Below, one piece after another: positions 1-64,000 of a stretch of 64,000 nucleotides of DNA; position 1 is the stretch's first letter; each line of letters begins with the position of its first letter. The notes under the pieces were generated by a model that saw nothing but the letters and a program-made list of their open reading frames with translations, was not told where the DNA came from and did not search any database. The translations under genes were made by a program, and so were the position numbers. The DNA is from an uncultured Thermoanaerobaculia bacterium (GTDB lineage: Bacteria; Acidobacteriota; Thermoanaerobaculia; Thermoanaerobaculales; Sulfomarinibacteraceae): NCBI GenBank assembly GCA_964512045.1, contig CAZEJK010000002.1, positions 23,147-87,146 on the forward strand. The letters are read 5' to 3'.

Positions 1-699
1 GAGACCGCTGGCATCGATTCGGTGGAGTCCGTCCAGCGCGGCATACTCGACCTCCTCAGGGCGTGGGATCGCTCGCGCCGGCGGAAGGGGCCCGCGCCGG
101 ACGGGTGGCCGGAGAGCAACGACAACGCTGTCGCCTGCCGTGCTCTCGAGGCACTCGACGTCCGTCGTCGGACAGCCGCGGGTGCGCAGTGCGCGGGCAA
201 GAGGCTGCCGCAGTTCGGCGAGGCCTGGGGACAGGAGTCGGCAATGGGGGATGTCAACAACGCGGTGCGTACCGCGGGCGTAAAAGCCGAGAGATCCCTG
301 CTCGGCGTCCCAATGCAGCGTTGCACGCAAGCGGTAGGCGAGGGGTGAGGGCACGCTCGGGGCGGCCTGGAGACGCGTTGCGAGCCCGGGTACTGGGCGC
401 GCTGCCCCCGCTGCCACCTCGGCCTTCAGAGCAGCACCCTGAAGTGGCTCCACATGCGGCCAGTCGCACCCGCCGCACTCTTCGGCGTGGGGACACGGAT
501 CGTCGCAGCGAGCAGGGTGGGGCGCGTCGACGAGCGCGACAGCTCGAGCCTGCACTGTGCCGGCCCGCCGCCGCTCGACGGCGGCCAGCACCGTCTCTCC
601 CGGTAGCGCGCCACTGACGAACCACGCCACTCCTTCGACGTGGGCCAGGCCCCTGCCACCGCCGACAATGCGCTCGACGTGAACGCGTCGTGCGACCAT
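1..699 (-). CDS. RumA/RlmD-family 23S rRNA (uracil-5-)-methyltransferase, N-terminal part; the 3' end runs off the window
   Basis: Hand translation of the minus strand from ATG at 699 stays open to position 1. The frame is missing from the ORF track because it has no stop in the window. It reads MVARRVHVERIVGGGRGLAHVEGVAWFVSGALPGETV (TRAM-like), then CPHAEECGGCDW (C-x5-C-x2-C, like the RumA Fe-S motif) and YRLRATLHW. It starts 2 nt after the upstream gene's stop. Confidence 0.65.
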   Translation of the reverse strand, partial: MVARRVHVERIVGGGRGLAHVEGVAWFVSGALPGETVLAAVERRRAGTVQARAVALVDAPHPARCDDPCPHAEECGGCDWPHVEPLQGAALKAEVAAGAARPVPGLATRLQAAPSVPSPLAYRLRATLHWDAEQGSLGFYARGTHRVVDIPHCRLLSPGLAELRQPLARALRTRGCPTTDVECLESTAGDSVVVALRPPVRRGPLPPARAIPRPEEVEYAALDGLHRIDASGL

Positions 700-701
700 G
701 C

Positions 702-1382
702 TCACTCCAGCTCCAGTCGTGGGAGGCCGAGGAGCGACCGGACCGCCTGGTCAATCAATGCGCGGTAGGTTCTCTCGGCGACGACCTCGTCAAGGTGCAT
801 GCTGGCGACCTCAGCTTCCACCTGGGCGATGAGGCTGCGGCGCTCCGCGTCATCCAGGGCCTGCAGGCAGCTGCTCAGGAGCGCCGCTTCGAGAGTGAAC
901 AGTGCCTCGTCGACCTCGGCTGCCGGTGCGCGTGACTCTCCCAGCGCGGCGATCCGCTCGCGGATCAGACGGAGAGCCCCAGCGACCGCGGGCCTGCTTT
1001 CGTGCTGTGCTCTCTCGGCAGCGCTGAGCTCGTCGATCAGGGGGCTCAGGTCGACCGGCTCATGGCTGCTGACTCCTGGCGATCTCGTGCCCTCAGACTC
1101 GTTGCCGACTCGGGCCTGCCTGATGCGGAGCGCATGACTGGCCACTGCGTGCCGGCAGTACGACAGGCTGGTGACCGGTTCACATTCATGACCCATGCGC
1201 TCACGACGGCGGGTGAACACCTCGGTCAGACCAGCCGCCACTGCCTCGAAGGGAACGTTCTCGGACCACCAGCTGCGCATCAGCTGAAAGTCCTTGGGTG
1301 ACAGTATGTGGTGGACTCCACGGAGGGCGGCGAAAAGCTCTTCCACAGCGCGATAGAACGCGATCTCGGCGTCGTCGTGCAT
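702..1382 (-). CDS. hypothetical protein (226 aa from an internal ATG)
   Basis: ORF 702..1499. The ATG at 1382 (MHDDAEIAFYRAVEELF...) is preceded by GGAGA. Composition looks coding and there is no recognisable family motif. Confidence 0.5.
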   Translation of the reverse strand: MHDDAEIAFYRAVEELFAALRGVHHILSPKDFQLMRSWWSENVPFEAVAAGLTEVFTRRRERMGHECEPVTSLSYCRHAVASHALRIRQARVGNESEGTRSPGVSSHEPVDLSPLIDELSAAERAQHESRPAVAGALRLIRERIAALGESRAPAAEVDEALFTLEAALLSSCLQALDDAERRSLIAQVEAEVASMHLDEVVAERTYRALIDQAVRSLLGLPRLELE

Positions 1383-1411
1383 GTCTCCAGTGTATTCATG
1401 GCGCCGCCGGT

Positions 1412-1417
1412 TACAAT
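1412..1417 (+). promoter_or_regulatory. candidate -10 box TACAAT, 6 nt upstream of the ATG at 1424 (possible leaderless transcript)
   Basis: The sequence reads ggtTACAATgcccccATG with no Shine-Dalgarno. The same geometry recurs at several other genes in the window. Confidence 0.4.
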
Positions 1418-1423
1418 GCCCCC

Positions 1424-3850
1424 ATGGTCGATCGACCGGGGCCAGGTTGTAAACGGCGCGCCGGAGCCGTCCACTGTCTGCTGAGTGTTGCCGTCGCAAC
1501 CTGTGTTGCGGCCGGCGCTTCAGCGGGCCCGTGGAGCGCGTTGCCGGGCGCTGTGTCGCAGCTCAAGAGCAACCCGGCAGACCGGGAGGCGCTGGCGACA
1601 AGGCTGGCAGCCGAGCAGTCGCTGCTGGTGGAGGCCTCCGCTGGAAGGTTGGAGGCGACCGCAGCGATGATGTCTGCGTACGCAGAGATCGTGGCGCCCC
1701 TGGCAGGCTCGAAGAGCGAGCTGCAGCGGGTCCGGTCGCGGGTGGCGCGGGCTCTCATCCAGCACGGAGATCGGAGCTTCCCGAACCGACCGCGCCAGGC
1801 TGCGCGCGCGTGGGCCTTGGCGCTGACACTCGATCGTCAAAGCGGTGCGCTCGACCGTCTACGGTCGGTGTTGGTTCCTCCGGAGGGTTCGGAGCCCGGA
1901 CAGGTGTGGGAGTCGCCGCTTGATGGGAGCGCGATGGTGTGGTGTCCGCGACAGCGGTTTCGTATGGGGTGCACCCAGGGCGACGACCGCTGTGATGTGG
2001 ACGAGCAGCGGACCCTGAGCGTGGATGTCGGTGGCTTCTGGATCGAGGTGCTGGAGGTGACGGCAGGTCGGTACCAACGCTGTGTGGACGGCGAGGGGTG
2101 TGCGCCGCCGCCGGGCGCAGTGCATGCAGGGGACCCGACCTTGCCAGCGATCGACGTGAGCTGGTATGAGGCCGCTGAGTTCTGCTCGTGGATGGGTCGG
2201 CGTTTGCCCAGTGAAGCGGAGTGGGAGCGTGCAGCTCGAGGTGTCGAGTTCAACGCGCGCTTTCCGTGGGGAGACTCGTGGCTCCGCGGTAATGCCAACG
2301 CCCTGGGCGTGGCGGGTAACGACCGGTTTGGAGGGGTGGCACCATCGGGGGCGTTCCAATCGTTCGGGTTGGGTGTGCACGATATGGCGGGCAACGTCTG
2401 GGAGTGGTGCGACGATCGGTATCACCCGAGCCTGGCTATGGCGCCAGGAAGCGGTGCTGCGTGGGTCGATGGCGGGGTGGGGCGAGTGGTTCGCGGGGGC
2501 TCCTGGCGACGGACGCTGGGCAGCGCACGGGTCAGTGCTCGGACATGGCAGATGCCGTCTGCGCGGCACGATGACGTCGGCTTCCGCTGCGCCAGTGATC
2601 CTGCCGACAGGGTGGATGCGTCCATGATCGAGTCGATGGCGAAGAGGGCGTTTCCACTGACGCAGCAGGCTGGGCAGGAGCTCGAGAACGCGGACATTGA
2701 CCGGGCGGACCGGCTGTATCTGGAGCGAAGGGTACTGACGTGGTCGGTTCTGGAAGGTCGTGTGTGGGAAGCGCTGCCGCGAGCGATCTGGATTGTCCTG
2801 CGCGATCCATCGGATCCTTTGGCCTTGGATCTCATCGAGGGTCTCGAACGACGGCTCGCAGATGCGGCGACAAGTGCGGAGCCAGAGGAGTTCATCCCGG
2901 AGCTGGAGAGGTACAGGAGGAATGTTCTGTCTGCGGCCGCTGCCCGCAAGGAGGTCGAGGGTGTGCCGGGGCGGGTTGCCGCAGCACTCAAGAATGCGGC
3001 CAGCGCTCGACTCGCGCGGGGAGATCGCGAGGGCGCCACACGGTGTCTCAGTCTTTCGCTGGCCTACCAGCCGGACGACGAGGAGGCCGTAAGGCTCCGG
3101 CAGCAGCTCCTTCCCGAAGCAGGGCGGACACGGATATGGCCGCGGGACGGCAAGCTCATGGCGTACGTGCCAGAGGGGACCTTTCGCCGTGGCCGGTCGG
3201 TCGGCGATACGCTCGCCAGCAGCAACGAGGACCCGGTTACGACGGTGACGGTGGAGCCGTTCTGGATTGACCGAACCGAGGTGACCAACGCGGAGTACCG
3301 CGAGTGCGTCGAGGACGGAGCGTGCACGCCGCCTCGGCGTCTACAGCGGTACGAGCTCCCCGAGGCGGCCTCCGAGCCTGTGTTGTGGGTGTCGTGGTTC
3401 CAGGCAGCAGCATACGCACGCTGGGCCGGCAAGCGGCTGCCGAGCGAGGCAGAGTGGGAGTATGCAGCCCGTGCCGGGGCCTCGAGTCGCTACCCGTGGG
3501 GCGCCGTATGGGAGGATGGTCGGGCCAACCTCGCCGGCGTTCGAGGACGCGACGTGTGGCGTGGTCCTTCACCGGTAGGGAGCTTTGCGCCGAACCGATG
3601 GGGTCTGTTCGACATGTTGGGCAACGCATGGGAGTGGGTGGCCGACGCGTATCACGACAGCTATCATGGTGCTCCCGTCAGTAGCGAGGCGTGGACGCAG
3701 GTGACCGGTGACGACGGTGAGCCCGAGCGGGTGCTGCGGGGTGGTTCCTTCCAGGAGTTCGCGCCGCGGGCACGGGTTTCGACGCGCTCCAACCGGGATC
3801 CTGGTATCGCCGATCGGGCCTTCGGTTTCCGCTGCGTTGCCGACCCATAG
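1424..3850 (+). CDS. secreted protein with two formylglycine-generating-enzyme (SUMF1/FGE-sulfatase) domains separated by a helical region
   Basis: ORF 1298..3850, starting at the ATG at 1424 followed by a hydrophobic signal-like segment (AVHCLLSVAVATCVAAGASA). Two copies of FGE-family motifs are present: RLPSEAEWERAARG / GNVWEWCDDRY / RGGSW / GFRCA, and RLPSEAEWEYAARAG / GNAWEWVADAY / RGGSF / GFRCV. Confidence 0.85.
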   Translation: MVDRPGPGCKRRAGAVHCLLSVAVATCVAAGASAGPWSALPGAVSQLKSNPADREALATRLAAEQSLLVEASAGRLEATAAMMSAYAEIVAPLAGSKSELQRVRSRVARALIQHGDRSFPNRPRQAARAWALALTLDRQSGALDRLRSVLVPPEGSEPGQVWESPLDGSAMVWCPRQRFRMGCTQGDDRCDVDEQRTLSVDVGGFWIEVLEVTAGRYQRCVDGEGCAPPPGAVHAGDPTLPAIDVSWYEAAEFCSWMGRRLPSEAEWERAARGVEFNARFPWGDSWLRGNANALGVAGNDRFGGVAPSGAFQSFGLGVHDMAGNVWEWCDDRYHPSLAMAPGSGAAWVDGGVGRVVRGGSWRRTLGSARVSARTWQMPSARHDDVGFRCASDPADRVDASMIESMAKRAFPLTQQAGQELENADIDRADRLYLERRVLTWSVLEGRVWEALPRAIWIVLRDPSDPLALDLIEGLERRLADAATSAEPEEFIPELERYRRNVLSAAAARKEVEGVPGRVAAALKNAASARLARGDREGATRCLSLSLAYQPDDEEAVRLRQQLLPEAGRTRIWPRDGKLMAYVPEGTFRRGRSVGDTLASSNEDPVTTVTVEPFWIDRTEVTNAEYRECVEDGACTPPRRLQRYELPEAASEPVLWVSWFQAAAYARWAGKRLPSEAEWEYAARAGASSRYPWGAVWEDGRANLAGVRGRDVWRGPSPVGSFAPNRWGLFDMLGNAWEWVADAYHDSYHGAPVSSEAWTQVTGDDGEPERVLRGGSFQEFAPRARVSTRSNRDPGIADRAFGFRCVADP

Positions 3851-3939
3851 CGCCCAACGCGGCCGCTGTCCGCAGAGAGATCCGCGAACGTCTCACCGGT
3901 AGCTTTCCAGCATCGTTCTGGCGACAGCAGGGGGTCGGA

Positions 3940-5301
3940 TCAGACGCCGAGGACGATCCGGAACGGGTCCGAAAGGCCGTTGGCCAGCCAACGAACGAAC
4001 CGTGCGGCCTCGGCGCCGTCGATCAGGCGATGGTCGTACGACAGCGACAGGGGCAGGATCGTGCGCGGTTGCCAGCCACCATCGATCCATACCGGTCGGA
4101 TCTCGGATCTGGAGACGCCCAAGATGGCCACTTCGGGCCAGTTGACGATCGGCGTGAAGTGACTGCCTCCGATTCCACCGAGGTTCGAGATCGTAAAGGT
4201 GGCTCCCTGCATCTCGTCCGGAGTGATGGCGCCTTCGCGGGCTCGGTCTGCCAGGGCAGCGAGGTCTGCGGCGATCTCGGCGACGGTCTTGCGGTCGGCA
4301 TCGCGGACGACTGGCACGAGCAGCCCTCGCTCCGTGTCCACTGCAACACCGATGTGGACCGAACGTTTGAGGATCACCTCGTCCGTGGAGAGGTCGAGGC
4401 TGGCGTTGAGCTTCGGGAACGACCGCAGCGACTGCGCAACCGCCTTGACCAGGATCGCCGTGACGGTGAGCTTGCCTCCGCGCTCTGCGACGGCCTCTGC
4501 GAAGCGCTCTCGCGCGGCCTCGAGCTCGGTGATGTCCGCCGAGTCGTGCTGGGTGACGTGCGGCACCTGTGACCAGGCTCGCGCCATGGACGCGACGGTG
4601 ACTCTCCGAATCTTCGACAGCGGCTGGCGCTCGACGTCGCCCCATCTGGTGAAGTCCGGGAGCTGCGGCGCCGCTGCGGCCGAGCGGGAGCTGGTGGGAA
4701 TGGTGTCGGCGCCGAGACGGTCCCGTGCGAACGCCTTGACATCGCTTTCGAGGATCCTGCCCCGATCTCCCGTACCTTCCACCTGTCGGATCGGGACTCC
4801 GAGCTCTCGAGCGAACCGACGGACCGTCGGGGACGCCGGAACCGGGTCGACGGCTTCGGTCGCCGGTGCCTGGGGAGCCTTCGTCTGATCCGGAGAGGTG
4901 GTCTCGGCACGCTCGGCCACTGATGGGGCCACCGGTGCCGGCTGGTCACTCTCGGCTTGCCGAGTCTCCTCAGGCCATGGCTCTCCGTCGTGAGACGATG
5001 GCGCTGTTTCACTGGTCGCATCGTCGGGAGCCGCCGGAGGCTCTTTGCCGGACGCGTCCTCCCCAGCGACATCGACGGCGAGGATATCCTGGCCCACGTT
5101 GACGGAGTCTCCAACCTCAACCAGGATCTCTGCAACGGTACCCGCGAGGCTGGACGGAACCTCGAGGGTCGCCTTTTCGGTCTCCACCTCGATGACAGGC
5201 TGGTCGGTCTCGATCGTCTGCCCGGGCTCGACCAGGACGGAGACGACGTCGGCACTGTCGATTCCTTCGCCCAGGTTCGGTAGCTGTACCTTCTCGATCA
5301 T
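3940..5301 (-). CDS. aceF: dihydrolipoamide acetyltransferase, E2 component of pyruvate dehydrogenase
   Basis: ORF 3940..5574 with the real start at ATG 5301 (MIEKVQLPNLGEGIDSADV). It has one lipoyl domain (VETEKATLEVPS), an Ala/Pro linker, an E3-binding segment (ASPTVRRFARELGV) and a catalytic domain with SYDHRLIDGAEAARF. Confidence 0.93.
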   Translation of the reverse strand: MIEKVQLPNLGEGIDSADVVSVLVEPGQTIETDQPVIEVETEKATLEVPSSLAGTVAEILVEVGDSVNVGQDILAVDVAGEDASGKEPPAAPDDATSETAPSSHDGEPWPEETRQAESDQPAPVAPSVAERAETTSPDQTKAPQAPATEAVDPVPASPTVRRFARELGVPIRQVEGTGDRGRILESDVKAFARDRLGADTIPTSSRSAAAAPQLPDFTRWGDVERQPLSKIRRVTVASMARAWSQVPHVTQHDSADITELEAARERFAEAVAERGGKLTVTAILVKAVAQSLRSFPKLNASLDLSTDEVILKRSVHIGVAVDTERGLLVPVVRDADRKTVAEIAADLAALADRAREGAITPDEMQGATFTISNLGGIGGSHFTPIVNWPEVAILGVSRSEIRPVWIDGGWQPRTILPLSLSYDHRLIDGAEAARFVRWLANGLSDPFRIVLGV

Positions 5302-5326
5302 GCTGCGCTCCTTGTCCTGCTCCGGG

Positions 5327-8059
5327 TCATCGGTACATCGGGTGCTCGGAGTCGACCTCGACATCGAGATCGGTGATCGCCCGGTGCACCTCTTCCATCT
5401 CCACGACTCCCTCGCGTGCGAGCTCTCCGAGCACGGCGATGCAGATGTGGCGCCAGTCCACCTCGAAGAAGTCGCGCAGTGGAGCGCGGGCGTCGGATCG
5501 TCCAAAACCGTCGGTTCCGAGGGTGACAGGGCGCTTCGGGAACCATCGGCAGACCGTGGATGCCATCGCAGCAACGTAATCCGAGGCGATCACGTAGACG
5601 CCCTCGGTGCTCTCCAGCACCGTCTCGATGTACGTCTGGCGGCGATCCTGGGCAGGATGGAGGCGGTTCCACCGCTCCACCTCCAGCCCGTCTTTGTACA
5701 GCTCCTTGAAGCTCGTGACGCTGTAGGTGTCGGCGGATACGTCGTATCGATCCCCCAGAATCTCGGCCGCCTTGAGAACCTCGTTGAGAATCGCCCCCGA
5801 GCCGAACAGGTGCGCCCGTCTGGCGCCTCGATCGGTGTCGGTCGTTCGCAGCCGGTACATTCCGCGGAGGATTCCGTCGCGCGCGCCGTCGGGCATCGGG
5901 GGCATCTCATACGGCTCGTTCTCGACCGTGATGTAGTAGAGGACGTCCTCCTGGTTCTCGTACATGCGCCGGATACCCTCGCGCACGATGACTGCGATCT
6001 CGTAGGCGTAGGCGGGGTCGTAGGCGAGCAGGTTCGGTACAGGGTAGGCGAGCAGATGGCTCTGGCCGTCCTGATGCTGGAGACCCTCGCCGGCGAGCGT
6101 CGTCCTGCCTGCTGTTCCGCCGACCAGGAAGCCGCGCGTGCGCATATCGGCAGCCGCCCAGATGAGGTCACCGATTCTCTGGAAGCCGAACATCGAGTAG
6201 AAGATGAAGAACGGGATGGTGTTGATGCCGTGATTGGCGTGTGCCGTCCCTGCAGCGATGAACGAGCTCATGGATCCGGCCTCGGTGATCCCTTCCTCGA
6301 GAATCTGGCCGTTCTTGGCCTCTTTATAAAACAGCAGCGTATCGGCATCGACGGGCTCGTACAGCTGTCCGGCGTGGGAGTAGATTCCCACCTTGCGGAA
6401 GAGGGCCTCCATCCCGAACGTGCGTGCCTCATCGGGAATGATCGGAACGACCAGCTGGCCGATCGAAGGGTCATCCAGGAGCTTGGTCAGGATCCGCACG
6501 AGCGCCATGGTTGTCGATACCTCGCGACCTCCCGATCCCTTCCAGAACTCGTCGAACGCAGAGTCGTCCGGAGGGTCGATCGGTGCACAGCGCACGCCTC
6601 GCTGCGGTATCGGTCCGCCGAGAGCCGCGCGGCGCTCCGTGATGTAGCGGATCTCGGGGCTGTCCTGAGGTGGTCTATAAAACGGTGCGGCCGCCACGTC
6701 TGCGTCCGAGATCGGGATGCCGAAGCGCGTCCGGAACTGGATCAGCTCCTGCTCGTTCAGCTTCTTCTGCTGGTGGGTGACGTTCTTGCCCTCGCCAGCT
6801 TCGCCCATGCCGTAGCCTTTGACGGTGCGGGCCAAGATGACCGTCGGCGAGCCGGTGTGCTCCATTGCGGCCTTGTATGCAGCGTACACCTTCTCCGGGT
6901 CGTGCCCCCCCAACCGGAGCTGCTTGAGCTCTTCGTCGGACATGTGGCTCACCAGCTCCAGCAGCTCAGGGTACGCGCCGAAGAAGTGCTCACGGATGTA
7001 GGCGCCGTCACGCGTCGCGTATCTCTGGCTCTCGCCGTCGACGACCTCGCCCATTCGCTTGACGAGCAGGCCGGTGGTATCTCGGGCGAGAAGGTCGTCC
7101 CAGTCCGAGCCCCAGATCACCTTGATGACGTTCCAGCCGGCGCCACGGAACGCGGCTTCGAGCTCCTGGATGATCTTGCCGTTTCCTCGGACAGGTCCGT
7201 CAAGACGTTGCAGGTTGCAGTTGATGACGAACACCAGGTTGTTCAGCTTCTCCCGCGCCGCGAGCGTGATGGCGCCGAGCGTCTCGGGCTCGTCGGTTTC
7301 ACCGTCGCCGAGAAACGCCCAGACCTTGTGGTTCGAGGTCGGATGGAGGCCTCGGTCCTCGAGGTAGTGGTTGAAACGAGCCTGGTAGATCGCCATGATC
7401 GGGCTGAGACCCATGGACACGGTGGGGAACTCCCAGAAGTCCGGCATCAACCACGGATGGGGGTATGACGACAGGCCTCCGCCCGGGTTCAGCTCGCGAC
7501 GGAAGCTCTTCAGGTCATGCTCGCCCAGACGGCCCTCGAGGAAGGCACGGGCGTAGATTCCTGGCGCCGAGTGTCCCTGGAAGTACACCTGGTCTCCGTC
7601 CCAGTCTTCGCCTTTGCCGTGGAGAAAGTGGTGGAACGCGACCTCGTACAGCGTGGCGGCTGAGGCGTAGGTCGAGATGTGGCCGCCGATCCCTTCGCAC
7701 TCGCGGTTGGCACGGACGACCATTGCCATCGCGTTCCAACGGATGATGCTCTTGATCCTCCGCTCAATCTCGCGACTGCCCGGGTAGGGCGGTTGCTTTG
7801 AGGCGGGAATGGTGTTGATGTGGGGCGTGTCAGCGGCAAATGGGATGTCGACGCCGCGCTTTCGTGCATATACCTGAAGTGCCTCGAGCAGCTCTGCTGC
7901 GCGTTGTCCGCCGCGATCTGACACCACCCATTCGAGCGATTCGAGCCACTCGCGTGTTTCCGTTGCGGTCAACGTGTCGGTGGCCTGCTCCTGCGATCGG
8001 GACCGATTCGGGGTGTCTGATTCGTTGAGGTGCTGTCCGTTATCGTTGGCGTTGGCCAT
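5327..8059 (-). CDS. aceE: pyruvate dehydrogenase E1 component, homodimeric type
   Basis: The 910-aa ORF shows AceE-type sequence throughout (IRWNAMAMVVRAN, GGHISTYAS, LGDGETDEPE, GRTTLAGEGLQHQDG). It lies directly upstream of aceF on the same strand. Confidence 0.95.
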   Translation of the reverse strand: MANANDNGQHLNESDTPNRSRSQEQATDTLTATETREWLESLEWVVSDRGGQRAAELLEALQVYARKRGVDIPFAADTPHINTIPASKQPPYPGSREIERRIKSIIRWNAMAMVVRANRECEGIGGHISTYASAATLYEVAFHHFLHGKGEDWDGDQVYFQGHSAPGIYARAFLEGRLGEHDLKSFRRELNPGGGLSSYPHPWLMPDFWEFPTVSMGLSPIMAIYQARFNHYLEDRGLHPTSNHKVWAFLGDGETDEPETLGAITLAAREKLNNLVFVINCNLQRLDGPVRGNGKIIQELEAAFRGAGWNVIKVIWGSDWDDLLARDTTGLLVKRMGEVVDGESQRYATRDGAYIREHFFGAYPELLELVSHMSDEELKQLRLGGHDPEKVYAAYKAAMEHTGSPTVILARTVKGYGMGEAGEGKNVTHQQKKLNEQELIQFRTRFGIPISDADVAAAPFYRPPQDSPEIRYITERRAALGGPIPQRGVRCAPIDPPDDSAFDEFWKGSGGREVSTTMALVRILTKLLDDPSIGQLVVPIIPDEARTFGMEALFRKVGIYSHAGQLYEPVDADTLLFYKEAKNGQILEEGITEAGSMSSFIAAGTAHANHGINTIPFFIFYSMFGFQRIGDLIWAAADMRTRGFLVGGTAGRTTLAGEGLQHQDGQSHLLAYPVPNLLAYDPAYAYEIAVIVREGIRRMYENQEDVLYYITVENEPYEMPPMPDGARDGILRGMYRLRTTDTDRGARRAHLFGSGAILNEVLKAAEILGDRYDVSADTYSVTSFKELYKDGLEVERWNRLHPAQDRRQTYIETVLESTEGVYVIASDYVAAMASTVCRWFPKRPVTLGTDGFGRSDARAPLRDFFEVDWRHICIAVLGELAREGVVEMEEVHRAITDLDVEVDSEHPMYR

Positions 8060-8433
8060 GAGCTCTCTCTTTCCCAGGTCTCACGAGGTCGAGGTTCGTA
8101 CGGTTCATCACAACGCCCAACAGACAAGTGGTGTGTCGAATTCTCGGGGAGGTCGTCGTCTTCCCGAGCGTGAGCTCGCTCGATGACGCCAGAGAACGGC
8201 CGCAAGGTCGCTTGGGGTGTCGGAAAAGAGGGGGATCTGCCATTGCCCGATCGGTGCTACGGCACGATCTGCCCCCTGGATCCTCGTGGGCGCTCAGGAG
8301 CCCCGTGCCGCGGTGAGACGTGATGCAACAAGTGGCGTTCAAAGAGTTCACAGTGCGTTGCCGCATTGTGCCGTATGGGTGCGGCATAATGTACAGTGAA
8401 ATTGAGACAAGGTATTTATTTGAATCACTCCTC

Positions 8434-8463
8434 TTGACATAGCTGCGCCGGGGAAAGTACTGT
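8434..8463 (+). promoter_or_regulatory. candidate sigma70-type promoter for the hydrogenase operon
   Basis: TTGACA (8434-8439), an 18-nt spacer, then TACTGT (8458-8463), inside the only clearly AT-richer stretch of the 456-bp aceE/hybO divergent intergenic region. A GAGGAGG RBS sits at about 8504-8510 before the ATG at 8516. Confidence 0.3.
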
Positions 8464-8515
8464 TGTTCAAGCTAATGATCGGTGCTCCGAAAACCTAAAA
8501 CCCGAGGAGGGCCCC

Positions 8516-9640
8516 ATGGCGAACCCCCCGAATGTCAGAGAGCAGGTCTGGGACCTGGACGGTGACGGCGTGGACCGACGGGATTTCCTGAAGGTCTGCA
8601 TGATGGCTGCGGCTGCGGTTGGGCTTCCAGCGAGCGTTGGAGTTCAGTTCGCACACGCGGCGGAACGCGGATTGAAGCCGTCGGTCATCTGGCTGCACTT
8701 CCAGGAGTGCACCGGTTGCACCGAGTCGCTACTCAGAACCTCGCACCCCGATCTCGCATCGCTCATTTTGGATCTGATCTCCGTGGACTACCACGAGACG
8801 CTGTTTGCGGCGGCTGGCCACCAGATCGAGGAGGCGTTGCACACGGCGATGGAGGAGAACGCAGGAAAGTATGTGTGCGTCGTCGAAGGGGCCATTCCGA
8901 CCAAGGATGGCGGGATCTACTGCAAGATCGGTGGCCGAACGGCGATGGACATGCTCCAGGACGTGGCCGGTACGGCCGGTGCGGTGATCGCAATCGGATC
9001 GTGTGCGTCCTGGGGGGGCATCCCATCTGCCGATCCGAACCCCACTGGAGCCACCGGTGCGCCGCAAATCCTGGAGGGGACGACGGTCGTGACGATCCCC
9101 GGCTGTCCGGCGAACCCGTATAACTTTCTCGGGACGGTCCTGCAGTACGCGACGTTCGGTACGTTGCCGGAGCTCGACGAAAAAGGTCGACCGAGCTTCG
9201 CATACGGCCGCACGATCCACGAGCACTGCCCGCGGCGAGCCCATTTTGACAACGGGCGCTTCGCTCGACAGTTCGGGGACGAAGGCCACAGGTTGGGCTA
9301 CTGTCTCTACGCTCTCGGGTGCAAGGGGCCGGAGACCCACGCCAACTGCTCGACGCAGCACTTCGGCGAGGTGGTGGGTGCATGGCCCATCGGCCTTGGC
9401 CATCCGTGCTTCGGTTGCACCGAGCAGGGGGTGGCGTTTCACAAGCCGCTCCATCAAGAGGCCCGGCTTCCGGAAGGCGAGTATCCACCGATCCATCCGG
9501 AGCACCGGACGAGCGCTGGCGCCGCCTGGACGGGTGTGGCCGGTCTGGTAGCAGGGGCCGCTGTGGGCGCCGGCGTGATGGCCTCCAAGCGGTTTGCCGC
9601 CTCCGGTGATGGCGATGGAGGGGAGGAGGACACCGCATGA
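8516..9640 (+). CDS. hybO: [NiFe] hydrogenase small subunit, Tat-exported
   Basis: Twin-arginine signal (VDRRDFLKVCMMAAAA), WLHFQECTGCTESLL, further Fe-S Cys clusters, and a C-terminal hydrophobic anchor (AWTGVAGLVAGAAVGAGV). Confidence 0.93.
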   Translation: MANPPNVREQVWDLDGDGVDRRDFLKVCMMAAAAVGLPASVGVQFAHAAERGLKPSVIWLHFQECTGCTESLLRTSHPDLASLILDLISVDYHETLFAAAGHQIEEALHTAMEENAGKYVCVVEGAIPTKDGGIYCKIGGRTAMDMLQDVAGTAGAVIAIGSCASWGGIPSADPNPTGATGAPQILEGTTVVTIPGCPANPYNFLGTVLQYATFGTLPELDEKGRPSFAYGRTIHEHCPRRAHFDNGRFARQFGDEGHRLGYCLYALGCKGPETHANCSTQHFGEVVGAWPIGLGHPCFGCTEQGVAFHKPLHQEARLPEGEYPPIHPEHRTSAGAAWTGVAGLVAGAAVGAGVMASKRFAASGDGDGGEEDTA

Positions 9641-10515
9641 GCTGCGATCGACGTACGTTGCTGAAAGGGCTGGCTGTCGCCGGCGCCGGTGCGGCAGCGG
9701 GAGATGTGGTTGCCTCCGAGCAGGAGGCACCGAAACCACCACCGGACGCGGTCGGCATGCTGTACGACTCGACGCTCTGCATAGGGTGCGAGGCGTGCGT
9801 GTGGGCGTGCAAGCAGGCGAACGACATGCCGGGCAACCTGTACGACCCGCCGAAGGACCTCTCCGGTGACACCAAGAACATCATCAAGCGCTATGTGGCG
9901 GCAGATGGCGATGGCTACGCGTTCATGAAGGGCCAGTGCATGCACTGTCTCGACCCGGGGTGCGCCTCGGCGTGCATGATCGGCGCCTTTCAGAAGCGCG
10001 ACTACGGGATCGTGACATGGGATGGGGATCGGTGCATCGGGTGCCGTTACTGTCAGGTCGCATGTCCATACAACATACCCAAGTTCCAGTGGGATACGCC
10101 GACGCCGAAGATCATCAAGTGCGAGCTCTGCCTGCACCGTCTGAAGGAGGGCAAGGAGCCCGGCTGCTGTGAGGCCTGCCCGGTGGGCGCCGTGATCTAC
10201 GGGCCGTACGACGAGCTCTTGGCCACGGCACGCCAGAGGATCGCGGACAGCCCGGAGCGGTACTGGCCCTCCGGAGACCCGAAGATCTTCGGCGAGCGTG
10301 ACGGTGGCGGAACGCAGGTCCTGTATCTGGCGGGCATCGAGTTCGAGAAGCTCGGCCTGCCGGATCTCGGCGACGACTATCCCGGTGCGCTGGCTCGCCA
10401 CGTACAGCACGGTGTGTACCAGGGGTTCATCGCGCCCGCGGCTTTGTTCGTAGCCTTCGGAGCGGCGGTGTGGCGGAGCCGGAGAAGCCAGGATGGCGGG
10501 GAGGAGGACTCATGA
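9637..10515 (+). CDS. hybA: hydrogenase-2-type 4Fe-4S ferredoxin subunit (HybA-like), Tat signal
   Basis: ATGA overlap with hybO. It has a CDRRTLLKGLAVAGAGAAA Tat motif, several CxxCxxCxxxCP clusters (CIGCEACVWAC, CIGCRYCQVACP) and a C-terminal TM segment. Confidence 0.9.
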   Translation: MSCDRRTLLKGLAVAGAGAAAGDVVASEQEAPKPPPDAVGMLYDSTLCIGCEACVWACKQANDMPGNLYDPPKDLSGDTKNIIKRYVAADGDGYAFMKGQCMHCLDPGCASACMIGAFQKRDYGIVTWDGDRCIGCRYCQVACPYNIPKFQWDTPTPKIIKCELCLHRLKEGKEPGCCEACPVGAVIYGPYDELLATARQRIADSPERYWPSGDPKIFGERDGGGTQVLYLAGIEFEKLGLPDLGDDYPGALARHVQHGVYQGFIAPAALFVAFGAAVWRSRRSQDGGEEDS

Positions 10516-11696
10516 CTTCGCATGCTCAGGAGGTCGGTGGGCCGCTCATGACCCGACCGTTCCGGCTGTTGCTGGCGGTTCTTGGTGTCTGGGCAATGGT
10601 ACTCATCTGGAGGTTTGCTGCGGGGATCGGTGCGGTCTCGGGGCTTTCTGACGGCTACCCGTGGGGCATCTGGATCGCGTTTGATGTCGTCACGGGCACG
10701 GCGCTCGCATGTGGCGGCTACGCGGTGGCGATCCTCGCCTATGTCTTGAACAAGGGGAGGTACCATCCGCTCGTGCGGCCGGCGCTGCTGACCAGCGCGC
10801 TCGGCTACTCGATGGCCGCGCTGGCGATCATCATTGATGTCGGGCGCCCGTGGTTCATTCACAGGATCCCGATCCGCGTCGGTCAATGGAATCTGAACTC
10901 GGCACTGCTCGAGGTGGCGTTGTGCGTCATGGCGTACGTGGCCGTGCTCTGGATCGAGCTCGCGCCGGCGTTCCTGGAACGGTTCGCGAAGGCGGAGAGC
11001 TCGGCGCTCCGCAGGTTCGCCAACACCAGCCTGAAGATCATCAAGCCGCTGCTGCTGCCGATCATCGCACTCGGCATCCTGTTGCCGACGATGCACCAGT
11101 CCTCCCTCGGTACAGTGATGCTCGTGGCCGGTCACAAGCTCCACGGGCTGTGGTTCACGGGGTGGATTCCGCTCCTGTTCCTGATCTCCTGCATCGGTAT
11201 GGGGTATGCCGTCGTGGTGTGGGAGTCAGCGGTCTCCAGTCGGGCGTTCGGACGGGAGCGTGAGGATGAGATGCTGCGCTCTCTTTCCAGCGCCATGGTG
11301 ATCGTCCTTGCCGCTTTCGTTGTGCTGCGTTTCGCCACGGTGATCCTCGGTGGCAAGACCGCTCTGATGTTCACCTCCGGGATGTACAGCGTTGTGTTCT
11401 GGATCGAGATGGCGCTGTTCATCGTGCCGATGGTGATGCTGGCCAGCAAGCGCAGGCTCCAGGACTTCCGCAACATCTTCTGGGCCTCGGTGCTGATCAT
11501 GCTCTCCGGAACGATGTACCGGTTCGACGCGTACATCGTGGCGTATAACCCTGGGCCGGGATGGACCTACTTCCCGACGATTCCAGAGCTGTTCATCACC
11601 TTTGGCGTGATCGCCCTCGAGATCACTCTGTACATCATCATCGTCAAGAACTTCCCGATCCTGGGCGGCACCCGAGCCGCCAGGTCGGCTGCGTGA
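10512..11696 (+). CDS. hybB: NrfD/HybB-family integral membrane subunit of the hydrogenase
   Basis: The start at 10512 has an ATGA overlap with hybA. It is a polytopic hydrophobic protein of about 394 aa and occupies the hybB position between hybA and the large subunit. Confidence 0.85.
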   Translation: MTSHAQEVGGPLMTRPFRLLLAVLGVWAMVLIWRFAAGIGAVSGLSDGYPWGIWIAFDVVTGTALACGGYAVAILAYVLNKGRYHPLVRPALLTSALGYSMAALAIIIDVGRPWFIHRIPIRVGQWNLNSALLEVALCVMAYVAVLWIELAPAFLERFAKAESSALRRFANTSLKIIKPLLLPIIALGILLPTMHQSSLGTVMLVAGHKLHGLWFTGWIPLLFLISCIGMGYAVVVWESAVSSRAFGREREDEMLRSLSSAMVIVLAAFVVLRFATVILGGKTALMFTSGMYSVVFWIEMALFIVPMVMLASKRRLQDFRNIFWASVLIMLSGTMYRFDAYIVAYNPGPGWTYFPTIPELFITFGVIALEITLYIIIVKNFPILGGTRAARSAA

Positions 11697-11710
11697 GAAG
11701 GGAGCATCAG

Positions 11711-13417
11711 ATGGCACGGATGGTCACCGTTGACCCGGTTACCCGGATTGAAGGTCATCTGCGGATCGATGTGGAGGTGGACGGCGGCGAGGTCACCAAC
11801 GCATGGTCCTCGGGTCAGATGTGGCGCGGAATCGAGCCGATCTTGAAGGGTCGTGATCCCCGTGATGCGTGGATCTTCACGCAGCGGATCTGCGGTGTGT
11901 GCACGACGGTGCACGCGATCGCCTCGGTGCGCGCGGTGGAGAACGCCCTCGGTATCGAGGTGCCGCTGAACGCGCAGCTGATCCGGAACCTCCTGATTGC
12001 CGCTCACTGTCTGCACGATCACATCGTCCACTTCTATCACCTTTCGGCGTTGGACTGGGTGGACGTCGTGTCGGCTCTCGATGCGGATCCGAAGAAGGCG
12101 GCGAGCCTCGCCGAGTCGCTGTCGCCGTGGCCGCACAACGGCGAGAAGGACCTGGCTGCCGTGAAGCAGAAGCTGGCGGCGTTCGTCGAGCGTGGCCAGA
12201 TGGGGATCTTCACCAACGGCTACTGGGGCCACGAGGCAATGGTCCTTCCGCCGGAGGTGAACCTGCTGGCGGTAGCGCATTACTTGCAGGCGCTGGACTA
12301 TCAGCGCAAGGCGAACCAGGCGGTGGCGATCCTCGGGTCGAAGACCCCGAACATCCAGAACCTCGCAGTTGGGGGCGTGGCGAACGCGATCAACCTCGAC
12401 AACCAGGCCACTCTGAACATGGAGAAGCTCTATCAGATCAAGGTCCTGCTCGAGGAGGTCAAGGCGTTTGTGGACCACGTCTACCTCACCGACGTCTGCG
12501 CGATCGGCGCGCTGTACGCGGGTGAGGGTTGGCTCGGGTACGGCAAGGGGGTGACCAACTACCTGGCCGTTCCGGACATGCCAACCGACACCGCCGGCAC
12601 ACAGTTCGATCTTCCCGGCGGGACGATCGTCGGAGGGGATCTCGGGAGCGTGCGCACGTTCAGCTCGTTCGAAGATCCGCTGTTTCGCGACAACGTGGCC
12701 GAGAGCATCGCGCGCTCGTGGTATGACGGCGACTGGAAGCGGCATCCGTGGGAGGGAGAGACGGTGCCGGCGTACGCCGAGCTGGATCACGGGGGCAAGT
12801 ACTCGTGGGTCAAGGCGCCACGGTTCGAGGACCGGCCGATGCAGGTGGGACCGCTGGCACAGGTTCTGGTGGGCTACGCCTCTGGCCACGAGCTCACTCG
12901 CAAGTGGGCCAACGAGGCGCTCGCACGTGCTGGAAATGTGGCAGGCACGAAGCTCGATCCGTCCATTCTCCACTCGACGCTGGGCCGGCACCTGGCGCGA
13001 GCGATCCGCTCCGCGATGATGGCCGAGCTGGCGCTCGATCACTGGCAGAAGCTCGTCGAGAACATCGGCTCGGGCGACACCGAGATCTTCACGCCGTGGG
13101 AGTACCCGTCCGGTGAGCAGCGAGGGTTCGGGTTCCACGAGGCGCCCCGCGGGACGCTGTCACACTGGGTTGTGATCGAGAATGGCACGATCAAGAACTA
13201 CCAGTGCGTGGTTCCATCCACCTGGAACGCTGGACCCCGCGACGCAGCCGATCAGATGGGACCGTACGAGGCGTCGCTGATGGGCAACCCGATCGCCGAT
13301 GCCGATCGGCCGCTCGAGGTGCTGCGGACGGTACACTCGTTCGATCCGTGTCTGGCGTGCGCGATCCACACCCTCGACCCCGAGGGGCGCGAGGTCTCGG
13401 CGGTCCGGACCTGGTGA
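11711..13417 (+). CDS. hybC: [NiFe] hydrogenase large subunit
   Basis: ATG at 11711 after GAAGGGAG. The N-terminus reads VTVDPVTRIEGHLRI, followed by RICGVCTTVH, and the C-terminus carries the DPCLACAIH nickel-binding motif plus a short cleavable tail. Confidence 0.95.
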   Translation: MARMVTVDPVTRIEGHLRIDVEVDGGEVTNAWSSGQMWRGIEPILKGRDPRDAWIFTQRICGVCTTVHAIASVRAVENALGIEVPLNAQLIRNLLIAAHCLHDHIVHFYHLSALDWVDVVSALDADPKKAASLAESLSPWPHNGEKDLAAVKQKLAAFVERGQMGIFTNGYWGHEAMVLPPEVNLLAVAHYLQALDYQRKANQAVAILGSKTPNIQNLAVGGVANAINLDNQATLNMEKLYQIKVLLEEVKAFVDHVYLTDVCAIGALYAGEGWLGYGKGVTNYLAVPDMPTDTAGTQFDLPGGTIVGGDLGSVRTFSSFEDPLFRDNVAESIARSWYDGDWKRHPWEGETVPAYAELDHGGKYSWVKAPRFEDRPMQVGPLAQVLVGYASGHELTRKWANEALARAGNVAGTKLDPSILHSTLGRHLARAIRSAMMAELALDHWQKLVENIGSGDTEIFTPWEYPSGEQRGFGFHEAPRGTLSHWVVIENGTIKNYQCVVPSTWNAGPRDAADQMGPYEASLMGNPIADADRPLEVLRTVHSFDPCLACAIHTLDPEGREVSAVRTW

Positions 13418-13953
13418 GGACGATCGCCGCGGACGGTGCTCGGCCAGTGCGGGTGCTTGGACTGGGCAACGTGTTGCTCGGGGACGACGCATTCGGCCCG
13501 TACGTCGTGCGTCAGCTCGAGGCCCACTGGGAGCTTCCGGACGGTGTCGAGGTCCACGACCTCGGCACCCCTGGAGGCGATCTCATCCCGTTTCTGACCG
13601 ATGCGGCGGCGGTGATCGTGGTGGACACTGTGTCCAGCTCAGGGCCGCCTGGAAGCGTGCGCCTGTACCGAAGAGGTGAGCTTCCGCCAACCTCGCTTGG
13701 GCCGCGAACCAGTCCGCACGAGCCGGGCCTGTTCGAGGCGTTGGCCACCGCCGAGCTCGTCGAGCGCGCGCCGGATGAAGTTCTGCTTGTTGGCGTCGTG
13801 CCGCAAACGGTTGATGCCGGCACCGGGTTGAGCCCGGACGTGCACGCTGCTGTTGGCGAGGTGTTGGATGCCATCGTACGTGAGCTCGAGCGGCTCGGAA
13901 GACAGACGGCTCGCCGCGAAGCTCCCCGAGAGGCAGATATCTGGTGGCTGTGA
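13414..13953 (+). CDS. hybD: hydrogenase maturation endopeptidase (HybD/HyaD family)
   Basis: The GTG at 13414 overlaps the hybC stop (GTGA). The sequence VRVLGLGNVLLGDDAFGPYVVRQL ... VVDTV is typical of HyaD/HybD proteases. Confidence 0.85.
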   Translation: MRTIAADGARPVRVLGLGNVLLGDDAFGPYVVRQLEAHWELPDGVEVHDLGTPGGDLIPFLTDAAAVIVVDTVSSSGPPGSVRLYRRGELPPTSLGPRTSPHEPGLFEALATAELVERAPDEVLLVGVVPQTVDAGTGLSPDVHAAVGEVLDAIVRELERLGRQTARREAPREADIWWL

Positions 13954-14336
13954 AAGCTCGACTCGATCCGCGAGTGATGTGGTGGCTCGTGCTTCTGATC
14001 GCTGCCCACAGCTTGGCGGTAGGAATGGTGTTGCTGTTCTTGCCCCAGTGGGCCACGGATTTCGGTGGATGGGGCGAGGTCACGCCCACGTTCTTCGTCC
14101 GGCAGGGCGGAGCGTTTCACCTGGTGGTGGCGGTGGGCTATGTGCTCGAGTACCGCCGGAGCCAGAGCGTGACGTTACTTCTGTTTGCGAAGACGCTAGC
14201 GTTCGTGTTCTTGATCGGCGTGACGGTTCTCGAACCGGGTACGGCGTGGGCGGTTCCGCTCAGCGGTGTTGCGGACGGGGCGATGGGCCTCACGGTGCTG
14301 GCGGTCCGCCAGGCAGTATCACGGGGCTCGCGCTGA
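13944..14336 (+). CDS. small hydrophobic membrane protein, unknown function
   Basis: 130-aa ORF overlapping the hybD stop. It has 3-4 hydrophobic segments (WWLVLLIAAHSLAVGMVLLFL, AFHLVVAVGYVL, AFVFLIGVTVL) and no family motif I recognise. Confidence 0.5.
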   Translation: MAVKARLDPRVMWWLVLLIAAHSLAVGMVLLFLPQWATDFGGWGEVTPTFFVRQGGAFHLVVAVGYVLEYRRSQSVTLLLFAKTLAFVFLIGVTVLEPGTAWAVPLSGVADGAMGLTVLAVRQAVSRGSR

Positions 14337-15852
14337 CCTCGGTCTCCGACACGGCCTCGCCGAGCTCCTCGTAGATTCCCAGGATCTGATCACAGCCGAA
14401 CTGCACGGTCATGGTCAGGATCTCGTGCAGACGCATCGCCACCCCGTCACACTCGGGATCGGCCTTGAGCACGCGAATACAGATGTCGTTGAGGAGCTCG
14501 AGGGCGTTGCACACCTCGAGGCCGTCGAACCCATCCTTGTAGCGCTTCAGCGCCAGGTCACGGCAAAAGTCGGTGAACACACCGCGGTCGCCTGTGCGCA
14601 CAGCGTTCAGGAGATTGCGCAGCGCAACCTTGAACCGCCACTCGAGTATCTCCTGCGGGACGCGCTGATAGCTGGGGTAGACCCGTTTGCCGTCCGGTCC
14701 CAAGATGGCGGCGAGGTAGCGTCGTTCGATCTCCTCGTGGTTCTTCTCGAGAAGCCGATGCACTCTGAGGTTGGCGCGGAGCTTGACCTCCTTGAGGGCG
14801 GCGCGGTTGCGCCGGTGCCACTCGACCGGGTCAGTCTTGCGGTGCTCCATCATGAACGGGATCCGGCGGTACAGGCGCAGCCGGTCTCGCGGTTGCCAGT
14901 CGAGCCGTTGATACGTGTGGTTGGCGTCGACAGCAAGGTCGTAGTCGATGTAGCGCACCATCCACGGCCGCTCGAATGGCCGGCTGCCGAGGATCCGTCC
15001 CAGCAGATCGCGTCCCCACACGCCGAGGCGGCACAGAGGGGTCGGCATGAAGACCGCTCTGCGGCGGTGGCCGAGGTGATTGATGCAGGCCAGATCGAAC
15101 AGGTCCTTGTGGTTCATCGTCTCCGATGGGCTGGCGATGAGGACCTCCTGGGGTTCGAGGGTGTCCAGGCGATCGATGACCTGACGGAAGAAAGGAACCA
15201 TCTCGCGGACGTGGAGGTAGGGGATTGCCGACTCGCCCTTGCCGCCGAGAATGCGGGAGTTCCAGGCGTTCGACAGCCACGTCTCGAAGAAGAAGTACAG
15301 TGGGGGATACTCGCACCAGTCGGAGAACAGGGCGGCGAACCGCACGATGCATGAGGGTACGGACTGGGCGTACTCGGACAGCATCCGTTCCCCGGCACGT
15401 TTGGTCACGGCATAGATGTGCTCACCATCCGGTGGTGACCGCTCTGTGAGCGCTTCGCCGGCCCTGGGGAAGCTACATGCCGCAACGGATGAGGCGAAGA
15501 GGAACTTACGCAGCGCGAGATCCTGACACTCGTCGAGGACGTTGCGCAGGCCATGGACGTTGGTCCGCCAGTACTCCGGGTGCTCCTCGCCCGTGAAGTC
15601 GTAGTGTGCGGCGAGGTGGATGACGATATCGGCCCCGCCGCGACTGCGGATCTGTCGGAACACGGTGCCAAGGGTGTCCTTGTCGCCGATGTCGACCTGG
15701 AACCATGTGATGTTCTCGTGAAAGGGCGCAGCGCAGCGCAGCTGCGAGCGCCGTGCGAGACCGTAGATGATGAAGTGCTCTTTCAGACCTTCAAGCAGGT
15801 GACGACCGATGAAACCGGACGCCCCCGTGATGATGATTCGTGGAAGAGACAT
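14290..15852 (-). CDS. NAD-dependent epimerase/dehydratase (extended SDR) with a long C-terminal helical extension
   Basis: The N-terminus IIITGASGFIGRHLLEGL is a Rossmann GxxGxxG motif, and YAVTKRAGE is a YxxxK motif. About 190 additional C-terminal residues have no motif I recognise. Confidence 0.8.
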   Translation of the reverse strand: MSLPRIIITGASGFIGRHLLEGLKEHFIIYGLARRSQLRCAAPFHENITWFQVDIGDKDTLGTVFRQIRSRGGADIVIHLAAHYDFTGEEHPEYWRTNVHGLRNVLDECQDLALRKFLFASSVAACSFPRAGEALTERSPPDGEHIYAVTKRAGERMLSEYAQSVPSCIVRFAALFSDWCEYPPLYFFFETWLSNAWNSRILGGKGESAIPYLHVREMVPFFRQVIDRLDTLEPQEVLIASPSETMNHKDLFDLACINHLGHRRRAVFMPTPLCRLGVWGRDLLGRILGSRPFERPWMVRYIDYDLAVDANHTYQRLDWQPRDRLRLYRRIPFMMEHRKTDPVEWHRRNRAALKEVKLRANLRVHRLLEKNHEEIERRYLAAILGPDGKRVYPSYQRVPQEILEWRFKVALRNLLNAVRTGDRGVFTDFCRDLALKRYKDGFDGLEVCNALELLNDICIRVLKADPECDGVAMRLHEILTMTVQFGCDQILGIYEELGEAVSETEVSASPVILPGGPPAP

Positions 15853-15859
15853 CCCGACC

Positions 15860-15865
15860 AGTGTA
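15860..15865 (-). promoter_or_regulatory. candidate extended -10 (TGgTACACT on the minus strand), 7 nt upstream of the ATG at 15852
   Basis: The minus strand reads gtTGgTACACTggtcgggATG with no SD. Confidence 0.35.
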
Positions 15866-16093
15866 CCAACCTGCTCGGCACGCGCAAGCAGGATGATCTT
15901 GCGAAGCCGGGGCTTTGGCGGTTCTGCTTTTCGATTTGGGTCTGGCGAGCGCCTGGGGCCGTCTACCGGTGGCCGGGGCAGAGGCCTGCTCCGGTTTCGG
16001 GACCATTTCCCGGCGGGGTCGCTCGAGGGGACGGGCAGTCGGCTCTGCAGACACAGCTGTCTGAGGGACTGAGAGGGTGGGAGCGCGAGCTCA

Positions 16094-16888
16094 CTACCAC
16101 CATAGCGATGCGGTCAGGGTGATGAGTCCGAGGCACCAGCAGTAGTAGGCAAACCAGTGCAGCTTTCCCCGCTGCACCAGCGAGAGCAGGATGCGCAGGG
16201 CAATGTACCCGGTTACGGCTGCCAAGATAGCCCCGATCAGCAACGGCATGAGCTGCTCTCCGGAAAGGCCTGACACATCGCGAAGCTGGAGCAGAAGGGC
16301 GCCGAGGATCGCTGGAATCGAAAGAATGAAGGAGAACCGTGCAGCGAGGTCGCGCTGCATCCCCAGAGCGAGGCCGGCGCTGATCGTGGCCCCGGACCTG
16401 CTGATGCCGGGGATGATCGCCAGCGCCTGCGCCACGCCCACGAGAAGGGCCGAGCGCCAGCTCATGCTGCCGATGTCTCGCTGACCGAGGGGGATATGCA
16501 TCGTCAGGAAGAGGATGAGACCGGTGAGGAGGAGTGCCGCTCCGACTGCCGTGGTCGATCCGAACAGCGACTCGAAGAGGTCCTGTAGGACCAGGCCGGC
16601 GCAGGCCGCCGGCACTGTTCCTATGGCGACGAGCCACACCATGCGCCTCGAAGCCGGGTCGCCATCGCACCATGGCAGGAGTGATCGGAGCATCGACCAC
16701 AGATCGTCGAAGAACACGAGCACAACCGCCAGCAAGGTGCCCACGTGCACCGCCACATCGAACAGAAGGTGGGGCTCGTCGAGACCGAGCAGGTGCTGTC
16801 CGATGACGAGGTGACCAGAAGAGCTGATCGGTAGAAACTCCGTCAACCCCTGCACGATGCCGAGCAGCGCCGCCTGGAGCCAGTCCAC
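16094..16888 (-). CDS. uppP: undecaprenyl-diphosphate phosphatase
   Basis: GTG start. GIVQGLTEFLPISSSGHL and IPGISRSGATI are the conserved BacA/UppP motifs in a polytopic membrane protein. Confidence 0.93.
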   Translation of the reverse strand: MDWLQAALLGIVQGLTEFLPISSSGHLVIGQHLLGLDEPHLLFDVAVHVGTLLAVVLVFFDDLWSMLRSLLPWCDGDPASRRMVWLVAIGTVPAACAGLVLQDLFESLFGSTTAVGAALLLTGLILFLTMHIPLGQRDIGSMSWRSALLVGVAQALAIIPGISRSGATISAGLALGMQRDLAARFSFILSIPAILGALLLQLRDVSGLSGEQLMPLLIGAILAAVTGYIALRILLSLVQRGKLHWFAYYCWCLGLITLTASLWW

Positions 16889-17159
16889 GATCGCACCCGT
16901 CTACTGCGTCAGCCCGCGGAGAGGGCTGTACCCCCTCCAGGCTTGGCTCAGCTGCCTCGTGCCATGAGAAACCTGTACGTGACAGTCCACAACGCCTCCA
17001 TCCCGACCGGCGGCGATCATACCTGAGCCGACGGCTCCAGGGATGCCGGTTGCGGGCGCACAAGGGTCGCCGCCGCTCTCACGCAGGCTCGCGCCGATGT
17101 CCGTCGGGCCAGGATGACCCTGACCCGTCGAGCCACCGAGCTCAGATGGTTGCCGCCGG

Positions 17160-20100
17160 CTACCAGGCTCCGTAGCGGGGGTCGTCCTCGATCGTTGCCA
17201 AGAACTCTGCAACAGCGCGGGCGAGCTGGGTGTCCGAGGAAGCCGACAGATCCTCTGTCGGTGGCTGCTCGACGACGATATCCGGCTGCGCCCCGTTGAG
17301 CTCCATGTTGGTGCCGTCTGTGGCCACATACCATCCGCGCATCGGGAGACGCACCAGCGCGCCGTTGATCAGCCGTGTCCCCCCGGTGGAGATGACCGCG
17401 CCGAATGTCGGGGTGCCGACGAGCAGGCCGCGATCGAGGGTCTTGAAGGCCCACGAGAAGATCTCTGCGTTGGAGTAGGAGTCCGAGTTGCAGAGAGTCA
17501 GCGCCGGACGGGTCCACGCCGCGAGGGGAAGCCGGCTCTGCGGGTAGTCGCGAGTGGTGTGCGGCGCACCGCGCGGGATCGTGTAGGCGTGCCGCTCGAC
17601 GCTGAGGACGGTCATCAGGTAGTCGGTGGTCCAGCCGCCTCCGTTGGAGCGGACGTCGATGATCAGACCTTCCCGATCGTGGCCTGCTGCGTACAGATCT
17701 CGCTCGAACTCCTCGAACGACGGCGCGTTCATCCCTTGAATGTGCAGGTAGCCGAGGCGACCGCCGGAAAGCTCCTCGACGATTGCGCGCCGTTGCCGGA
17801 CCCACCGCTCGTAGCGGGCCTGGTACTGGGTACGGAACGACTCCGGGATGACCACGACAGTGCGCTCGGCGCCGTCGGTTCCACGAACCGTCAGAGGAAC
17901 CCGTGTACCGGCAGTATCGGCGAACAGCAGATAGATGTTGGTGGTCTCGGTGACCGGAGTGCCTGCAACGGCGAGGATCCTCTCGCCAGACCTCAGGTTG
18001 ACGTCGGTGCGGGCCGCGGGAGTGTCCGGGAGCACCTCGGTCACCGCGATGCCCGGCGGTCCGAGAGTTGGGTCAAACACTGCCCCGATCCAGCCAGTAC
18101 GCTCTCCCACACCTTCCCTGTTGCCCCGGGTACCGGGCGGGTAGTACCCCATGTGCGATGCGTTCAGCTCGCCGAGCATCAGATTCATGACGTCTGCGAA
18201 GTCGGCCTCCGAGGAGGCTGCAAGGGCCCAGGGCTTGTAGGTTTCCCGCTGCTGCTGCCAGTCGACTCCGTGAAAATCTGGGTCGTAGAAGATCTGGTCG
18301 AGGGCGCGCCACGCCTGCTCGAAGACGACCTCCCGCTCGGCCGCCCTGTCGACCTCATAGGTGGCGGCGAACGGCACCGGATCTCCGGCCTTGCCCTCAA
18401 CATCGACGCGACCGATGGTGCCCTTCCGATCGAGGAAGAAGACCGTGCTCTCGCGGAGCTGGAGCTGCCCGGGACCTCGGTCACCAGTTGTCAGCCGCTG
18501 ACGGTCTTCCCCGTCAAACCGCACCGAGTACAGGTCGCGCTCGCCATCGAGCTCGGCCGTGAACAGGATGCGACGGCCATCATCGGTGACGAATGGAGAG
18601 GCCTCGTCACCCAGCAGCGCAGTGATCGGCTTGGCACGACGCCATAGCTGCTCGAAGTCGATGGCGACCTCAGGCACCGGCTCGCTGGCTCCGTTGGTAT
18701 CCTCTGCTTCTGACTCCTCGTCTGCTGCAGCCTTCTCTTGCTTCTTCTTCTGCTCTTCCTGCTGCTTCCAGTAGGCGAGCCACTGGGCGGAGGTCCGCTG
18801 ATCATCGGCACGAGTGAGCCACACGCCCCACACATCGAAGGTGTCGGCGTGGCGCTTGGTCGTCCATACCAACCGTTTGCCGTCAGGCGACCACGTCGGC
18901 GCCAGATCGTCATCGGGATGCCGGCTGACGTTGTACATCTCACCGCCGGTGGACGGAATGATCCAGACGTCCGCGTTGTATGCGGTGTCAACCCGCGAGA
19001 GTGCGATCCAACGCCCATCCGGTGACCATGCGAAGGTCGAGGGGCTCCAATGCTCGAACAGCGTCGTGTCCGCGGCACCCTCGAGTGTCAGAACGTGCAA
19101 GTCACCGCGGTTCTTGAGGTATGCGATCCGCTGACCATCCGGCGAGAAGCGAGGGCTGTGCTCATCTTCGGGAGTGTCGGTCAATCGGGTTTCGGCGAAC
19201 TCGAACGACGAGAGCCAGTCAGCGTCCTGCTCGTCGGTCATGGCCGGCTGCATCACGAAGAGGTCTCGTTGGCCATCGCGTTCGGCGCTGTACAGGATCG
19301 AGCGTCCGTCCGGAGAGAACTGAATGTCCGATTCCTCGGCGGGTGTGGCGGTGACCTGCACCGTGGGTGGTGCCGCGATGTCCAGCTCGTCGGACGAGAC
19401 GATCCCGGTCACGAAGATGTCGCCGCGGACGAGGAAGGCGGCCAGTGTTGCGTCGTCGTTGATGGCGAGCCCTGTTGCATCGGAGCTGGCCGTGCGCCGG
19501 TCGATCGGGTTGCGAATCTGATCGACCGGGACGTTGAACGTCAGCTTCTTCGGTTGACCGTCGAGCGGTCGGACCGTATAGACGGCGTCCTCGAGCTCGT
19601 AGGCGATCACCGACCCATCTGCGGCAGCTCGAGGAAACCGAACATCGGAGCCGGTGTGATCGGTGAGCTGGACGGTTCGCTCGCTGATGAGATCGAGGAG
19701 AAACAGGTTCTTTCGTCCTTCGCGTGAGCTCAAGATCGCCAGGGTATGGCCATCGATCCAGGAGGGGAAGTCGTCGTCGCCGTCAAAGCTGGTGAGCTGT
19801 ACGTACTCGTCGTCCGATGTCCGTAACCAGATGTCGCGGTTCGCCGCGCCGCGATAGCCGCGGCGAGTCCACTTGGTTGCACCGCGCACGAATGCCGTGG
19901 CGCTTCCATCGGCCGAGTAGGCGCCCCACTCGCCGAGGGCCGACTGGGCGAGGTATGGTGTTCCGCCGTTCACGGGAACCTCGTACAGGGCGGAGTAGAA
20001 GCGGATCGACTCGTCCCGTTCCGACACGAAGAGAACTTTCGACCCGTCAGGAGCGAAGTCCACCGGCGTGTCGTCGAGCGAGGCGGCGGTCAAACGCCTG

Positions 20101-20432
20101 GGCGGTGTGGCCTGCCCGAGGTGCAGAACGAACACGTCCCAGTTGCCGTATCGATCAGAGGCGAACGCGATCATCTCGCCGTCGCGCGACCACACCGGGT
20201 GCCGGTCGGTGGCCGGATGCGCCGTGATCCGCCGTGCCTCGCCACCTTCGGTGGGGACCAGCCAGAGATCGCCTTGCCAGGAGAGGGCGATCATCGTGCC
20301 GTCCGGGGACGGTGCAGGGTGGCGGGGCAATGGCGCCTCGACAGCGTCTGCCGTCTGGACGCTTCCAGCGAGTAGCGCGCCCATGATGAGTGCAACGGTA
20401 GCGACTGCGGTTCGCATGCAAAGATGGGGCAT
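17160..20432 (-). CDS. tricorn-protease-like S41 peptidase (beta-propellers + PDZ + S41 domain), secreted
   Basis: ORF 17160..20591, starting at ATG 20432 after GGAGGA and followed by a signal peptide (MPHLCMRTAVATVALIMGALLAGSVQTADA). It has TolB/WD40-like repeats, then GLIIDVRSNGGGW and NSDSYSNAEIF S41 motifs near the C-terminus. Confidence 0.9.
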   Translation of the reverse strand: MPHLCMRTAVATVALIMGALLAGSVQTADAVEAPLPRHPAPSPDGTMIALSWQGDLWLVPTEGGEARRITAHPATDRHPVWSRDGEMIAFASDRYGNWDVFVLHLGQATPPRRLTAASLDDTPVDFAPDGSKVLFVSERDESIRFYSALYEVPVNGGTPYLAQSALGEWGAYSADGSATAFVRGATKWTRRGYRGAANRDIWLRTSDDEYVQLTSFDGDDDFPSWIDGHTLAILSSREGRKNLFLLDLISERTVQLTDHTGSDVRFPRAAADGSVIAYELEDAVYTVRPLDGQPKKLTFNVPVDQIRNPIDRRTASSDATGLAINDDATLAAFLVRGDIFVTGIVSSDELDIAAPPTVQVTATPAEESDIQFSPDGRSILYSAERDGQRDLFVMQPAMTDEQDADWLSSFEFAETRLTDTPEDEHSPRFSPDGQRIAYLKNRGDLHVLTLEGAADTTLFEHWSPSTFAWSPDGRWIALSRVDTAYNADVWIIPSTGGEMYNVSRHPDDDLAPTWSPDGKRLVWTTKRHADTFDVWGVWLTRADDQRTSAQWLAYWKQQEEQKKKQEKAAADEESEAEDTNGASEPVPEVAIDFEQLWRRAKPITALLGDEASPFVTDDGRRILFTAELDGERDLYSVRFDGEDRQRLTTGDRGPGQLQLRESTVFFLDRKGTIGRVDVEGKAGDPVPFAATYEVDRAAEREVVFEQAWRALDQIFYDPDFHGVDWQQQRETYKPWALAASSEADFADVMNLMLGELNASHMGYYPPGTRGNREGVGERTGWIGAVFDPTLGPPGIAVTEVLPDTPAARTDVNLRSGERILAVAGTPVTETTNIYLLFADTAGTRVPLTVRGTDGAERTVVVIPESFRTQYQARYERWVRQRRAIVEELSGGRLGYLHIQGMNAPSFEEFERDLYAAGHDREGLIIDVRSNGGGWTTDYLMTVLSVERHAYTIPRGAPHTTRDYPQSRLPLAAWTRPALTLCNSDSYSNAEIFSWAFKTLDRGLLVGTPTFGAVISTGGTRLINGALVRLPMRGWYVATDGTNMELNGAQPDIVVEQPPTEDLSASSDTQLARAVAEFLATIEDDPRYGAW

Positions 20433-20785
20433 TAGCTTCCTCCAGCTCGTGGGCAGGTCCACCACCCCGGGCGATGGTGCGGTGTCCACAACGACGTACG
20501 TAACACCCGCGAGGCGGTTTTCCATCCCGCCCATTTGCTGCCCGCACGCACCAGCGGCCACAGCCGAGCTAGGCTCCGGAATGTTCATCAATACTGTGCC
20601 ACCATCGGCCAGCGCCGGCTATCTGCGTGCTGTCGACATCCGCGGCGCGCTGCCGGACTGAGCATTGCGGACGGCGCCGTAGCTGCTCGCCGTGCGCGGC
20701 ACACGGGCTTTCGAGAGTGCAAGCGCATCCGGAGCGCGCCGGCGCAACGACGCTGGCGCCGTCACCGTCTCGACGGTTGACCTGT

Positions 20786-20805
20786 GCGACTCGAGGCAAA
20801 GTCGC
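20786..20805 (-). terminator. weak hairpin immediately after the stop of the 72-aa gene
   Basis: GCGACT / AGTCGC 6-bp stem with an 8-nt loop, 2 nt beyond the TAG at 20808-20810 (minus strand). There is no U-run. Confidence 0.2.
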
Positions 20806-20807
20806 GT

Positions 20808-21026
20808 CTACAACGTCACGTCCGGAGCGGTCCAGGGCTCCCTGTCTTCGGGCTCGATGTACGTCGTGGGGTCCTCAGCTTCCGCGTCGATCGAGTAGGT
20901 GAGGGTCTCGGTCTCGCCTCGATAGTCGGTCGGACACAGACAGACCTGCTCCACATCGCTTTGGCGGCTGTCATCGCTCCAGCTCGATTGTGCCCCACAG
21001 TAGCTGCAGGTGTAGTTCGGTGTCAT
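20808..21026 (-). CDS. small acidic Cys-containing protein (72 aa), hypothetical
   Basis: The internal ATG of ORF 20808..21437 is preceded by GGAGG (atcGGAGGttagcATG). It has CSYCG ... CLCP knuckle-like pairs and a very acidic C-terminus. Confidence 0.45.
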   Translation of the reverse strand: MTPNYTCSYCGAQSSWSDDSRQSDVEQVCLCPTDYRGETETLTYSIDAEAEDPTTYIEPEDREPWTAPDVTL

Positions 21027-21190
21027 GCTAACCTCCGATATGTCGTTGTGCATCAACGGCAATGGCCGTCGGCCTGGGATCTTTTCGAGACAAGGTCTCG
21101 TTCCCGTAGTCGGCACGATAGAGCCAGGAGGCGATCGCCACAAGGGCCAGCGCGGCACAGTCGTGCCGCATTCCGACAGAGCTGGCGATA

Positions 21191-21700
21191 TCAGGCGAAC
21201 GCAGCGTGGAGGAGCTTCAAGAGTGTGTCTTGGGTGAACGGCTCGAGCCGGTTCGAGGTCAGCGTCTCGACTGAACGAACACCCCACCGGGCCTTCGCGC
21301 CGTCTCTGTCCGGGATGAGATACAGGACCTTCTCGATCAGGAACGGAATCGGTTGCGAGCACTCGATCTCCACCTGACCGATCGCGCTGAGAAGCGCCCT
21401 CGCCGTCGGGTCGAATAGGAGGAAGCTCTCTCCACACGTGATTCTGAGTCGCTGGTCGCTGATCTCGATCTCGTGTCCCGGGAACGCGGGCGAGGTGAAG
21501 ATCTCGTTCTCATCCTCGAGGGTTACCTGCAGCTCGGGGACCTGACGGACAAGCGCGTGAATCTGCTGGATCAGCTGGTGCACAGCCGCTTCGTATCGAC
21601 GGGCTACGGCCTCGAACCGTGTGCGCTCATCGTCCGTGGTGGGCTGCGACCGCTCGAGGATGGCGGCGCGCAACGACTCGACGCTCAGACGTTCGTTCAT
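21191..21700 (-). CDS. hypothetical protein (169 aa)
   Basis: ORF 21191..21766. The ATG at 21700 is preceded by GGAGG. The composition is balanced and coding-like, with no family motif recognised. Confidence 0.55.
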   Translation of the reverse strand: MNERLSVESLRAAILERSQPTTDDERTRFEAVARRYEAAVHQLIQQIHALVRQVPELQVTLEDENEIFTSPAFPGHEIEISDQRLRITCGESFLLFDPTARALLSAIGQVEIECSQPIPFLIEKVLYLIPDRDGAKARWGVRSVETLTSNRLEPFTQDTLLKLLHAAFA

Positions 21701-21956
21701 GTGCGACCTCCAGCATCTATCGTATACGACCGCCTCCAGAGCGGGGCGCAACCCGGCGTCCGCCAAAGCCGAGCGAGCTTCTCAGTCTCGGTAGCGACAG
21801 TGCTTCCGGCCAGCTCCCGAGGTCTGATATCGTGAACACGAGACAGTGGCCCTCAAGTGGGCGAGCAGGTCTGCTCACCGGTACATGCGGGTAGCGTGTG
21901 CCGATGTGATGTTGAATCGGAATCCATTGAGCGGACCGGAGATAGCGGGGGACGCG

Positions 21957-24900
21957 ATGGGCGAAAGCCGTGATATTACTGAGATCTATCGATTGGTCCG
22001 GGTCCTCAAGGTTGACACCGGAGGCACGGTGTTTGCCGGCGAGGATCCCGACACGGGCGAGCCGGTGGCCATCAAGCTGCTGGAGGGTGGACTTGATGAT
22101 CCGGAGCGGCGGGAGCTGTTCGACAGCGCCATGAACGCGGTGGCGGCGGTGCAGCATCCAGCCGTTCCGAGGTGCTTGGGGCACGGTACGACATCGGCTG
22201 GAAGCGGCTATGTCGTGTGGGAGCTTCTCGAAGCCGAAACGCTCGAGGCGTCTGACAGCGTTGCATCTGACTCGGCTCGAGGTGCGGGCTTACTTGCTGA
22301 TGTGGCGGATGGGGTGGGAGCACTGCACTCCGCTGGAACCGTCCATGGCAACCTGGCACCGGAGAACGTGCTCGTCATCGGCGAGGGAGAGGACCGCAGG
22401 GCAGTCGTGGCCGGCCTCGGGAGCTGGGTGGTCCGGATGCAGCATCAGCCGAATCGGGTGCCCGCCCGATACCTTGCGCCAGAGCGACTCCATGCCGGTG
22501 CTGGTCTGAAGCCGCCGACAGAGGCGGCTGATGTCTACGCACTCGGAGTTTTGGTCTGCGAGGTTTTGGGATTCACGGTTGGATCCGTGACCGGACCGAG
22601 ACCCACCGTGACTCCGGCGACTCCGGCCAACGATGATCGAGTCGATGGACCACGCGACGCGGCACTGGCACTGGCAGGAGTGCTCGAGCTGTGCCTGCGT
22701 CGAGCGCCGGAGCAGCGACCAGCTCCGGGCGATGTTGCCGCAGCGTTGCGACGGTTTGATGGCTCCGTCTCGGGCACCGACGAAGGACCGCCCGTACGAG
22801 GGGCGGTTTCCGCTGCCACATCCGAGCCCGGGCCTGTAGCCGTTCCGCCGCCACTCCCACCATCCAAGGTCGGCGAGGAGGTGTCAGCTCCACCGACAGC
22901 GGCGGACGAGGCAGGTACTGAGGAAGAGCTGCCGGCGTATGAGCCTACGATGGTGATTCGACGTGATGCGGTCGGTGCTGCGGTGACGCCGGAACGCGGG
23001 GAGTCGGAGCCAGGTGGCGAGGCCCCTGCCGCTGAAGGAGCGGCCGACGACACCGACGAGGCCGGGACCGCTGTGGTCGATCGTGCGGAGATTGCGGATG
23101 CCGTGCAGCGCGCTTCGCGCGAAGAGAGCTCTGCCGAGGAAGAAGCGCGGCAGTCCGGAGACAGCGAAGTTGTCGACGAGCCGCCGGCGGAGGATGCCAC
23201 AGTCGCCCTGCCCAGGCGAGAGATCGAGCAGGCTGTGGCCGCGGCCCGCCAGCCGATCGGCCCGCCGGTTGCAGAGACCTCCGGGGAGACCACCGCGCGG
23301 CCCCCTGGCGTGCCGGACGATGCGACCGAGATCGAGGCGGAAGAGAACGCCGAGTCGCGACAGGCGCCATCGCCACCACCGACCTCTGTTGGTGCCGGTC
23401 AGGTGCCGGGGGCGACCGTCATCATGGAGAGGCCTGTGCCTCCGTCCGCCACAGAGATACAGGGCTCGGGTGTTGCCGAGAGCGAACACTACGCGGCAGC
23501 AGAAACCCCCGAGTGGGAGCTCGACGAGAGCCCTGAGCCGACTGCGCCGTTTGATGTCGTACCTCCGGCGGAGATCGAAGCCCCGGAGTGGGAGCTGGAG
23601 GCCGATCCCGTGGAGGCTCGCTCACGACCCGAGCCTTCAGGAGCCACGGAGCAGGCCGGAGAGGGAGGACCATCGGCCGCCAACAACGAGACTCCAGATC
23701 AGACGTCCCGCGAGCAAAGCCACGATCTGCCAGCGAGCCCGACGGATCGAATCGCCCCTCCGAGTGTCGCTAGCCGTTTGGTGGCGCACGCAGACGAGGA
23801 GGAGTTCGACCCAAACCGCACGATGGCCGTGTCGTTTGAGCCCGCGCCGCCGGAGGGCGTCCAGGCGGACGATGCATCGGAGGGTGATGAGGCTGCAGAA
23901 CCTGCGATGGCTGATGCCGTTCCCGGAGAAGAAGCGAGGTCCGACGAAGGCGGGACGGAGCAGACCGAGCCGACGACAGCATTGGCCGGTGAAGAGCGGG
24001 AGGAGATCCGCGAAACTCCGCCCGCGCCACCGCCGCTGGCACCACCGGCCGAGGTTGAGGATACGGGCTGGGCCGGGACGGAACGGGTTGACGCTGAACG
24101 GGAGGAAACGACCGATTCCGGGGCGCGCACAGCACCTGTCCCGCCCGATCAAGCTGAGGATGGGGGGCCGGAGGCCATCCCAGGCCCGACTCCGCCACCG
24201 GTTCCCCCAGAGGGTTCGGCTTCTCGCCCCGCAACCGTGCCACCTCCTGTCAGGGCGGGGCAGCCTCCCCCACCACCGTCACCTCCGAAACCAGATGTGA
24301 CCCCGGCGCCGGCGGTGTCAGGAGTGCCCCAGGATCCGCCGGTCGCGGCGCCCGCACCGCCGCCACCCGAGGCTCCGTCGCCAGCGCAGGAGGATCAACC
24401 GCCTGTCGAAGTGGCCGGAGCCACCGAACGTCCAGGCAAAATGCCTTCGAGGAGACGCTGGGGTCTCTTGGGGGGTATTGCGGCGGTGGTGATCGTGGCT
24501 GTTGTGACCGTCGTGGTGGTGCTGACCCGGGGAGGCGGGGAACCCGCTCCGCCAGAGTCAACGGCGGAGCTGGTGGCCGCGCTGCCCACCGCCGTACCAG
24601 CTCCGACACCTGTCCTTGAGGAGGAGTTGGATGAACCGCCAGAGCTGTTTCCGGATCTGCTCCTCGCCCAGCAGCTGCTCGCAACCGGCGAAACAGAGGC
24701 GGCACGCAGGGCCGTGGAGACTATTCCCGATGAGGTTGTCGACGGGTTCGGAGAGGACGACTTTGACGCGTACCAGGAGCTGGTCGATGTGCTGGCTGGC
24801 GCCGAGCAGAACGAGCTCGAGCAGGCGGTTCGGACGCTTCGCAGGGGCCTGAAGATCGATAGCCCCAAGCTCCTCAGGAGGGCGATAGAGGAGCTGGACC

Positions 24901-25742
24901 GTCAGGACCCCGCACGTCTTGCAGATCGCCCGGACCTTGTCAGCGATATCACTCTCGCCCGCCGGGCCCTGGAGGTGCGCGATCTGATGTGGAGCGCCCA
25001 CAACGCCGGCGACTCGGAAGCCGTGCTGCGGCATGCCGAGACGCTCAACGCGCTCATCCCGGGCTACAGTCGGATTCCGGAGCTGCGGTCTGCTGCCGCC
25101 AGGTCGATCGAGGACGAAGCGGAGGCCGCTGCCACGGCCGGCGATCTGGAACGGGCCATCTCGCGACTGCAGACGATTGCTGCCAGCTGGCCGGATCGCC
25201 CTGGTCTCAACGAGCGGATCGAGGCCCTTCGCGCACGGCAGACCCGCAACCGGCAGATGGCGATGGTGCTCGACCGGGCCCGCGAGCTCGAACGGGCGCG
25301 TCAGCCGGAGCAGGGGCTCGCGGCGCTGGCCGAGGTGACGCCGAGCGAAGCGTACCGAGCCGACTTCGAGCAGGCCCGACAGCGGCTACGGGCTCTGCTC
25401 ACCCAGATGGATCAGGAGTCGCCGACTGTCGAGCTTTCAGACGACGTGGAGCTGGAGTTCCGGAAGGACGATGTCGTGACGCTGAGAGTCCGCGTGGCGG
25501 ACGATCTTCGGGTGGTATCGGTGAGCGGCTTCTGTCGTTCCAAAGGTGACAGCGGCTATCGTACCCTGCCATTGACGGAGAGCGGAGATGGTGTCTGGAC
25601 TGCAACAGTCGGCCCGCAGGTTCACGATAACCGCACGTTGGAGCTGTACGTGACCGCCACGGATCCCTCCGGACACGTGGGGTCTCTCGGATCCGCCGAG
25701 GCGCCCGTTGAGCTGCAGCGCAAGAGGTGGTACCAGCCGTGA
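21957..25742 (+). CDS. membrane-spanning Ser/Thr-kinase-like protein, predicted pseudokinase. It has a very long acidic Pro-rich disordered region, one TM and a periplasmic helical + beta C-terminus.
   Basis: The kinase fold is recognisable (VAIKLL, YLAPERL, DVYALGVLVCEV). HGN (22344-22352) replaces the catalytic-loop HRD, and AGLG (22410-22421) replaces DFG. The TM segment is LLGGIAAVVIVAVVTVVVVL (about 24460-24530). The start codon is uncertain. Confidence 0.8.
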   Translation: MGESRDITEIYRLVRVLKVDTGGTVFAGEDPDTGEPVAIKLLEGGLDDPERRELFDSAMNAVAAVQHPAVPRCLGHGTTSAGSGYVVWELLEAETLEASDSVASDSARGAGLLADVADGVGALHSAGTVHGNLAPENVLVIGEGEDRRAVVAGLGSWVVRMQHQPNRVPARYLAPERLHAGAGLKPPTEAADVYALGVLVCEVLGFTVGSVTGPRPTVTPATPANDDRVDGPRDAALALAGVLELCLRRAPEQRPAPGDVAAALRRFDGSVSGTDEGPPVRGAVSAATSEPGPVAVPPPLPPSKVGEEVSAPPTAADEAGTEEELPAYEPTMVIRRDAVGAAVTPERGESEPGGEAPAAEGAADDTDEAGTAVVDRAEIADAVQRASREESSAEEEARQSGDSEVVDEPPAEDATVALPRREIEQAVAAARQPIGPPVAETSGETTARPPGVPDDATEIEAEENAESRQAPSPPPTSVGAGQVPGATVIMERPVPPSATEIQGSGVAESEHYAAAETPEWELDESPEPTAPFDVVPPAEIEAPEWELEADPVEARSRPEPSGATEQAGEGGPSAANNETPDQTSREQSHDLPASPTDRIAPPSVASRLVAHADEEEFDPNRTMAVSFEPAPPEGVQADDASEGDEAAEPAMADAVPGEEARSDEGGTEQTEPTTALAGEEREEIRETPPAPPPLAPPAEVEDTGWAGTERVDAEREETTDSGARTAPVPPDQAEDGGPEAIPGPTPPPVPPEGSASRPATVPPPVRAGQPPPPPSPPKPDVTPAPAVSGVPQDPPVAAPAPPPPEAPSPAQEDQPPVEVAGATERPGKMPSRRRWGLLGGIAAVVIVAVVTVVVVLTRGGGEPAPPESTAELVAALPTAVPAPTPVLEEELDEPPELFPDLLLAQQLLATGETEAARRAVETIPDEVVDGFGEDDFDAYQELVDVLAGAEQNELEQAVRTLRRGLKIDSPKLLRRAIEELDRQDPARLADRPDLVSDITLARRALEVRDLMWSAHNAGDSEAVLRHAETLNALIPGYSRIPELRSAAARSIEDEAEAAATAGDLERAISRLQTIAASWPDRPGLNERIEALRARQTRNRQMAMVLDRARELERARQPEQGLAALAEVTPSEAYRADFEQARQRLRALLTQMDQESPTVELSDDVELEFRKDDVVTLRVRVADDLRVVSVSGFCRSKGDSGYRTLPLTESGDGVWTATVGPQVHDNRTLELYVTATDPSGHVGSLGSAEAPVELQRKRWYQP

Positions 25743-25828
25743 TGACCGAGCCGAATGCGGGGCGGACCATTGCGACTGCCCGATCTGCCCGATGCCGGGC
25801 CGTACGTCCGGTAGGGCGGGGGTGAGAC

Positions 25829-28800
25829 GTGGCCGAGCCGCTGGCGCATCTCCAGGGCAAGTACGAGATCCTCGAGAAGCTTCGTGAGGGCGGGATGGGG
25901 GCGATCTACAAGGTGCGCCATGTCCTCCTCGAAGAGGTCCGGGTCATCAAGGTGCTGCGTCCCCAGCTGCGAAGTGACGAACGTCTGCGTCAGCGGTTCT
26001 TGCGTGAGGCACGAACGGCGATCCGGGTTCGTCATCCGAACATAGCCCAGCTGTACGACTGCGTGATCGATGAGGACAACAACGCCTTCATCGTCATGGA
26101 GTTCATCGAGGGGATCACCTTTCAAGAGATGCTGACCGCGGGTGGCCCGCCCGCCCTCGGACTGTCCCTCGAGCTGGCGGTGCAGAGCTTGGATGCCCTG
26201 GCGACGATCCATCGCAAGGGGATCATCCACCGTGACATCTCACCGGACAACATCATGTTTTGTGCGGATGAGGACGGACTGCCAGCGGTCAAGCTCATCG
26301 ACCTCGGAATCGCCAAGGTGCTGAAGGGTGATGGCGGCCTGACCGAAACGGGGACGTTTCTCGGTAAGGTGCGCTATGCGTCACCGGAGCACTTCACCGG
26401 CGATGGGCACAACGTCGATGAGCGGAGTGATCTGTACTCGTTCGGTGTTGTGCTGTATGAGCTGGTCACGGGTAGCCGACCGTTCACCGGGAACGACGTC
26501 GCGTCCCTGATTGCAGCGCACCTTTTCCGAGGGCCACTGGGTTTTGCTGAGACCGACCCCGAGGGCCGAGTGCCTGAACCAGTTCGACACACTATCCAGA
26601 CCGCGTTGGCCAAGGAGCCGGACGCACGCTTTCAGACCGCAGCGGAGTTTCAGGCGACGCTGCGGGCACTTCAGCCGGAGCACCCCGTCACCGTCGACGA
26701 CGTGACGAAGGCCCTCGCTGAGGGACACGAGATCGACACGATGCCGATCCGTGTGCGCAAGCCCGGGTCGACTCAGGCGAAGCTCGACCGGCAGTTCGGA
26801 GTCGATCCGACGCCGCCTCCAGTGGGCGGACAGTCCGAAGAGGTGGAGGCGCTGCGCGCGGTCGACGAAACGCTTCGCAGCCCTCCGCCGGCCGTTGCGG
26901 ATCCGATACGGGTGAGGTCGCTCGTCGCCAAGGCGGAGAGTCTGATGGATCTCGGTCAGCAGACCCAAGCTCGCCATCAGCTCGAGATTGTCTTACGGCT
27001 CGAGCCTACCAACAGCGCGGCGCAGCGGCTGATGGAGCAGCTCGAGGAGACGCCTCCCGAGCGCGATCGATGGATGGACGAGATCGACTCGCTGCTGGCC
27101 GGTGAGCAGCGGAAGGGACGATCGAAACGGACGGGGTCGGTACAGGGTCAGGTACAGGCGGGGCCGGATGGTGCCGGTGAAAGCGGGGGAGAGGGAGATG
27201 TCCAGCGCCTCTTGGAGGAGGCACGCGACTGTGTCAATGCGGGCCGTCCGGAGGATGCGGCTCAACGTCTCGAGCACGCGTTGATTATGCAACCGGAGAA
27301 CGCGGCGATCCGGGAGCAGCTGGCGGTTGCCAACGCAGCGGTGCACGACAGGCGGGAGGCTGAGGAGCACGCGCAGATTGAGGCTCGAGCAGAGAGTATT
27401 CGTGATGCGCTGGCAAGTGGACGTGTTGATGCTGCGAAGGCTGCGCTCGCGGAGGCGGTCGAGCAGCTCGGTGACCATGAGGTGCTTGTAGAGCTCGGTG
27501 TCTGCATCGATCAGGAGGTGGCGCGCAGAGCAACCGTGCAGTCCTCGTGTGAGCGGGCGCGATCACTGCTCGCGGACGATTGCCCTGCCGATGCCTTGGC
27601 GGCACTGTCGACGGCCCTGGAGCTCGACCCTTCAAGCTCCGAGATCCGTGAGCTGGCTGCGCAGTGCGAGGCGCGTCAGGCGGCACTGGAGACCGAGCGC
27701 GAGACCTCCTCCGCTCGAGAGACGTTCTGGTCCCAACTGGCGGCAGGCGATGTCGATGGGGCAGCGCTGACTCTGGCCGCACTGGAAGAGCGTCTTCCGA
27801 GTGGCGAGCGCGAGAGGTTGGCGGAGGAGCTGGCACGCGCTCAATCCAGCAGACGGTCGCAGGAGCTCCTTCAGGCCGGTGCGAAGGCTCTGGACGACGG
27901 GGACGTGGAGGAGGCCCTGCAGCTGCTTGGTCGAGCGCTCACGTACAGCCCAGAAGATCTACGGGCAAACGAGCTCTTCGAGCGCGCCGGCGAGGTACAG
28001 CGCAGACGTCGTGAGCTCGACGAGCTGCTTCTGTCAGCGGACGAAAGTGAGCGTGCCGGCAATCTCAACGAGGCCATGCAGGCGTTGGAGCGAGCCAGAG
28101 AGCTGGATGCGGAAAGCCGGGAGATCTCGGAGAGGTTGCAGACGGTTGCGGACAGGTTGGTGAGCTCACGGCGAGCTGCGCGCAAAGCTGCTGAGCTGAA
28201 CGCAGCGGTGGATCAGATCACAGCCGAGCTCCAAGCGCATCGGTTCGAGCCAGCGAAACGCGCTATTGATGTGGCGGAACGTGTCTATGGCGCGGTTGCG
28301 CAGATCGTGGAGCTGAGGAAGCAGCTCGAGGCGTCGCAGGCCAAAGCTCGCGTTGAGGCGGTGGCACCGTTGCTCGCTCGAGCGCGGCAGAGTGCGATGG
28401 TCGAGGACTACGACCTGGCTTTGAAGGCGCTACGGGAGGCTCGGAGAGCTGCTCCGAACCATCCCGAGGTCGAGCATCTGATCGAGATGTATGCGTCGTC
28501 GGATCGGGCGCGGCGTGAGAATCAGCGGCAGTCTCGAGAGCTGACGCACGCTGCCGTGAGCATCGAGGCGCTCCTGAGCCGCGGGGACCGAGAGGAGGCT
28601 GAGCGCGCGCTGGATCTCGCGGAGAAGATGTTCGGCATCCAGCACGAGCTCGCACAGCTGAGGCGTCGGCTCGAGGCGTCGGTGGAGGTGGCTGTCGCAG
28701 ACCCGGCCGCGACGGTGGAGGCGGCATTGCGAGCATTGGATGCGGGCCACCGGAATGAGGCGATCCGTTTGCTGCGCGAGGTGCAGCAGATGGCGCCGGA

Positions 28801-28987
28801 CGACAGCCGTGTTCAGGGTTTGCTGGACGAGGTCATGCGTCGAGAGGCGGAGGCGAGCATCGAGGCACATCTCGAGCGTGGCGAGATGGAGCGCGCACGA
28901 TGGACCTTGGAGCTGGCCCTGGGAACGTACGGGCGAGTGGGACGGCTGCCGCGACTCGAAGAGGAGATCGATCACGGCGGGGCGTGA
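25829..28987 (+). CDS. Ser/Thr protein kinase (canonical catalytic motifs) with an approximately 700-aa helical-repeat/coiled-coil C-terminal region
   Basis: GTG start. It has GGMGAIYKV, VIKVL, HRDISPDNIMF (HRD at 26228-26236), DLGIAK and YASPEHF. Many TPR-like or coiled-coil heptads follow (ALELDPSSSEIRELAAQCEAR and similar). Confidence 0.9.
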   Translation: MAEPLAHLQGKYEILEKLREGGMGAIYKVRHVLLEEVRVIKVLRPQLRSDERLRQRFLREARTAIRVRHPNIAQLYDCVIDEDNNAFIVMEFIEGITFQEMLTAGGPPALGLSLELAVQSLDALATIHRKGIIHRDISPDNIMFCADEDGLPAVKLIDLGIAKVLKGDGGLTETGTFLGKVRYASPEHFTGDGHNVDERSDLYSFGVVLYELVTGSRPFTGNDVASLIAAHLFRGPLGFAETDPEGRVPEPVRHTIQTALAKEPDARFQTAAEFQATLRALQPEHPVTVDDVTKALAEGHEIDTMPIRVRKPGSTQAKLDRQFGVDPTPPPVGGQSEEVEALRAVDETLRSPPPAVADPIRVRSLVAKAESLMDLGQQTQARHQLEIVLRLEPTNSAAQRLMEQLEETPPERDRWMDEIDSLLAGEQRKGRSKRTGSVQGQVQAGPDGAGESGGEGDVQRLLEEARDCVNAGRPEDAAQRLEHALIMQPENAAIREQLAVANAAVHDRREAEEHAQIEARAESIRDALASGRVDAAKAALAEAVEQLGDHEVLVELGVCIDQEVARRATVQSSCERARSLLADDCPADALAALSTALELDPSSSEIRELAAQCEARQAALETERETSSARETFWSQLAAGDVDGAALTLAALEERLPSGERERLAEELARAQSSRRSQELLQAGAKALDDGDVEEALQLLGRALTYSPEDLRANELFERAGEVQRRRRELDELLLSADESERAGNLNEAMQALERARELDAESREISERLQTVADRLVSSRRAARKAAELNAAVDQITAELQAHRFEPAKRAIDVAERVYGAVAQIVELRKQLEASQAKARVEAVAPLLARARQSAMVEDYDLALKALREARRAAPNHPEVEHLIEMYASSDRARRENQRQSRELTHAAVSIEALLSRGDREEAERALDLAEKMFGIQHELAQLRRRLEASVEVAVADPAATVEAALRALDAGHRNEAIRLLREVQQMAPDDSRVQGLLDEVMRREAEASIEAHLERGEMERARWTLELALGTYGRVGRLPRLEEEIDHGGA

Positions 28988-28993
28988 GCGACG

Positions 28994-29019
28994 TCACGTC
29001 GAGACGTGATCTCTTTTTG
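28994..29019 (+). terminator. candidate intrinsic terminator after the kinase gene
   Basis: TCACGT cgag ACGTGA hairpin (28994-29009) followed by tctcttttt, starting 7 nt after the TGA at 28985-28987. Confidence 0.4.
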
Positions 29020-29032
29020 CTCGGCGCTCTGC

Positions 29033-29038
29033 TACAAT
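29033..29038 (+). promoter_or_regulatory. candidate extended -10 (TGcTACAAT), 6 nt upstream of the ATG at 29045 (possible leaderless fha transcript)
   Basis: The sequence reads cTGcTACAATgctggcATG with no SD. Confidence 0.4.
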
Positions 29039-29044
29039 GCTGGC

Positions 29045-30997
29045 ATGCATCCAGACTGCTCCACGAGGTTGGAGACGGTCGAGCTGACGGAGCTTCGTGG
29101 TCCCGATATGGCCGCCGGAGGAGCGTCCAAGGGCGCTGAGAAGTCCCGGCTCGACACTGAGGATACGGCCGCCTTGCGAGGTACGGAGAGCACGGCAAGC
29201 GGACCGGGGTTCGTCGGTGGCATCACCCTTGAGGTTCTGGAAGGTCCGATGGATGGGACGGTGCTTTCTGGCGATCTCGACTCGGTGAGCATCGGGCGGC
29301 GGCCGGGAAACGATCTGAGCCTGTTCGCCGATCCGTTGGTGTCCTCTGAGCATGCGCGGTTGGTTCGGACCGCCGGCGAGGATGGAACGTCGCGCTGGCT
29401 TCTCGAAGACCGCGGCAGCACCAACGGCACCTGGGTTCGAACGGGACAGCTCAACGCTCCCCAGCTGATCGAGCCGGGCGATGCGTTCGTGGTCGGAAAC
29501 GCAGTGGTGCGGTGCTCATCCGGTATCGCGCAGGAGACGTTTACCCCGGACGCCGGAACCCTCCGCAGCGAGATGCAACGGTTTCGACAGCGCTTTTCGG
29601 ACGCGACGGCCAGGGGCTGGGGCGCGGCGATGATGTTGGCGGCTCACGAGCGCAGTGTGGCGATCTCGGATCGGCACCTTTTTCTCGGTGTGGTGCGGTT
29701 GAACCCCGAGCTGCCGGTTGTCGCCCGCGGGGAGGGACCGATCACCCGCGGCGCGGTGTCCGCGGTAGCGGCCAACGCTGAGTTCTGGAGCAACGGAGAC
29801 GAGTGGATTCCGGCCCAGCTGTCGGAGGTGGTGGCGCAGACAGAGCCTCTGTTTGATGTCGAGCTGGAGATCACGCCACGACTGTTGCGGATCATACGCG
29901 GCGCCGAGCAGCTCGCGAGCTCGGCAGGCGGTGTGCAGATCGAGGTCTACGACGTCCTCCGTGCGCTGCTCGACGATCCGAACAACCGAGTGCGGGAGCT
30001 GCTCCGTCGGGCGAAGGCGGACATGGGTGCGGTGGAGTCGGCATTGGCGTCTGCACCTCGGCGCGCGCCAGCACCGCGTCGGGAGGGTTCTGAAGGCTCG
30101 GCGGCCGCGGTGGCAACGGCACCACCTGTGGCGCGTGCGAAGGACCTCAAGGTACCCGTGGTCGACGGACGGACCCACGAGACGGCCAACGAGCTTCGTG
30201 GAGTCTTGGCGCTGTATCATCTTGCCTCTGCCGATGAACGCCGGGCCGCAATCAAGGAGATGCTGACGCACGAGGTCTCGAAGCTTCCGGCCGACCAGCG
30301 GTTGCGGGTGCTCTCGCAGCTGCCCGACCTGTTTCCAGTGCACGCAGCCGGAACGGCGGGCCTGGAAGAGACATCCCGGTTGCGGGAACGAGTGGCGGAG
30401 CTCGAGGCCCAGGTTTCCTCTCAGCGCAAGGTTGCACCTCCGCCGATCTCGTCGATTCCATGGCCGCAGGTCCTCGCCCGCGAAGGTGGCGATCTCGAGG
30501 AGTGTCAGCCGTTGGATCGCTCACCACTGCTGTTCCTCCGCGAGGTGTTGCAGTTCTCTGTCGCCATCGAACGGTTCGTCGTGTCGATGGTGTGCGGTCT
30601 GACGGATCGATCGATCTCGACCGCGAGGATCCAGTTGCCCGGCTTCAAGACGTCTCTTCAAGGGCATGCGAAGCACGTCGGCGAGGCGCAGGAGCTGGCG
30701 GGATCCGAGCTGCACGATTACCTCTCCTCGTTGGAGACATGGTTGGTGGCGGCTATGGCTGCGTACTACGAGAGTCCAGAGGTGTGGTTCGCTGATTTCT
30801 GGGGAAAGATCAACCCGGCCCGGGTGGAAGCTCGGTTTTCGAAGAAGCTGTTTAGCGAGCAGAAGTGCTGGTCGCATTACAAGGAAACGGTGCGCTCGAT
30901 CTCGCCGGATCTGGTCGGCGATGAGATTCAGGCGATCGTGCGCAAGAAGGCTCAGGAACAGTACAAGCGTATGAAGGAAAGGAGATCGACACGATGA
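29045..30997 (+). CDS. fha: T6SS-associated FHA-domain protein (Fha/TagH-like) with an inserted Clp_N-like double repeat
   Basis: FHA core: SVSIGRRPGNDLSLFADPLVSSEHARLV ... LEDRGSTNGTWV. Two Clp_N-like repeats: ISDRHLFLGVVRLNPE, and ITPRLLRIIRGAEQLASSAGGVQIEVYDVLRALLDDPNNRVRELLRRAKADMG. It sits directly upstream of tssJ with an ATGA overlap. The start is chosen from the -10 geometry, so the ORF-track start at 29006 is less likely. Confidence 0.85.
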   Translation: MHPDCSTRLETVELTELRGPDMAAGGASKGAEKSRLDTEDTAALRGTESTASGPGFVGGITLEVLEGPMDGTVLSGDLDSVSIGRRPGNDLSLFADPLVSSEHARLVRTAGEDGTSRWLLEDRGSTNGTWVRTGQLNAPQLIEPGDAFVVGNAVVRCSSGIAQETFTPDAGTLRSEMQRFRQRFSDATARGWGAAMMLAAHERSVAISDRHLFLGVVRLNPELPVVARGEGPITRGAVSAVAANAEFWSNGDEWIPAQLSEVVAQTEPLFDVELEITPRLLRIIRGAEQLASSAGGVQIEVYDVLRALLDDPNNRVRELLRRAKADMGAVESALASAPRRAPAPRREGSEGSAAAVATAPPVARAKDLKVPVVDGRTHETANELRGVLALYHLASADERRAAIKEMLTHEVSKLPADQRLRVLSQLPDLFPVHAAGTAGLEETSRLRERVAELEAQVSSQRKVAPPPISSIPWPQVLAREGGDLEECQPLDRSPLLFLREVLQFSVAIERFVVSMVCGLTDRSISTARIQLPGFKTSLQGHAKHVGEAQELAGSELHDYLSSLETWLVAAMAAYYESPEVWFADFWGKINPARVEARFSKKLFSEQKCWSHYKETVRSISPDLVGDEIQAIVRKKAQEQYKRMKERRSTR

Positions 30998-31488
30998 GCA
31001 TCGGGGGCCTGGATCGGTACGGCGTGTGGTTGGCCTGTGCGGCAGTCGGAGCAGCTCTTACGCTCGGCACCATTGGCTGTGCGAGCAGCTCGACGGCCCA
31101 CTTCGTCTGCGACGCTCGCGTCAATGATGGTCTGCTCCTGACTATCGACCTCATCGAGGTGGCGGACGAGGAGGCGCAACAGATCCGTCAGACGGGAGAT
31201 GACTGGTTCTACTCCGACCTGCGGCGACAGCTTGCAGGTCGTACCAAGACCATCGCTGTCAAGGGAGGATGCGACGAGCGCATCGATCTGACCGTCCTCA
31301 CTGCAAAGGAGAAGGTTCTCCGCAAGAAGAAGGGGTACGGGATTCTCGCCGTCATCGGCGACTACCAGACGCGGGGTGGAGAGCGGATCTCCGGAAGCAT
31401 GCAGTTCCTCGATCGCGAGCAGTGGAAAGGCAAGACGACGCTTGTTCGGGTCCACGATGCGTATCTCACCATCGAGGGGAGCCGTTAG
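30994..31488 (+). CDS. tssJ: type VI secretion outer-membrane lipoprotein TssJ
   Basis: 164 aa with the lipobox LTLGTIGC. Size and position between fha and tssK match TssJ/SciN, and LLLTIDLIEVADEE is a TssJ-like beta segment. Confidence 0.75.
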   Translation: MSIGGLDRYGVWLACAAVGAALTLGTIGCASSSTAHFVCDARVNDGLLLTIDLIEVADEEAQQIRQTGDDWFYSDLRRQLAGRTKTIAVKGGCDERIDLTVLTAKEKVLRKKKGYGILAVIGDYQTRGGERISGSMQFLDREQWKGKTTLVRVHDAYLTIEGSR

Positions 31489-31532
31489 CGAGCTGTGTTG
31501 GATGATCCGACCGAGGAGAGAGGACGACGAGC

Positions 31533-32900
31533 GTGAGCAGGATACCCGAAGTCAACTGGTCTGAGGGCATGTTTCTCCGGCCGCAGCATCTGCAGCAGTT
31601 CTCACGGTACGTCCGGGGACTGCTCAGCGAAACCTGGCGGCAGACGCATCCATACCTCTGGGGTCTCGATGATATCGAGATCGATGGTGAGCAGCTCGAG
31701 GGATTCACCTTTGCAGTGAGACGCCTCAATGTTGTCTTGCCCGACGGTACGAGGGCTGCCACACCAACCAGCCTGACAGTCAACTCGAGGTCGTTCAAGG
31801 ACGAGCTGCGACAGGCAGAGGGACCGATGATGGTCTGGCTCGGCGTGCCAACGCTGAGCGAGGGCGATGCGAACGCGGCACGTCCTGAGGAGCTTGGCGG
31901 ACGAGATCTTCGCTACCAGTTGGAGTCGGTGGAGGTTGCGGACGAGAACGCCGGCGGCACTCCGCGTGCGATGGAGATCCGGCGTCTGCGGGCTCGGCTG
32001 TTTTTCGGCAATGAGAACCGTGAGGGGTATGACTGTCTTCCGATCGCCGCCCTGGAGCGCTCGGGTCAGGGGAGCAACGAGCCGAAGATTGCGGACAGCT
32101 TTTTCCCCCCGGTAGTGCGGCTCGGTGCCTGGGAGCCGTTGCAGCAGTTGGCGGAGTCGGTGCTGCATCGCGTGGAGGCGAAGCAGCGGTTTCTCCGCGC
32201 GGAGGTCCAAGAGGGGAGGATCAACCTCGAGGGAGCCGGAGGAGGAAGCTGGCAAGCAGTGTTCAAGCTGCAGATCGTCGGCTCGTTCTTGCACGTGCTC
32301 CGTCAGGTGATCGCCACGCCAGGGATCCATCCGTTCACGGTCTACGTTGAGCTGGCGCGGCTGGCGGGCGAGCTCTCGATCTTCGAGGAGGAAGGCGCCG
32401 AGGCGATCGAGGTTCCACTGTACGACCACACGCGTCTTGGACCGTGCTTCCATGCGACGGTGTTCACGGTCGAGCGTTTGCTCGAGAAGATTCTGTCGGG
32501 TCGGTTCGTCCACGTACCCTTCGAGCTTTCGGGCGAGCTTTTGATTGCCCGTCTGCAGGAGTCGTGGCTCGGCCCGAAGAGCGAGCTGTTCTTGTGTATC
32601 GAAAGCGACCTGCCAGATCGCAGCATCTTGTCACGGATCGAGACCGCCAAGATCGGCGCCTCGGTGGATCTTCCGCTGCTCAAGCAACGGCGGTTGTTCG
32701 GTCTCGACATCGAGCTTCTGAGCCGAACTCCGGGCGGGCTTCCTGCTCGCTCCGAGCTGCACTACTTCGCCATCAACCGCGAAGGACCCTACTGGGAGTC
32801 GGTTGAACGGGAGCGCGAGATCGCCATTTTGGGAGGGATCGACCCGAAGCTGCGCTTCAGCTTGTACATCGTGCTGCAGCCGTCTGATGATGAGCGGTAG
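31533..32900 (+). CDS. tssK: type VI secretion baseplate protein TssK
   Basis: The N-terminus VNWSEGMFLRPQHLQQ is the TssK/ImpJ signature. It is 455 aa with a GTG start after GAGGAGAGAGGA. Confidence 0.92.
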   Translation: MSRIPEVNWSEGMFLRPQHLQQFSRYVRGLLSETWRQTHPYLWGLDDIEIDGEQLEGFTFAVRRLNVVLPDGTRAATPTSLTVNSRSFKDELRQAEGPMMVWLGVPTLSEGDANAARPEELGGRDLRYQLESVEVADENAGGTPRAMEIRRLRARLFFGNENREGYDCLPIAALERSGQGSNEPKIADSFFPPVVRLGAWEPLQQLAESVLHRVEAKQRFLRAEVQEGRINLEGAGGGSWQAVFKLQIVGSFLHVLRQVIATPGIHPFTVYVELARLAGELSIFEEEGAEAIEVPLYDHTRLGPCFHATVFTVERLLEKILSGRFVHVPFELSGELLIARLQESWLGPKSELFLCIESDLPDRSILSRIETAKIGASVDLPLLKQRRLFGLDIELLSRTPGGLPARSELHYFAINREGPYWESVEREREIAILGGIDPKLRFSLYIVLQPSDDER

Positions 32901-32966
32901 GACCTTGATTGGCCACGCAATGGGCTTGGGCGCGCAGGGGTCGAGCCGAGCTCACGACTGGGGGGC

Positions 32967-33650
32967 GTGATGGAGAGTCAAGATTACCGAACCGAGCTGT
33001 TCCGGCTCGCGTCACCGCTGTTTCTGTACCTGGTGTCGTTTCGCCGCAAGGTGAAGCGCGGGTTCCACGTCGATGAGAGTGAGGCCCGCCAGGAGCTCGA
33101 GAGGATCTTCACCGACATGGATATGCGGGCACGGCGCGACCCACGCCTCGATGCGCTGTACGAGAAGGCGCGCTATCCCCTGGTGATTCTCGCCGATGAA
33201 GTGCTCCTGAACTCGGGCTGGGACAACGCGGCGAGCTGGGAGAAGGACGTGTTGGAGGAACGCTACTTCAACACCAACATCGGTGGCGACAAGCTGTTCC
33301 ATATCGCCGATGAGCTTCGCCATGACGAGGTGGAGCTTGCAGTGATCCTGTACACGGCTGTCTGCCTCGGTGTCAAGGGCCGGTACCACCGTCAGCCGGA
33401 GAAGCTCGAGGAGATGCGGAGCAGGTTGTATCGGCAGCTGGGGGAGTACCTGGGGGACGTGCAAAATGTGCTGACTCCGGATGCGTACCACGTCTCACCC
33501 AAGCCGGCTCAGAGGCTCTCGGTGGGGGTTGCCATGACCAGAGTGGCAATCGCGGCTGTGGTGCTCCTGGTGTCGTACTGGATCGCGAACTGGGCAATCT
33601 GGACCAGCGCTGTGGCGGATCTGCGCGAGATCGTGCGCGGTCTGGGCTGA
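32967..33650 (+). CDS. tssL: type VI secretion membrane protein TssL (DotU family), without a peptidoglycan-binding extension
   Basis: DotU-like segment ALYEKARYPLVILADEVLLNSGW and a single C-terminal TM (AIAAVVLLVSYWIANWAIW). An alternative ATG lies at 32970. Confidence 0.88.
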   Translation: MMESQDYRTELFRLASPLFLYLVSFRRKVKRGFHVDESEARQELERIFTDMDMRARRDPRLDALYEKARYPLVILADEVLLNSGWDNAASWEKDVLEERYFNTNIGGDKLFHIADELRHDEVELAVILYTAVCLGVKGRYHRQPEKLEEMRSRLYRQLGEYLGDVQNVLTPDAYHVSPKPAQRLSVGVAMTRVAIAAVVLLVSYWIANWAIWTSAVADLREIVRGLG

Positions 33651-33660
33651 GGAGGCGACG

Positions 33661-36600
33661 ATGCGCGAGCTGCTGACCCTGATGCGCAACATCCCTACCG
33701 TCGGCCGGTACATCGGCGGTCTGATCATCTTCGTCGTCCTGATCTATCTGATTGCGCCGCGGATCGGTCTTGGCGGCAAGGAGTGGATCCTGGTCATCGG
33801 CTTGCTGGTGATCTTTGGGCTGTTTGGCCTGCAGAGCTTCATCATGAAGCGCAGGGAGAAGCGTCGCGCCAAGCAGTTTGAGGGAAGCCTCGGTCTCCAG
33901 GGTCGTCAGACGGGCGTTGGTAAGGAGGAGATCCGGGAAGCTCTGAAAGAGCTGTCGGAGAAGTGGGAGGGAGCGGTTCGACAGCTGAGAGAGTCCGGCC
34001 TCTCGATCTATGACCTGCCGTGGTACTTGCTCATCGGTGAGCCGCAGTCCGGGAAGAGCACGACGCTGAAGAACTCGGGCATGGAGTTCCCGGTGGGCAG
34101 CGATGGGCTGTCGGGCTCTGGCGGGACCCGAAACTGCGACTGGTGGTTCACGAACGAAGCGGTGATCCTCGATACGGCCGGACGATTCACGTTTCAGGAG
34201 GACGCCGCGCCCGACGCACACGAGTGGAACGCTTTCCTGAAGCTGCTCTCCAAGCACAGGCGGCAGTGCCCGATCAACGGTGTGATCATCGTGGTCCCGG
34301 TCACGAGCCTGGTCGAAGATCCTGTCGACGTTCAGGAGGCCAAGGCAAAGAACATCCGTCAGAAGCTGCTCAGTCTGCAGAAGGACCTCGGGATTCGACT
34401 GCCTGTGTTCGTGCTCGTGACGAAGGCAGACCGCATCCTGGGCTTCACGGAGTTCTGCTCGAAGCTCGACCCGATCGACCAGCGTCAGCTGTTCGGCTGG
34501 TCGAACCGGGAGGGTCACGATCAGGCGTGGCGGCCGGAGTCCTTCGACGGTACCTTCAGCGAGATTGTGAGCCGCGTCCACAAGATGCGGCTGCGTTTCC
34601 TCCGCGTCGAGGAGAGCACCTCACAGGTCGACACACTGTTTGTGTTTCCCGAGGAGCTGGAAGCGATCCGCGAGCCTCTCGCGGCGTACCTGAACACCAT
34701 CTTTGCAGCGAGCCGGTACGAGGAGCCGTTCCTCCTGCGGGGGTACTACATCACCTCCGGAGTGCAGCAGGGGCGTCCGATCGCTCGGGCATGTCGCGAC
34801 CTGCTGCGGGTCCGTTCAGGAGGCGATCCGCAGGGCGTGTTGGAGGATCTCGAACAGGTCTTCAACAAGTCGCGCGCGTTCTTCATCCGCGACTTCTATG
34901 AGCGGAAGCTGTTCCCCGAACAGGGGCTTGTCACGCGGACCAGAGCCTCTCTGGCCAAGGAGCGGAAGACCAAGATGATTCTCCTGGGGGTGGCGCTCCC
35001 TCTGGCGTTGATCTTCCTGGTGATGTTCGGTGTGTCCGCCAGCATTCTGTACAACACTGTTGGCCGGATCAACGATGCAGTCGCTCAGGCCAAGACCTGC
35101 CTGAGCGACGAGCAACCGTGCAGTGTTACCGAGTCGTACGATCTCGTCGTGACGCTGGAGGAGGCGAAGGCTCAGCTACGACGAAGACGGTTCGCGCTGC
35201 TGATGTTCTTCCGGGGCGCGAGGAGCAATGAGATCTCCCAGGAGCTGCTTCCAGAGATCCAGGCCGAGCTGCTGCGGACCGGCGTGCTCGAGCCTGCGGT
35301 TCGTTCGTTCGTACGTCGCGCGGAGCTGGCCGGCTGGGAGAACACCCTCATCGCGTACCCGTCGTTTCGAGATGGGTTCGCCCAGCTACTCAGACTTGAT
35401 GAGCTCGAGCGTGCGGTGCTGGATCCGGACCGACAGGAGCGGCTCCGGAGGAACCTCTCGATCGAACCTCTGATCCGGTACTGCCAGGCAACCCCGGGCG
35501 TGGACACCAGCGAGGTCGGCCGTCAGGTGGACGAGTGGCTCGGTGAGGATACGCGGCTTGCGGAGGACGCCGAGAGCATCTTCCGGCATGTCGCGTCAGC
35601 AACCCCGAGAGTGGCCGATGTCGATGTGCCGGCGTTGCGATCGGCCAGTCGAGCAATGGCAGATTACTGGTCAATCTCCAACCTGGCCCGGTGGGACTTC
35701 GCGCTGATCGACCGGTACTTTGGTGGTTTCGTCGATGCGTTCGGCCAGATCCTCGATATGGCGCCTGCGATGGCGCCAGAGGCGCGTGCTGAGCTCGATC
35801 GTTACGTGGAGATCGCTCAGGCCATGGACCGGACGTACAGCGAGGGCGCCGAGCACATGGCGACTGCGCGGACCCCGCCAGGAAGCGACCGTCCGGGACT
35901 CGGGGTGGACGAGTGGGTTCAGTTCTGCCACGCGGATTATGAGCTGCTGCGCACCATCGCACCGGATGCGATCCCATCTGCGGAGGTCTCGGCGCTGTGC
36001 GATGGGATTCCGATGGAGTGGGAGCGCCTCCTCGCGCGGCGTGAGCAGTACGCCTACCTGTACACCGAAGGCGGGGGAGCGACGACGACCCCAGAGGAGA
36101 GCCCCGACCGTCCTGTCCCCGGTGAGGAGCGACTTGGCCAGCAGGCGCCTCGCGAGGCCTCTGCAGTGGTGGACACGGGCCCTCGACTGCACTGGTCGGA
36201 GGATGCAACCCGGATTCACGCCGCGGTCACGGACCTCGCAAGCCTGGTGCCCGCAGAGTCGATCAGTCAGCAGCAGGAGGAGTTCCTCCAGACACTGCGT
36301 ACGCGAGCGGGCCGTGAGCAGGAGCTGGAGGAGGTCACGAGCTACACAGACACCCAGACCCGGCGGTTCGGAGCGTGGAGCGAGCAGCTGTCTGGCCTCC
36401 GAACGCCGGAGCTCGCTGGCTACGAAGCGATCGGCGAGGTGGCGGCGCTCGGCCTCGGAGTCACGGTGCTGCCGCCGGTGGAAGAGTTCTTCCTTCGCGA
36501 CGTCTTTCCAGACAGCTGTCCGACCTGCTTTTATGAGGACTACGCCAAGACCAATGTACCGCCGGCCAACTCCGTGCTGACCTGGGCCGGAGATGTGCTC

Positions 36601-38106
36601 GGCGGCGTGTCCCGACAGGTCGACATCCGCCAGTCACTCGATGCAATCGACGACAGTGTGTACGACTACCTGGAGTCGTTCGTTGCGCAGGCTCGCGGTA
36701 GTGGAGGCGGTGGAGGAGGCTCGCGGTACAACCGTCCGCGGGAGGCGGCCGATGCCGTTCGTTGGTCGGACTTCGTGGCCGAGGTCCGCGACTGGCAGCC
36801 GGTCGTCCAGCTCCGGTCGTCCCGGAGCGGTGGCTCGGCATCGCTCGAGCAGCGCACGATGGACGAGTTCGCCCGGCGCAACCGCCGGCTCCAGCCGCTG
36901 GCAAGCCAGCTGCGAGCGTCGGCAGCGCCGAGATCATCCGGCAGCAGCGGTCCGCCGATCTCGAGCAACCTGGATCGAGCGATCGAGACGTTCCGGAGCT
37001 GTCTCGCGGTCCTCGACGACCGCCCGCTCGAGGCGTGGCGCCAGCTCGTGGCCGGTGCGGACGCAAAGCTGGACGACTTCCACGCCTTCTCACGCAACCG
37101 CGGTCTGCGGGACGATCGCGAGGCGCAGTGGCTCGTGGACAACCTCGAGCGCCACGGCGCACGGCTGCTCAGCGAGGCGATCCAGCCGCAGTTTTCAGAT
37201 CAGCTCGACCGTTTCTGGGACGATGTCGACTACTGCTGTCGCGAGCTCTACCCGTTCCTGACCGAGCGTCAAATGGGTGACTTGCGAGCGCTGTATCAGC
37301 GCGGCTACGAAGCGACCGGTGAGCCCCGACGCGAGGACAACGGCTGGGATCGGCGGGACCGGCGGGATCGTCCGGTCTGGCGGTTGCAGCTCTGGGACGG
37401 AGAGGTGCGCGACGCACGGGTGCGCGTCGTGCGACGCCGGATGGTACTGGAGACCGTACGGATCGCTGATCTGGAGGAGCTGTTCTTCGGCCGGGGCCGT
37501 TTGGCCGATCTGCATCGTGACTTCGCCCTGGCGCCGATCCTCGAAGGCCAGGAGACGATGATCGACTTCGTCGGTGAGGCCAAGGGGCGGCTGAAGGCAC
37601 TGGCGCGCTGGCAGCTTTTTCTGTTCGGACCATCCGGCGATGCGGAGAGCCGGTGGAGCCGTGACGCCGGTGATCGAGAGTTCCGGGTGCGGCTGATGGA
37701 GTCGACAGCCACCCGTGGCGCAACCTTCATCGGCGAGCGGGTCGGTCTGGTGAAGTTCCTTGGCGATAACGTTTTCCGACCCTCGACAGACGCTCGCAGG
37801 GGACGAGAGCTGAACGTACGTCTGCCGCTTGATGAGTCGCCAATCCTGATCGTGGGCATCAATGAGGACCGGACCACGGGGTGGACGGGTGAGCTCGAGA
37901 TCGAGGGAGGGCCCCTCAAGTTCCTGTTCTTGACGCACCTCGCACAGGAAGGTCCTCCGCGCAGAGACGGCCGGTTGTGGCAGGTGCGGATCGAGATACC
38001 GGATTACGATCGTCCGTCGGAACGGCTCGAGGGGATCTTCGAGCTGGAGTTCGATCGCCCTGTTCCGGATGTTCTTCCCGATAGCACCTCGGGTGGCAAT
38101 CGGTAG
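33661..38106 (+). CDS. tssM: type VI secretion membrane protein TssM (IcmF family), unusually long at 1481 aa
   Basis: It has N-terminal TMs and LPWYLLIGEPQSGKSTTLKNSG (Walker A), NCDWWFTNEAVILDTAGRF and INGVIIVVPV motifs. A third TM (ILLGVALPLALIFLVMFGV) is followed by about 1000 aa of periplasmic region. Confidence 0.95.
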   Translation: MRELLTLMRNIPTVGRYIGGLIIFVVLIYLIAPRIGLGGKEWILVIGLLVIFGLFGLQSFIMKRREKRRAKQFEGSLGLQGRQTGVGKEEIREALKELSEKWEGAVRQLRESGLSIYDLPWYLLIGEPQSGKSTTLKNSGMEFPVGSDGLSGSGGTRNCDWWFTNEAVILDTAGRFTFQEDAAPDAHEWNAFLKLLSKHRRQCPINGVIIVVPVTSLVEDPVDVQEAKAKNIRQKLLSLQKDLGIRLPVFVLVTKADRILGFTEFCSKLDPIDQRQLFGWSNREGHDQAWRPESFDGTFSEIVSRVHKMRLRFLRVEESTSQVDTLFVFPEELEAIREPLAAYLNTIFAASRYEEPFLLRGYYITSGVQQGRPIARACRDLLRVRSGGDPQGVLEDLEQVFNKSRAFFIRDFYERKLFPEQGLVTRTRASLAKERKTKMILLGVALPLALIFLVMFGVSASILYNTVGRINDAVAQAKTCLSDEQPCSVTESYDLVVTLEEAKAQLRRRRFALLMFFRGARSNEISQELLPEIQAELLRTGVLEPAVRSFVRRAELAGWENTLIAYPSFRDGFAQLLRLDELERAVLDPDRQERLRRNLSIEPLIRYCQATPGVDTSEVGRQVDEWLGEDTRLAEDAESIFRHVASATPRVADVDVPALRSASRAMADYWSISNLARWDFALIDRYFGGFVDAFGQILDMAPAMAPEARAELDRYVEIAQAMDRTYSEGAEHMATARTPPGSDRPGLGVDEWVQFCHADYELLRTIAPDAIPSAEVSALCDGIPMEWERLLARREQYAYLYTEGGGATTTPEESPDRPVPGEERLGQQAPREASAVVDTGPRLHWSEDATRIHAAVTDLASLVPAESISQQQEEFLQTLRTRAGREQELEEVTSYTDTQTRRFGAWSEQLSGLRTPELAGYEAIGEVAALGLGVTVLPPVEEFFLRDVFPDSCPTCFYEDYAKTNVPPANSVLTWAGDVLGGVSRQVDIRQSLDAIDDSVYDYLESFVAQARGSGGGGGGSRYNRPREAADAVRWSDFVAEVRDWQPVVQLRSSRSGGSASLEQRTMDEFARRNRRLQPLASQLRASAAPRSSGSSGPPISSNLDRAIETFRSCLAVLDDRPLEAWRQLVAGADAKLDDFHAFSRNRGLRDDREAQWLVDNLERHGARLLSEAIQPQFSDQLDRFWDDVDYCCRELYPFLTERQMGDLRALYQRGYEATGEPRREDNGWDRRDRRDRPVWRLQLWDGEVRDARVRVVRRRMVLETVRIADLEELFFGRGRLADLHRDFALAPILEGQETMIDFVGEAKGRLKALARWQLFLFGPSGDAESRWSRDAGDREFRVRLMESTATRGATFIGERVGLVKFLGDNVFRPSTDARRGRELNVRLPLDESPILIVGINEDRTTGWTGELEIEGGPLKFLFLTHLAQEGPPRRDGRLWQVRIEIPDYDRPSERLEGIFELEFDRPVPDVLPDSTSGGNR

Positions 38107-38115
38107 GGCGGCGCG

Positions 38116-39072
38116 ATGGGGATCCTGAGCCGCCTGAAAGAACGTCTGGAGTCCGAGCGGGACCTGCAGCTACCCCTTTCGACGTATGGAAAGCTTCCGA
38201 TTTACAAGGACTTTCTTCGATCAGGACTGACCGGCAAGGAGGCCCAGTCAGTCCGTCAATGGCTCGACCGCGGGATCAGTCATTTCTGGGCCTCCCGGCC
38301 GGAGTACCGATCGCAGGAGATCTACCAGCACGCCCTCTTCTTGAGATTCGACGGCGGACAGCGTGCCGTACTGGGCGTGCTGTGGGGGAGCCACGATGAG
38401 GGGATGCTCCGGCGGTTTCCGTTCATCTGCTTCACGACGGTACCCGTCGGTCGAGGTCCTGTTCCATCGTTGACAGCTCTCGATCTTCTCTCGCAAATGG
38501 TCGACCAGGCGCGACGGTGGCGACAGGACCTCGATCAGTTGGCATCGGTGGAGGCGTTCTACGGATGGTCGCGCGGTCGCACGTTCACGCTCAAAGAGCG
38601 CCCCGAGCGGGTGATCCGGCAGGAGGTCCGTGAGCGGTTCGGAGCGGTCACTGTCGGCGATTTCGCCGCCTTGCTGTACGCTGGCGACGAGCCGTTGACC
38701 TCCTGGGCCGCGCTCCATCGGAGGGTCGAGCGGCAGCTGGCAGGAGAGCGTCTGGCAGCTCGGTTTCCTACGTGTGCCCGTGGATCGATCCTCGACCAGA
38801 CCAAGCTGTGGTGCACGATGCTATCCGATCGTGTGGCGCGGGGTCGTGGCTGGAGCATCATCGTCCCGCTCTACGACGAGCACAGCGGGGTCGTGATGCT
38901 GCAGCGCCAGATCCGAGACGACGATGTGTTCGTGTTCCACCCAGAGATGCCAGACTACGACTTCATCGAAGATCTGCGACCGGAGCAGATCAGTACCAAT
39001 GGCGCGGACCCCTCTGCCGTTGATCCCGAGCAGAGATTGTTGGGATCGTCGAGCGGCGAGGGAGCGGCCTGA
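38116..39072 (+). CDS. tagF: type VI secretion-associated protein TagF (ImpM family)
   Basis: The N-terminal YGKLPIYKDFLRSGL ... VRQWLDRGI matches the TagF GKLPxxGDF-type signature. It lies immediately after tssM. Confidence 0.8.
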   Translation: MGILSRLKERLESERDLQLPLSTYGKLPIYKDFLRSGLTGKEAQSVRQWLDRGISHFWASRPEYRSQEIYQHALFLRFDGGQRAVLGVLWGSHDEGMLRRFPFICFTTVPVGRGPVPSLTALDLLSQMVDQARRWRQDLDQLASVEAFYGWSRGRTFTLKERPERVIRQEVRERFGAVTVGDFAALLYAGDEPLTSWAALHRRVERQLAGERLAARFPTCARGSILDQTKLWCTMLSDRVARGRGWSIIVPLYDEHSGVVMLQRQIRDDDVFVFHPEMPDYDFIEDLRPEQISTNGADPSAVDPEQRLLGSSSGEGAA

Positions 39073-39089
39073 AGCAGGGAGAGAGCACC

Positions 39090-40832
39090 ATGGCGCACGT
39101 CTTGGGAGATCAGCTCGAAGCGTGCTGTGCGCTGTTCGGAGGGGGTGCTCCGTACGGTGAGGACATCAAGTACGACGAGATGTACATGGACCTCCGCGCG
39201 GAGATTCAGAAGCTGACAGCCATGAGCACCAAGGAGGGTGCAACGGACTGGAAGGCGGTCCGGGCGTGGAGCGTGGAGCTGCTGTCGAAACGCTGCAAGG
39301 ATCTGACGGTGGCGGGGTATCTCTCAATGGCCCTGTTCATCCTCGAAGGATATCCAGGGCTGGCAGACGGCATGGCGATCGTGCGTACGTTCGTGACCGA
39401 GCACTGGGAGGGCGTGTATCCACCGGTCAAACGGGCACGGGCTCGAAGCGCTGCGCTGGAGTGGCTTGTCAACCGTCTGGGGCCGCTGGTGGAAGACCGG
39501 CCCGCGGCAGACGGGGACGCCGAGGTCCTGGGGGAGATCCGGGAGTCGACCCAGACGATCCACGAGACCGTCCTCGAGCACCTCGGGCATCAGGCGCCGA
39601 CCTTCTCTGACGTGATTACGGCCGTGAAGAGCCATCTGGAGAGGGTGGCAGCAGCGCAGCCTGCGGCGCCGAGTGAGTCGACCGAGGAGCAGGAAGGCGA
39701 GGCCGCTGAGCCGGGGCTGGCAGCGGGCTCCGAGGCAGCAGCGCAGACGGATTCCGAGCAGCCAACAGCACCTCCTGAACCAGCGGCTCAACCAGCTGCT
39801 CAGCCACGAGCTCAGCAGGCGACAGCCCGTCCCACTCGCCCTGCGACAGGCACCTCCGGGGCGGCACCGACGACGCCCGGCTCAGACGCTTCAGTGTCGG
39901 ATCTTCGCAGCCACGTCATGGTGTTGGCGCGGTTGCTCCGTGAGGCGGATACGCTGAGCCCGACTCCGTATCGGATGCTCCGCTCCCTGAAGTGGGACGA
40001 TTTGCAGGGCCCGCCGCCAGCGGACCCCGGTGGGAGCGGCAAGACGCGGGTGCAACCGCCGCGCCCCCAGCAGCGGATGGCGCTGGATTCGATGCTGCAG
40101 GGACAGCGCTGGAGAGATCTCATCCAGGCGGCTGAGGGGGCGTTTCAGGAAGGCACGGGGACCTTCTGGCTGGATCTGCAGCGCTACACCGTACTGGCTT
40201 TGGAGAAGCTCGATTCCAGCGGTGGTCGCGCGGCTCGAGCGGTCAAGGAGGATACGGCGAAGCTCATCGAGCAGTACCCGAATCTACCGGCGTTGCGGTT
40301 CAGCGACGACAGCCCATTTGCCGCGGATGTTACCCGTGAATGGCTCGAGGAGATCGGAAGCGGGCCGGGATTGGCCGCGATGTTGGCTCCGCCGGCGCCG
40401 CGAGGGGCGGAGGCGGAAGGATCGACGCTGGAGGGCAGCGAGCTGGAGCAGGCAGCGGATCTGTTCTCCAAGAAGAAGCCGGCGGCAGCGCTGGCACTGC
40501 TCCAGGGCGGCGTGGACCGCGCAAGCAGCCTGCAAGGGTCGTTCCGCACCCGTCTGGAGATAGCTCGGGCGTGCCTCCAAGGGAACCAGCCGGCCTGGGG
40601 GCGTACGATCTTGGAGGACCTGCGTGAACAGCTCGAGAGCATCACGCTTCCAGAGTGGGAGAAGGAGCTGGCGGTTCAGGTGTACCAGCTCTCCGGACTG
40701 TGCTATGCGCGGCTTGTGAAGGACCGCAAGACGGAGGATCGGGAGACGGTTCGGGAGCTGCTGGAGGAGGTCAAGGCACGTCTGTTCCGGCTCGATATGC
40801 GTGCCGCGGCTGTCGTCGAGGAAGCCTCCTAG
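39090..40832 (+). CDS. tssA: type VI secretion protein TssA (ImpA_N domain, long Ala/Pro/Glu linker, C-terminal helical domain)
   Basis: ImpA_N-type N-terminus: PYGEDIKYDEMYMDLRAEIQKL ... DWKAVRAWSVELLSKRCKDLTVAGYLSMAL. It is 580 aa. Confidence 0.85.
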   Translation: MAHVLGDQLEACCALFGGGAPYGEDIKYDEMYMDLRAEIQKLTAMSTKEGATDWKAVRAWSVELLSKRCKDLTVAGYLSMALFILEGYPGLADGMAIVRTFVTEHWEGVYPPVKRARARSAALEWLVNRLGPLVEDRPAADGDAEVLGEIRESTQTIHETVLEHLGHQAPTFSDVITAVKSHLERVAAAQPAAPSESTEEQEGEAAEPGLAAGSEAAAQTDSEQPTAPPEPAAQPAAQPRAQQATARPTRPATGTSGAAPTTPGSDASVSDLRSHVMVLARLLREADTLSPTPYRMLRSLKWDDLQGPPPADPGGSGKTRVQPPRPQQRMALDSMLQGQRWRDLIQAAEGAFQEGTGTFWLDLQRYTVLALEKLDSSGGRAARAVKEDTAKLIEQYPNLPALRFSDDSPFAADVTREWLEEIGSGPGLAAMLAPPAPRGAEAEGSTLEGSELEQAADLFSKKKPAAALALLQGGVDRASSLQGSFRTRLEIARACLQGNQPAWGRTILEDLREQLESITLPEWEKELAVQVYQLSGLCYARLVKDRKTEDRETVRELLEEVKARLFRLDMRAAAVVEEAS

Positions 40833-40882
40833 CCGCAGCAATGGCAGCAGAGCAACCTGTGTGCTCGCTCGATGTCGTACCT

Positions 40883-41833
40883 CTAATCTGAGCGGAGACG
40901 GTAGCCCTTGAGGTTCGATCTGGCGATGCGGAGGTTTCGCTGCATCATCTCGAAGGTGACGCGTTTGACCCCAGATCCGCGGCGCCACGCGCGGTAGGCA
41001 TCGTCGTCGAGAGCCTCCATTGTTTCGAGCTGGGGAGCATAACGGTGGGGGGCCGGTTTGAACTCCGGATGGCCGGCCGGCGCTCGCCGGTTCCACGGAC
41101 ATACCTCCTGGCAGATATCGCAACCGGCGATCATGCCTTCGATGGACCGATGGTACCGCCGTTGGATCGCGGACCGATGCTCGACAGTGAGGTAGGCGAT
41201 GCACCGGCGGGCATCGAGCACCCCCGGGGCCACCAGGGCTCCGGTAGGGCAGGCATCGAGGCAGGCCGTGCAGCGGCCGCAGTGGCTCCGGACCGGTCGG
41301 TCAGGGGGCAGCTCGATGGTGACGAGGAGCGCACCGAGGAACAGCTCGGAGCCGTAGGCACGGTTGAGCAGACAGGTGTTCTTACCCAACCAGCCGAGTC
41401 CCGCACGAGCCGCCAGCTCGCGCTCGAGGACCGGCCCAGTGTCAACGAAGGCTCGCCACTGCACACCTGAACGCATGGAGGAGATCCACTGACCGAGCCG
41501 GACGAGGCGCTTCTTGAGGATCTTGTGGTAGTCGCGACCCCAGGCGTAGCGTGACACCCAGAGCTTGCCATCGGCCATGAAGGTGGTCGAGCAAGGGCTT
41601 GGATGATGGTAGCTCATGGCCACCATCACGACCGACCGACAGCCAGGCAGGACGCGGCTCGGGTCCTCCCGTAGCCGTGCGGTGCGCGCGAGGTACTCCA
41701 TCTCGCCGTGCGCGTTGCTGGCGAGCCAGCGGTCGAGCTGCTGCGCCCCAGGTAACGGTCCGGTTGGGGCTACGCCCACGAGGTCGAACCCGAGCCCGTA
41801 TGCGTGCTCACGGAGGGCAGCGCCCAGCTCCAT
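40883..41833 (-). CDS. queG: tRNA epoxyqueuosine(34) reductase
   Basis: ORF 40883..41998 with the ATG at 41833 (MELGAALREHAYGLGFDLVGVAP). It has CGRCTACLDACPTGAL and CDICQEVCPWN ferredoxin motifs. The upstream His-rich extension is judged spurious. Confidence 0.9.
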   Translation of the reverse strand: MELGAALREHAYGLGFDLVGVAPTGPLPGAQQLDRWLASNAHGEMEYLARTARLREDPSRVLPGCRSVVMVAMSYHHPSPCSTTFMADGKLWVSRYAWGRDYHKILKKRLVRLGQWISSMRSGVQWRAFVDTGPVLERELAARAGLGWLGKNTCLLNRAYGSELFLGALLVTIELPPDRPVRSHCGRCTACLDACPTGALVAPGVLDARRCIAYLTVEHRSAIQRRYHRSIEGMIAGCDICQEVCPWNRRAPAGHPEFKPAPHRYAPQLETMEALDDDAYRAWRRGSGVKRVTFEMMQRNLRIARSNLKGYRLRSD

Positions 41834-41905
41834 TGGTCGAGTCTGCCAGAGAACGGCGCGGTCGTCACCGCCATTGGAGGAGTGGCGGGTTGGTCGCAAG
41901 CGAGG

Positions 41906-41911
41906 TACGCT
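41906..41911 (+). promoter_or_regulatory. candidate -10 box TACGCT, 6 nt upstream of the ATG at 41918
   Basis: The sequence reads ggTACGCTggcagcATG with no SD, inside the 84-bp divergent region shared with queG. Confidence 0.3.
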
Positions 41912-41917
41912 GGCAGC

Positions 41918-42934
41918 ATGCGAGCTGTGATGGTGATGGTGGTGACGCTGGTGGTGGCGGTGGCCTGTGCCGCCGCCGCCGTTGATCAAGAGCCTCACGG
42001 CGTGGTGGCGGTGTCCAGCGGACGGACGGTGACCTTACTGGATCCTTCCGGCACGTCGCCTGCCCGGACCGTGCAGACGGGCGCCGTGCGCCGGCTGTAC
42101 CCCGGTCCTGCCGGCGTGCTCTTCGCGCCGGACTTCGAGGCCGCAGAGACGGTAGTGATCGATGCCGCGGTGGGTCAGGTGGAGAGCACTCTTGACGGCA
42201 TCACCATGCCGATTTTTGGGTTGCAGACTGACCGGTACATCGTGGTTGCGGGGGATCTGCTGGTGGTCAGCTACCCGAGCCGTTCCCTACTGGCGGTGGT
42301 CGAAGCAGGGCTCGCGCGACCGTGGCGTACAGTCATGGGACCCGATGGACGGTACGCGATGGTGCTCGAGCGCGGGGTGGACTCGAGCGTCGTGACCGTC
42401 GTCGATGTCTGGCAGGCGCTCGTCCAGTCGCGCCATCGTCTGTCCGGGAGCGTTGCTGACATGGTGCTTCTCAGCACTCTCGGAGCTTTGGCGCTCGGTG
42501 ACGACGGCGGCGGTGTGCGGATCGTCGAGCCTGCCACGTTTGCGGTGCTCGCCGAGTGGAAGGCGCCAGCGGCAGTTCGTGCGGTGGCCACCTTCAGCAA
42601 AGGTGTCGTGGTGGGCTTGGCAGACGGCACATTGGTAGTGCTGGAGGTAAAGACCGCCAAGCGGAAGGTGGAGGTACGAGTACGCCGGCAGGCTCGGGTC
42701 TCTGCTGGGGTGCACGCCCTGGATAGCAGCACGGAAGGTGATCGCGTCGTGGTGCTCGCCGATGACGGGGAGGTGTCCGTTCTGACGCCGGGGAACGGAC
42801 ACCTGGGCGCTCTGGCATCGGTGACGGGTTCGGTTCGAGATGTGGTGTGGATGGATGTCGGGCGGCGCGGTCCTCTGCGGCCTTTATGGTCGGACGAGAA
42901 CCGCGGAGGACCGGCGAGCGTTGGAGTCGAGTAG
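41918..42934 (+). CDS. secreted repeat protein (beta-strand-rich, possibly propeller-like), hypothetical
   Basis: The ATG at 41918 gives a signal/TM segment (MRAVMVMVVTLVVAVACAAAAV). Recurring short beta-like segments follow (VVAVSSGRTVTLLD, VVLADDGEVSVL). No family motif recognised. Confidence 0.55.
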   Translation: MRAVMVMVVTLVVAVACAAAAVDQEPHGVVAVSSGRTVTLLDPSGTSPARTVQTGAVRRLYPGPAGVLFAPDFEAAETVVIDAAVGQVESTLDGITMPIFGLQTDRYIVVAGDLLVVSYPSRSLLAVVEAGLARPWRTVMGPDGRYAMVLERGVDSSVVTVVDVWQALVQSRHRLSGSVADMVLLSTLGALALGDDGGGVRIVEPATFAVLAEWKAPAAVRAVATFSKGVVVGLADGTLVVLEVKTAKRKVEVRVRRQARVSAGVHALDSSTEGDRVVVLADDGEVSVLTPGNGHLGALASVTGSVRDVVWMDVGRRGPLRPLWSDENRGGPASVGVE

Positions 42935-42938
42935 CACC

Positions 42939-44738
42939 GTGGCTCGAGCCCTGCGCCGCTTGGCCCGCCACTGGTGGCGGTCGTTTCGCGACGGTCTTGC
43001 ACGCGATGAGCTGGAGGATCGGCTCGCCGCTGGCGTGAGCCAGCGAAGTGTGCGCGAACGCCTTTCAAACCTGTGGCCATTCGTTCGCAAGCACCGGCGA
43101 ATGGGGATCTTCGGGGCCGTGCTGTTGCTGCTTGGCTCATTGCTGACCTTGCCCCAGCCGTTGGTGTCTCGTTTCCTGATCGACGAGGTATTGCTCGGCA
43201 AGCAGCTGAACCTGCTGGCAGTGGTGCTCGGGCTATTGGCCGCGCTCAAGCTGTTCGGCATGGCGAGCTCGGTGGTGCAGAGCTATGTGTTCACGCGCTT
43301 CGAGCAGACCGTGTTGCTTGACATTCAAGAGGCGCTTCTCGAGCGCACCTTGCATCTCCCGAAGGCGTTCTTTGACGACAAGGAGGTGGGCTACCTGATG
43401 TCGCGCCTCAGCTCGGACGTGCAGGGCGTGCGTGTGTTCTTCTCGTCCTACATGGTCCAGATCGCGTCCAGCGTGATCCGGTTTGTCGGAGGCGCAGCAC
43501 TCTTGTTCTGGCTCGAGTGGCGGTTGGCCATTCTGGTGGTGCTCGTGCTGCCACTGCTGTTTCTCGGAGTGCAGTTCTTCACTGATAGGTTGCGGGTGAT
43601 CAGCCACCACGGCATGGAGCGACGGGCGGTCGCGAATCGCAGGATGCAAGAGTCTTTGGCCTCCGCCGCGCTGATCAAGGCGTTCGGATCGGAGGAGCGA
43701 GAGGTCGGACGGGTGATCTCTGAGCTTCGAGGAGCGTTCGGCATCACGCTGGAGCGGGTCGCAGTGAGCTCGGTTGCGGGCATCACTCTGAGTGGGTTGG
43801 GCGACGTCGCGCGCCTGGTGGTGGTGGCGGTCGGAGGCTGGATGGTGATCGCAGACCACTGGACCCTTGGCTCCTTGTTTGCCTTTCAGGCCTACGTTGG
43901 CCACGTCTTTGGGCCTGCGCAGTTTCTCGCCCATGCCAACTTGCAGCTGCAGACATCTTTGGCGGCGCTTGAGCGGGTTTCGGCGCTGTTCGAGATCGTC
44001 CCGGAGGAGAACGTTGGCACCGGGGAGCGGGTGGATCGGCTCGAGGGCGGGATCGAGCTGCGCGAGGTCAGCTTCGCCTACGATGGGAGGGATCCGGTCT
44101 TGGAGAACGTGAGCTTCACCATTCGAGGTGGGGAGCGTGTGGCGATCGTCGGACCGTCCGGGGTCGGCAAGACCACCCTGGTGAGCCTGATCCTGCGGTT
44201 CTACCGTCCGACCTCGGGGGAGGTGCTGTTCGATGGTCGGCCGGCCTCTGAGCTCGAGGTGACCTCGCTGCGCCGCCGAGTTGGCTACGTGTCACAGAGC
44301 ACGCTGCTGATGTCCGGGACGGTACGTGAGAACTTGCTCTACGGTAATCCCGAGGCCGACGAGTCAGCGATGATTGCCGCAGCTCGAGTCGCCGAGATCC
44401 ATGACTTCGTTGTGGGCCTATCGGACGGGTACGACACGACGGTGGGCGAGCGGGGAGTGAACTTCTCCGAGGGCCAGAGACAGCGGCTCGCGATTGCGAG
44501 GGCCCTGATCCGGGATCCGGATATCCTGGTGCTTGACGAGCCGAGCTCGGCGCTCGACACGGCAACTGAGCAATCGGTCTTGGATCAGCTGCCGGTCGCC
44601 GTGCGCAACAAGACGGTGCTTGTGGTGGCTCATCGGCCGTCGACGATTCTGGCGGCCGATCGTGCCCTGGTGTTGAAGGACCGGGGCGTGATGGAGGCCG
44701 GGTCCCCGGCTGAGGTGGTTTCACAGCTGTTGGGCTGA
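42939..44738 (+). CDS. ABC transporter, fused permease/ATPase exporter (MsbA-like)
   Basis: It has a six-TM-type N-terminal half. The ATPase half has GPSGVGKTT (Walker A), FSEGQRQRLAIARAL (signature) and ILVLDEPSSALD (Walker B). The start is uncertain; I chose the GTG at 42939, just after the upstream stop. Confidence 0.88.
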   Translation: MARALRRLARHWWRSFRDGLARDELEDRLAAGVSQRSVRERLSNLWPFVRKHRRMGIFGAVLLLLGSLLTLPQPLVSRFLIDEVLLGKQLNLLAVVLGLLAALKLFGMASSVVQSYVFTRFEQTVLLDIQEALLERTLHLPKAFFDDKEVGYLMSRLSSDVQGVRVFFSSYMVQIASSVIRFVGGAALLFWLEWRLAILVVLVLPLLFLGVQFFTDRLRVISHHGMERRAVANRRMQESLASAALIKAFGSEEREVGRVISELRGAFGITLERVAVSSVAGITLSGLGDVARLVVVAVGGWMVIADHWTLGSLFAFQAYVGHVFGPAQFLAHANLQLQTSLAALERVSALFEIVPEENVGTGERVDRLEGGIELREVSFAYDGRDPVLENVSFTIRGGERVAIVGPSGVGKTTLVSLILRFYRPTSGEVLFDGRPASELEVTSLRRRVGYVSQSTLLMSGTVRENLLYGNPEADESAMIAAARVAEIHDFVVGLSDGYDTTVGERGVNFSEGQRQRLAIARALIRDPDILVLDEPSSALDTATEQSVLDQLPVAVRNKTVLVVAHRPSTILAADRALVLKDRGVMEAGSPAEVVSQLLG

Positions 44739-44923
44739 TACGAGTGATGCGCTGGGCTGCAGCCTGAGGGCTGCACGCTCGATGGCCAGCGCAACACTCC
44801 TGGTCCGTGTCACGGTCCGAGGGTCGATCCTGGGGTCCACTGGCGGCCCGGAGCGAGGCGACTCGTGATCGGGGACGCTCGCCAGAGGCTGCGAGAGTCA
44901 AGGTGCGAGTGAGTGGCCAGCAG

Positions 44924-45460
44924 CTACCGGAAAGTCTCGAGTAGCTGGCTGACGAGGAGGAGGGCGGCCAACGCCAGGAGCACGCCAACGGCAAACGGAA
45001 CCAACAGCTTTCGGGAGGACTCCGGTTCGATCGGTTGCTCCTCGATACTGTCCGGGAGGTCGACCGGTGCGGCGAGATCGGAAAGGAGCGTGCGCGCTGC
45101 CGGCGCGGCGTCGGGCGTGACGGCGATCCGGTACTCCACACCGGGCGCCGGAGCCATACTTCCCATGGCAAACGGCAGGCCACTGAGGTGCTGCTCTCTC
45201 CGAACGAACGGTATCTCGGCTTCGTCGAGAGCCGCCTCGATCAGAGACAGCTCGCCGAGGGAGGTGGTGCGATGGACCACCACCTCCTCCTGCGAAGAGG
45301 GTCTCGAACCTCTTGCGGGGGACGGACGAACCGGTTCGTCGGGCTCGATGTCGGGGACGAGGGACTCTCCGCACACTGGGCAGCGAGTGATACCGGCGCT
45401 GTACTCCATTGGCTGGCCAGTGGCCTGCACGTCAGGGCACTCGGGGTTGATGCAGTACAT
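44924..45460 (-). CDS. zinc-ribbon + DUF2007-like domain + C-terminal TM protein, hypothetical
   Basis: MYCINPECPD ... CPVCGESL forms a zinc ribbon. VVVHRTTSLGELSLIEAALDEAEIPFV is DUF2007-like, and the C-terminus has a TM (LLVPFAVGVLLALAALLLV). It starts 6 nt after the pfp stop. Confidence 0.55.
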   Translation of the reverse strand: MYCINPECPDVQATGQPMEYSAGITRCPVCGESLVPDIEPDEPVRPSPARGSRPSSQEEVVVHRTTSLGELSLIEAALDEAEIPFVRREQHLSGLPFAMGSMAPAPGVEYRIAVTPDAAPAARTLLSDLAAPVDLPDSIEEQPIEPESSRKLLVPFAVGVLLALAALLLVSQLLETFR

Positions 45461-45466
45461 CAGGAC

Positions 45467-46681
45467 TCAGTAGTCCGAGGTCATGATGAACAGCGGCGTG
45501 GCCTCGAAGCGTTTGTAGAGAGGCCGCAGCCGTTCGATGTTGTAGAACTTGCGCACGTCGACGACCTTCTTTCTGCTGGTGACCACCTCGACCGGAACGT
45601 TGTCGTAGCGACCGTTGCGGACATTGATGAGCCGTCCGGAGATTCCCTCGAGGATGAGATCCATCGCCAGGTTACCGAACGCCATCGGTACGATCGAGTC
45701 GATGGCATCCGGGTCGCCGCAACGGACGAGATAGCCGAGCCGTTGGCTGATAATGTTGATACGCTTACCGTTATTGTACTGCGGAGACAGCTCCTTGAGG
45801 GCGCGGGACACCCGATCACCGATGCCGCCGAGCTTCTTGTGACCGAACATGTCGGTCTCGGTGGAGCTCTCGAACACCATCTCGTCCATCCCCCGGAACT
45901 TCGCTCCTTCCGACACGAGGGCGACGCTGTACTGGCTGGGGTTCTTCAACCGGTCTTCCGCCAGCAGCGAGCACAGGTGATCCAGCTCGAAAACATACTC
46001 CGGTATGACGCAGCGGTTCGCGGCACCAGCCATGGTCGGAAGCAACGCGGTGAAGCCAGCGTACCGACCGAAGACCTCGATCACGAGAAACCGCTCGTGG
46101 CTGCCGGCAGTGGTGCGGAGCGCATGCGTCATGGCGATTGTGCGGGTGACACACGTGGAGAAGCCGATGCAGTAGTCGGTGCCCGGAACGTCGTTGTCCA
46201 TGGTCTTCGGAATCGCAATAACCGGTACACCCTGATTGTGGAGATGCACGCCGTACGAGAGCGTGTCATCGCCGCCGATCGGAATCAGCGTGTCGATTCC
46301 GAGCCACTCCAGGTTGGCCAGGACCTCCGGTGTGAGGTCGTTCGTGTCGTTGCCGTACGTGCTCTGGAGAGCGGGAGGAACCTGGGTCTTCGGTACATGG
46401 CTCGGTCGTGTCCGTGAGGTGTGCAGGAACGTGCCACCGGTGCGTCCCACCTTGTTCACGACCTCCTCGGTCAGCTCGATGAACTGGTCGGGTTGGTTCG
46501 ACCGGTCGCCGTCGCGGTTCAGGTCGATCAGTCCTGCCCAGCCCCTGCGGATTCCGATCACCCTGTAACCTTCACGGATCGCGCGCACTGTGACCGCACG
46601 GATGGCCGGGTTCAGCCCCGGCACATCGCCGCCTCCGGTGAGAATTCCGATGGTTCCTCTGATCGTGTTGATGTTCGGCAT
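45467..46681 (-). CDS. pfp: 6-phosphofructokinase, with residues typical of PPi-dependent enzymes
   Basis: The ATG at 46681 follows GAGGGGGA. It has IGILTGGGDVPGLNPAIR, IGGDDTLSY (Asp after GGD) and IPKTMDNDVPGTD (Lys in PKTxDND). Confidence 0.9.
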   Translation of the reverse strand: MPNINTIRGTIGILTGGGDVPGLNPAIRAVTVRAIREGYRVIGIRRGWAGLIDLNRDGDRSNQPDQFIELTEEVVNKVGRTGGTFLHTSRTRPSHVPKTQVPPALQSTYGNDTNDLTPEVLANLEWLGIDTLIPIGGDDTLSYGVHLHNQGVPVIAIPKTMDNDVPGTDYCIGFSTCVTRTIAMTHALRTTAGSHERFLVIEVFGRYAGFTALLPTMAGAANRCVIPEYVFELDHLCSLLAEDRLKNPSQYSVALVSEGAKFRGMDEMVFESSTETDMFGHKKLGGIGDRVSRALKELSPQYNNGKRINIISQRLGYLVRCGDPDAIDSIVPMAFGNLAMDLILEGISGRLINVRNGRYDNVPVEVVTSRKKVVDVRKFYNIERLRPLYKRFEATPLFIMTSDY

Positions 46682-46918
46682 GCTCGTCCCCCTCGCGCAT
46701 CTCGTCAACCTGGTCCGTCACCTCGTTGGCTCGAGATGGCCGGTGTCAACCGCGCAGCTCCTGCGTTCGCAACCGACTCGCCGAGTGTGTCATTTCGCAT
46801 GATCGCATAGTCGGCACGCCTGCGGCTGCTGGGGGGAAGACGCCGCGAGCCCTAAGTTGAGAATGGAGTACGAAGATCTCTCGTTACTCGAGTGGGAAAG
46901 AGGGCAAGGAGGTGGCCA

Positions 46919-48244
46919 ATGGCCGGACGAGAGAAACCGCGTATTGTCATCCTCGGCGGTGGTTTTGGAGGAGCGTACGCAGCTCAGGAGCTGGAGCGAC
47001 GGTTGCGTCCGGAAGAGGCTGAGATTGTTCTGATCAATCGGAGCAACTACTTCATCTTTTACCCGCTGCTGATCGAGGCGGGGACCGGATCTCTCCACCC
47101 TCGGCACGCGGTGGTGTCCCTCAGGGCGTTTCTGAGACGGCATACAACCTTCCGTATGGCAGATGTGACGGGCGTCGACCGTGCGAGCCGCCGTGTTACG
47201 TACCGACTGTCGGGATCGGATCGAGAGGAAACCCTTGACTATGATCACCTCGTCATTGCTCTGGGCAGTGTGACCAAGCTTCCACCTGTCGAGGGGCTGG
47301 AAGAGCACGGTTTTGAGATCAAAGGTCTTACCGATGCGGTGGCATTGCGCGACCGGGCGATTCAGATGCTCGAGCTAGCGGACGCGATCGATGACCCAGA
47401 TGCTCGTCGCGAGCTGTTGCACTTTGTGGTTGTTGGAGCGAACTTCACAGGTATTGAGCTGGCTGGTGAGTTCAACGTGTTCTTGCGAGCAGCGAGCCGG
47501 ACCTACCGGAACGTTCAGGTGGAGGACTGTCGCGTGACGGTTGTGGAGCTCGGAGAACGGATCCTGCCTGCGTTGGAAGAGGAGCTGGCGGAGTTCGCCA
47601 GCGAGTCGTTGCGACGCCGGGGTGTGGAGATCCGATTGGGGTGCTCGGTCGCGACGGTTGCGTCGCACAAGGCGGTACTGACAACTGGGGAGCACCTCGC
47701 GTCTCGTACCGTGATCTGGTGTGCCGGAATCGCTCCGAGCCCGTTGATCGCGAAGCTCGATGTTCCGGTTGATGGGGTTGGGTACATACTCTGCGAACGG
47801 GACTTGCGAGTTCAGGGGAGCGAGTCTGAGTGGGCCATCGGAGACTGTGCGGTGAACCTTGATCGGGAGGGGGTTCCGTATCCGACAACTGCACAGCACG
47901 CCACTCAGCAGGCAAAGGTGCTTGGCAAGAACCTGGTCCGGGCATTACGAGGCCAGCCGACAGCAGCATGCGATATCACGTCGAAAGGTGCACTTGCGGC
48001 GCTCGGCTGTCGCACTGGTGTGGCTAAGGTCTTCGGTGTGAAGCTTGCTGGTTTCCCCGCCTGGTTTCTTTGGCGGACAGTGTACTTGCTGAAGATGCCA
48101 GGATGGGCACGGCGCGTACGGGTTGCGATTGACTGGACACTCGATCTGGTGTTTCGGCCGGACTACGTTCAGCTGGGCATCCATCGAGTTACGGTCGTTG
48201 CTCCTCCTCCGATCGAAGGGCAACGACAGACGAGGGTCGCGTAG
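46919..48244 (+). CDS. ndh: type II NADH dehydrogenase (NDH-2)
   Basis: The ATG at 46919 follows AAGGAGG. It has KPRIVILGGGFGGAYAAQEL (FAD GxGxxG), a second dinucleotide fold (VVVGANFTGIELAGE) and AIGDCA. Confidence 0.88.
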   Translation: MAGREKPRIVILGGGFGGAYAAQELERRLRPEEAEIVLINRSNYFIFYPLLIEAGTGSLHPRHAVVSLRAFLRRHTTFRMADVTGVDRASRRVTYRLSGSDREETLDYDHLVIALGSVTKLPPVEGLEEHGFEIKGLTDAVALRDRAIQMLELADAIDDPDARRELLHFVVVGANFTGIELAGEFNVFLRAASRTYRNVQVEDCRVTVVELGERILPALEEELAEFASESLRRRGVEIRLGCSVATVASHKAVLTTGEHLASRTVIWCAGIAPSPLIAKLDVPVDGVGYILCERDLRVQGSESEWAIGDCAVNLDREGVPYPTTAQHATQQAKVLGKNLVRALRGQPTAACDITSKGALAALGCRTGVAKVFGVKLAGFPAWFLWRTVYLLKMPGWARRVRVAIDWTLDLVFRPDYVQLGIHRVTVVAPPPIEGQRQTRVA

Positions 48245-48308
48245 AGCGGCTACGTGGCAGGTTGGAGAGGATGGGGATCGTCGGGTAGGAGAGAGGGACG
48301 CAAAACGT

Positions 48309-48917
48309 TCAGCTCGAGAGCCCGATGAGCGCGTCGCGAAGAGTGGCGTTGAGTGGTGTGTCGGAGAGCCAGATGCCAAAGAACGCCTCCGCAAAATCGT
48401 TCCCTTCGACAACGCACGCAACCTCTCCGTTGAGCGAGAGAATGGAACCACGCTCAGGATCGTGTCGCAGCTCATAGCGATCGCCTTCGTCGACGTCCCG
48501 GAAGGCCGTGTACATTCGCTGAAGACGGTCGTCGAGAACTTCGCGATTGATCTCAGGGTTCTTTCGAAGAGCCTTCTCAGCCGCTTTGATGATCTGCTGC
48601 GCACGGATCGAGCGATGGTAATGGAGAATCAGCTTCTTTGGGGCAGTGCGGAGCACTTCATCGACGGTATCGACACCGGGGGGCACGTAGAGCGCGGCGG
48701 TGTACACGTCAAAGCCCCAGATCTCCAGCATCGCTACGTTGTGAAGGGGGACCGAGCTCGGGCCGACGGTCGTGCGCGATGGGAAGCACACCTCATCGAG
48801 ACACGCTGTCTCTCCCGGGCGCGTGCTCGAGCTCAGCCCTCGCTCGGCGCCAGCGGTGGCAGTGGCAAGGGCAACGACTGTTATCGTGGCGGCGAGAGTG
48901 GATGTGAGTGGACGCAT
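48309..48917 (-). CDS. secreted chalcone-isomerase-like family protein
   Basis: The ATG at 48917 follows GGAGG, with signal peptide MRPLTSTLAATITVVALATATAGA. MLEIWGFDVYTAALYV and FAEAFFGIWL resemble bacterial CHI-like proteins. Confidence 0.6.
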   Translation of the reverse strand: MRPLTSTLAATITVVALATATAGAERGLSSSTRPGETACLDEVCFPSRTTVGPSSVPLHNVAMLEIWGFDVYTAALYVPPGVDTVDEVLRTAPKKLILHYHRSIRAQQIIKAAEKALRKNPEINREVLDDRLQRMYTAFRDVDEGDRYELRHDPERGSILSLNGEVACVVEGNDFAEAFFGIWLSDTPLNATLRDALIGLSS

Positions 48918-48997
48918 CGACAACCTCCATGTGCAGAATTATCTAGTAAATATCCTAGACTGGACCCTGTATTCCCGAAAAGTGGGATTGAGTCGTA

Positions 48998-49852
48998 TCA
49001 CGGGAGAGCTGTGTGATCGCCCGACGCTGCGTTGTGCCGCGACGCAGCGAGACCACCCGAGAGCTCCTCGCGAACCTGCGCTGCAGGACAGACCGCGTTG
49101 AACCCGCACCAGGCGCAGAGCACTCCAGGGCGGGGTGGGTAGTCGCGTGCGGCCAACGCGGTACGAGCGAGAGCAACGAACCGGTCGAGGAGCGTCTGTG
49201 AACGAACGGAGTCAACACGGTGCCAGCTCGTCGTGCCGTGACGAAGATAGTGGTATCCAGCTACCGCGATCGTGTCATGATGCCTGCGGAGGGCACAGCT
49301 GGCATACAGTGGTGCTTGCAGGCCTTCCGAGTACTCGCTTTCGTCGCCCACCGTCCGAGTCGTCTTGTAGTCGACGACGAATAGACGTCCCTTCGCAGTT
49401 CGCCCGACACGGTCCGCAAAGCCGGTGAAGACGACGTCGTCGGTCAGTCGAAGGGTGAAGCGCTGCTCCAAGGCCAGGGTCTCGCTGCGGTCGCGTTGCA
49501 AGACGCCGCTATAAAACCTCTCAAGCATCGAGCGGCCCTCGAGGAGGTACTCCTCAGGGATCCTTCCGTGACGCACAACCGCGATGTCGTGATCCCAAAG
49601 GTCGTTCCAGAGCTCCTCGAAGCGTGCGAGTACGGCGACCAGGGAAGGTGTGTTCGAGCGTCGCTGGTCGTAGGTCCACTCGAGGACGTCGTGGATGACG
49701 GTTCCAAGGTGTGATTCGATCGATCGGAACGCCTCAACGTAACCGTCCAGGTACCTGTACCTGTAGCGCAGCGGACACTGGTCGAACGTCTTGATCCGAG
49801 AAAAGGAGAACAGTCCAGCCGGTGTGGGTTTTCGGCGTGTCCGAGCAGCCAT
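48998..49852 (-). CDS. PD-(D/E)XK nuclease with a Cas4/AddB-type four-Cys cluster
   Basis: ORF 48998..50239 with the ATG at 49852 (MAARTRRKPTPAGLFSFSRIKTFDQCPLRYRY). It has GFADRV and VVDYKT (D...DxK motif) and a C-terminal CAWCGFNAVC (C-x2-C-x5-C) plus the N-terminal Cys. The upstream Arg-rich extension is judged spurious. Confidence 0.8.
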   Translation of the reverse strand: MAARTRRKPTPAGLFSFSRIKTFDQCPLRYRYRYLDGYVEAFRSIESHLGTVIHDVLEWTYDQRRSNTPSLVAVLARFEELWNDLWDHDIAVVRHGRIPEEYLLEGRSMLERFYSGVLQRDRSETLALEQRFTLRLTDDVVFTGFADRVGRTAKGRLFVVDYKTTRTVGDESEYSEGLQAPLYASCALRRHHDTIAVAGYHYLRHGTTSWHRVDSVRSQTLLDRFVALARTALAARDYPPRPGVLCAWCGFNAVCPAAQVREELSGGLAASRHNAASGDHTALP

Positions 49853-49920
49853 CCCCGCGGAGTCTACAGCATTCGCTCGGGAGTTGGAGGGAGCTGGCAA
49901 CCGGCGTTCGGAGCGTGCGA

Positions 49921-50562
49921 TCAGGTCATCACTGTCCCGAGCACTGCGAAGAAGTGGAGCGTGCTGGCTGTGAGGACACAGGTGTGCCAAATCGCATGCA
50001 GGTACGGTCTCTTGATGGCGTAGAAGGCGAGACCGCCGGTGTACACGAGACCGCCGGCAAGGAGCAGTAGGAGCGTGGATGTCTCGAGCTGACGGAGAAG
50101 ATCGTTCGCCACGGTGACCACGAGCCAACCCATGACCAGGTAGAGGGCGAGGCCCAACGGTCGGCTTCGCTCCAGCGCGACCAACGTCAGTCCGATGCCG
50201 AGAACAGCCAGGCTCCAGATGCCGGCAAACAGGAGCCAACCGGCGCGGCTGTCGAGACCAACGAGGGCAAACGGCGTGTAGGTTCCGGCGATGAGCGCAT
50301 AGATCGCCGAGTGGTCGAGCTTGCGCAAGGCGCGCTGTGCGCGCGTACCTGACAGCGCATGATAAAGGGTAGATGCGGTGTACAACAGCACCAGTGACGC
50401 GCCATACACGACACTCGCGACGAGACCACGCGGGCTACTGGCCGTCACAGCCACCAAGATCACCAGGCCAGTCACAGCGAGCACGGCTCCGAGCCCGTGG
50501 GTGACCGCATTCGCGATCTCCTCTCGAGGTGTGTACGAGGTCCGAGGACCGCTGACTTCCAT
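49921..50562 (-). CDS. hemolysin III / PAQR family membrane protein
   Basis: EEIANAVTHGLGAVLAV near the N-terminus, seven hydrophobic segments and a HAIWH motif near the C-terminus. Confidence 0.88.
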   Translation of the reverse strand: MEVSGPRTSYTPREEIANAVTHGLGAVLAVTGLVILVAVTASSPRGLVASVVYGASLVLLYTASTLYHALSGTRAQRALRKLDHSAIYALIAGTYTPFALVGLDSRAGWLLFAGIWSLAVLGIGLTLVALERSRPLGLALYLVMGWLVVTVANDLLRQLETSTLLLLLAGGLVYTGGLAFYAIKRPYLHAIWHTCVLTASTLHFFAVLGTVMT

Positions 50563-50706
50563 GCAATGAGGATCGCATCCGGAGGTCGCGAGGTTGTCGC
50601 CGTTCGGTCAGCGTTCTGTCACGTAGCAATGGTGTAGCTCCACGGCAGCTGGAGCTGCCTTTACGGACCGGGGCCTTGCGGGTGCACAACCGGTCGTACG
50701 TTCAGG

Positions 50707-50712
50707 TATGAT
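50707..50712 (+). promoter_or_regulatory. candidate -10 box TATGAT, 6 nt upstream of the ATG at 50719
   Basis: The sequence reads caggTATGATctgcccATG with no SD. Confidence 0.4.
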
Positions 50713-50718
50713 CTGCCC

Positions 50719-51792
50719 ATGGCAGACTCACCGTCGTCCGTTGGGCTCGGTGTTCGAGTGCTGGTGATCGTCGCAGCGACGGTTGTCGTGGTGGCCGGGC
50801 TGCGGGCCGCCCAGGCGGTCCTGGTGCCGTTCATGGTGTCCGTGTTTCTGTCAATCCTCTGCGTGCCTTTGGTCCAAACGCTGTGTCGCTGGAGGGTACC
50901 CACTCCGGTAGCTGTTCTGTTGGTGGTCGTGCTGGTGATGGTTATTCTCGGAGGTGTCGCAGCACTGGTTGGGAACTCCGTCAACCGTTTTGCTGCAGAG
51001 ATCGACTCGTATCAGCAAGGCTTTCTCGAGCAAGCCGAAGCTGTGTTGATGTGGCTTGAGTCCCATGGCGTCGAGATCTCACGAGCGACGGCTCTCGGCG
51101 CTGTCGATCCCGGCGCGCTGTTGCGCCTGGTCACCGGTACGGTCAAGGGTCTGGCATCAGCGCTTTCCAACACGGTACTGGTGCTCTTGACAATGGTGTT
51201 CATCCTCCTCGAAGCGGCCGGCTTTCCGGTGAAGCTGCAGGTCGCCATGGGAGGAACCGACAGCAAGATCTGGCGTTTTGCGAAGGTCACGAGAGAGGTG
51301 CAGCGTTACCTCGTGATCAAGACGGCGGTGAGCCTTTTGACCGGCGGGTTGATTACCGGCTGGGTCGCCCTGCTCCGAATCGATTTTCCCCTCCTCTGGG
51401 GTCTTGTGGCCTTCCTCCTCAACTACGTCCCGAACCTCGGCTCGATCATTGCAGCCGTGCCGGCCGTCTTGCTGGCGGCGCTCCAGTTTGGGCCAGGTCG
51501 AGCATTGGTCGTCGCAGCCGGCTACTTCGTTGTGAACACCATCATCGGCAACGTGTTGGAACCCCAGCTCTTGGGCCGCCGGTTGGGTCTCTCGACCTTG
51601 GTGGTCTTCCTCTCACTGATTTTTTGGGGGTGGGTGTGGGGTCCGGTTGGCATGCTGCTGTCCGTACCGATGACCGTGATCGTGAAGATCTTCTTGGAGA
51701 ACACGGAGGATCTTCGATGGGTCGCGGTTCTCTTGGACAGCAGCCGAGCGCTCGAGGCAAGCCTCGACGCTGCGGGAGACGGGACGAGATGA
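50719..51792 (+). CDS. AI-2E family transporter (PerM/UPF0118)
   Basis: A 357-aa polytopic membrane protein with the typical C-terminal half (LNYVPNLGSIIAAVPAVLLA ... NVLEPQLLGRRLGLS ... WGWVWGPVGMLLSVP). Confidence 0.88.
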   Translation: MADSPSSVGLGVRVLVIVAATVVVVAGLRAAQAVLVPFMVSVFLSILCVPLVQTLCRWRVPTPVAVLLVVVLVMVILGGVAALVGNSVNRFAAEIDSYQQGFLEQAEAVLMWLESHGVEISRATALGAVDPGALLRLVTGTVKGLASALSNTVLVLLTMVFILLEAAGFPVKLQVAMGGTDSKIWRFAKVTREVQRYLVIKTAVSLLTGGLITGWVALLRIDFPLLWGLVAFLLNYVPNLGSIIAAVPAVLLAALQFGPGRALVVAAGYFVVNTIIGNVLEPQLLGRRLGLSTLVVFLSLIFWGWVWGPVGMLLSVPMTVIVKIFLENTEDLRWVAVLLDSSRALEASLDAAGDGTR

Positions 51793-52187
51793 GCACTCCC
51801 GAACCGTTTCGTGTCCTGGTGGTCGAGGACGAGCCGGATCTCCAGACTGTGATTCAGCTCGTGCTCGGTACCCTCGAAGGTTGGCATGTGCATGTCGTCG
51901 GCGGCGGTGCCGAAGCCCTGAGCTCTTTCCAGACGTCTGCGTATGACCTGGTTGTGCTCGATGTCATGATGCCAGAGATGGATGGTCCTGAGACGTTGCG
52001 GCGGCTTCGCAACGCCGGTCACCGTGCGACTCCCGTCATCTTTCTGACGGCTCGGAGTGGCGATTCCGAGGCACGTACATATCGCGAGATGGGGGCGATC
52101 GGCGTCATTGCCAAGCCATTCGATCCACTCGAGCTCGCAGAAACTGTGCAGAGTATCTGGCGTCGCAGTCGGCCAGGACCTTCGTAG
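51789..52187 (+). CDS. single-domain response regulator (CheY-like)
   Basis: ATGA overlap with the transporter gene. It has VLVVEDEPDL, DLVVLDVMMPEMDG, VIFLTAR and IAKPFDP. Confidence 0.9.
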   Translation: MSTPEPFRVLVVEDEPDLQTVIQLVLGTLEGWHVHVVGGGAEALSSFQTSAYDLVVLDVMMPEMDGPETLRRLRNAGHRATPVIFLTARSGDSEARTYREMGAIGVIAKPFDPLELAETVQSIWRRSRPGPS

Positions 52188-52203
52188 TGAGGAAGAGCTT
52201 CGC

Positions 52204-53874
52204 ATGACGAGCCGGAGAGAAAGCTACGATTCAGCGTTGACCCGTCTTCGAGACGTGTACGCGCAAGAGCTACCGAAGAAGATCGGGACGTTGCAGCGGA
52301 TGTGGTCGGCGTTCCTGGTCGACGGGAGATCCACGGAGCTTCTGGCGACCGTACGGCGCATGGTGCACAGCCTGGTTGGGGCAGGCGGGACTCTCGGTTT
52401 TCCGGAGGTCAGTCAACGAGCTCGAGAGCTCGAGCTCTTTCTGGACCCGATCCTGGACTCCGGTGCCCGTCCGACGGCCTCCCAATGCAAGGAGATCGAT
52501 CGCCTCATGACGGCGTTGGCTCGTGGGTGTGAGGTTTCGGTGGACACTCCGATGAGCTCCCGTGAGTCCGCTCCAGAGGCCATCACCGCCACGAGCGCCG
52601 GGGGCACGTCCGAGGGTGTCCGCAAGGTTCTCCTGCTGCTTGACGACACCGATGAGGCCGAGCTTCTTTGTCATCAGATGTCGCAGTTCGGATACACGGT
52701 CGAGATCTGTTCACAGCTGGCAGAGCTGCGCGGGAGTGGCGACGGAGGACCACCTCCCGAGGCGCTGGTGGTGGACCTGGATCTGGTGACGGACTGTCCT
52801 CAGGGTGTGCTTGCGGAGATTCGCGGGAGCCGCCGTGCCCCTGTCCTCGTCATCTCGTCTGACGGGCGTCTTGAAGCGCGGTTGCGTGCGGTTCGCGCCG
52901 GTGGCGACGGTTTCTTCACCAGGCCAGTGGACGCCGACTCGCTGGTCGATACACTGGAGAAGAGAGCTGTGGAGCGGGTACCACAGCCATATAGAATACT
53001 CATCGTCGAGGACGATATCGACCTGGCGTCGTACTTCCAGGTGACCCTCGAGCAGGCAGGTCTGTCCGCACGGATCGTACACCGGCCGCTCGAGGTGATG
53101 CGGCATTTACGTGAGTACAAGCCAGATCTGATCTTGATGGACGTGTACATGCCGGACTGCAACGGCTCCGAGCTTGCGGCTGCGATCCGTCAGCAGGAGG
53201 CCTATGTCAGCACTCCGATCGTGTTCTTGTCCGCGGAGACGAACCCTGACAAGCAGCTCGCAGCGATTAGCCGAGGCGGCGACGACTTCTTGACGAAGCC
53301 GATTCTGGTGGACCACCTGATCTCCTCGGTGATGGCTCGGGCCCAGCGGTCGCGAATACTGCAGTCGCTCATGATGCGAGACGGTCTCACGGGCCTGCTG
53401 AACCACACCAAGATCAAGGAGGTCTTGGAGGTGGAGATGTCGAGGTCGCGGCGTTTGGAGAGCTCAGTGATCCTCGGGATGATCGATCTGGATCGCTTCA
53501 AGGGAATCAATGACACCTTCGGCCACAGCTCCGGCGACCGCGTGTTGAAGTCGTTGGCCCGGCTGCTCCAGCAGCGGTTGCGCAAGACGGACCTCGTCGG
53601 CCGCTACGGCGGTGAGGAGTTTGCTGTGATCCTCCCGAACACGAGCATGGACGCGGCATACCACGTGCTCGATGAGATGCGCGAGGCGTTCTCTGAGATC
53701 CGGTACCGTTGCGATCAGGTCGAGTTTCGCGTGACCTTTAGCTGCGGTCTTGCGAGCTACCCTGGCGTGCGTGGCACGTCTGCCCTGCTCGAGGCAGCGG
53801 ACGAGGCTCTGTATCGTGCCAAACGGATGGGACGCAACAGGGTCGAGCGTTACGACCCGGTCTTCAGCGGCTGA
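52204..53874 (+). CDS. Hpt - REC (atypical) - REC - GGDEF diguanylate cyclase
   Basis: Hpt motif VHSLVGAGGTLGF. REC1 ends FFTRP (Arg where Lys is expected). REC2 is canonical (ILIVEDD, LILMDVYMP, FLSAE, LTKP). The GGDEF domain has RKTD (I-site RxxD) five residues before GGEEF. Confidence 0.9.
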   Translation: MTSRRESYDSALTRLRDVYAQELPKKIGTLQRMWSAFLVDGRSTELLATVRRMVHSLVGAGGTLGFPEVSQRARELELFLDPILDSGARPTASQCKEIDRLMTALARGCEVSVDTPMSSRESAPEAITATSAGGTSEGVRKVLLLLDDTDEAELLCHQMSQFGYTVEICSQLAELRGSGDGGPPPEALVVDLDLVTDCPQGVLAEIRGSRRAPVLVISSDGRLEARLRAVRAGGDGFFTRPVDADSLVDTLEKRAVERVPQPYRILIVEDDIDLASYFQVTLEQAGLSARIVHRPLEVMRHLREYKPDLILMDVYMPDCNGSELAAAIRQQEAYVSTPIVFLSAETNPDKQLAAISRGGDDFLTKPILVDHLISSVMARAQRSRILQSLMMRDGLTGLLNHTKIKEVLEVEMSRSRRLESSVILGMIDLDRFKGINDTFGHSSGDRVLKSLARLLQQRLRKTDLVGRYGGEEFAVILPNTSMDAAYHVLDEMREAFSEIRYRCDQVEFRVTFSCGLASYPGVRGTSALLEAADEALYRAKRMGRNRVERYDPVFSG

Positions 53875-54001
53875 GCTTCCGAGCGTACTGAACGATGGTG
53901 GGGCAGCTTCGAGTCTGGATCGTGAGCGGTGACTCACGGAGCTGAGCAACGGTGAGACCGGAGCTCCCAGGTTTCCGCCGTGATGGCGCTTGACGGGCGC
54001 T

Positions 54002-54391
54002 TCAGCCCGTATCCTCTGCGATTGCGGAGTGATCTGTGCGTCGAAACAGAGCCGCGAGGGCCGCGCGGTCGGCGTCTTCGAGATCGAGAAACTCGCAACC
54101 TACCTCGAACCGGTCGCCACTGATGGTCGCTTCCCAGACGACGCGAGCAGTGGTCCGGACAACCCGTTCGCGCGCCTTGATCACCAGGTCCAATATGGTG
54201 CCGGGTCCGAATGACTCATCGCTCGTGAACATGCAGCCGCCGAGGCCGACTGTCCGCGTTCGGCTCATTGCGTTGCCGCCGATCGCATCTGGGGCCTCGT
54301 CCAGGCGTTGCGCCAGGATCGGTTGCGAGGACGGAATCCGCGGAAACCGTCGCCCAGTGCCCAAGCTATCGTTCGACATTCGAAGCTCCAT
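54002..54391 (-). CDS. PilZ-domain protein (c-di-GMP receptor-like)
   Basis: GRRFPRIP (RxxxR-like) and TVGLGGCMF (D/NxSxxG-like position), about 125 aa. An alternative ATG lies at 54379. Confidence 0.65.
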   Translation of the reverse strand: MELRMSNDSLGTGRRFPRIPSSQPILAQRLDEAPDAIGGNAMSRTRTVGLGGCMFTSDESFGPGTILDLVIKARERVVRTTARVVWEATISGDRFEVGCEFLDLEDADRAALAALFRRTDHSAIAEDTG

Positions 54392-54396
54392 CTACC

Positions 54397-54402
54397 AATG
54401 TA
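54397..54402 (-). promoter_or_regulatory. candidate -10 box TACATT (minus strand), 5 nt upstream of the ATG at 54391
   Basis: The minus strand reads cgcTACATTggtagATG with no SD. Confidence 0.3.
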
Positions 54403-54513
54403 GCGTGATAGGCCTGATGGAGCAACAGGCCACGCGAGGCGGTTGGGCGAGATGCACGCGTCCGGTATAGTGGTGCCGTCTGCACTCAAAGGTGAGACGG
54501 AACAAGGACTCGC

Positions 54514-55434
54514 ATGCAACGCATCTTGGTGGTAGAGGACGACTCGACAACACGAGTGCGGTTGCGCTCACGCCTGGAGCGCGACGGCTTCCGAGTCGAG
54601 ACAGCTGAGGACGGTCTCGAGGCGTGGGAACGCGTTCGCGAGGTGGGTGAGAAGATCGATGCCGTGCTCCTCGACCTCGAGTTGCCCCGGATGAGCGGCT
54701 TCGAGTTCTTACGGACGATCAAGGCGCATCCCGAGCTCCAGGCCGTGCCGGTGGTCGTGCTCACCTGTCATTCGGACCCCGACACAGTTGTGGACGGGAT
54801 CGAGTCTGGCGCGTACTATTACCTCACCAAACCGATCGACGAGGGTATGCTCGTTTCCATCATCCGTGCCGCTTCCGCGAAGCAAGGACGTTACAGAGAG
54901 CTCCAGCTCGAGGTCCGCCAGGGCGTTGGAGCCATGCGGCTGATGCGCCGTGCGGACTTCAAGTTTCGCAGTCTCGAAGAGGCATCAAACCTGGCGACCG
55001 TTCTGGCGCGAGCATGCCCGGATCCGGAGCAGGCGGTCATGGGCCTCACAGAGCTCCTCGTCAACGCTGTCGAGCACGGGAACCTCGGTATTTCCTACGA
55101 GGAGAAGAGTGCCCTGGCACGTGCGGAGCAGTGGCACGAGGAGGTGCAGCGGAGGCTCACCGCAGCCGAGAATCGTTCGAAGTACGTGCGCGTCCGGTTC
55201 GAACGGTTCGACGATCGAATTCGCGTCCATATTGCAGACGAAGGGTCAGGGTTCGACTGGCGGAGCTTCCTGCGGATCGATCCCGGTCGAGCGTTCCACA
55301 CACATGGTCGTGGAATCGCCATCGCAAACCTCGTCAGCTTCGATTCAGTGGAGTACCTTGGAGCAGGCAACGAGGTTGTTGCCACGATCTGGCTGAACGC
55401 CGAGACATCGGCAGTGGCGACCGTTTCGTCGTGA
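54514..55434 (+). CDS. response-regulator receiver fused to an RsbW/SpoIIAB-like HATPase_c serine-kinase domain
   Basis: REC motifs: ILVVEDD, AVLLDLELPRMSG, VVVLTCH, LTKP. The C-terminal half has ELLVNAVEHGN (N-box), ADEGSGFDW (G1) and HGRGIAIA (G2). I see no DHp/His-kinase dimerisation domain. Confidence 0.8.
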   Translation: MQRILVVEDDSTTRVRLRSRLERDGFRVETAEDGLEAWERVREVGEKIDAVLLDLELPRMSGFEFLRTIKAHPELQAVPVVVLTCHSDPDTVVDGIESGAYYYLTKPIDEGMLVSIIRAASAKQGRYRELQLEVRQGVGAMRLMRRADFKFRSLEEASNLATVLARACPDPEQAVMGLTELLVNAVEHGNLGISYEEKSALARAEQWHEEVQRRLTAAENRSKYVRVRFERFDDRIRVHIADEGSGFDWRSFLRIDPGRAFHTHGRGIAIANLVSFDSVEYLGAGNEVVATIWLNAETSAVATVSS

Positions 55435-55500
55435 GCTCGTTGTGTTCGAACCTCGAGCTGTGCTGAACCGCTGTGGTTGGCCTGCGCTTCGAGGCGCGAT

Positions 55501-55923
55501 CTACTCGAAGGAACGTCGCAGCGTCGTCTCGATCTCCGGAGCCGGGATCTCGAGCCACGCACATGCGGAGTCGAGATCGCGGAACACCTGGACCCGCTGG
55601 TTATGGAGGTCCGCGTATGCCTCGAAAGCCCGAGCGAGACCGTAGACAGCATTGTGCGGAGCGACGATTGCTCGGTACACTCCTGGCTCGAAAAGACTTT
55701 GCTGGGAGAGCTGGCGGATCTCGTCGGAGCTCAGACGCACGGAGACGACCGAGCGCGCGTCAATCAGCTGACGGAAGGCTCCGACACACGGTTGGACGGA
55801 CTCCATGACGTTCTGATCGCTCACGAGGTCGTGCATGGAAACCTCTTCCCTCAGCCGAACGAGCACCAGCCGCAGCTCAGCCAGGACGAAATGCTCAGCG
55901 GTCACGCGCACACCAGATTGCAC
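55501..55923 (-). CDS. STAS/SpoIIAA-like domain protein (tentative)
   Basis: 140 aa with a GTG start after GAGGA. The pattern RQLIDARSV ... RAIVAPHNAVYGLARAFEAY ... VQVFRDLDSACAWL resembles SpoIIAA-like (DUF3478-type) proteins. It is convergent with the REC-RsbW gene. Confidence 0.45.
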   Translation of the reverse strand: MQSGVRVTAEHFVLAELRLVLVRLREEVSMHDLVSDQNVMESVQPCVGAFRQLIDARSVVSVRLSSDEIRQLSQQSLFEPGVYRAIVAPHNAVYGLARAFEAYADLHNQRVQVFRDLDSACAWLEIPAPEIETTLRRSFE

Positions 55924-55937
55924 AGCCCATCCTCACG

Positions 55938-55943
55938 AGTATA
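55938..55943 (-). promoter_or_regulatory. candidate -10 box TATACT (minus strand), about 15 nt upstream of the GTG at 55923
   Basis: The minus strand reads gcTATACTcgtGAGGAtgggctGTG, a -10 followed by a short SD-containing leader. Confidence 0.3.
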
Positions 55944-56012
55944 GCGTCGGTCGCAGATGACATGGAGGGTCGAGGTCGTCGCTGCGCATCGCCTGGCAGG
56001 CCAGGTGGTACC

Positions 56013-57374
56013 ATGCGTACCAGTCGATGGTTGGAGGTGTTCGTGCGACCGGTCGTCTTTCTGTCGGTGTGGCTGCTTGCGGTGCCGCTGTGGGCGGCGG
56101 GCGATCCCCCTCCTGTGCCGAGGCCTGACGACCGGCACATGCAGGCGTTCGAGGAGGTCTGGACGCTTGTCCGTGATACCCACTGGGATCCCGATCTCGG
56201 GGGCGTAGATTGGAACGCCGTTCGCGAGCGGTTCGAGCCGAGAATGCAGGCAGCTGCCAATGCGGCCACAGCCAGGGAGGTTCTTCAGGAGATGCTCGCC
56301 ACGCTCGGACAGTCCCATTTTCTGATCATTCCCGGTGATCTGTACGAGGAGCTGTCCGGAAGCGAAGACGACCTTCAGGCGAGCGGGTCGGAGGGCGGCA
56401 GCGGCGTGATGGGACTCGAGATCCGGACGATATCTGGCGAAGCTGTCGTCACGTCGGTCCGGCCTGGCACTCCAGCGGCGGCTGCTGGTATCGAGCCAGG
56501 GTGGGTCATCGATTCCATTGATGAGACGGAGCTCGCACCAGCTCTCAGACGCGTCTCTGACCACATCGGGGACGACGTTGCTCGTCAGTTCGTCATGACC
56601 ATGGCGGTTGTCTCTCGCCTTCAGGGGCCTGTGGGTGGGGTGCGGGTACTCCGTGTCCGCGACGGCGCTGACCAGAGCCATACTGTGTCCTTGAAGCTGG
56701 CGGAACCGCACGGCAAGCGGGTGCAGCTCGGTCACCTGCCGCCGGTCCATGTATGGCTCGAGCATCGACGCCTGGCGGACGGGCGGGTTGGCTACATCGC
56801 ATTCAATGCGTTCTTCGATCCAGCCACGATCATGCCGGCTTTCGAGACAGCCGTGCGCGAGCTGGCCGATACCCAGGGTCTGATCATCGATGTCCGCGGA
56901 AACCCTGGAGGTATCGGAGCGATGGCGATGGGGATGGCAGGGTTTCTCCTCGAGGAGTCCGGACGCCGCCTCGGAACGATGACGACGCGGAATGGCTCAC
57001 TCGACTTTGTTGTATTTCCTCGTCCGACGACGTACACCGGATCGATAGCAGTGCTCGTCGATGGTGTGTCTGCTTCCACGGCAGAGATCTTTGCCGGTGG
57101 CTTGAAGGATCTTGGCAGAGCGAGGGTGTTCGGACGGCGGACGTCTGGTCAGGCGTTGCCGTCACGTGTGGTGCGCCTTGCAAACGGAGATGCGTTCCAA
57201 CACGCGTTTGCGAGCTTCGAGTCGGTCAGAGGAGAGTCTCTCGAGGGTCGCGGTGTGGAGCCGGACGTCATCATCGAGCTGTCGCGGGATGCGCTGCTTG
57301 ACGATCCCGATCCGGAGGTAACTGCTGCGGCCGGATGGATCGAGGAGTCTGCGGTTAAACGTGCGGTGCACTGA
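56013..57374 (+). CDS. S41-family C-terminal processing peptidase with PDZ-like domain, secreted
   Basis: The ATG at 56013 gives a signal peptide (MRTSRWLEVFVRPVVFLSVWLLAVPLWA). It has GLIIDVRGNPGG and VDGVSASTAEIFAGGLK (Ser nucleophile region). Confidence 0.85.
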   Translation: MRTSRWLEVFVRPVVFLSVWLLAVPLWAAGDPPPVPRPDDRHMQAFEEVWTLVRDTHWDPDLGGVDWNAVRERFEPRMQAAANAATAREVLQEMLATLGQSHFLIIPGDLYEELSGSEDDLQASGSEGGSGVMGLEIRTISGEAVVTSVRPGTPAAAAGIEPGWVIDSIDETELAPALRRVSDHIGDDVARQFVMTMAVVSRLQGPVGGVRVLRVRDGADQSHTVSLKLAEPHGKRVQLGHLPPVHVWLEHRRLADGRVGYIAFNAFFDPATIMPAFETAVRELADTQGLIIDVRGNPGGIGAMAMGMAGFLLEESGRRLGTMTTRNGSLDFVVFPRPTTYTGSIAVLVDGVSASTAEIFAGGLKDLGRARVFGRRTSGQALPSRVVRLANGDAFQHAFASFESVRGESLEGRGVEPDVIIELSRDALLDDPDPEVTAAAGWIEESAVKRAVH

Positions 57375-57391
57375 TCATGCTGGAGGGAAAC

Positions 57392-58192
57392 ATGAGGTGG
57401 AGAGGAGTGCTGCTGAGCACACTTGTGGGGCTGACAGTTTGTTCGATGGCTATAGCTGGTTCGGACGATCGTCCCGAGGAGGGGCTGCCTCCAGCTGAGG
57501 AGTTGCTGGAGCGCTACTCGTCTGCCAGCGGCGGTGCGGAGGCGTTTGCCAAGGTCCACACCAGAGTGACTCGGGGAACGATGTCAATGGCGGGGGCTGG
57601 CATCAGCGGGACACTCACGACCTGGGAGGCGCGCCCTGACCGGTTTCGGATGGAGTTTGAGGCCGAAGGTCTGGGCAGCGTCGCCTCGGGCTCGGACGGT
57701 GAGACCGTGTGGGAGCTGTCGGATATTCAAGGGCCACGAGTTCTCGAGGGTGCGGAACGCGCTTTCGCACTGCGCACCTCGCAGCTCGACGCCACACTGC
57801 GATGGCGGGAGCTGTATGCCGCGTACGAGACCGTCGGTACAACCACCGCAGGAGAGGATGATGGCGTGTGCTATCAGGTCGAGATGACACCCCACGAAGG
57901 CAACGTGGAGGTGTGGTGTCTGGCGACGGATAGCGGACTGCCGATCCAGATGGAGACCGTGGCGACCACGGCGATGGGAGAGATTCCAGTTGTCATCGAG
58001 TTTTCGGACTACCGCGATGTCGATGGCATCACCGTGCCGTTCCGGACGACCCAGCGCTTGATGATGCAGGAGATGGTCACCCAGCTCGAGCTGGTGGAGC
58101 ACAACGTTGAGCTCGCGGACGACCGGTTTGCTCTGCCGGCAGCGATCGAGGCCGTGGTCGACACCAGTGCCACGGCGGCTTCCCCTCCGTGA
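57392..58192 (+). CDS. secreted/lipoprotein-like hypothetical protein (LolA-like fold suspected)
   Basis: The ATG at 57392 follows GGAGGG, with signal MRWRGVLLSTLVGLTVCS. No motif I can name. It is translationally adjacent to the S41 peptidase. Confidence 0.5.
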   Translation: MRWRGVLLSTLVGLTVCSMAIAGSDDRPEEGLPPAEELLERYSSASGGAEAFAKVHTRVTRGTMSMAGAGISGTLTTWEARPDRFRMEFEAEGLGSVASGSDGETVWELSDIQGPRVLEGAERAFALRTSQLDATLRWRELYAAYETVGTTTAGEDDGVCYQVEMTPHEGNVEVWCLATDSGLPIQMETVATTAMGEIPVVIEFSDYRDVDGITVPFRTTQRLMMQEMVTQLELVEHNVELADDRFALPAAIEAVVDTSATAASPP

Positions 58193-58223
58193 TACGACGA
58201 GACCCGGCGAGAGATTGTGGACC

Positions 58224-59012
58224 TCAGGATTCCGGATTGAAGAGTCCCTCGGCCTCGTCGAGGGAGCAAACTTCAAATCCGAGCTGCCGCGCCCGACGGT
58301 GCTCGCGCTCCGTGTTGAACCCCCATCCAGCGAGGACGCAACGGACGCCGAGCTGAGCAACCGCCTCGAGGTGATTGACCTTGTCGTCGACGAACGTGAT
58401 GTTCGTGAACGAGACCGCGAAGGCGTCACGAATGTGCCGTAGATGAGCCCTCTTGTCGACGCCGGTATCCTTGTCCAGAACTCTCTCGTCGGGGAAGACC
58501 TCACCCAGACCGTACCCGTCGAGGAGGAGACGCACCGTGGCGGCGTCCTTGGCTGTCGCAAACGCCATTGGCGTCTCACGATGTCGTCTCAGGAGCTCAA
58601 TCATCTCTGGATATGGCCTGGAGAGCGAGAGCCATCCGTCCAGGTCGCGCTGTCGGTGGGCGTTCCGCTGTTCGTAGAACGTCCGGTGGTACCGATCGAG
58701 CCATGCTCGGGGGATCCCAGCCATGTACCGGTCGTACTGCTGCTGCCTGTCGACGTCGGCTCCGCGGTCCAGGATTCGAAAAGCGACCCCAAAGTCCTCG
58801 GCCCGGTTGCCCAGGGGGATCAAATCGAGAAGACCGCGAAACAGCGGATCCGACGAGAAGTCGTGGTGTTCGGGATGCTCCATCCCGCGGCACGGGTGAT
58901 CCGAGAGCCGGCTCGAGGGCTCGAGGTGTAGATAGGCGCCAAGACCCGTCACGAAGCACTCGCGCGCGCTGTTGGAGACCACACCGTCGAAGTCGAGAGC
59001 GAGAAACACCAT
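58224..59012 (-). CDS. HAD-superfamily hydrolase
   Basis: The ATG at 59012 follows AAGGAG. MVFLALDFDGVV is HAD motif I (DxDG), FATAKD fits motif II and FVDDKVNH fits motif IV. Confidence 0.75.
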   Translation of the reverse strand: MVFLALDFDGVVSNSARECFVTGLGAYLHLEPSSRLSDHPCRGMEHPEHHDFSSDPLFRGLLDLIPLGNRAEDFGVAFRILDRGADVDRQQQYDRYMAGIPRAWLDRYHRTFYEQRNAHRQRDLDGWLSLSRPYPEMIELLRRHRETPMAFATAKDAATVRLLLDGYGLGEVFPDERVLDKDTGVDKRAHLRHIRDAFAVSFTNITFVDDKVNHLEAVAQLGVRCVLAGWGFNTEREHRRARQLGFEVCSLDEAEGLFNPES

Positions 59013-59040
59013 GCAGCTCCTTGAACCTCGATCTTCAGCG

Positions 59041-60021
59041 CTACAGTGAGATGATGCCAGCGGAGACTGCCGCCCAGGCAACGACGCAGATCAGTAACGG
59101 TCGGTCAGTGACGAGAGCGCGCGTCGGGCTGTCGCCCAGGTCGCGCGTATGGAGCAGGAACAGGTACCGAAAGAGCCCGTACAGCACGAACGGGACGGTT
59201 GCCATCAAGGCCTCGGAGCCCACATTTGCGACGGTGCCCGGTGCGACAGTGTACAGGCAGTAGGCCACCACCGTTGCCCCGAGCACCACGCTGATTGTCT
59301 GATCCACGACTGGCAACGTGTAGCTGTGAAGAACCGGACGATGCCCGCCTGCACCGTCGCCGAGGAGCAGCAGCTCTGCGCGCCGCTTGCCGAGGGCGAG
59401 ATACAGGGCGAGCAAGAACGCGCACAACAATAGCCAGTGCGAGACTGGTACCGGGATGACCGCGGCGCCTCCGACGACCCGCAGGACGAAACCGGCGGCA
59501 ACGACCATGACGTCGACGAACACGGCGTTCTTGAAGAGCGTGGAGTAGAGTGTGGTCATCGCCAGGTAGCCGATGAGTACGGATGGAAACCAGCCATCCA
59601 GTGCCAGGGCCCCAGCAACCGCTGCGAAGATCAGGGCAGCAGCAAGCGCCAGCGCGAGCGAGACCGACACTGCACCGGAGGCGATCGGTCGGTCGCGCTT
59701 GACTGGATGTGCGCGGTCGGACCTACGATCAATGACATCATTGATCAGGTAGGTGGCCGAGGACGCCATGCAGAAGGCTACCGCAGCCCCCAGGGTGCGG
59801 ACGACGGCGCCCACGTCATCGAGCTGTCCAGCGAACACGAGCGGAGCGAGCACGAAGCCGTTCTTCAGCCACTGCTCTGGCCGAAGACTGCGCATCAGCT
59901 GTGCCGAGAACCGTTGGTTCAAAACGTCTGGTCGGGACACGAAGCGATTGTAGCCGAACCGGACTCGTGAGTTCACAACGGGGTTGCGCAGCTCAGATTC
60001 GTTGGTTCTGTGTGCGGTCAT
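59041..60021 (-). CDS. UbiA-family prenyltransferase resembling decaprenyl-phosphate phosphoribosyltransferase
   Basis: LRPEQWLKNGFVLAPLVFAG and YLINDVIDRRSDRAHPVKRDRPIASG match the DPPR-synthase subgroup of the UbiA family; the protein is polytopic. The start is uncertain, with an alternative ATG at 59895 (MRSLRPEQW). Confidence 0.8.
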   Translation of the reverse strand: MTAHRTNESELRNPVVNSRVRFGYNRFVSRPDVLNQRFSAQLMRSLRPEQWLKNGFVLAPLVFAGQLDDVGAVVRTLGAAVAFCMASSATYLINDVIDRRSDRAHPVKRDRPIASGAVSVSLALALAAALIFAAVAGALALDGWFPSVLIGYLAMTTLYSTLFKNAVFVDVMVVAAGFVLRVVGGAAVIPVPVSHWLLLCAFLLALYLALGKRRAELLLLGDGAGGHRPVLHSYTLPVVDQTISVVLGATVVAYCLYTVAPGTVANVGSEALMATVPFVLYGLFRYLFLLHTRDLGDSPTRALVTDRPLLICVVAWAAVSAGIISL

Positions 60022-62290
60022 GGTTGGCCGGCAAGGCTACGACTACCGATCAAGCGTGCTGCAGTATACTCGTTTCAAGGATGGTCATACTCTGAGCGAT
60101 TCCGTTGCGTCGAGGTACAGGATCTTGGCCGTCGATGATGACGAGGCGGTCCGACTTCTGTATGCCGCGATCCTCAGCCCGCAGGACGATGACCCACAGG
60201 ACATCGCACGGTGGCCGTACGATCTGATGCTGTGTGCGGGTGCAGAGGAGGCGGTGCGTGCGTGCCAGGCGGCTCGCGATGCAGGAGCACCGTTCGTGGT
60301 GGCGTTCCTCGATCTCCTGATGCCACCGGGACCCGACGGAGTATGGGCGGCCGAGCAGATGCGCGCCGTGGATCCTGATGTTCACTTCGTGTTCGTGACA
60401 GCGCACGCAGAGGTCCATCCGGTGGATATCGGACGGCGCGTACCACCACAGGAGAAGATCCTGTACGTCCAGAAGCCGCTCCAACCGCTCGCGATTCAAA
60501 GCTTCGCAGCGTCTTTGGGGGCGAAGTGGCACGCCGAGCGACAGCTCGAGGAGGCCAAGGATCGCCTTGAACAGCTTGTCGAGGCGCGGACCGAGGAGCT
60601 GCGAAGCAGCGAGGCGATGCTCGCCCGAGCAGAGAAGATGGCCCACCTCGGTAGCTGGCGATACGACCCTGGCGTGGACCGGGTGGAGTACTCGGAGGAG
60701 GTGGGTCGGATCGTAGGTCGGCCCGCCGAGCTTCTGCCGCACAACATGGACGGGTTCGTGGCCCTCGCACATCCCGACGACCAAAATGAGCTCCACCGGT
60801 GGCTGGACGATAGCCTGTGGGATACCAGGGGCCTGTTCGATATCGAGCACCGCGTCGTGCGACCGGACGGGGTCGAGCGGATCGTGCGCCAGCTCATTCG
60901 GGTGGTTCGCGACGAGCAAGGACGGGCGATGGAGGTGCTCGGCGCCGTACAGGACCTGACCGAGCTGCGCCGGAGCGAGGAGCAGATCGCGTTCCAGGCG
61001 TACCACGATGCGTTGACGGGGCTGCCGAACCGGAGACTCCTCAAAGATCGTCTCGGTGTTGCGCTGCCTCATGCGCGCCGTCGTGGCAAGGGTTTGGCGG
61101 TGCTGTTCATCGACCTCGATGACTTCAAGATCGTCAACGACAGCCTGGGTCACTCAGCCGGCGATGTTCTGCTGCAGTCGGTCGCGAAGCGCCTGTCTGA
61201 CATCGTCCGGGACGAGGACACCGTGGCCCGACACGGAGGAGACGAGTTCGTGATCGTGCTTCAGGATGTGGCTGGTCCGAACGATGCGGTGTACTTCGCA
61301 GAAAGGACTCTGCACGCGCTCGCGGCGCCGCATCGCATCAAAGGCCGCGAGGTGATTCTGGAGGGGAGCATTGGTATCACCCTGTACCCGGAGGACGGTA
61401 ACGATCCCGATGTCTTGATCGCCAACGCGGATATCGCCATGTACCGTGCGAAGGAGCTCGGGCGTGGGTCGTACAAGCTGTTTACCCCGGCAATGAACGT
61501 CCAGGTTTTGGAGCGTCTCGAGCTCGAGGGGAGCCTTCGCAGCGCACTCAAGAACGACGAGTTCGTCGTGCACTATCAGCCGATCTTCCCTGTGGACAGC
61601 GATCGACCGGTTGCGGTGGAAGCGCTTGTTCGCTGGAATCGCCCCAGGGTTGGCATGGTCTGGCCGAGCCAGTTCATCCCGCTGGCCGAGGAGACCGGGC
61701 TGATCATACCGATCGGAGACTGGGTCTTACGGACGGCATGTGCCGACTGCGTCCGCTGGCGCTCAACGGGGGCTGAGGAGCTTGTGGTTTCCGTCAACCT
61801 GTCGCCGCGACAGTTTCAGGACAAGGAGCTGCTCGACAAGGTCAGCAGGGCACTGAAGGAGACCGATCTGCCGGCGGAGGGTCTGTGCCTGGAGATCACC
61901 GAGGGCGCGGTGATGCACGACGTGGAGAACGCCATCAGGACGATGAACGAGCTCAACGCGCTCGGTGTCTCATTGTCCATGGACGACTTCGGACGGGGCT
62001 ACTCGTCTCTCTACCATCTGAAGCGGTTCCCGATCACGACGATCAAGATCGACCACGGATTCGTTGGAGACCTGACGATCCGGCCAGAGGACATGTCGAT
62101 CGTCTGCGCCATCATCTCGATGGGACGAAGCCTGAACCTGAGCGTGGTCGCCGAAGGTGTGGAGACTGCCGAGCAGCTGGAGTTTCTCCGAGGCCAGCGC
62201 TGCGATCGGATTCAGGGCTTCATGGTGGGCAAGCCCGTGGGGTTTGATGAGGTGAGCCGTGTCATCGAGGGCCGGGGAAGCCTGAAGTAG
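60020..62290 (+). CDS. REC - coiled coil - PAS - GGDEF - EAL signalling protein
   Basis: REC motifs: ILAVDDDEA, VVAFLDLLMPPGPDG, YVQKP. A PAS-like segment (HLGSWRYDP ... IEHRVVRPDG) follows. The GGDEF domain has RHGGDEFVIVL, and the EAL domain has EALVRW, DDFGRGYSSL and QGFMVGKP. The start is uncertain. Confidence 0.9.
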   Translation: MVGRQGYDYRSSVLQYTRFKDGHTLSDSVASRYRILAVDDDEAVRLLYAAILSPQDDDPQDIARWPYDLMLCAGAEEAVRACQAARDAGAPFVVAFLDLLMPPGPDGVWAAEQMRAVDPDVHFVFVTAHAEVHPVDIGRRVPPQEKILYVQKPLQPLAIQSFAASLGAKWHAERQLEEAKDRLEQLVEARTEELRSSEAMLARAEKMAHLGSWRYDPGVDRVEYSEEVGRIVGRPAELLPHNMDGFVALAHPDDQNELHRWLDDSLWDTRGLFDIEHRVVRPDGVERIVRQLIRVVRDEQGRAMEVLGAVQDLTELRRSEEQIAFQAYHDALTGLPNRRLLKDRLGVALPHARRRGKGLAVLFIDLDDFKIVNDSLGHSAGDVLLQSVAKRLSDIVRDEDTVARHGGDEFVIVLQDVAGPNDAVYFAERTLHALAAPHRIKGREVILEGSIGITLYPEDGNDPDVLIANADIAMYRAKELGRGSYKLFTPAMNVQVLERLELEGSLRSALKNDEFVVHYQPIFPVDSDRPVAVEALVRWNRPRVGMVWPSQFIPLAEETGLIIPIGDWVLRTACADCVRWRSTGAEELVVSVNLSPRQFQDKELLDKVSRALKETDLPAEGLCLEITEGAVMHDVENAIRTMNELNALGVSLSMDDFGRGYSSLYHLKRFPITTIKIDHGFVGDLTIRPEDMSIVCAIISMGRSLNLSVVAEGVETAEQLEFLRGQRCDRIQGFMVGKPVGFDEVSRVIEGRGSLK

Positions 62291-62302
62291 TCACAACAGG
62301 TG

Positions 62303-62332
62303 GCCGAGCGAGGTCGAGAGTACACGCTCGGC
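62303..62332 (+). terminator. hairpin downstream of the GGDEF-EAL gene
   Basis: GCCGAGCG / CGCTCGGC 8-bp stem with a 14-nt loop, 13 nt after the TAG at 62288-62290. There is no clear U-run. Confidence 0.3.
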
Positions 62333-62386
62333 GCCCCGAATCTGTTGCACTGATTTTCACTGCGTCGAGAGGACTCGAGGAGGGCC

Positions 62387-63295
62387 ATGGTCGTGAGAAC
62401 AGCCCAGGAGCAAGGCCTCCACTGCGGCACGCGTCGCCCAGGGTGCTGTCCGCCCCTTGGTGCGCACCTGTCGGTTGCTGGAGGTGTCTGGCGAGCGGTG
62501 GAGCGGGCAGCCGAGCTGGAATGTGACGCGCTGCAGATCTTCACCCAGGCCCCGAGCCGTTGGACCGGACCGCCGCTGCTTGAGGCTGACGTAGCGCGTT
62601 TTGGTCAGGCGCTGGCCGCGGCACGACTCGATGTGCGCAACGTCGTCATCCATGCGCCGTACCTGATCAACCTGGCGGCACGAGATCGAGCGTTGCGGCG
62701 GAGGTCCGTCGAGCTTCTGGTGGATCAGCTGGTGCGTGCCGATCGGTTGGGCGTGCCGTGGGTCGTTCTGCATCCCGGAGCGCACACGGGTGACGGTGTC
62801 GAGGAGGGAGTTCGCCGAGTTGTGGACGGTGTGGATGAGGCGCTTGGACGGAGCCGAGCGGCGCGCCTTCTGCTCGAGATGACGGCCGGACAGGGAAGCA
62901 CTCTCGGCTCCACCTTCGCGGAGCTTGGCGAGATGCTCGCCCTCCTGCCGCGAGAACGCACAGGCACGTGCTGGGATACGGCGCACCTCTGGGCCGCCGG
63001 CGTGGATCTGGCTTCAGAAACCGGGTATCAGCGGATGTGGCACGAGTTCGAGGTGGCGACCGGTCGGCAACATCCCGATGTGATCCATCTCAACGATACC
63101 GGCGTCGATCGTGGTGCGCGGCGGGACCGACATGAGCGGATCGGCTTCGGAGTGCTCGGTCCGGGGACGTTCGCACGCATCCTGAACGATTCCCGACTCG
63201 CCGACGTGCCGATGGTCCTCGAGACCCCGAAGGGTGACGATCAGATCAGCTGGGACCGCGAGGCGCTCGCTCTTCTCCGCTCTCTACTACGGTAA
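62387..63295 (+). CDS. nfo: deoxyribonuclease IV (endonuclease IV)
   Basis: The ATG follows GAGGAGG. It has LGAHLSVAGG, LQIFTQAPSRW, VIHAPYLINLA, VVLHPG, CWDTAHLWAAG and HLNDT, the Nfo metal-site pattern. Confidence 0.88.
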   Translation: MVVRTAQEQGLHCGTRRPGCCPPLGAHLSVAGGVWRAVERAAELECDALQIFTQAPSRWTGPPLLEADVARFGQALAAARLDVRNVVIHAPYLINLAARDRALRRRSVELLVDQLVRADRLGVPWVVLHPGAHTGDGVEEGVRRVVDGVDEALGRSRAARLLLEMTAGQGSTLGSTFAELGEMLALLPRERTGTCWDTAHLWAAGVDLASETGYQRMWHEFEVATGRQHPDVIHLNDTGVDRGARRDRHERIGFGVLGPGTFARILNDSRLADVPMVLETPKGDDQISWDREALALLRSLLR

Positions 63296-63318
63296 GCAGA
63301 CGAAGGTTCTCTAGCTGA

Positions 63319-63324
63319 TAGAAT
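63319..63324 (+). promoter_or_regulatory. candidate extended -10 (TGaTAGAAT), 6 nt upstream of the GTG at 63331
   Basis: The sequence reads cTGaTAGAATgacttgGTG with no SD. Confidence 0.4.
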
Positions 63325-63330
63325 GACTTG

Positions 63331-64000
63331 GTGGTTGAGCTCGGCGCATTTTCCGACAAGGCAGCGTTCTCTGACTGGCTTCGAGAGCTCGAGGTGGTTC
63401 GTCGTCTCAGCCGCTTCTACCCCGCGAACCACCCGGCTCTCGAGCCTGCGCTCGAGCGGTTCGCCGAGGCTGAGGCGTTTCTTGGTCGTGATCAGACCGT
63501 TCTCGAGGTTCGCCGGGATGCCTTCTTCCTCCGCGCAGAGGCGTTGACGTCTGTACGTCATCCGGCCCGGCAGCTGGCGCAGCAGCTGTTACGGGCCGGT
63601 GTTGTCGGTGTTGTGGTGGAACCACCGTTCGCAACGGAGGAAAGGACTGAGGCTGTTCAGATGCTAGCAGGGCTTCAGAAGCATCTGCGAGGCGAGGAGC
63701 GAAGAAGGTTCCTTGAGCAATCGAGGTCATTGCAGTCACTGAAGCTCATTCCCTTTTCCGAGGTGTTTGCGGTCGAACCCGGGGCGGCGAAGGCGAAGCA
63801 TCTTCTCGCGCTCCCAGGATCGGGGGTGCATGACCTCGTGAGCATCGCGGGAGTGACCTTCGGGGAGAGAGTTGGGGCGGGGGAGCTTCGAGCAGCTGCG
63901 GAGGCAATTGACCGTGCGCGCGATCCGTTCGGCTTGTTGACCGAGCTGGTGGACCACCTGGCTCAGCTGCTGCACCGCCACGAGGATGAGGGAGCCATTC
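63331..64000 (+). CDS. hypothetical protein, N-terminal part; the 3' end runs off the window
   Basis: Hand translation from the GTG at 63331 (or the TTG at 63328) stays open to the window end: VVELGAFSDKAAFSDWLRELEVVRRLSRFYPANHPALEPALERF... It is absent from the ORF track because no stop lies in the window. The N-terminal style is reminiscent of some HD/HD-GYP proteins, but I cannot support that. Confidence 0.45.
   Translation, partial: MVELGAFSDKAAFSDWLRELEVVRRLSRFYPANHPALEPALERFAEAEAFLGRDQTVLEVRRDAFFLRAEALTSVRHPARQLAQQLLRAGVVGVVVEPPFATEERTEAVQMLAGLQKHLRGEERRRFLEQSRSLQSLKLIPFSEVFAVEPGAAKAKHLLALPGSGVHDLVSIAGVTFGERVGAGELRAAAEAIDRARDPFGLLTELVDHLAQLLHRHEDEGAI

What the first reader, a model, noticed from the sequence alone, without database searches (positions are those of the whole stretch)
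21957..40832. T6SS half-locus: membrane complex, TssK, TssA, TagF, Fha and kinases, but no sheath, tube, spike, TssEFG or ClpV
fha-tssJ-tssK-tssL-tssM-tagF-tssA are contiguous and co-oriented. The order matches the fha1-tssJ-tssK-tssL-tssM-tagF arm of the P. aeruginosa H1-T6SS. The locus ends at a convergent queG, and nothing else in the 64 kb looks like tssB, tssC, hcp, tssE, tssF, tssG, clpV, vgrG or PAAR. No PP2C (PppA-like) phosphatase is present to oppose the kinases. Either the contractile half is encoded elsewhere (a split T6SS), or this envelope-spanning module is used differently.
Basis: partly seen in the sequence, partly recalled or inferred. Interest (0 to 1): 0.7.

Follow-up and report, generated by a model that had tools for sequence, protein, structure and literature searches.

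The report
Membrane arm of a split T6SS
This is a real, well-conserved gene cassette for the envelope-spanning anchor and assembly starters of a bacterial type VI secretion "crossbow"; the sheath, tube and spike genes are almost certainly at a second site in the genome, so it is an unusual gene layout, not a new machine.

Summary
Window 21846/21957-40832 (+) encodes nine co-oriented, tightly spaced genes: a membrane-anchored pseudokinase, an intact Ser/Thr kinase with TPRs, Fha, TssJ, TssK, TssL, TssM, TagF and TssA, ending at a convergent queG. TssJ has no sequence-family match. It is a lipoprotein, and its AlphaFold model best matches solved TssJ structures. No TssB, TssC, Hcp, TssE/F/G, ClpV, VgrG, PAAR or PP2C gene is in the 64 kb.

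The seven-gene fha-to-tssA cassette recurs alone in at least seven other, differently flanked metagenomic contigs, probably Acidobacteriota. One is a 7.66 Mb contig. It is under strong purifying selection (dN/dS 0.03-0.17). More distant relatives carry the same arm fused to hcp-tssA-tssBC-tssEFG-clpV-vgrG. One unlinked 1.25 Mb contig carries the exact complement alone: tssB-C-hcp-E-F-G plus vgrG-PAAR.

Best reading (about 0.8): the membrane and initiation arm of a two-locus T6SS. I could not show the tail arm in the same genome. Split T6SS loci are already known in Neisseria T6SS-A, so interest is modest. Side observations: this clade's Fha carries a Clp_N domain, and neither arm encodes ClpV.

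The parts
21957..25742 (+). STK1: a single-pass membrane Hanks-type pseudokinase. It has an N-terminal kinase-like domain, a Pro/Glu/Ala-rich linker of about 570 aa, one TM helix (ORF residues 874-892) and a periplasmic C-terminal region of about 400 aa. The ORF is open from a GTG at 21846; the ATG is at 21957.
   Evidence: PK_Tyr_Ser-Thr 1.7e-18 and Pkinase 7.6e-13. It has HGN in place of HRD and AGLG in place of DFG, and a TM segment was predicted. The C-terminal 351 aa are 71% identical in L001.
25829..28987 (+). STK2: a soluble Ser/Thr kinase with a C-terminal TPR array. It is the likely PpkA-like activator acting on Fha or TssL.
   Evidence: Pkinase 9.5e-39 plus TPR families. The VIK Lys, HRD, DLG and SPE motifs are intact and there is no TM segment. 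It is conserved in L001 (70% identity, dN/dS 0.17).
29006..30997 (+). Fha: an FHA domain, then a Clp_N-like double repeat, then a conserved C-terminal domain. The true start is probably a Met 14 or 35 codons in.
   Evidence: FHA 2e-12 and Clp_N 0.002. A profile of clade Fha proteins hits PDB Clp N-domains: 8b9o 4e-6, ClpC2 2e-5, ClpB 5e-4. dN/dS 0.10.
30994..31488 (+). TssJ: outer-membrane lipoprotein of the membrane complex. It is too divergent for sequence models to recognise.
   Evidence: Signal peptide plus invariant Cys29. AlphaFold pLDDT 85.8. The top seven Foldseek PDB hits are all TssJ. No Pfam, NCBIfam or PDB sequence hit. Only 26 representatives at 50% identity in 1.8 billion proteins.
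31533..32900 (+). TssK: the baseplate subunit that links TssFG wedges to the membrane complex.
   Evidence: PF05936 3.2e-85 over its full length. TIGR03353 284.5 bits against a cut-off of 100. dN/dS 0.05.
32967..33650 (+). TssL (DotU): the short form with a C-terminal TM anchor and no peptidoglycan-binding domain.
   Evidence: PF09850 7.8e-32. TIGR03349 100.5 bits against a cut-off of 89.95. TM at residues 184-211. dN/dS 0.03.
33661..38106 (+). TssM (IcmF family): three TM helices, a cytoplasmic NTPase domain with Walker A, and a divergent periplasmic domain of about 1000 aa.
   Evidence: PF14331 3.9e-64. TIGR03348 366 bits, over model positions 5-486 only. TMs at 14-32, 43-61 and 440-458; Walker A GEPQSGKS at 126-133. 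Aligns over its full length (35% over 1508 columns) with the TssM of the complete locus L018.
38116..39072 (+). TagF: a post-translational repressor of T6SS assembly.
   Evidence: PF09867 1.3e-13, 51.5 bits against a cut-off of 27. TIGR03373 40.7 bits against a cut-off of 41.2.
39090..40832 (+). TssA, long VasJ type: the assembly chaperone or cap that primes baseplate docking and tube/sheath polymerisation.
   Evidence: ImpA_N 5.8e-25 plus T6SS_VasJ 1e-56. TIGR03362 264.8 bits against a cut-off of 230.1. dN/dS 0.13.
40883..41998 (-). queG (epoxyqueuosine reductase): a convergent housekeeping gene that marks the 3' boundary. It is not part of the system.
   Evidence: QueG_DUF1730 4.8e-24 plus Fer4_16. 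Same position in L001.

Best explanation
**What it is.** The locus is the membrane-complex and assembly-initiation arm of a type VI secretion system of the proteobacterial kind (T6SS-i). The system's genes sit at two or more places in the genome.

**How it most likely works.** The roles below are inferred from what is established for these families.

1. TssJ (outer-membrane lipoprotein), TssM and TssL build the envelope-spanning channel.
2. TssK docks a TssEFG-VgrG baseplate onto that channel.
3. TssA primes and caps Hcp tube and TssBC sheath growth.
4. TagF holds the system off.
5. Fha, read by a Ser/Thr kinase module, switches it on.

**Where the rest is.** The tail arm (tssB, tssC, hcp, tssE, tssF, tssG, vgrG, PAAR and effectors) would be encoded at a second locus outside this window, like the stand-alone tail locus L021.

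**The kinase module.** Here it is an intact cytosolic kinase with TPRs (STK2) plus a membrane-anchored pseudokinase with a periplasmic domain (STK1), which is probably the sensor. No cognate PP2C phosphatase lies nearby.

**Shown versus inferred.**

- Shown: gene identities, cassette conservation, purifying selection, absence of tail genes from the window, and the existence of complementary stand-alone tail loci.
- Inferred: the tail arm is present in this genome, and the two arms are co-regulated.
For: 1. **Canonical matches.** TssK, TssL and TssA score above curated cut-offs over their full length, and TagF does so against Pfam. These proteins have no known role without a baseplate and sheath. 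TssJ has the TssJ fold. TssM has the canonical topology and P-loop, and is homologous end to end to the TssM of a complete locus.
2. **Conserved cassette.** fha-tssJ-tssK-tssL-tssM-tagF-tssA recurs as a stand-alone cassette, with unrelated neighbours, in L001, L003 (7.66 Mb contig), L013, L014 and L015. The tssM-tagF-tssA end recurs in L007, and the same end (only the last codons of tssM) in L008. About 60 TssK clusters in the database are 55-61% identical.
3. **Purifying selection.** dN/dS between the window and L001 is 0.03-0.17 for all eight genes, against 0.21 for queG, at dS of about 1.
4. **Contiguous relatives.** More distant relatives have the same arm running straight into the tail genes: L004 as fha-J-K-L-M-tagF-hcp-impE-tssA-tssB-tssC, and L018 as ...L-M-tagF-hcp-impE-tssA-B-C-E-F-G-clpV-vgrG. 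The arm is therefore a detached piece of a canonical system. L016 and L017 show further fragmentation in the same group.
5. **A complementary locus exists.** L021, on a 1.25 Mb contig from the same ENA accession series (ERZ25039xxx) as L003, L014 and L015, has tssB-tssC-hcp-tssE-tssF-tssG plus vgrG-PAAR and putative effector genes. It has none of fha, J, K, L, M, tagF or tssA within 10 kb either side. Its GC content and divergence from L018 are similar to those of the membrane arms.
6. **Precedent.** Neisseria T6SS-A has its core genes across two loci (PMC7643975, PMC10210955).
Against: - **No link to the same genome.** The tail arm was not found in any genome that carries the membrane arm.
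  - Searches with TssC and TssB for hits on the half-locus contigs were uninformative.
  - L021 proteins fall in singleton clusters.
- **Uninspected sequence.** About 30 kb of the 94.6 kb source contig lies outside the window.
- **No ClpV.** Neither the membrane arm nor L021 encodes ClpV, so the reconstructed pair would lack one of the 13 core genes unless it lies at a third site or ClpB substitutes.
- **TssA type differs.** TssA here is the long VasJ type. The contiguous relatives have a short ImpA_N-only TssA plus ImpE, so the cassette is not simply those loci cut in two.
- **Possible decay in some copies.** L014, L015 and the fha gene of L003 have broken ORFs. These may be long-read assembly errors or real decay.
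Confidence: 0.8

Rival explanations
1. **Autonomous or re-partnered module.** Genomes of this clade have no TssBC, Hcp or TssEFG. In that case the TssJLM-TssK-TssA-TagF-Fha set works without a canonical T6SS tail. It could be a stand-alone envelope conduit or scaffold, or an anchor for a different contractile or non-contractile partner.
For: - The cassette is self-contained and conserved, with no tail gene within 10 kb in any of the half-loci: seven gene-called or ORF-checked contexts and a tblastn over every fetched locus.
- The periplasmic parts are lineage-specific. TssJ and the C-terminal two-thirds of TssM escape the sequence models.
- Fha carries an unusual Clp_N domain.
- The tail arm could not be shown in the same genome.
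Against: - TssK and TssA match canonical full-length models above trusted cut-offs and are strongly constrained (dN/dS 0.05 and 0.13). Their only known partners are TssFG, VgrG, Hcp and TssBC.
- The same divergent TssJ and TssM types occur inside complete T6SS loci (L004, L017, L018), so their divergence is a lineage trait and does not mark a new use.
- A matching orphan tail locus exists.
Confidence: 0.08
2. **Decaying remnant.** The tail arm was lost and this arm is a non-functional leftover on its way to pseudogenisation.
For: - Some relatives show broken ORFs: TssK, TssM and TssA in L015, TssM in L014, and the fha C-terminus in L003.
- An IS66 transposase sits next to L003.
Against: - All nine ORFs in the window are intact.
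- dN/dS is 0.03-0.17 at dS of about 1.
- The cassette is kept across TssK divergence down to about 55% identity, in many contexts.
- The broken copies come from Flye-style long-read assemblies, where frameshift errors are common.
Confidence: 0.03
3. **Tail arm nearby on the same contig.** The tail arm lies on the same contig just beyond the window, within the uninspected 30 kb or so. The system would then be loosely clustered rather than truly split.
For: The source contig is 94,569 bp and the window covers 64,000 bp of it.
Against: - At least 21 kb of housekeeping genes upstream and 23 kb downstream separate the arm from either window edge. Even then it would be a two-locus system.
- Relatives on large contigs show no tail genes within 10 kb.
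Confidence: 0.09

Closest known systems
Pseudomonas aeruginosa H1-T6SS, fha1-tssJ1-tssK1-tssL1-tssM1-tagF1-pppA-ppkA operon (T6SS-i; own knowledge of the locus)
   Same: Same gene order, fha-tssJ-tssK-tssL-tssM-tagF. Fha, TagF and a Hanks-type kinase are associated with it. The tail genes form a separate transcription unit.
   Different: - In H1 the tail operon (tssA1-B1-C1-hcp1-tagJ1-E1-F1-G1-clpV1-vgrG1) is immediately adjacent and divergent. Here it is absent from at least 21 kb on either side.
- TssA travels with the membrane arm and is the long VasJ type.
- There is no PppA and no TagQRST.
- The kinases are a TPR kinase plus a pseudokinase, not a kinase with a periplasmic VWA domain.
- Fha has a Clp_N domain.
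Neisseria T6SS-A (N. subflava KU1003-01 and relatives; PMC7643975, PMC10210955)
   Same: A T6SS-i whose 13 core genes are kept across two distant chromosomal loci. This layout is conserved within a lineage.
   Different: - The Neisseria partition mixes modules: tssE, J, G, F, A and M at one locus, and tssH, D, L, K, B, C, vgrG and PAAR at the other.
- Here the partition is clean. The membrane complex, TssK, TssA and regulators sit at one site.
- Here the second locus has not been shown in the same genome.
Complete T6SS loci of related uncultured Acidobacteriota (L004 from GCA_046331465.1; L018 from a JGI metagenome)
   Same: Homologous Fha C-terminal region, TssJ-like lipoprotein, TssK (46-49% identity), TssL, TssM (35% identity over its full length) and TagF, in the same order.
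   Different: - Those loci continue into hcp-impE-tssA(short)-tssB-C-E-F-G-clpV-vgrG.
- The window's clade stops after a long TssA.
- It has no ImpE/TagJ.
Francisella T6SS-ii, which uses housekeeping ClpB (PMC5481754)
   Same: A T6SS locus without a dedicated ClpV. It is a possible model if no clpV exists elsewhere in this genome.
   Different: A different T6SS subtype with different core proteins. Whether this genome lacks ClpV is unknown.

Membership tests
T6SS-i membrane complex (TssJLM) | TssJ: an outer-membrane lipoprotein with the TssJ beta-sandwich fold | tested here: met
   Lipobox Cys29 is invariant in 9 and in 19 homologues. The AlphaFold model has pLDDT 85.8. The Foldseek top seven hits are all TssJ, with probability 1.00 and E from 1.9e-4 to 5.5e-3. 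Sequence models fail.
T6SS-i membrane complex (TssJLM) | TssL: a DotU-family cytoplasmic domain with a C-terminal TM anchor | tested here: met
   PF09850 7.8e-32; TIGR03349 100.5 bits against a cut-off of 89.95; TM at 184-211.
T6SS-i membrane complex (TssJLM) | TssM: three N-terminal TMs, an IcmF-type NTPase domain and a large periplasmic domain ending in the TssJ-binding region | tested here: inconclusive
   The N-terminal third is met: PF14331 3.9e-64, three TMs and a Walker A motif. The periplasmic two-thirds get no Pfam hit. The TIGR03348 match stops at model position 486, at 366 bits against a cut-off of 388. There is no PDB sequence hit. The protein does align over its full length with the TssM of the complete locus L018.
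T6SS-i baseplate and initiation | TssK family protein | tested here: met
   PF05936 3.2e-85 over residues 19-433; TIGR03353 284.5 bits against a cut-off of 100.
T6SS-i baseplate and initiation | TssA with an ImpA_N domain and an oligomerising C-terminal region | tested here: met
   ImpA_N 5.8e-25 plus VasJ 1e-56; TIGR03362 264.8 bits against a cut-off of 230.1.
Complete T6SS-i (13 core genes) | TssB, TssC, Hcp, TssE, TssF, TssG and VgrG encoded in the same genome | not testable with these tools
   They are absent from the 64 kb window. The rest of the genome is not available. Indirect searches were uninformative.
Complete T6SS-i (13 core genes) | ClpV (TssH) sheath-recycling ATPase | tested here: not met
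   There is no ClpV in the window and none in the complementary-type tail locus L021. Only a Clp_N-like domain inside Fha was found. The genome-wide status is unknown.
Threonine-phosphorylation pathway (PpkA-PppA-Fha) with TagF | An Fha with an FHA domain, and TagF | tested here: met
   FHA 2e-12; TagF_N 1.3e-13, above the gathering score. The T6SS-specific Fha model TIGR03354 did not hit.
Threonine-phosphorylation pathway (PpkA-PppA-Fha) with TagF | A catalytically competent Hanks-type kinase in the locus | tested here: met
   STK2 has the Lys, HRD, DLG and SPE motifs. STK1 lacks the catalytic Asp and the DFG Asp. Phosphorylation of Fha or TssL was not tested.
Threonine-phosphorylation pathway (PpkA-PppA-Fha) with TagF | An opposing PP2C phosphatase (PppA) | tested here: not met
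   No PP2C or SpoIIE family hit in any ORF scanned across the window. The stretches with no assigned gene are each 1.3 kb or shorter. Their longest ORFs (up to 265 aa) were scanned without a hit, and the ones left unscanned are under about 180 aa.
Multi-locus (split) T6SS, as in Neisseria T6SS-A | A complementary locus in the same genome that supplies the missing core genes | not testable with these tools
   A complementary stand-alone tail locus exists in another contig and sample (L021). It cannot be tied to a genome that carries the membrane arm.

The most novel reading that the evidence does not exclude
The clade that carries this cassette has no TssBC, Hcp or TssEFG genes at all. The TssJLM-TssK-TssA-TagF-Fha module, with its Clp_N-bearing Fha, would then be a selected, kinase-controlled envelope machine that works without a contractile tail, or with an unrelated partner.
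Probability: 0.07. Interest if true: 0.85.

Novelty: new member of a known kind. Interest (0 to 1): 0.33.

Why it matters
- **For genome surveys.** Single-locus detectors, such as the MacSyFinder-based gene-count criterion used in PMC13098142, would score both arms as 'incomplete'. They would then under-count T6SS in Acidobacteriota and similar uncultured soil lineages. A conserved two-locus layout, with the break between the membrane/initiation module and the tail module, also shows that these are separable evolutionary units.
- **For T6SS biology.**
  - TssA sits with the membrane arm.
  - The regulator is a pseudokinase/kinase pair with no PppA.
  - Fha carries a Clp_N domain.
  - Neither arm has ClpV.

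  These are testable hints about how assembly and sheath recycling are organised outside Proteobacteria.
- **If the minority reading were true.** A tail-less TssJLM-TssK-TssA machine would be a real surprise.

Tried and rejected
1. **Source contig look-up.** The look-up of encoding contigs with the window's own TssK and TssA returned 'not on record', so the remaining 30 kb of the source contig could not be read.
3. **Metagenome scans.** A scan with TssA alone found nothing. A scan with a three-sequence TssA alignment gave only six short contigs.
   - The 194-aa TssC fragment retrieved only fragments.
   - The TssB list filled up at 71% identity or higher.
   - This is uninformative and is not evidence of absence.
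5. **Cluster look-up.** An exact look-up of ten L021 proteins, meant to find members on half-locus contigs, returned only singleton clusters.
6. **TssJ by sequence or single-sequence model.** No hit in Pfam, NCBIfam or PDB profiles. The single-sequence AlphaFold model was poor (pLDDT 50) and its fold search meaningless. This was solved with the representatives search.
7. **Promoter and terminator scans** at both ends of the operon found nothing.
8. **Rejected reading: TssM lacks its periplasmic domain.** It aligns end to end with the TssM of complete loci.
9. **Rejected reading: hidden small tail genes in the unannotated gaps.** tblastn was negative and all gaps are 1.3 kb or shorter.

Full report
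**1. What is in the sequence**

The window has about 64% G+C. Nine ORFs lie head to tail on the + strand between 21846/21957 and 40832, with gaps of -4 to 86 bp, so they probably form one operon. The locus ends 50 bp before a convergent queG at 40883-41998.

| Gene | Evidence |
|---|---|
| STK1, STK2 | Two Pkinase proteins |
| Fha | FHA domain 2e-12 |
| TssJ candidate | 164-aa ORF with no family hit |
| TssK | PF05936 3e-85; TIGR03353 284 bits vs cut-off 100 |
| TssL | DotU 8e-32; TIGR03349 above cut-off |
| TssM | IcmF-related_N 4e-64; TIGR03348 366 bits vs cut-off 388, N-terminal 486 of 1168 model positions only |
| TagF | TagF_N 1e-13; TIGR03373 40.7 bits vs cut-off 41.2 |
| TssA | ImpA_N 6e-25 plus VasJ 1e-56; TIGR03362 265 bits vs cut-off 230 |

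**2. The doubtful parts**

*TssJ.* The 164-aa ORF has a signal peptide ending in a Cys. That Cys is invariant in nine syntenic homologues and in 19 database representatives.

- Sequence profiles find no TssJ.
- The family is small: 26 representatives at 50% identity among 1.8 billion proteins.
- A single-sequence AlphaFold model was useless (pLDDT 50).
- With the 19-sequence alignment the model reached pLDDT 85.8.
- Its seven best PDB matches are all TssJ: P. aeruginosa TssJ1 3zhn (E 1.9e-4, TM 0.67), Serratia Lip 4a1r, EAEC TssJ 4y7o_D, and 6ixh_A.

So tssJ is confirmed by position, lipoprotein signal and fold.

*TssM.*

- Three TM helices and an intact Walker A motif, GEPQSGKS.
- Its periplasmic 1000 aa escape Pfam.
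- The protein still aligns end to end (35% over 1508 columns) with the TssM of a complete T6SS locus, L018.

*Kinases.*

- STK1 has HGN for HRD and AGLG for DFG. It also has a long acidic/proline linker, one TM helix and a periplasmic tail of about 400 aa. It is probably a membrane pseudokinase or sensor.
- STK2 keeps all catalytic motifs, has no TM segment and carries TPRs.

**3. What is absent**

- All large ORFs in the 21 kb upstream and 23 kb downstream are housekeeping or signalling genes. Upstream are PDH E1/E2, a hyb-type NiFe hydrogenase operon, BacA and a tricorn-like protease. Downstream are an ABC exporter, PFK, NDH-2, and GGDEF/EAL regulators.
- tblastn with Hcp, TssB, TssC, TssE, TssF, TssG, ClpV, VgrG and ImpE from L018 gave no hit in the window. 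The same was true for TssB, TssC, Hcp, TssE, TssF, TssG, VgrG and PAAR from L021.
- The gaps with no assigned gene are all 1.3 kb or shorter.
- No PP2C family was found in any ORF scanned.

The caveat is that the source contig is 94,569 bp, and the other 30 kb could not be retrieved.

**4. Relatives**

The named TssK homologues are Acidobacteriota MAGs (Thermoanaerobaculia, Holophagales) at 46-55% identity. The unnamed hits include about 60 clusters at 55-61%.

Loci with the same stand-alone cassette, each in a different neighbourhood:

| Locus | Source | TssK identity | Content |
|---|---|---|---|
| L001 | JGI contig | 92% | Cassette plus the kinases and queG |
| L003 | 7.66 Mb contig | 60% | Cassette |
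| L013 | 348 kb contig | 59% | Cassette |
| L014 | 238 kb contig | 60% | Cassette |
| L015 | 156 kb contig | 56% | Cassette, frameshifted |
| L007, L008 | short contigs | n/a | tssM-tagF-tssA end in L007; the same end in L008 with only the last codons of tssM; no tail gene after tssA |

None has a tail gene within 10 kb.

- L016 (53%) is reduced further, to fha-K-L-M-tagF with a divergent kinase.
- At 46-49% identity the same arm is joined to tail genes.
  - L017 has the arm plus hcp and impE.
  - L004 has the arm, then hcp-impE-tssA-tssB-tssC.
  - L018 shows the full series ...L-M-tagF-hcp-impE-tssA-B-C-E-F-G-clpV-vgrG.

The cassette is therefore a detached piece of a canonical T6SS-i. The lineage fragments its T6SS loci repeatedly.

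**5. Is the cassette functional?**

dN/dS between the window and L001, at dS of about 1:

| Gene | dN/dS |
|---|---|
| TssL | 0.03 |
| TssK | 0.05 |
| TssM | 0.09 |
| Fha | 0.10 |
| TssJ | 0.10 |
| TagF | 0.11 |
| TssA | 0.13 |
| STK2 | 0.17 |
| queG (comparison) | 0.21 |

A decaying remnant is very unlikely.

**6. Where is the tail?**

I could not read any genome that carries the cassette.

- Searches with TssC and TssB from L004 for hits on the half-locus contigs were uninformative. The fragment query returned only fragments, and the TssB list filled up at 71% identity or higher.
- One TssC hit led to L021, on a 1.25 Mb contig from the same ENA accession series (ERZ25039xxx) as L003, L014 and L015.
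- L021 carries tssB-tssC-hcp-tssE-tssF-tssG, followed by a convergent DUF6402-x-PAAR-DUF6931-x-vgrG block.
- Non-T6SS genes flank it. It has no fha, tssJ, K, L, M, tagF, tssA or clpV within 10 kb.
- It carries the core tail genes that the window lacks, apart from ClpV.
- Its GC (67.7%) falls within the range of the membrane arms in L003, L013 and L014 (68.5-71%).
- Its divergence from L018 (TssF 46%, TssG 49%, TssC about 73%) is in the range of the membrane arms against L018 (TssM 35-48%, TssL 44-53%).
- It cannot be tied to a cassette-bearing genome, because its proteins are all singleton clusters.

**7. Interpretation**

The most economical reading is a two-locus T6SS.

- This locus supplies the envelope complex (TssJLM), the baseplate connector (TssK), the assembly chaperone (TssA) and post-translational control (TagF, Fha, STK2 and STK1).
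- A second locus of the L021 type supplies sheath, tube, wedge, spike and effectors.
- From textbook knowledge, the natural breakpoint matches the two-operon architecture of P. aeruginosa H1-T6SS: fha1-tssJ1-K1-L1-M1-tagF1-pppA-ppkA against tssA1-B1-C1-hcp1-...-clpV1-vgrG1.
- Here TssA went with the membrane arm.
- Conserved two-locus T6SSs are documented in Neisseria T6SS-A (PMC7643975, PMC10210955).

I put this reading at about 0.8. The alternatives:

- The tail arm is on the unseen part of the same contig: about 0.09.
- The module works without a canonical tail: about 0.08.
- Remnant: about 0.03.

**8. Features that differ from textbook systems**

- There is no PppA. The kinase module is an active TPR kinase plus a membrane pseudokinase.
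- TssA is the long VasJ type. The contiguous relatives have a short ImpA_N-only TssA plus ImpE/TagJ.
- The clade's Fha carries a Clp N-terminal-domain-like double repeat.
  - Pfam gives Clp_N 0.002 and TIGR03345 ClpV1 gives 0.01, on residues 292-355.
  - A seven-sequence profile hits PDB Clp N-domains at 4e-6 to 5e-4.
  - I found no paper describing this in a T6SS Fha.
- Neither the membrane arm nor L021 encodes ClpV. Francisella shows that ClpB can substitute (PMC5481754). Whether the Fha Clp_N domain bears on this is speculation.

**9. Verdict**

- This is a real feature, correctly read by the first stage.
- It is a new member of a known kind: T6SS-i in an uncultured, probably acidobacterial lineage, with a conserved split layout.
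- Interest is modest, because split T6SS loci are known and the mechanism is presumably canonical.
- Interest would be high only if closed genomes of the clade prove to lack tail genes.

Noticed in passing
window 29006-30997 (Fha residues ~195-360); also L001, L013, L014, L015, L016 and L002: The Fha protein carries a Clp N-terminal-domain-like double repeat between the FHA domain and the conserved C-terminal domain. Pfam gives Clp_N 0.002. A clade profile hits PDB Clp N-domains at 4e-6 to 5e-4. Neither this arm nor the stand-alone tail locus L021 encodes ClpV. I found no paper describing a Clp_N domain in a T6SS Fha.
   Followed up: partly
window 21957-25742: The first 'kinase' lacks the catalytic Asp (HGN for HRD) and the DFG Asp (AGLG). 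It has a low-complexity linker of about 570 aa, one TM helix and a periplasmic domain of about 400 aa with no family hit. It is probably a pseudokinase sensor paired with the intact kinase STK2.
   Followed up: partly
L003 19821-20540(-), L013 19345-20070(-), L007 7314-8030(-), L008 ~4270-4850(-): A conserved convergent gene of about 240 aa sits directly after tssA in four of the stand-alone cassettes. The copies are 32-63% identical to each other. The gene has a weak Phage_lysozyme hit (E about 0.005). It could be a peptidoglycan-remodelling helper or an effector. The window and L001 lack it and have queG there instead.
   Followed up: partly
L021 9478-20379 (ERZ25039483 contig_15208, 1.25 Mb): A stand-alone T6SS tail locus: tssB-tssC-hcp-tssE-tssF-tssG plus a convergent DUF6402-x-PAAR-DUF6931-x-vgrG block. 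It has no membrane-complex genes, tssA, tssK or clpV within 10 kb. tssC, tssF and vgrG are split, probably by assembly frameshifts.
   Followed up: partly
L016 5188-17353 (GCA_024449685.1): An even more reduced arm: fha-tssK-tssL-tssM-tagF with no tssJ and no tssA. A divergent 952-aa Ser/Thr kinase lies upstream and a RapA-like helicase downstream.
   Followed up: no
window 8516-13953: A complete hyb-type (group 1) NiFe hydrogenase operon: a Tat-signal small subunit, an Fe-S subunit, an NrfD-like membrane subunit, the large subunit and a HycI-type maturation protease.
   Followed up: no
window 17160-20591(-) and 55962-57374(+): Two tricorn-type S41 proteases. One is 1143 aa with PD40 beta-propeller repeats; the other is a short 470-aa version. 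A DUF620/LolA-like gene at 57377-58192 follows the short one.
   Followed up: no
window 52057-55434 and 59984-62290: A cluster of cyclic-di-GMP and phosphorelay regulators: Hpt-REC-GGDEF, REC-HATPase_c_2 and REC-PAS-GGDEF-EAL. It lies 11-20 kb downstream of the T6SS arm. No link to the arm was tested.
   Followed up: no
window 20592-21845: The 1.25 kb upstream of the operon holds overlapping ORFs on both strands, for example 21191-21766(-) with GC3 0.80. None has a family hit. No sigma-70-like promoter or terminator was detected.
   Followed up: partly

Follow-up and report, generated by a model that had tools for sequence, protein, structure and literature searches.

A conserved receptor-type pseudokinase family of Thermoanaerobaculia and its possible partnership with a soluble Hanks-type kinase upstream of type VI secretion genes

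Two kinase-like genes stand in tandem directly upstream of fha and the membrane-complex genes of a type VI secretion system (T6SS) in the window, the 64-kb stretch of DNA from an uncultured Thermoanaerobaculia bacterium that was analysed here (GCA_964512045.1 CAZEJK010000002.1:23147-87146). The first product, PsK, belongs to a genuine, conserved family of predicted membrane dead kinases of Acidobacteriota (class Thermoanaerobaculia), kept with or without a T6SS. The second, ActK, is predicted to be an active, soluble kinase. With a probability of about 0.45, we infer that PsK, ActK and Fha constitute a split receptor module for which the T6SS would be a facultative output. The position of the pair, as claimed in a preliminary description of the sequence, was confirmed by Pfam annotation of the downstream genes. 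The features are collected in Table 1.

Table 1. Coordinates of the kinase genes, their motifs and the downstream genes, counted from the first letter of the window.
Feature	Coordinates	Strand	Basis
PsK gene, predicted receptor-type pseudokinase, 1261 aa	21957..25742	+	ORF, Pfam kinase match, start support
PsK cytoplasmic pseudokinase domain (predicted), residues 1-275, complete Hanks fold	21957..22781	+	AF2 model, Foldseek
PsK beta3 (VAIK) lysine K40, kept	22074..22076	+	invariant in 20 orthologs; Lys in 90/103 representatives
PsK HGN in place of HRD, catalytic Asp to Asn; H130/N132	22344..22352	+	PknA alignment
PsK AGLG (A152-G155) in place of xDFG, Mg-binding Asp to Gly153	22410..22421	+	alignments
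PsK linker, ~560 aa, acidic, Pro/Ala/Glu-rich	22767..24449	+	composition
PsK single TM helix, ~residues 835-857	24459..24527	+	hydropathy scan
PsK periplasmic domain: TPR-like helical repeat (~260 aa) and Ig-like beta-sandwich (~100 aa)	24630..25739	+	AF2, Foldseek
ActK, soluble Hanks kinase with TPR tail, 1052 aa	25829..28987	+	Pfam Pkinase and TPR families
ActK HRD: H134 R135 D136	26228..26236	+	
ActK DLG: D158 L159 G160	26300..26308	+	
ActK SPE: S185 P186 E187	26381..26389	+	
Terminator-like hairpin and T-run, ActK stop to fha start	28993..29010	+	terminator scan
Fha, T6SS-type FHA protein	29045..30997	+	Pfam FHA
TssJ-sized ORF	30994..31488	+	size, position
TssK	31533..32900	+	Pfam
TssL	32967..33650	+	Pfam
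TssM	33661..38106	+	Pfam
TagF	38116..39072	+	Pfam
TssA	39090..40832	+	Pfam

The ATG of PsK at 21957 sits inside an ORF that spans 21846-25742 in the ORF scan, and an alternative gene call begins at 21885 (1285 aa). The methionine at 21957 is where the ortholog alignments begin, and RBS-like GGAG/GGGGGA is found just 5′ of it. Residues 22-256 match the Pfam families Pkinase and PK_Tyr_Ser-Thr with only 48.9-67.4 bits, which is above the cut-off. The AF2 model of the domain, built on a 21-sequence alignment, reached a pLDDT of 89.3 and a pTM of 0.89, and Foldseek with this model retrieved PknS of Xanthomonas citri, PknI and PknA as top matches, with kinases at E 1e-13. Profile and structure search both assign to the predicted N-terminal domain the bilobal fold of Hanks-type (eukaryotic-like) kinases.

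Comparison with active kinases and with the family revealed that PsK is a pseudokinase by prediction from its motifs, as had been suspected from HGN and AGLG at the HRD and DFG positions: alignment to PknA, 20 orthologs and 103 full-length family representatives all bore this out. When PsK was aligned to M. tuberculosis PknA by phmmer, the query VHGNLAPENVLV came to lie opposite VHRDVKPGNILI and no aspartate occupied the DFG position. The alphaC glutamate is replaced by Ala/Met and the GxGxxG loop is missing from the alignments. The lysine of VAIK and the APE motif, said earlier to be retained, are indeed present, as is the catalytic-loop Asn N137. Thirteen positions are invariant in the 20 orthologs (V25 K40 F55 H130 N132 N137 G153 G155 A174 P175 E176 D192 R254). 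Among the 103 representatives, 90 show the H-x-N/G-phi-G signature and both aspartates are missing in 90; Asn takes the place of the HRD aspartate in 84 and Gly that of the DFG aspartate in 90. Since the degenerate motifs are invariant in the orthologs and recur in 84-90 of the 103 representatives, they reflect neither decay nor chance. Lacking the catalytic Asp, the Mg-binding Asp, the alphaC Glu and the Gly-rich loop, PsK is predicted to be incapable of canonical phosphotransfer; ligand binding may still occur, given the invariance of the beta3 Lys and of the Asn in the catalytic loop.

The remainder of PsK agrees with the membrane-spanning protein with a periplasmic domain that had been described. 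The linker, which is presumably disordered and cytoplasmic, has a net charge of -86 and contains 37 Thr; judged by ORF lengths, it is 2-3x longer than in the orthologs. The hydropathy scan places a single TM helix behind it, preceded by KMPSRRR in accordance with the positive-inside rule. The periplasmic domain was modelled by AF2 with a pLDDT of 88.9, and Foldseek related it to the PPAD Ig-like domain, the sulfite-oxidase dimerisation domain and the TPR of P58IPK. As these are only generic TPR and Ig-like fold matches, no ligand can be inferred from them. The combination of a periplasmic TPR-like and Ig-like domain is the hallmark of the PsK family.

ActK starts with GTG at 25829, exactly 86 nt past the PsK stop at 25742. 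The spacing, the intact HRD, DLG and SPE motifs and the soluble, helical-repeat character given in the preliminary description were all recovered: Pfam Pkinase matches with 133.8 bits over profile positions 1-253 of 263, multiple TPR matches follow, and the hydropathy scan found no TM helix. GGMG, K41, E60 and N141 are also present, so that ActK carries the full active Ser/Thr kinase motif set and is, by its motifs, predicted to be catalytically competent. Its catalytic loop, HRDISPDN, has Ser where Ser/Thr kinases usually have Lys, a feature common to the whole subfamily. PsK also lacks the catalytic-loop Lys, and a descent of PsK from the ActK-type subfamily was considered; BLAST and profile scores showed no special closeness of the two. 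No NCBIfam equivalog name was returned for PsK, ActK or Fha.

The ActK-type kinases form a multi-copy, lineage-typical subfamily that is mostly unlinked to Fha. None of 24 other acidobacterial ActK-type loci located by pattern scan adjoins Fha or T6SS genes, and the same holds for five kinases whose TPR tails are similar. Hence the subfamily as a whole is not specific to T6SS. The best match to the ActK TPR tail among 40 relatives is the operon kinase of G028, a genome that is taken up below.

A word search with the kinase-like domain gave only distant generic kinases (≤34% identity) and would have left PsK an orphan; the periplasmic domain found its family. This search gave PsK orthologs of 30-40% identity in 35 of 41 related Thermoanaerobaculia genomes. 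In public data the periplasmic domain has 1359 matches at E≤0.001, and there are at least 279 clusters of the family (50% identity clusters, E≤1e-30). The window PsK displays the defining features, namely a periplasmic helical-repeat and Ig-like part after one TM helix and an N-terminal domain with H-x-N and G-phi-G. It is the top match of the family profile (471 bits), falls in the tree among PsKs from the taxonomic family to which its genome belongs, and scores 263 bits against the N-domain profile versus ≤123 for every other kinase of the genome. Nevertheless, TssK is present in only 3 of the same 41 relatives. Since the PsK family occurs mostly without any T6SS, the adjacency seen in a single genome overstates T6SS specificity. 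PsK is usually solitary among unrelated genes in housekeeping neighbourhoods; neighbour clustering of 20 PsK loci, in which high-GC shadow ORFs dominate the clusters, gave no conserved partner gene, and the genes upstream of two further family members are unrelated to each other. Six genomes have PsK only and three an ActK-type kinase only, so the co-occurrence is not strict and was left out as support.

Downstream of the kinases, Fha keeps the canonical phosphothreonine-binding residues (GR...SxxH...NG), which implies input from a Thr kinase. The gene order from the TssJ-sized ORF to tssA is the same in the relatives G026, G038 and G398, and TssC of the present genome is encoded on another contig. 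No PP2C phosphatase (PppA) gene lies in the 64-kb window, the three PP2C genes of the genome being on other contigs. The promoter scan of the region gave no sigma-70-like promoter. The region has seven terminator-like sites, compared with 4.5 ± 2.2 in shuffled sequence; as this is not above chance, the hairpin between ActK and fha is weak evidence.

Fha orthologs head the T6SS cassette in G026, G038, G309 and G398. The closest relatives with a T6SS are G026 and G038, in which a pyruvate kinase gene and no protein kinase precedes fha-tssJKLM-tagF-tssA; no kinase was found within ~13 kb of the cassette in G026, G038, G398 and six other loci. Conversely, the order PsK-ActK-Fha of the present genome (family f1) recurs with an additional kinase, as PsK-fusion kinase-ActK-Fha, in G028 and G356 (family f2), where all ORFs of the module are intact, the proteins are only ~35-40% identical, and neither TssK nor TssC is present. 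With PsK in 35 and TssK in 3 of 41 relatives, kinase-free cassettes in the nearest ones and the recurring order in genomes devoid of these T6SS genes, a reading of the pair as a T6SS-dedicated PpkA analogue could not be upheld.

The additional kinase is a fusion protein, in which an active kinase domain of the ActK type is joined, with one TM helix, to a periplasmic domain of the PsK type. Such fusions are found in several genera and make up 6 of the 103 PsK-family representatives; in G309, one divergently adjoins fha-tssJ. The present genome encodes no fusion and a single protein with a PsK-type periplasmic domain, so any sensing by this domain for ActK would have to run through PsK. An ActK-type kinase directly adjoins the Fha ortholog in four of eight genomes (the Fha proteins matching over their N-terminal part). 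Together, the fusions and the order in G028 and G356 lend indirect support to a partnership between a sensor-pseudokinase and a soluble kinase.

In the proposed module, a receptor kinase would be split in two: PsK would supply the half that lies in the membrane and faces the periplasm, and ActK would supply the catalytic one. PsK may recruit ActK or activate it allosterically; ActK would then phosphorylate threonines of the PsK linker, of Fha or of a protein in the membrane complex such as TssL, and the phosphothreonine would be read by the FHA domain of Fha. In this genome, the reading could license assembly of TssJLM/TssK/TssA, with TagF as a putative conserved brake. The module of PsK, ActK-type kinase and Fha would predate its T6SS output and be the more general of the two. 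As a bolder and rather doubtful generalization, the PsK family might provide split receptor kinases with their sensing and docking part, and T6SS assembly might here be triggered at the membrane by a pseudokinase. An envelope signal would then be detected by the periplasmic TPR/Ig domain, the dead domain would switch on the soluble TPR kinase allosterically, and the phosphorylated disordered linker would offer a multivalent landing pad for FHA proteins; the fusions would represent the unsplit version of the same device.

Several observations count against the module: the 35/41 versus 3/41 spread, solitary PsK genes, the loose co-occurrence of PsK with ActK-type kinases, kinase-free cassettes, the lack of TssK and TssC in G028 and G356, the hairpin, the want of a PP2C gene nearby, and PsK and ActK domains that are not specifically related. 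The first of these, together with the housekeeping neighbourhoods devoid of a conserved partner, the loose co-occurrence with ActK-type kinases and the existence of kinase-free T6SS cassettes, would also fit a PsK that is a lineage-wide envelope sensor or scaffold, independent of T6SS (in cell-envelope or proteostasis signalling, for example). Its position here would be historical and uncoupled, and ActK alone would control Fha, if any kinase does. We consider this possible and on balance unlikely, as the PsK-(fusion kinase)-ActK-Fha gene order is found in two families of the order, where a given gene pair would by chance be neighbours in about 1 of several thousand positions, and the fusions physically tie the PsK-type sensor domain to ActK-type catalytic domains.

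It is improbable that neither kinase acts on the T6SS, its post-translational control being left to TagF only (plus transcriptional control) and the kinase genes being a separate transcription unit with other targets. The hairpin, the kinase-free conservation of fha to tssA in G026, G038 and G398, the constant presence of TagF, the absence of PppA, and the multi-copy ActK-type subfamily mostly away from Fha agree with such a separation, but Fha has retained a canonical phosphothreonine-binding FHA domain and ActK-type kinases stand directly beside its orthologs in half of the eight genomes. A non-canonical activity of PsK through K40, H130, N132 and N137, as a nucleotide-binding switch or by AMPylation/glutamylation-type chemistry as in SelO/SidJ, has precedents (PMC12599244) and would account for the invariance of these residues despite the loss of their canonical partners, but it is very improbable in a domain whose two catalytic positions are both non-acidic, which lacks the Gly-rich loop and the alphaC Glu, and whose invariant H, N, D192 and R254 are explicable by fold maintenance.

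Returning to the split module, post-translational triggering of T6SS is, to our knowledge, understood only in a few Proteobacteria and via one active membrane kinase, PpkA; we know of no other membrane trigger of assembly than active PpkA, and of essentially no study of T6SS biology in Acidobacteriota. A pseudokinase and a kinase feeding Fha would, if true, represent a different wiring of T6SS control in this phylum, and would provide one of the numerous bacterial pseudokinase families that await characterisation with a function open to experiment. The fused and split arrangements of the relatives would further constitute a natural experiment on the origin of pseudokinases and their cooperation with active paralogues. 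The structure that best matches the PsK domain is the kinase domain of PknS (9eed), at an identity of only 25%. PknS is a transmembrane Hanks kinase of X. citri needed for T6SS activation. Unlike PsK, it is active and acts on transcription through an ECF sigma factor (PknS/EcfK).

The threonine-phosphorylation pathway of PpkA(TagE), PppA(TagG), Fha1(TagH) and TagF has been documented for P. aeruginosa H1, A. tumefaciens and Serratia (PMC3953482, PMC5995506, PMC6082577), and TssL phosphorylated by PpkA binds Fha (PMC3953482). The present locus resembles it in having a Hanks kinase gene beside Fha and TagF at the T6SS membrane-complex genes, and PsK shares the PpkA topology of a kinase-fold domain, a TM helix and a periplasmic domain. 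It is unlike PpkA in that the membrane-spanning protein is the predicted dead one while the active kinase is soluble with no TM helix, that the periplasmic domain consists of TPR and Ig-like parts and not vWA, that PppA is missing from the locus with Fha adjacent, and that the nearest relatives with a T6SS have the cassette but no kinase genes in it, and relatives devoid of a T6SS do have them. A PpkA/TagE identity was rejected for both PsK and ActK, neither of which unites active kinase, TM helix and vWA in one protein or shows conserved linkage.

A mechanistic template for the proposal is found in mycobacteria where, according to the account in PMC3953482 of Gee et al. (2012, Sci Signal), the pseudokinase domain of MviN(MurJ) is phosphorylated by PknB and recruits FhaA. 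The likeness lies in the three partners, namely an active kinase, an FHA protein and a membrane protein whose Hanks pseudokinase domain is cytoplasmic. Unlike PsK, MviN belongs to the ActPs3 family, in which the VAIK Lys (VALT) and all motifs are lost (PMC12599244), and it is fused to a flippase, occurs in Actinobacteria and has cell-wall synthesis as its output. EssB/YukC is the membrane pseudokinase scaffold of T7SSb (PMC12599244, PMC9600267, PMC3526858), bitopic like PsK, its pseudokinase domain being N-terminal and cytoplasmic and its C-terminal domain extracytoplasmic; the secretion machine for which it serves as a non-catalytic scaffold has an ATPase with FHA domains. EssB differs from PsK in the loss of all three motifs including the Lys, a truncated activation loop, and its occurrence in Firmicutes and T7SS. 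An EssB/YukC identity of PsK was dismissed, as neither is among the best 60 of 508 PDB sequence matches or the best 50 of ~2000 fold-search matches of PsK, and the locus is a T6SS and not a T7SSb.

The literature searched contained no description of the PsK family, which is apparently an undescribed, widespread family of acidobacterial receptor-pseudokinases. The published bacterial families are ActPs1-3, GLW, CP1, DYD and DLHK, several of them membrane-anchored (PMC12599244), and their written descriptions set PsK apart by motifs, topology and taxon. DLHK shares GFG at the DFG position but is cytosolic, has retained the HRD Asp and has lost the Lys; in GLW, HRD is replaced by GLW and the Lys is lost; CP1 is cytosolic and occurs with COG3899; the ActPs and DYD families belong to Actinobacteria and Firmicutes (PMC12599244). 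The PsK family, in contrast, keeps the Lys, combines H-x-N with G-phi-G, is acidobacterial and bears a periplasmic domain of TPR and Ig-like parts.

Two co-directional genes, encoding a membrane pseudokinase (PsK) and a soluble Hanks kinase (ActK), are followed by a T6SS half-locus, which is terminated by the convergent queG (see the table). The sheath gene tssC sits on a separate contig of the source genome (6.4-Mb, 629-contig assembly), and the three PP2C phosphatase genes are all on contigs other than that of the window. In TagF, the TagF_N profile match is confined to residues 23-146, and profile searches gave no family match for the C-terminal half (~170 residues).

Features of the locus, of related loci (L) and of contigs (C) of the source genome
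Feature	Sequence	Position (strand)	Remark
Tricorn-like PD40/S41 protease	window	17160-20591 (-)	upstream of PsK, opposite strand
PsK	window	21957-25742	co-directional with ActK; ORF and Pfam
PsK HGN	window	22344-22352	
PsK AGLG	window	22410-22421	
PsK linker	window	22767-24449	composition
ActK	window	25829-28987	86 nt downstream of PsK; ORF and Pfam
ActK HRDISPDN	window	26228-26251	
Fha	window	29045-30997	directly downstream of ActK
TssJ-sized ORF, TssK, TssL, TssM, TagF, TssA, in order	window	end at 40832	
TagF	window	38116-39072	318 aa
PD40/S41 protease	L017	17535-20000	
PD40/S41 protease	L132	6250-9477	
Fusion kinase	L020	5954-8746	
Fusion kinase	L124	8411-11239	
Fusion kinase	L028	14879-17395	
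Fusion kinase	L121	2730-5672	
Fha ortholog	L020	11981-13522	
Fha ortholog	L124	14501-16234	
Fha open frame	L130	3809-7255 (-)	1149 aa
Degenerate kinase-like domain	C21	30303-32363 (-)	
Degenerate kinase-like domain	C7	38292-41399 (+)	
Degenerate kinase-like domain	C279	2646-4241 (-)	
Degenerate kinase-like domain	C381	1-3960 (-)	

The Pfam kinase domain of PsK, at residues 22-256, is weak (48.9 and 67.4 bits vs 133.8 for ActK). Alignment with PknA places VHGNLAPEN opposite VHRDVKPGN and leaves no Asp available for the DFG position. A motif alignment of 20 orthologs and four active relatives revealed Asn for the HRD Asp, Gly for the DFG Asp and Ala/Met/Val for the αC Glu; the GxGxxG loop was not found in PsK in this alignment. 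VAIK Lys40, catalytic-loop Asn137, APE, αF Asp192 and Arg254 are invariant, and AlphaFold2 with the ortholog alignment confidently gave a complete kinase fold (pLDDT 89.3, pTM 0.89), the closest PDB fold matches being bacterial Hanks kinases: PknS of X. citri, PknI and PknA. The preliminary description, which had both catalytic aspartates missing from a retained scaffold with VAIK and APE, was borne out, and its coordinates for HGN and AGLG are exact. Judged by these residues, PsK is very probably a pseudokinase.

The kinase-like domain is followed by a linker of 561 residues, of which Pro makes up 18%, Ala 16% and Glu 15%, with 37 Thr and a net charge of -86. After it come a single TM helix, with KMPSRRR immediately before it, and a C-terminal domain of 370 residues; this domain is modelled (pLDDT 88.9) as a helical repeat of TPR type and then an Ig-like sandwich. 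The architecture agrees with the membrane-spanning protein with a periplasmic domain described earlier. The linker, within which PEWEL-like motifs recur, is 2-3 times as long as in the orthologs (whole proteins of 1261 aa vs ORFs of 770-1100 aa).

The second protein, too, matches its earlier description as a soluble kinase with intact HRD/DLG/SPE and a helical-repeat scaffold: GGMG, K41, E60, HRD, N141, DLG and SPE are present, the activation loop is Thr-rich, no TM helix was found in ActK, and Pfam gives many TPR matches. In its catalytic loop, Ser replaces the usual Lys, which is missing across the whole ActK subfamily (HRD[IVM][SA]PDN; about 5 of the approximately 58 kinase domains of the source genome); the PsK loop, H-x-N-L-[SA]-P-[DE]-N, parallels this pattern. 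By analogy with other active kinases without the same Lys, we infer that the Ser is compatible with activity, and from its motifs ActK is probably active.

A word-indexed search with the PsK kinase-like domain returned nothing close, while searching 41 genomes of its family and order in six frames with the periplasmic domain revealed one ortholog each in 35, with 30-40% identity across the whole domain. At a cut-off of E ≤ 1e-30, a family profile built from 13 such domains matched 279 clusters (50% identity) in a search of 1.84 billion representatives. Both aspartates are missing in 90 of the 103 full-length representatives (Asn at the HRD-Asp position in 84, Gly at the DFG-Asp position in 90), and the β3 Lys is retained in 90. 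These proteins are annotated as 'hypothetical protein' or 'serine/threonine-protein kinase', and the family fits none of seven published bacterial pseudokinase families, compared by their descriptions. A conserved receptor-pseudokinase family, not found in the literature searched, is apparent at the locus.

The family is large, conserved and not T6SS-specific. TssK occurs in only three of the same 41 genomes (the source genome, G026 and G038), and PsK genes are mostly solitary and apart from Fha, with neighbours that vary by lineage and are often housekeeping genes. The T6SS link of the kinase pair stated earlier is supported in part: it holds for the position beside fha and the T6SS genes, but not for the distribution of PsK. 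The pair is no PpkA orthologue and, strictly speaking, PsK is not part of the T6SS.

In relatives of two genera in a sister family (G028 and G356), the operon-like order is PsK, a fusion kinase, ActK-TPR and Fha. This Fha is truly orthologous to the T6SS-type protein, with matches in the N-terminal as well as the C-terminal part, and the operon kinase is the best match to the ActK TPR tail anywhere in 40 relatives. Since TssK and TssC were both not found in G028 (96% complete) and G356, the module can exist without T6SS. The T6SS-type Fha orthologs at L020 and L124, beside the kinases in the two genomes without TssK and TssC, lack residues ~354-490 of the window Fha. At L130, in another Thermoanaerobaculia family, the FHA domain of the T6SS Fha frame is confined to residues 559-627, with ~500 residues upstream without Pfam match and one in-frame stop recorded in the region.

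In the fusion kinases, an active ActK-type kinase domain (GGMG, HRD, DLG; 55-60% identity with ActK) is joined through a single TM helix to a periplasmic domain of the PsK type; these proteins are in effect an 'unsplit' version of the pair. They are known from several genera (6 of the 103 representatives), and in a third family (G309) such a gene divergently adjoins fha-tssJ. In the tree, their periplasmic domains nest inside the PsK branches of their own taxonomic family; clustering with neighbouring PsK genes in the sister family suggests duplication or domain exchange. The source genome has a single protein with this periplasmic domain, PsK, and no fusion kinase. The locus holds a recurrent pseudokinase/kinase/FHA module, coupled to T6SS in the source genome. 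A PD40/S41 protease gene lies within ~2 kb of PsK or a fusion kinase in three unrelated loci (window, L017, L132), which may be chance because such proteases are common in Acidobacteriota.

Domain architecture and topology, the loss or retention of catalytic residues and its conservation, the gene order here and in relatives, and the existence of fused forms are shown. On the templates of PknB-MviN-FhaA, PpkA-TssL-Fha and EssB/YukC, we propose that PsK would sense or anchor at the envelope and recruit or activate ActK, which would place pThr on the PsK linker, on Fha, or on a component of the membrane complex, for instance TssL; Fha, with its canonical phosphothreonine pocket (GR...SxxH...NG), would read the mark and promote T6SS assembly, opposed by TagF. 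The probability of this whole chain is roughly 0.45. Action of ActK on the Fha/T6SS axis is slightly favoured, and PsK as partner of ActK is a tentative assignment. A rather unlikely alternative casts PsK as a general envelope protein with no relation to its neighbours; the mostly solitary PsK genes favour it, and the recurrent gene order and the fusions count against it. That neither kinase acts on T6SS is improbable, though a terminator-like hairpin follows ActK and the T6SS cassettes of relatives are kinase-free: G026 and G038 have the identical fha-tssJ-tssK-tssL-tssM-tagF-tssA cassette with pyruvate kinase upstream and PsK on another contig, and at six more T6SS loci from Thermoanaerobaculia no kinase lies within ~13 kb. 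Non-canonical activity of PsK via its invariant Lys, His and Asn, with both aspartates gone, is very improbable.

At least four more kinase-like domains with degenerate catalytic motifs occur in the source genome outside the window, so that pseudokinases account for ~8% of the approximately 58 Hanks domains encoded there; the one on C21 reads LVHGCLHPAL with VAGFGLGE.

What the first reader, a model, noticed from the sequence alone, without database searches (positions are those of the whole stretch)
29045..30997. Fha/TagH-like protein appears to carry two Clp_N-like repeats in a locus that lacks ClpV
After the N-terminal FHA domain (about 29220-29440), the protein has two segments (about 29585-30050) whose pattern resembles the repeats of Clp/ClpV N-domains. 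These read A..A...ISDRHLFLGVV and ITPRLLRIIRGAEQLA...VYDVLRALLDDPNNRVRELLRRAKADMG. In canonical T6SSs the ClpV N-domain recognises the contracted sheath (TssC). An FHA-Clp_N fusion next to the membrane complex would be an unusual architecture. It could link Thr-phosphorylation signalling to sheath or substrate recognition.
Basis: inference. Interest (0 to 1): 0.65.

Follow-up and report, generated by a model that had tools for sequence, protein, structure and literature searches.

The report
T6SS Fha scaffold carrying Clp N-domain
The gene encodes the phosphothreonine-reading scaffold protein (Fha/TagH) of a type VI secretion system that has the docking domain of a Clp chaperone built into its middle, which is a real and seemingly undescribed variant, although a relative shows it can sit beside the usual ClpV ATPase rather than replace it.

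Summary
ORF 29045-30997 (650 aa) has an FHA domain (aa 55-163) followed by a complete two-repeat Clp N-domain (aa 167-337). A family profile hits ClpC/ClpB/ClpA N-domains in the PDB (best E=2e-9). The AlphaFold model's top 50 Foldseek matches are all Clp-type N-domains, aligned across both repeats. The C-terminal part is a divergent T6SS_FHA_C, so the protein is a TagH/Fha with a Clp N-domain where the usual linker lies.

It sits in a conserved operon: two Ser/Thr kinases, Fha, a small lipoprotein-like ORF, TssK, TssL, TssM, TagF, TssA. At least about 35 protein clusters (50% identity) share the architecture, and one includes Thermoanaerobaculia (Acidobacteriota) proteins. A sister lineage in the same operon position keeps a colinear ClpC-like N-domain plus a degenerate D1 AAA+ module. 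This points to an ancestral capture of a ClpC/ClpB-type N-D1 fragment.

The "no ClpV" angle is weak. The window lacks every sheath, tube and baseplate gene too, and one relative's contiguous cluster encodes this Fha type and a full ClpV. The domain resembles ClpC/ClpB, not ClpV. Its most likely role is partner docking on the phospho-regulated scaffold, with the partner unknown. This is a new variant of a known kind, of moderate interest.

The parts
29045..30997 (+). Fha/TagH-like gene (650 aa from the ATG at 29045; the ORF opens at GTG 29006, and ATG 29108 is another possible start)
29207..29533 (+). FHA domain (aa 55-163) with intact GR / SxxH / NG pThr-binding signature
   Evidence: Pfam FHA E=1.9e-12; invariant G84 R85 S100 H103 N127 G128; AF2 pLDDT 80-89 and FHA structures at the top of Foldseek
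29543..30055 (+). Complete Clp N-domain (aa 167-337): a leading helix (aa 170-184), repeat 1 (aa 191-244), a family-specific insert (aa 245-275) and repeat 2 (aa 276-337)
29777..29869 (+). Family-specific insert between the two Clp_N repeats (aa 245-275) with conserved W248 and W254. ClpB and ClpC lack it, but the D1-bearing Fha relatives share it
   Evidence: alignment; invariant W82/W88 of A2; low AF2 confidence here
30056..30157 (+). Low-complexity Pro/Ala-rich linker (aa 338-371). Relatives P0039, P0157, P0158 and P0159 carry a degenerate AAA+ D1 module plus lid at this position
30158..30340 (+). Conserved helical segment C1 (aa 372-432, 'ALYHLASADER...LFPV'); function unknown
30515..30988 (+). 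C-terminal domain C2 (aa 491-648), a divergent T6SS_FHA_C (PF20232)
   Evidence: No Pfam hit on the window protein itself. 30 of 71 family members hit PF20232, and the six inspected individually match colinearly but below threshold. 21 of 71 hit TIGR03354 TagH, best 5.2e-13
21846..25742 (+). Ser/Thr protein kinase, 1298 aa
25829..28987 (+). Ser/Thr protein kinase with TPR repeats, 1052 aa, immediately upstream (PpkA-like position)
   Evidence: conserved in L003
30994..31488 (+). Small ORF (164 aa) with a lipobox-like LGTIGC. It is conserved after the Fha gene in every related locus. TssJ-like by position only
31533..32900 (+). TssK
   Evidence: PF05936 E=3.2e-85
32967..33650 (+). TssL (DotU)
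   Evidence: PF09850 E=7.8e-32
33661..38106 (+). TssM (IcmF-related), 1481 aa
   Evidence: PF14331 E=3.9e-64
38116..39072 (+). TagF
   Evidence: PF09867 E=1.3e-13; TIGR03373
39090..40832 (+). TssA (ImpA_N + VasJ), the last gene of the module; the next gene is QueG on the minus strand

Best explanation
The gene encodes the Fha/TagH scaffold of a T6SS threonine-phosphorylation pathway. Its FHA domain reads a phosphothreonine, either on one of the two upstream Ser/Thr kinases or on TssL. Its divergent T6SS_FHA_C domain ties it to the membrane complex and TagF, as in known TagH proteins.

Where canonical TagH has a disordered linker, this family has a folded, selectively maintained two-repeat Clp N-domain. 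That domain is the remnant of a ClpC/ClpB-type N-domain-plus-D1 fragment captured by an ancestral Fha. A sister lineage at the same operon position still has the D1 ring module, in a form that should bind ATP but not hydrolyse it or thread substrate.

In the window protein the D1 module is gone. The N-domain most probably acts as a docking module for a short helix or peptide, bringing a still unknown partner to the kinase-controlled assembly site. It is not a substitute for ClpV.

What is shown: the domain identities, the operon context, the family, the D1-bearing relatives, and coexistence with ClpV in a relative.
What is inferred: the direction of evolution (D1 lost rather than gained) and the docking function.
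For: Architecture:
- FHA domain.
- Clp N-domain by profile (best E=2e-9), by Pfam on all 7 homologues and by fold.
- T6SS_FHA_C and TagH links through relatives.

Context:
- The order Fha, small ORF, TssK, TssL, TssM (usually followed by TagF and TssA) recurs in the window and, as far as each contig reaches, in every related locus examined except the P0157 contigs (L089/L090), where a PP2C phosphatase and a kinase follow the Fha gene.
- Kinases lie upstream in the window, L001 and L003.

Origin:
- P0039, P0157, P0158 and P0159 have FHA + Clp_N x2 + AAA + AAA_lid_9 + C1 + FHA_C. The fragment P0057 adds a further cluster.
- P0159 sits in the same operon slot.
- The N-D1 stretch of P0039 is colinear with ClpC, E=2e-52.
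- An insert of about 18 aa with a W-x5-W motif in repeat 1 is shared with the window protein and absent from ClpB and ClpC.
- The window-family HMM scores 74 bits on P0039 across both repeats.
- The D1 module is degenerate: Walker A is kept, Walker B is DE to DD, the pore-loop Tyr is lost (KYRGEFE to KSAKELE), and the Arg fingers are lost (ERRF to KGCF/DRCF).
- Clp_N is detected in all three clades of a rough NJ tree (clade B via Pfam on P0032).

Selection: within clade A, mean pairwise identity is 0.42 for repeat 1 and 0.36 for repeat 2. This is close to FHA (0.44) and C2 (0.41), against 0.18-0.24 for the linkers, and the repeats have almost no gaps.

Not a ClpV replacement: a full ClpV lies in the same cluster as a clade-B Fha-ClpN.

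Literature:
- Fha1 is needed for ClpV1 foci, and Fha binds pThr-TssL (PMC3953482).
- TagF binds Fha directly (PMC5995506).
- A 2026 review lists TagF, ClpV and p-TssL as TagH partners (PMC13584744).
- Clp N-domains are adaptor- and substrate-docking modules (PMC12583610).
Against: - No partner of the Clp N-domain was identified, so the docking function rests only on analogy with other Clp N-domains.
- The window protein itself gives no T6SS_FHA_C or TIGR03354 hit. That assignment is transitive, and the six Pfam hits inspected individually were below the gathering score.
- Repeat 1 is not detectable by sequence in the window protein alone.
- The AF2 model of the C-terminal half is unreliable, with pLDDT below 50.
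- The NJ tree is rough. D1-bearing proteins form one subclade of clade C, so a secondary gain of D1 cannot be strictly excluded.
- The window holds only half of a T6SS, so it is not shown that this system is functional in this organism.
- The ClpV-containing cluster belongs to clade B. In the clade-A relative, the view ends at TssF, before the position where ClpV would be expected.
Confidence: 0.6

Rival explanations
1. One reading: the Fha-borne Clp N-domain works like the ClpV N-domain. It would recognise the contracted sheath (the TssC N-terminal helix) and compensate for, or stand in for, a missing ClpV.
For: - No ClpV is encoded in the window or within about 10 kb of the Fha gene in the family loci scanned for Clp-type Walker A motifs.
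- The domain has an extra helix before repeat 1 (aa 170-184). From memory of Pietrosiuk et al. 2011, this is reminiscent of the extra N-terminal helix of ClpV-N; I did not test it.
- Fha1 and ClpV1 co-localise in P. aeruginosa (PMC3953482).
Against: - A relative with the same Fha type has a full ClpV in the same contiguous cluster.
- By sequence the domain is ClpC/ClpB-like: 15-26 bits against 2.4 bits for that ClpV. ClpV-N 4hh5 reaches only E=0.06.
- By fold, no ClpV-N appears in the top 50 matches.
- The P0039 N-D1 stretch aligns better with a ClpC-type protein (199 bits, N-domain plus D1) than with the T6SS ClpV (136 bits, D1 only).
- An N-domain without a threading ring cannot disassemble a sheath.
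Confidence: 0.1
2. The Clp N-domain is an evolutionary relic of a decayed Clp fusion. It now serves only as a folded spacer between FHA and FHA_C and has no binding function of its own.
For: - The D1 module of the sister lineage is visibly decaying and is absent here.
- Repeat 1 has drifted beyond sequence recognition.
- The ClpC pArg-site glutamates E32 and E106 (PMC12583610) are replaced by R (SDRH) and Y (EVYD).
Against: - The repeats are conserved as well as FHA and FHA_C, and much better than the true linkers, with almost no indels.
- The domain is kept in three deep clades.
- Conserved surface-type residues (R210, R279, R315, W254) and a conserved family-specific insert suggest a maintained interface.
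Confidence: 0.2
3. The domain recruits a Clp/Hsp100 machine or one of its adaptors to the T6SS assembly site. Candidates are the cognate ClpV, a housekeeping ClpB or ClpC, or a MecA- or ClpS-like adaptor. This would hard-wire the Fha-ClpV link seen in Pseudomonas.
For: [quoted passage not shown]
- Stand-alone N-domain proteins that regulate Clp machines exist, such as ClpC2 and ClpT, and they are among the structural matches.
- The D1-bearing relatives could in principle co-assemble with Clp rings.
Against: - There is no evidence for N-domain to ring recruitment of this kind.
- The pArg pockets are not conserved.
- No adaptor gene was recognised in the operons, although a conserved unknown protein of 670-770 aa is often adjacent.
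Confidence: 0.1
4. The Clp_N similarity is a chance match and the region is an unrelated helical domain.
For: The Pfam score on the whole protein is below the gathering score (18.6 against 20.7 bits).
Against: Profile E=2e-9, with all 60 listed PDB hits being Clp/Hsp100-type N-domains. The fold search is unanimous. A relative's domain is colinear with ClpC from the N-domain through D1 at E=2e-52.
Confidence: 0.01

Closest known systems
TagH / Fha1 (T6SS-associated FHA protein; P. aeruginosa PA0081, A. tumefaciens Atu4335; TIGR03354; Pfam FHA + T6SS_FHA_C)
   Same: - An N-terminal FHA domain with intact pThr-binding residues.
- A C-terminal domain homologous, by transitivity, to T6SS_FHA_C.
- Encoded beside tssK, tssL, tssM, tagF and Ser/Thr kinases.
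- The expected role is a pThr-dependent scaffold that TagF can sequester.
   Different: - A folded Clp N-domain of about 170 aa, plus a conserved helical segment C1, replaces the low-complexity linker.
- The window protein is too diverged to hit TIGR03354 or PF20232 directly.
- One family cluster includes Thermoanaerobaculia (Acidobacteriota) proteins, outside the Proteobacteria where TagH has been studied.
N-domain of ClpC / ClpB / ClpA (Pfam PF02861, double Clp_N repeat)
   Same: - The same pseudo-twofold eight-helix fold.
- The best sequence and structure matches.
- In the sister lineage it is still followed colinearly by a ClpC-like D1 AAA+ module and lid.
   Different: - It is internal to a non-ATPase protein.
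- An extra leading helix, and an insert of about 30 aa with two conserved Trp between the repeats.
- The pArg-site glutamates of ClpC are not conserved.
- No M-domain, D2 or ClpP loop anywhere in the family.
ClpV (TssH) N-domain, which binds the TssC N-terminal helix of contracted sheaths
   Same: It is also a Clp N-domain in a T6SS context, and both have an extra helix before repeat 1. That resemblance is a lead only.
   Different: - There is no specific sequence or structural affinity to ClpV-N.
- It coexists with a real ClpV in a relative's cluster.
- It lacks any threading ring.
Stand-alone or re-used Clp N-domain proteins (mycobacterial ClpC2, plant ClpT1/T2)
   Same: They are N-domains detached from a working unfoldase ring and used as binding or regulatory modules. 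They appear among the fold matches.
   Different: Those proteins act on Clp proteases. Here the domain is embedded in a secretion-system scaffold between the FHA and FHA_C domains.

Membership tests
TagH/Fha (T6SS-associated FHA protein) | N-terminal FHA domain with pThr-binding residues | tested here: met
   PF00498 E=1.9e-12; GR, SxxH and NG invariant; FHA structures are the top Foldseek hits
TagH/Fha (T6SS-associated FHA protein) | C-terminal T6SS_FHA_C domain (PF20232) | tested here: inconclusive
   No hit on the window protein even at E<=10. The homologous C2 domain hits PF20232 in 30 of 71 family members, best E=4e-5. The six hits inspected individually are colinear and below the gathering score.
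TagH/Fha (T6SS-associated FHA protein) | Match to NCBIfam TIGR03354 (VI_FHA) | tested here: not met
   No hit for the window protein. 21 of 71 relatives hit it, best 5.2e-13.
TagH/Fha (T6SS-associated FHA protein) | Encoded in a T6SS cluster with tssK/L/M, tagF and a Ser/Thr kinase | tested here: met
Clp N-domain (PF02861, double repeat) | Pfam hit at or above the gathering score | tested here: inconclusive
   18.6 bits on the whole protein (below 20.7). 20.8 bits on the isolated domain, and all 7 homologues hit it.
Clp N-domain (PF02861, double repeat) | Profile-level homology to solved Clp N-domains | tested here: met
   E=2e-9 to ClpC1; all 60 listed hits are Clp/Hsp100-type N-domains
Clp N-domain (PF02861, double repeat) | Two-repeat helical fold covering both repeats | tested here: met
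   AF2 pLDDT 79.9. All of the top 50 Foldseek matches are Clp-type N-domains over 153-174 columns, with target-normalised TM 0.53-0.72 for the stand-alone N-domain entries. Repeat 1 is confirmed through P0039.
Clp/Hsp100 AAA+ unfoldase (ClpV, ClpB, ClpC) | AAA+ module(s) with Walker A and B motifs after the N-domain | tested here: not met
   No Walker A motif in the gene, and only a 34-aa linker follows the N-domain. The sister proteins P0039 and P0157-P0159 keep a degenerate D1 module.
ClpV (TssH) N-domain | Closer to ClpV N-domains than to other Clp N-domains | tested here: not met
   2.4 bits on a cognate-type ClpV against 15-26 bits on ClpB/ClpC; 4hh5 at E=0.06; absent from the top 50 fold matches
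ClpV (TssH) N-domain | Binds the N-terminal helix of TssC in the contracted sheath | not testable with these tools
   This needs complex prediction or binding assays, and the window does not even encode a TssC.

The most novel reading that the evidence does not exclude
An ancestral T6SS Fha protein captured the N-domain and first ring module of a ClpC-like unfoldase. In today's proteins the surviving N-domain would be a built-in receptor that physically couples the kinase-controlled membrane complex to a sheath component, to ClpV or to a cargo or adaptor. In the D1-bearing lineage, Fha would form an ATP-binding, non-hydrolysing ring at the base of the machine. That would be a previously unseen way of wiring phosphorylation control to T6SS assembly or recycling.
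Probability: 0.2. Interest if true: 0.7.

Novelty: new variant of a known kind. Interest (0 to 1): 0.5.

Why it matters
How TagH/Fha turns a phosphorylation signal into T6SS assembly is still unclear (PMC13584744). Its link to ClpV is known only from co-localisation in Pseudomonas.

A natural fusion of Fha with parts of a Clp/Hsp100 protein is an independent, 'Rosetta-stone' type hint that Fha scaffolds and Clp-type modules work at the same site. The fusion is conserved across at least three deep clades and occurs in two states, N-domain only and N-domain plus a degenerate D1.

It also offers a structured domain in place of a disordered linker, which can be mutated and used as bait. Finally, it documents T6SS accessory diversity in a family with Acidobacteriota members, outside the model Proteobacteria.

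It does not change the picture of the core machine.

Tried and rejected
- The genome-contig scan with the full-length alignment was wasted. The tool took its patterns from the FHA domain and returned only generic FHA proteins, mostly from Actinomycetota and Chloroflexota.
- The metagenome-contig scan with the FHA-less alignment found only 3 loci, all with the same operon.
- Repeat 1 against repeat 2 by hhalign (E=0.56) and the repeat-1 profile against the PDB were both uninformative.
- A single-sequence phmmer search of the middle region against the PDB was non-significant. Only the family profile worked.
- AF2 on the full protein gave no usable model for aa 341-650.
- Walking along contigs to reach ClpV in clade A failed. 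The window's last gene was not on record, probably because of a start-codon mismatch. The last allowed look-up ended at TssF.
- The idea that the domain is a pArg receptor like the ClpC N-domain was considered and rejected, because both key glutamates are replaced (PMC12583610).
- An assembly chimera as the explanation for the FHA-Clp_N-AAA proteins was rejected. Four 90%-identity clusters from NCBI, JGI, ENA and Logan contigs share the architecture, and one sits in the canonical operon slot.
- The taxonomy of the window itself could not be established. Only one family cluster carries a named source, Thermoanaerobaculia.
Full report
**The gene and its domains**

The region 29006/29045-30997 on the plus strand is one ORF. 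The public gene call starts at ATG 29045 and gives 650 aa, identical to P0001.

Pfam finds an FHA domain (E=1.9e-12) and a sub-threshold Clp_N match at aa 287-335 (18.6 bits against a gathering score of 20.7, E=0.0021). It finds no T6SS_FHA_C. NCBIfam gives no TagH (TIGR03354) hit.

**The neighbourhood**

The gene lies in a co-directional module running from 21846 to 40832:
- two large Ser/Thr kinases (21846-25742; 25829-28987, with TPR repeats);
- this gene;
- a 164-aa ORF with a lipobox-like motif;
- TssK, TssL (DotU), TssM, TagF and TssA.

QueG follows on the other strand. The rest of the window is housekeeping: a NiFe hydrogenase operon, a tricorn-like protease, PDH E1, an ABC transporter and GGDEF/EAL proteins. 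No TssB, TssC, Hcp, TssE, TssF, TssG, VgrG, ClpV or PP2C is present. The window therefore holds only the membrane-complex and regulatory half of a T6SS.

**Is the middle region a Clp N-domain?**

Seven homologues were found by the word-indexed search and aligned (A1).

A profile of the middle region alone (A2, window aa 167-343) was searched against PDB sequences. It returned 65 hits, and all 60 listed are Clp/Hsp100-type N-domains:
- chloroplast ClpC1 5gui, E=2e-9;
- B. subtilis ClpC, M. tuberculosis ClpC1 and ClpC2;
- ClpB 1khy, 9e-5, and ClpA, 5e-4;
- Hsp104;
- the ClpV N-domain 4hh5, only at E=0.06.

Each of the seven members hits Pfam Clp_N on its own. These sequence matches all involve repeat 2 (aa 276-337). 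Repeat 1 (aa 191-244) is not recognisable by sequence. hhalign of repeat 1 against repeat 2 gives E=0.56, and the repeat-1 profile against the PDB gives nothing significant.

Structure settles the question. AlphaFold2 models the FHA domain and the middle domain with confidence. The domain-only model has pLDDT 79.9 and pTM 0.79. All of its 50 best Foldseek matches in the PDB are Clp-type N-domains (ClpC1, ClpC, ClpD, ClpA, ClpB, Hsp104, ClpT, ClpC2). They align over 153-174 columns, which covers both repeats, with target-normalised TM 0.53-0.72 for the stand-alone N-domain entries.

A second, independent line supports repeat 1. The family repeat-1 HMM matches aa 107-194 of relative P0039 at 6e-11, and Pfam reports two Clp_N stretches in that protein.

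**What is the C-terminal half?**

An exhaustive profile search with the FHA-less alignment (A3) found 921 proteins at E<=1e-3 and 58 at E<=1e-30. Domain mapping with HMMs built here shows at least about 35 clusters (50% identity) with FHA + Clp_N repeat(s) + C1 + C2. A further set has a middle region too diverged for my HMMs, although Pfam still finds Clp_N in it (P0032, E=2.3e-6). There are also short FHA + C2 proteins.

Among 71 members scanned:
- 30 hit Pfam T6SS_FHA_C, best E=4e-5, and the six inspected individually match colinearly;
- 21 hit TIGR03354 TagH, best E=5.2e-13.

The C2 domain (window aa 491-648) is therefore a divergent T6SS_FHA_C. The protein is a TagH/Fha in which a folded Clp N-domain occupies the position of the usual linker. 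For the window protein itself this assignment is transitive.

**Conserved context**

The order Fha-ClpN, small ORF, TssK, TssL, TssM (usually followed by TagF and TssA) recurs in the window and, as far as each contig reaches, in every related locus except the P0157 contigs. Kinases lie upstream in L001 and L003. A PP2C phosphatase and a kinase lie downstream in the P0157 contigs L089/L090.

One cluster (P0013) includes NCBI proteins from a Thermoanaerobaculia bacterium of the Acidobacteriota. The taxon of the window itself was not determined.

**Where did the Clp N-domain come from?**

Relative P0039 (875 aa) has this order of domains: FHA, Clp_N x2 (E=1.2e-10), AAA, AAA_lid_9 (E=1.2e-15), C1, T6SS_FHA_C. 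The architecture is not an assembly artefact. Four 90%-identity clusters from NCBI, JGI, ENA and Logan carry it, and a fifth fragment does too (P0057). P0159 occupies exactly the Fha slot of the operon.

The N-D1 stretch of P0039 is colinear with ClpC from the N-domain through the D1 lid, at E=2e-52. ClpB follows at about 1e-46.

An alignment with ClpB and ClpC shows that D1 is degenerate in all four proteins:
- Walker A is intact (GRTGVGKT);
- Walker B is DD instead of DE;
- the pore-loop tyrosine is lost (KYRGEFE to KSAKELE);
- the arginine fingers are lost (ERRF to KGCF/DRCF).

The same alignment shows an insert of about 18 aa after repeat 1 with a W-x5-W motif ('MWTGDREWV'). ClpB and ClpC lack it, but the window protein shares it ('FWSNGDEWI'). 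The window-family HMM scores 74 bits on P0039 over both repeats.

A rough NJ tree of FHA + C1 + C2 gives three clades, and Clp_N is present in all of them (clade B via Pfam on P0032). The D1-bearing proteins form a subclade of clade C.

The simplest reading is a single ancestral capture of a ClpC/ClpB-like N-D1 fragment, followed by loss of D1 in most lineages. A separate later gain of D1, exactly downstream of the N-domain in native register, is less likely but not excluded. This step is inference.

**Is it a ClpV surrogate?**

No Clp-type Walker A motif lies within about 10 kb of the Fha gene in the family loci scanned, other than those inside the D1-bearing Fha genes themselves. But clade-B relative P0287 lies in a contiguous cluster: Fha-ClpN, small ORF, TssK, TssL, TssM, TagF, Hcp, ImpE/TagJ, TssA, TssB, TssC, TssE, TssF, TssG, and then a 911-aa ClpV with Clp_N, two AAA modules and ClpB_D2-small.

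A clade-A relative from the cluster linked to Thermoanaerobaculia continues with TssA, four unknown genes, TssB, TssC, Hcp, TssE and TssF. The fetched stretch then ends, before the position where ClpV would be expected.

The Fha N-domain is also not ClpV-like:
- the family HMM scores 15-26 bits on ClpB/ClpC and 2.4 bits on that ClpV;
- P0039 aligns with a ClpC-type protein over N-domain plus D1 (199 bits) but with the T6SS ClpV over D1 only (136 bits).

So the absence of ClpV from this window is uninformative. The ClpV-substitute reading is unlikely.

**Is the domain functional?**

Within 19 clade-A proteins, mean pairwise identity is:

| Region | Mean pairwise identity |
|---|---|
| repeat 1 | 0.42 |
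| repeat 2 | 0.36 |
| FHA | 0.44 |
| C1 | 0.46 |
| C2 | 0.41 |
| N-terminal tail, linker and coiled-coil region | 0.18-0.24 |

The repeats have almost no gaps. Nearly invariant positions include R210, W254, P278, R279 and R315. This argues for a maintained fold and probably a maintained interface.

It is not a ClpC-type phospho-arginine receptor. The key glutamates E32 and E106 (PMC12583610) correspond to R in 'SDRH' and Y in 'EVYD'.

**Most likely mechanism**

From published work:
- Fha binds pThr on TssL or is itself a PpkA substrate, and is needed for ClpV1 foci (PMC3953482);
- TagF represses by binding Fha (PMC5995506);
- a 2026 review lists TagF, ClpV and p-TssL as TagH partners and says the mechanism is unclear (PMC13584744).

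By position and domains, the window protein should play the same scaffold role, with the two upstream kinases as writers. Clp N-domains generally dock short helices or peptides of adaptors and substrates. The embedded domain most likely recruits a partner to the activated membrane complex.

Candidates are the sheath, ClpV, TagF, TssA, or the conserved 670-770-aa unknown protein that often neighbours these genes. None was tested.

**Novelty**

Full-text searches for FHA with Clp_N in a T6SS context, and for T6SS_FHA_C, found no description of this architecture. The 2026 review does not mention it.

It is a new variant of a known kind: TagH with an inserted Clp N-domain, plus a rarer form with a degenerate D1. 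Interest is moderate. It gives a Rosetta-stone style link between Fha scaffolds and Clp modules and a tractable handle on TagH function, but it does not alter the core model of the machine.

Noticed in passing
L001:560-2581, L089:4352-6658, L091:210-2516, L094:7809-10004, L095:7702-9834, L097:13344-15509 (minus strand): A conserved protein of 670-770 aa with no Pfam family lies next to or near the Fha-ClpN gene in clades A, B and C. It has a Cys-rich N-terminal part and a 'DL(Y/H)SLGM(L/M)LF' motif that resembles kinase subdomain IX. Pairwise E-values run from about 1e-47 to 1e-135. It is absent from the window. It may be an unrecognised T6SS accessory or pseudokinase.
   Followed up: partly
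P0039, P0157, P0158, P0159, P0057; loci L089-L091: An Fha lineage keeps a ClpC-like D1 AAA+ module between the Clp N-domain and the FHA_C part. Walker A is intact, but Walker B is DD, the pore-loop Tyr is lost and the Arg fingers are lost. This looks like a pseudo-ATPase inside a T6SS scaffold protein.
   Followed up: partly
L001:1-551 (gene runs off the locus; product 597 aa): The gene upstream of the cluster in the P0004 contig carries both VipA (TssB) and VipB (TssC) Pfam hits in one product of 597 aa. This is an apparent TssB-TssC fusion, or possibly a gene-calling artefact.
   Followed up: no
window 21846-40832: The T6SS module in this window is only the kinase, Fha, TssJ-like, TssK, TssL, TssM, TagF and TssA half. 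It has no PP2C phosphatase and no sheath, tube, baseplate or spike genes. It is flanked by a tricorn-like protease (17160-20591, minus strand) and QueG (40883-41998, minus strand). Relatives L096 and L097 have contiguous clusters, so this organism has either a split or an incomplete system.
   Followed up: partly
window 29006-29134: The start codon is uncertain. The ORF opens at GTG 29006, the database call uses ATG 29045, and a TACAAT (-10-like) box lies 8 nt upstream of that ATG. A third candidate is ATG 29108 (MAAGG...). The first 50 or so residues are unconserved and are modelled as disordered.
   Followed up: no
window 21846-25742 and 25829-28987: Two very large tandem Ser/Thr kinases (1298 and 1052 aa, the second with TPR repeats along about 700 aa) precede the Fha gene. 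Neither shows the vWA-type periplasmic domain that I recall for PpkA (from memory, not checked). Their long non-kinase regions are unexplained.
   Followed up: no
window 8516-13953: A membrane-bound [NiFe] hydrogenase operon: small subunit, a 4Fe-4S protein with a TAT signal, an NrfD-like membrane subunit, the large subunit and a HycI-type maturation protease. It is unrelated to the finding.
   Followed up: no
proteins P0077, P0084-P0156: Many proteins of 250-1300 aa carry 3 to 9 tandem Clp_N repeats, and my six family HMMs detected no other domain in them. They were picked up by the repeat-2 part of the profile. They are not T6SS-linked as far as seen.
   Followed up: no
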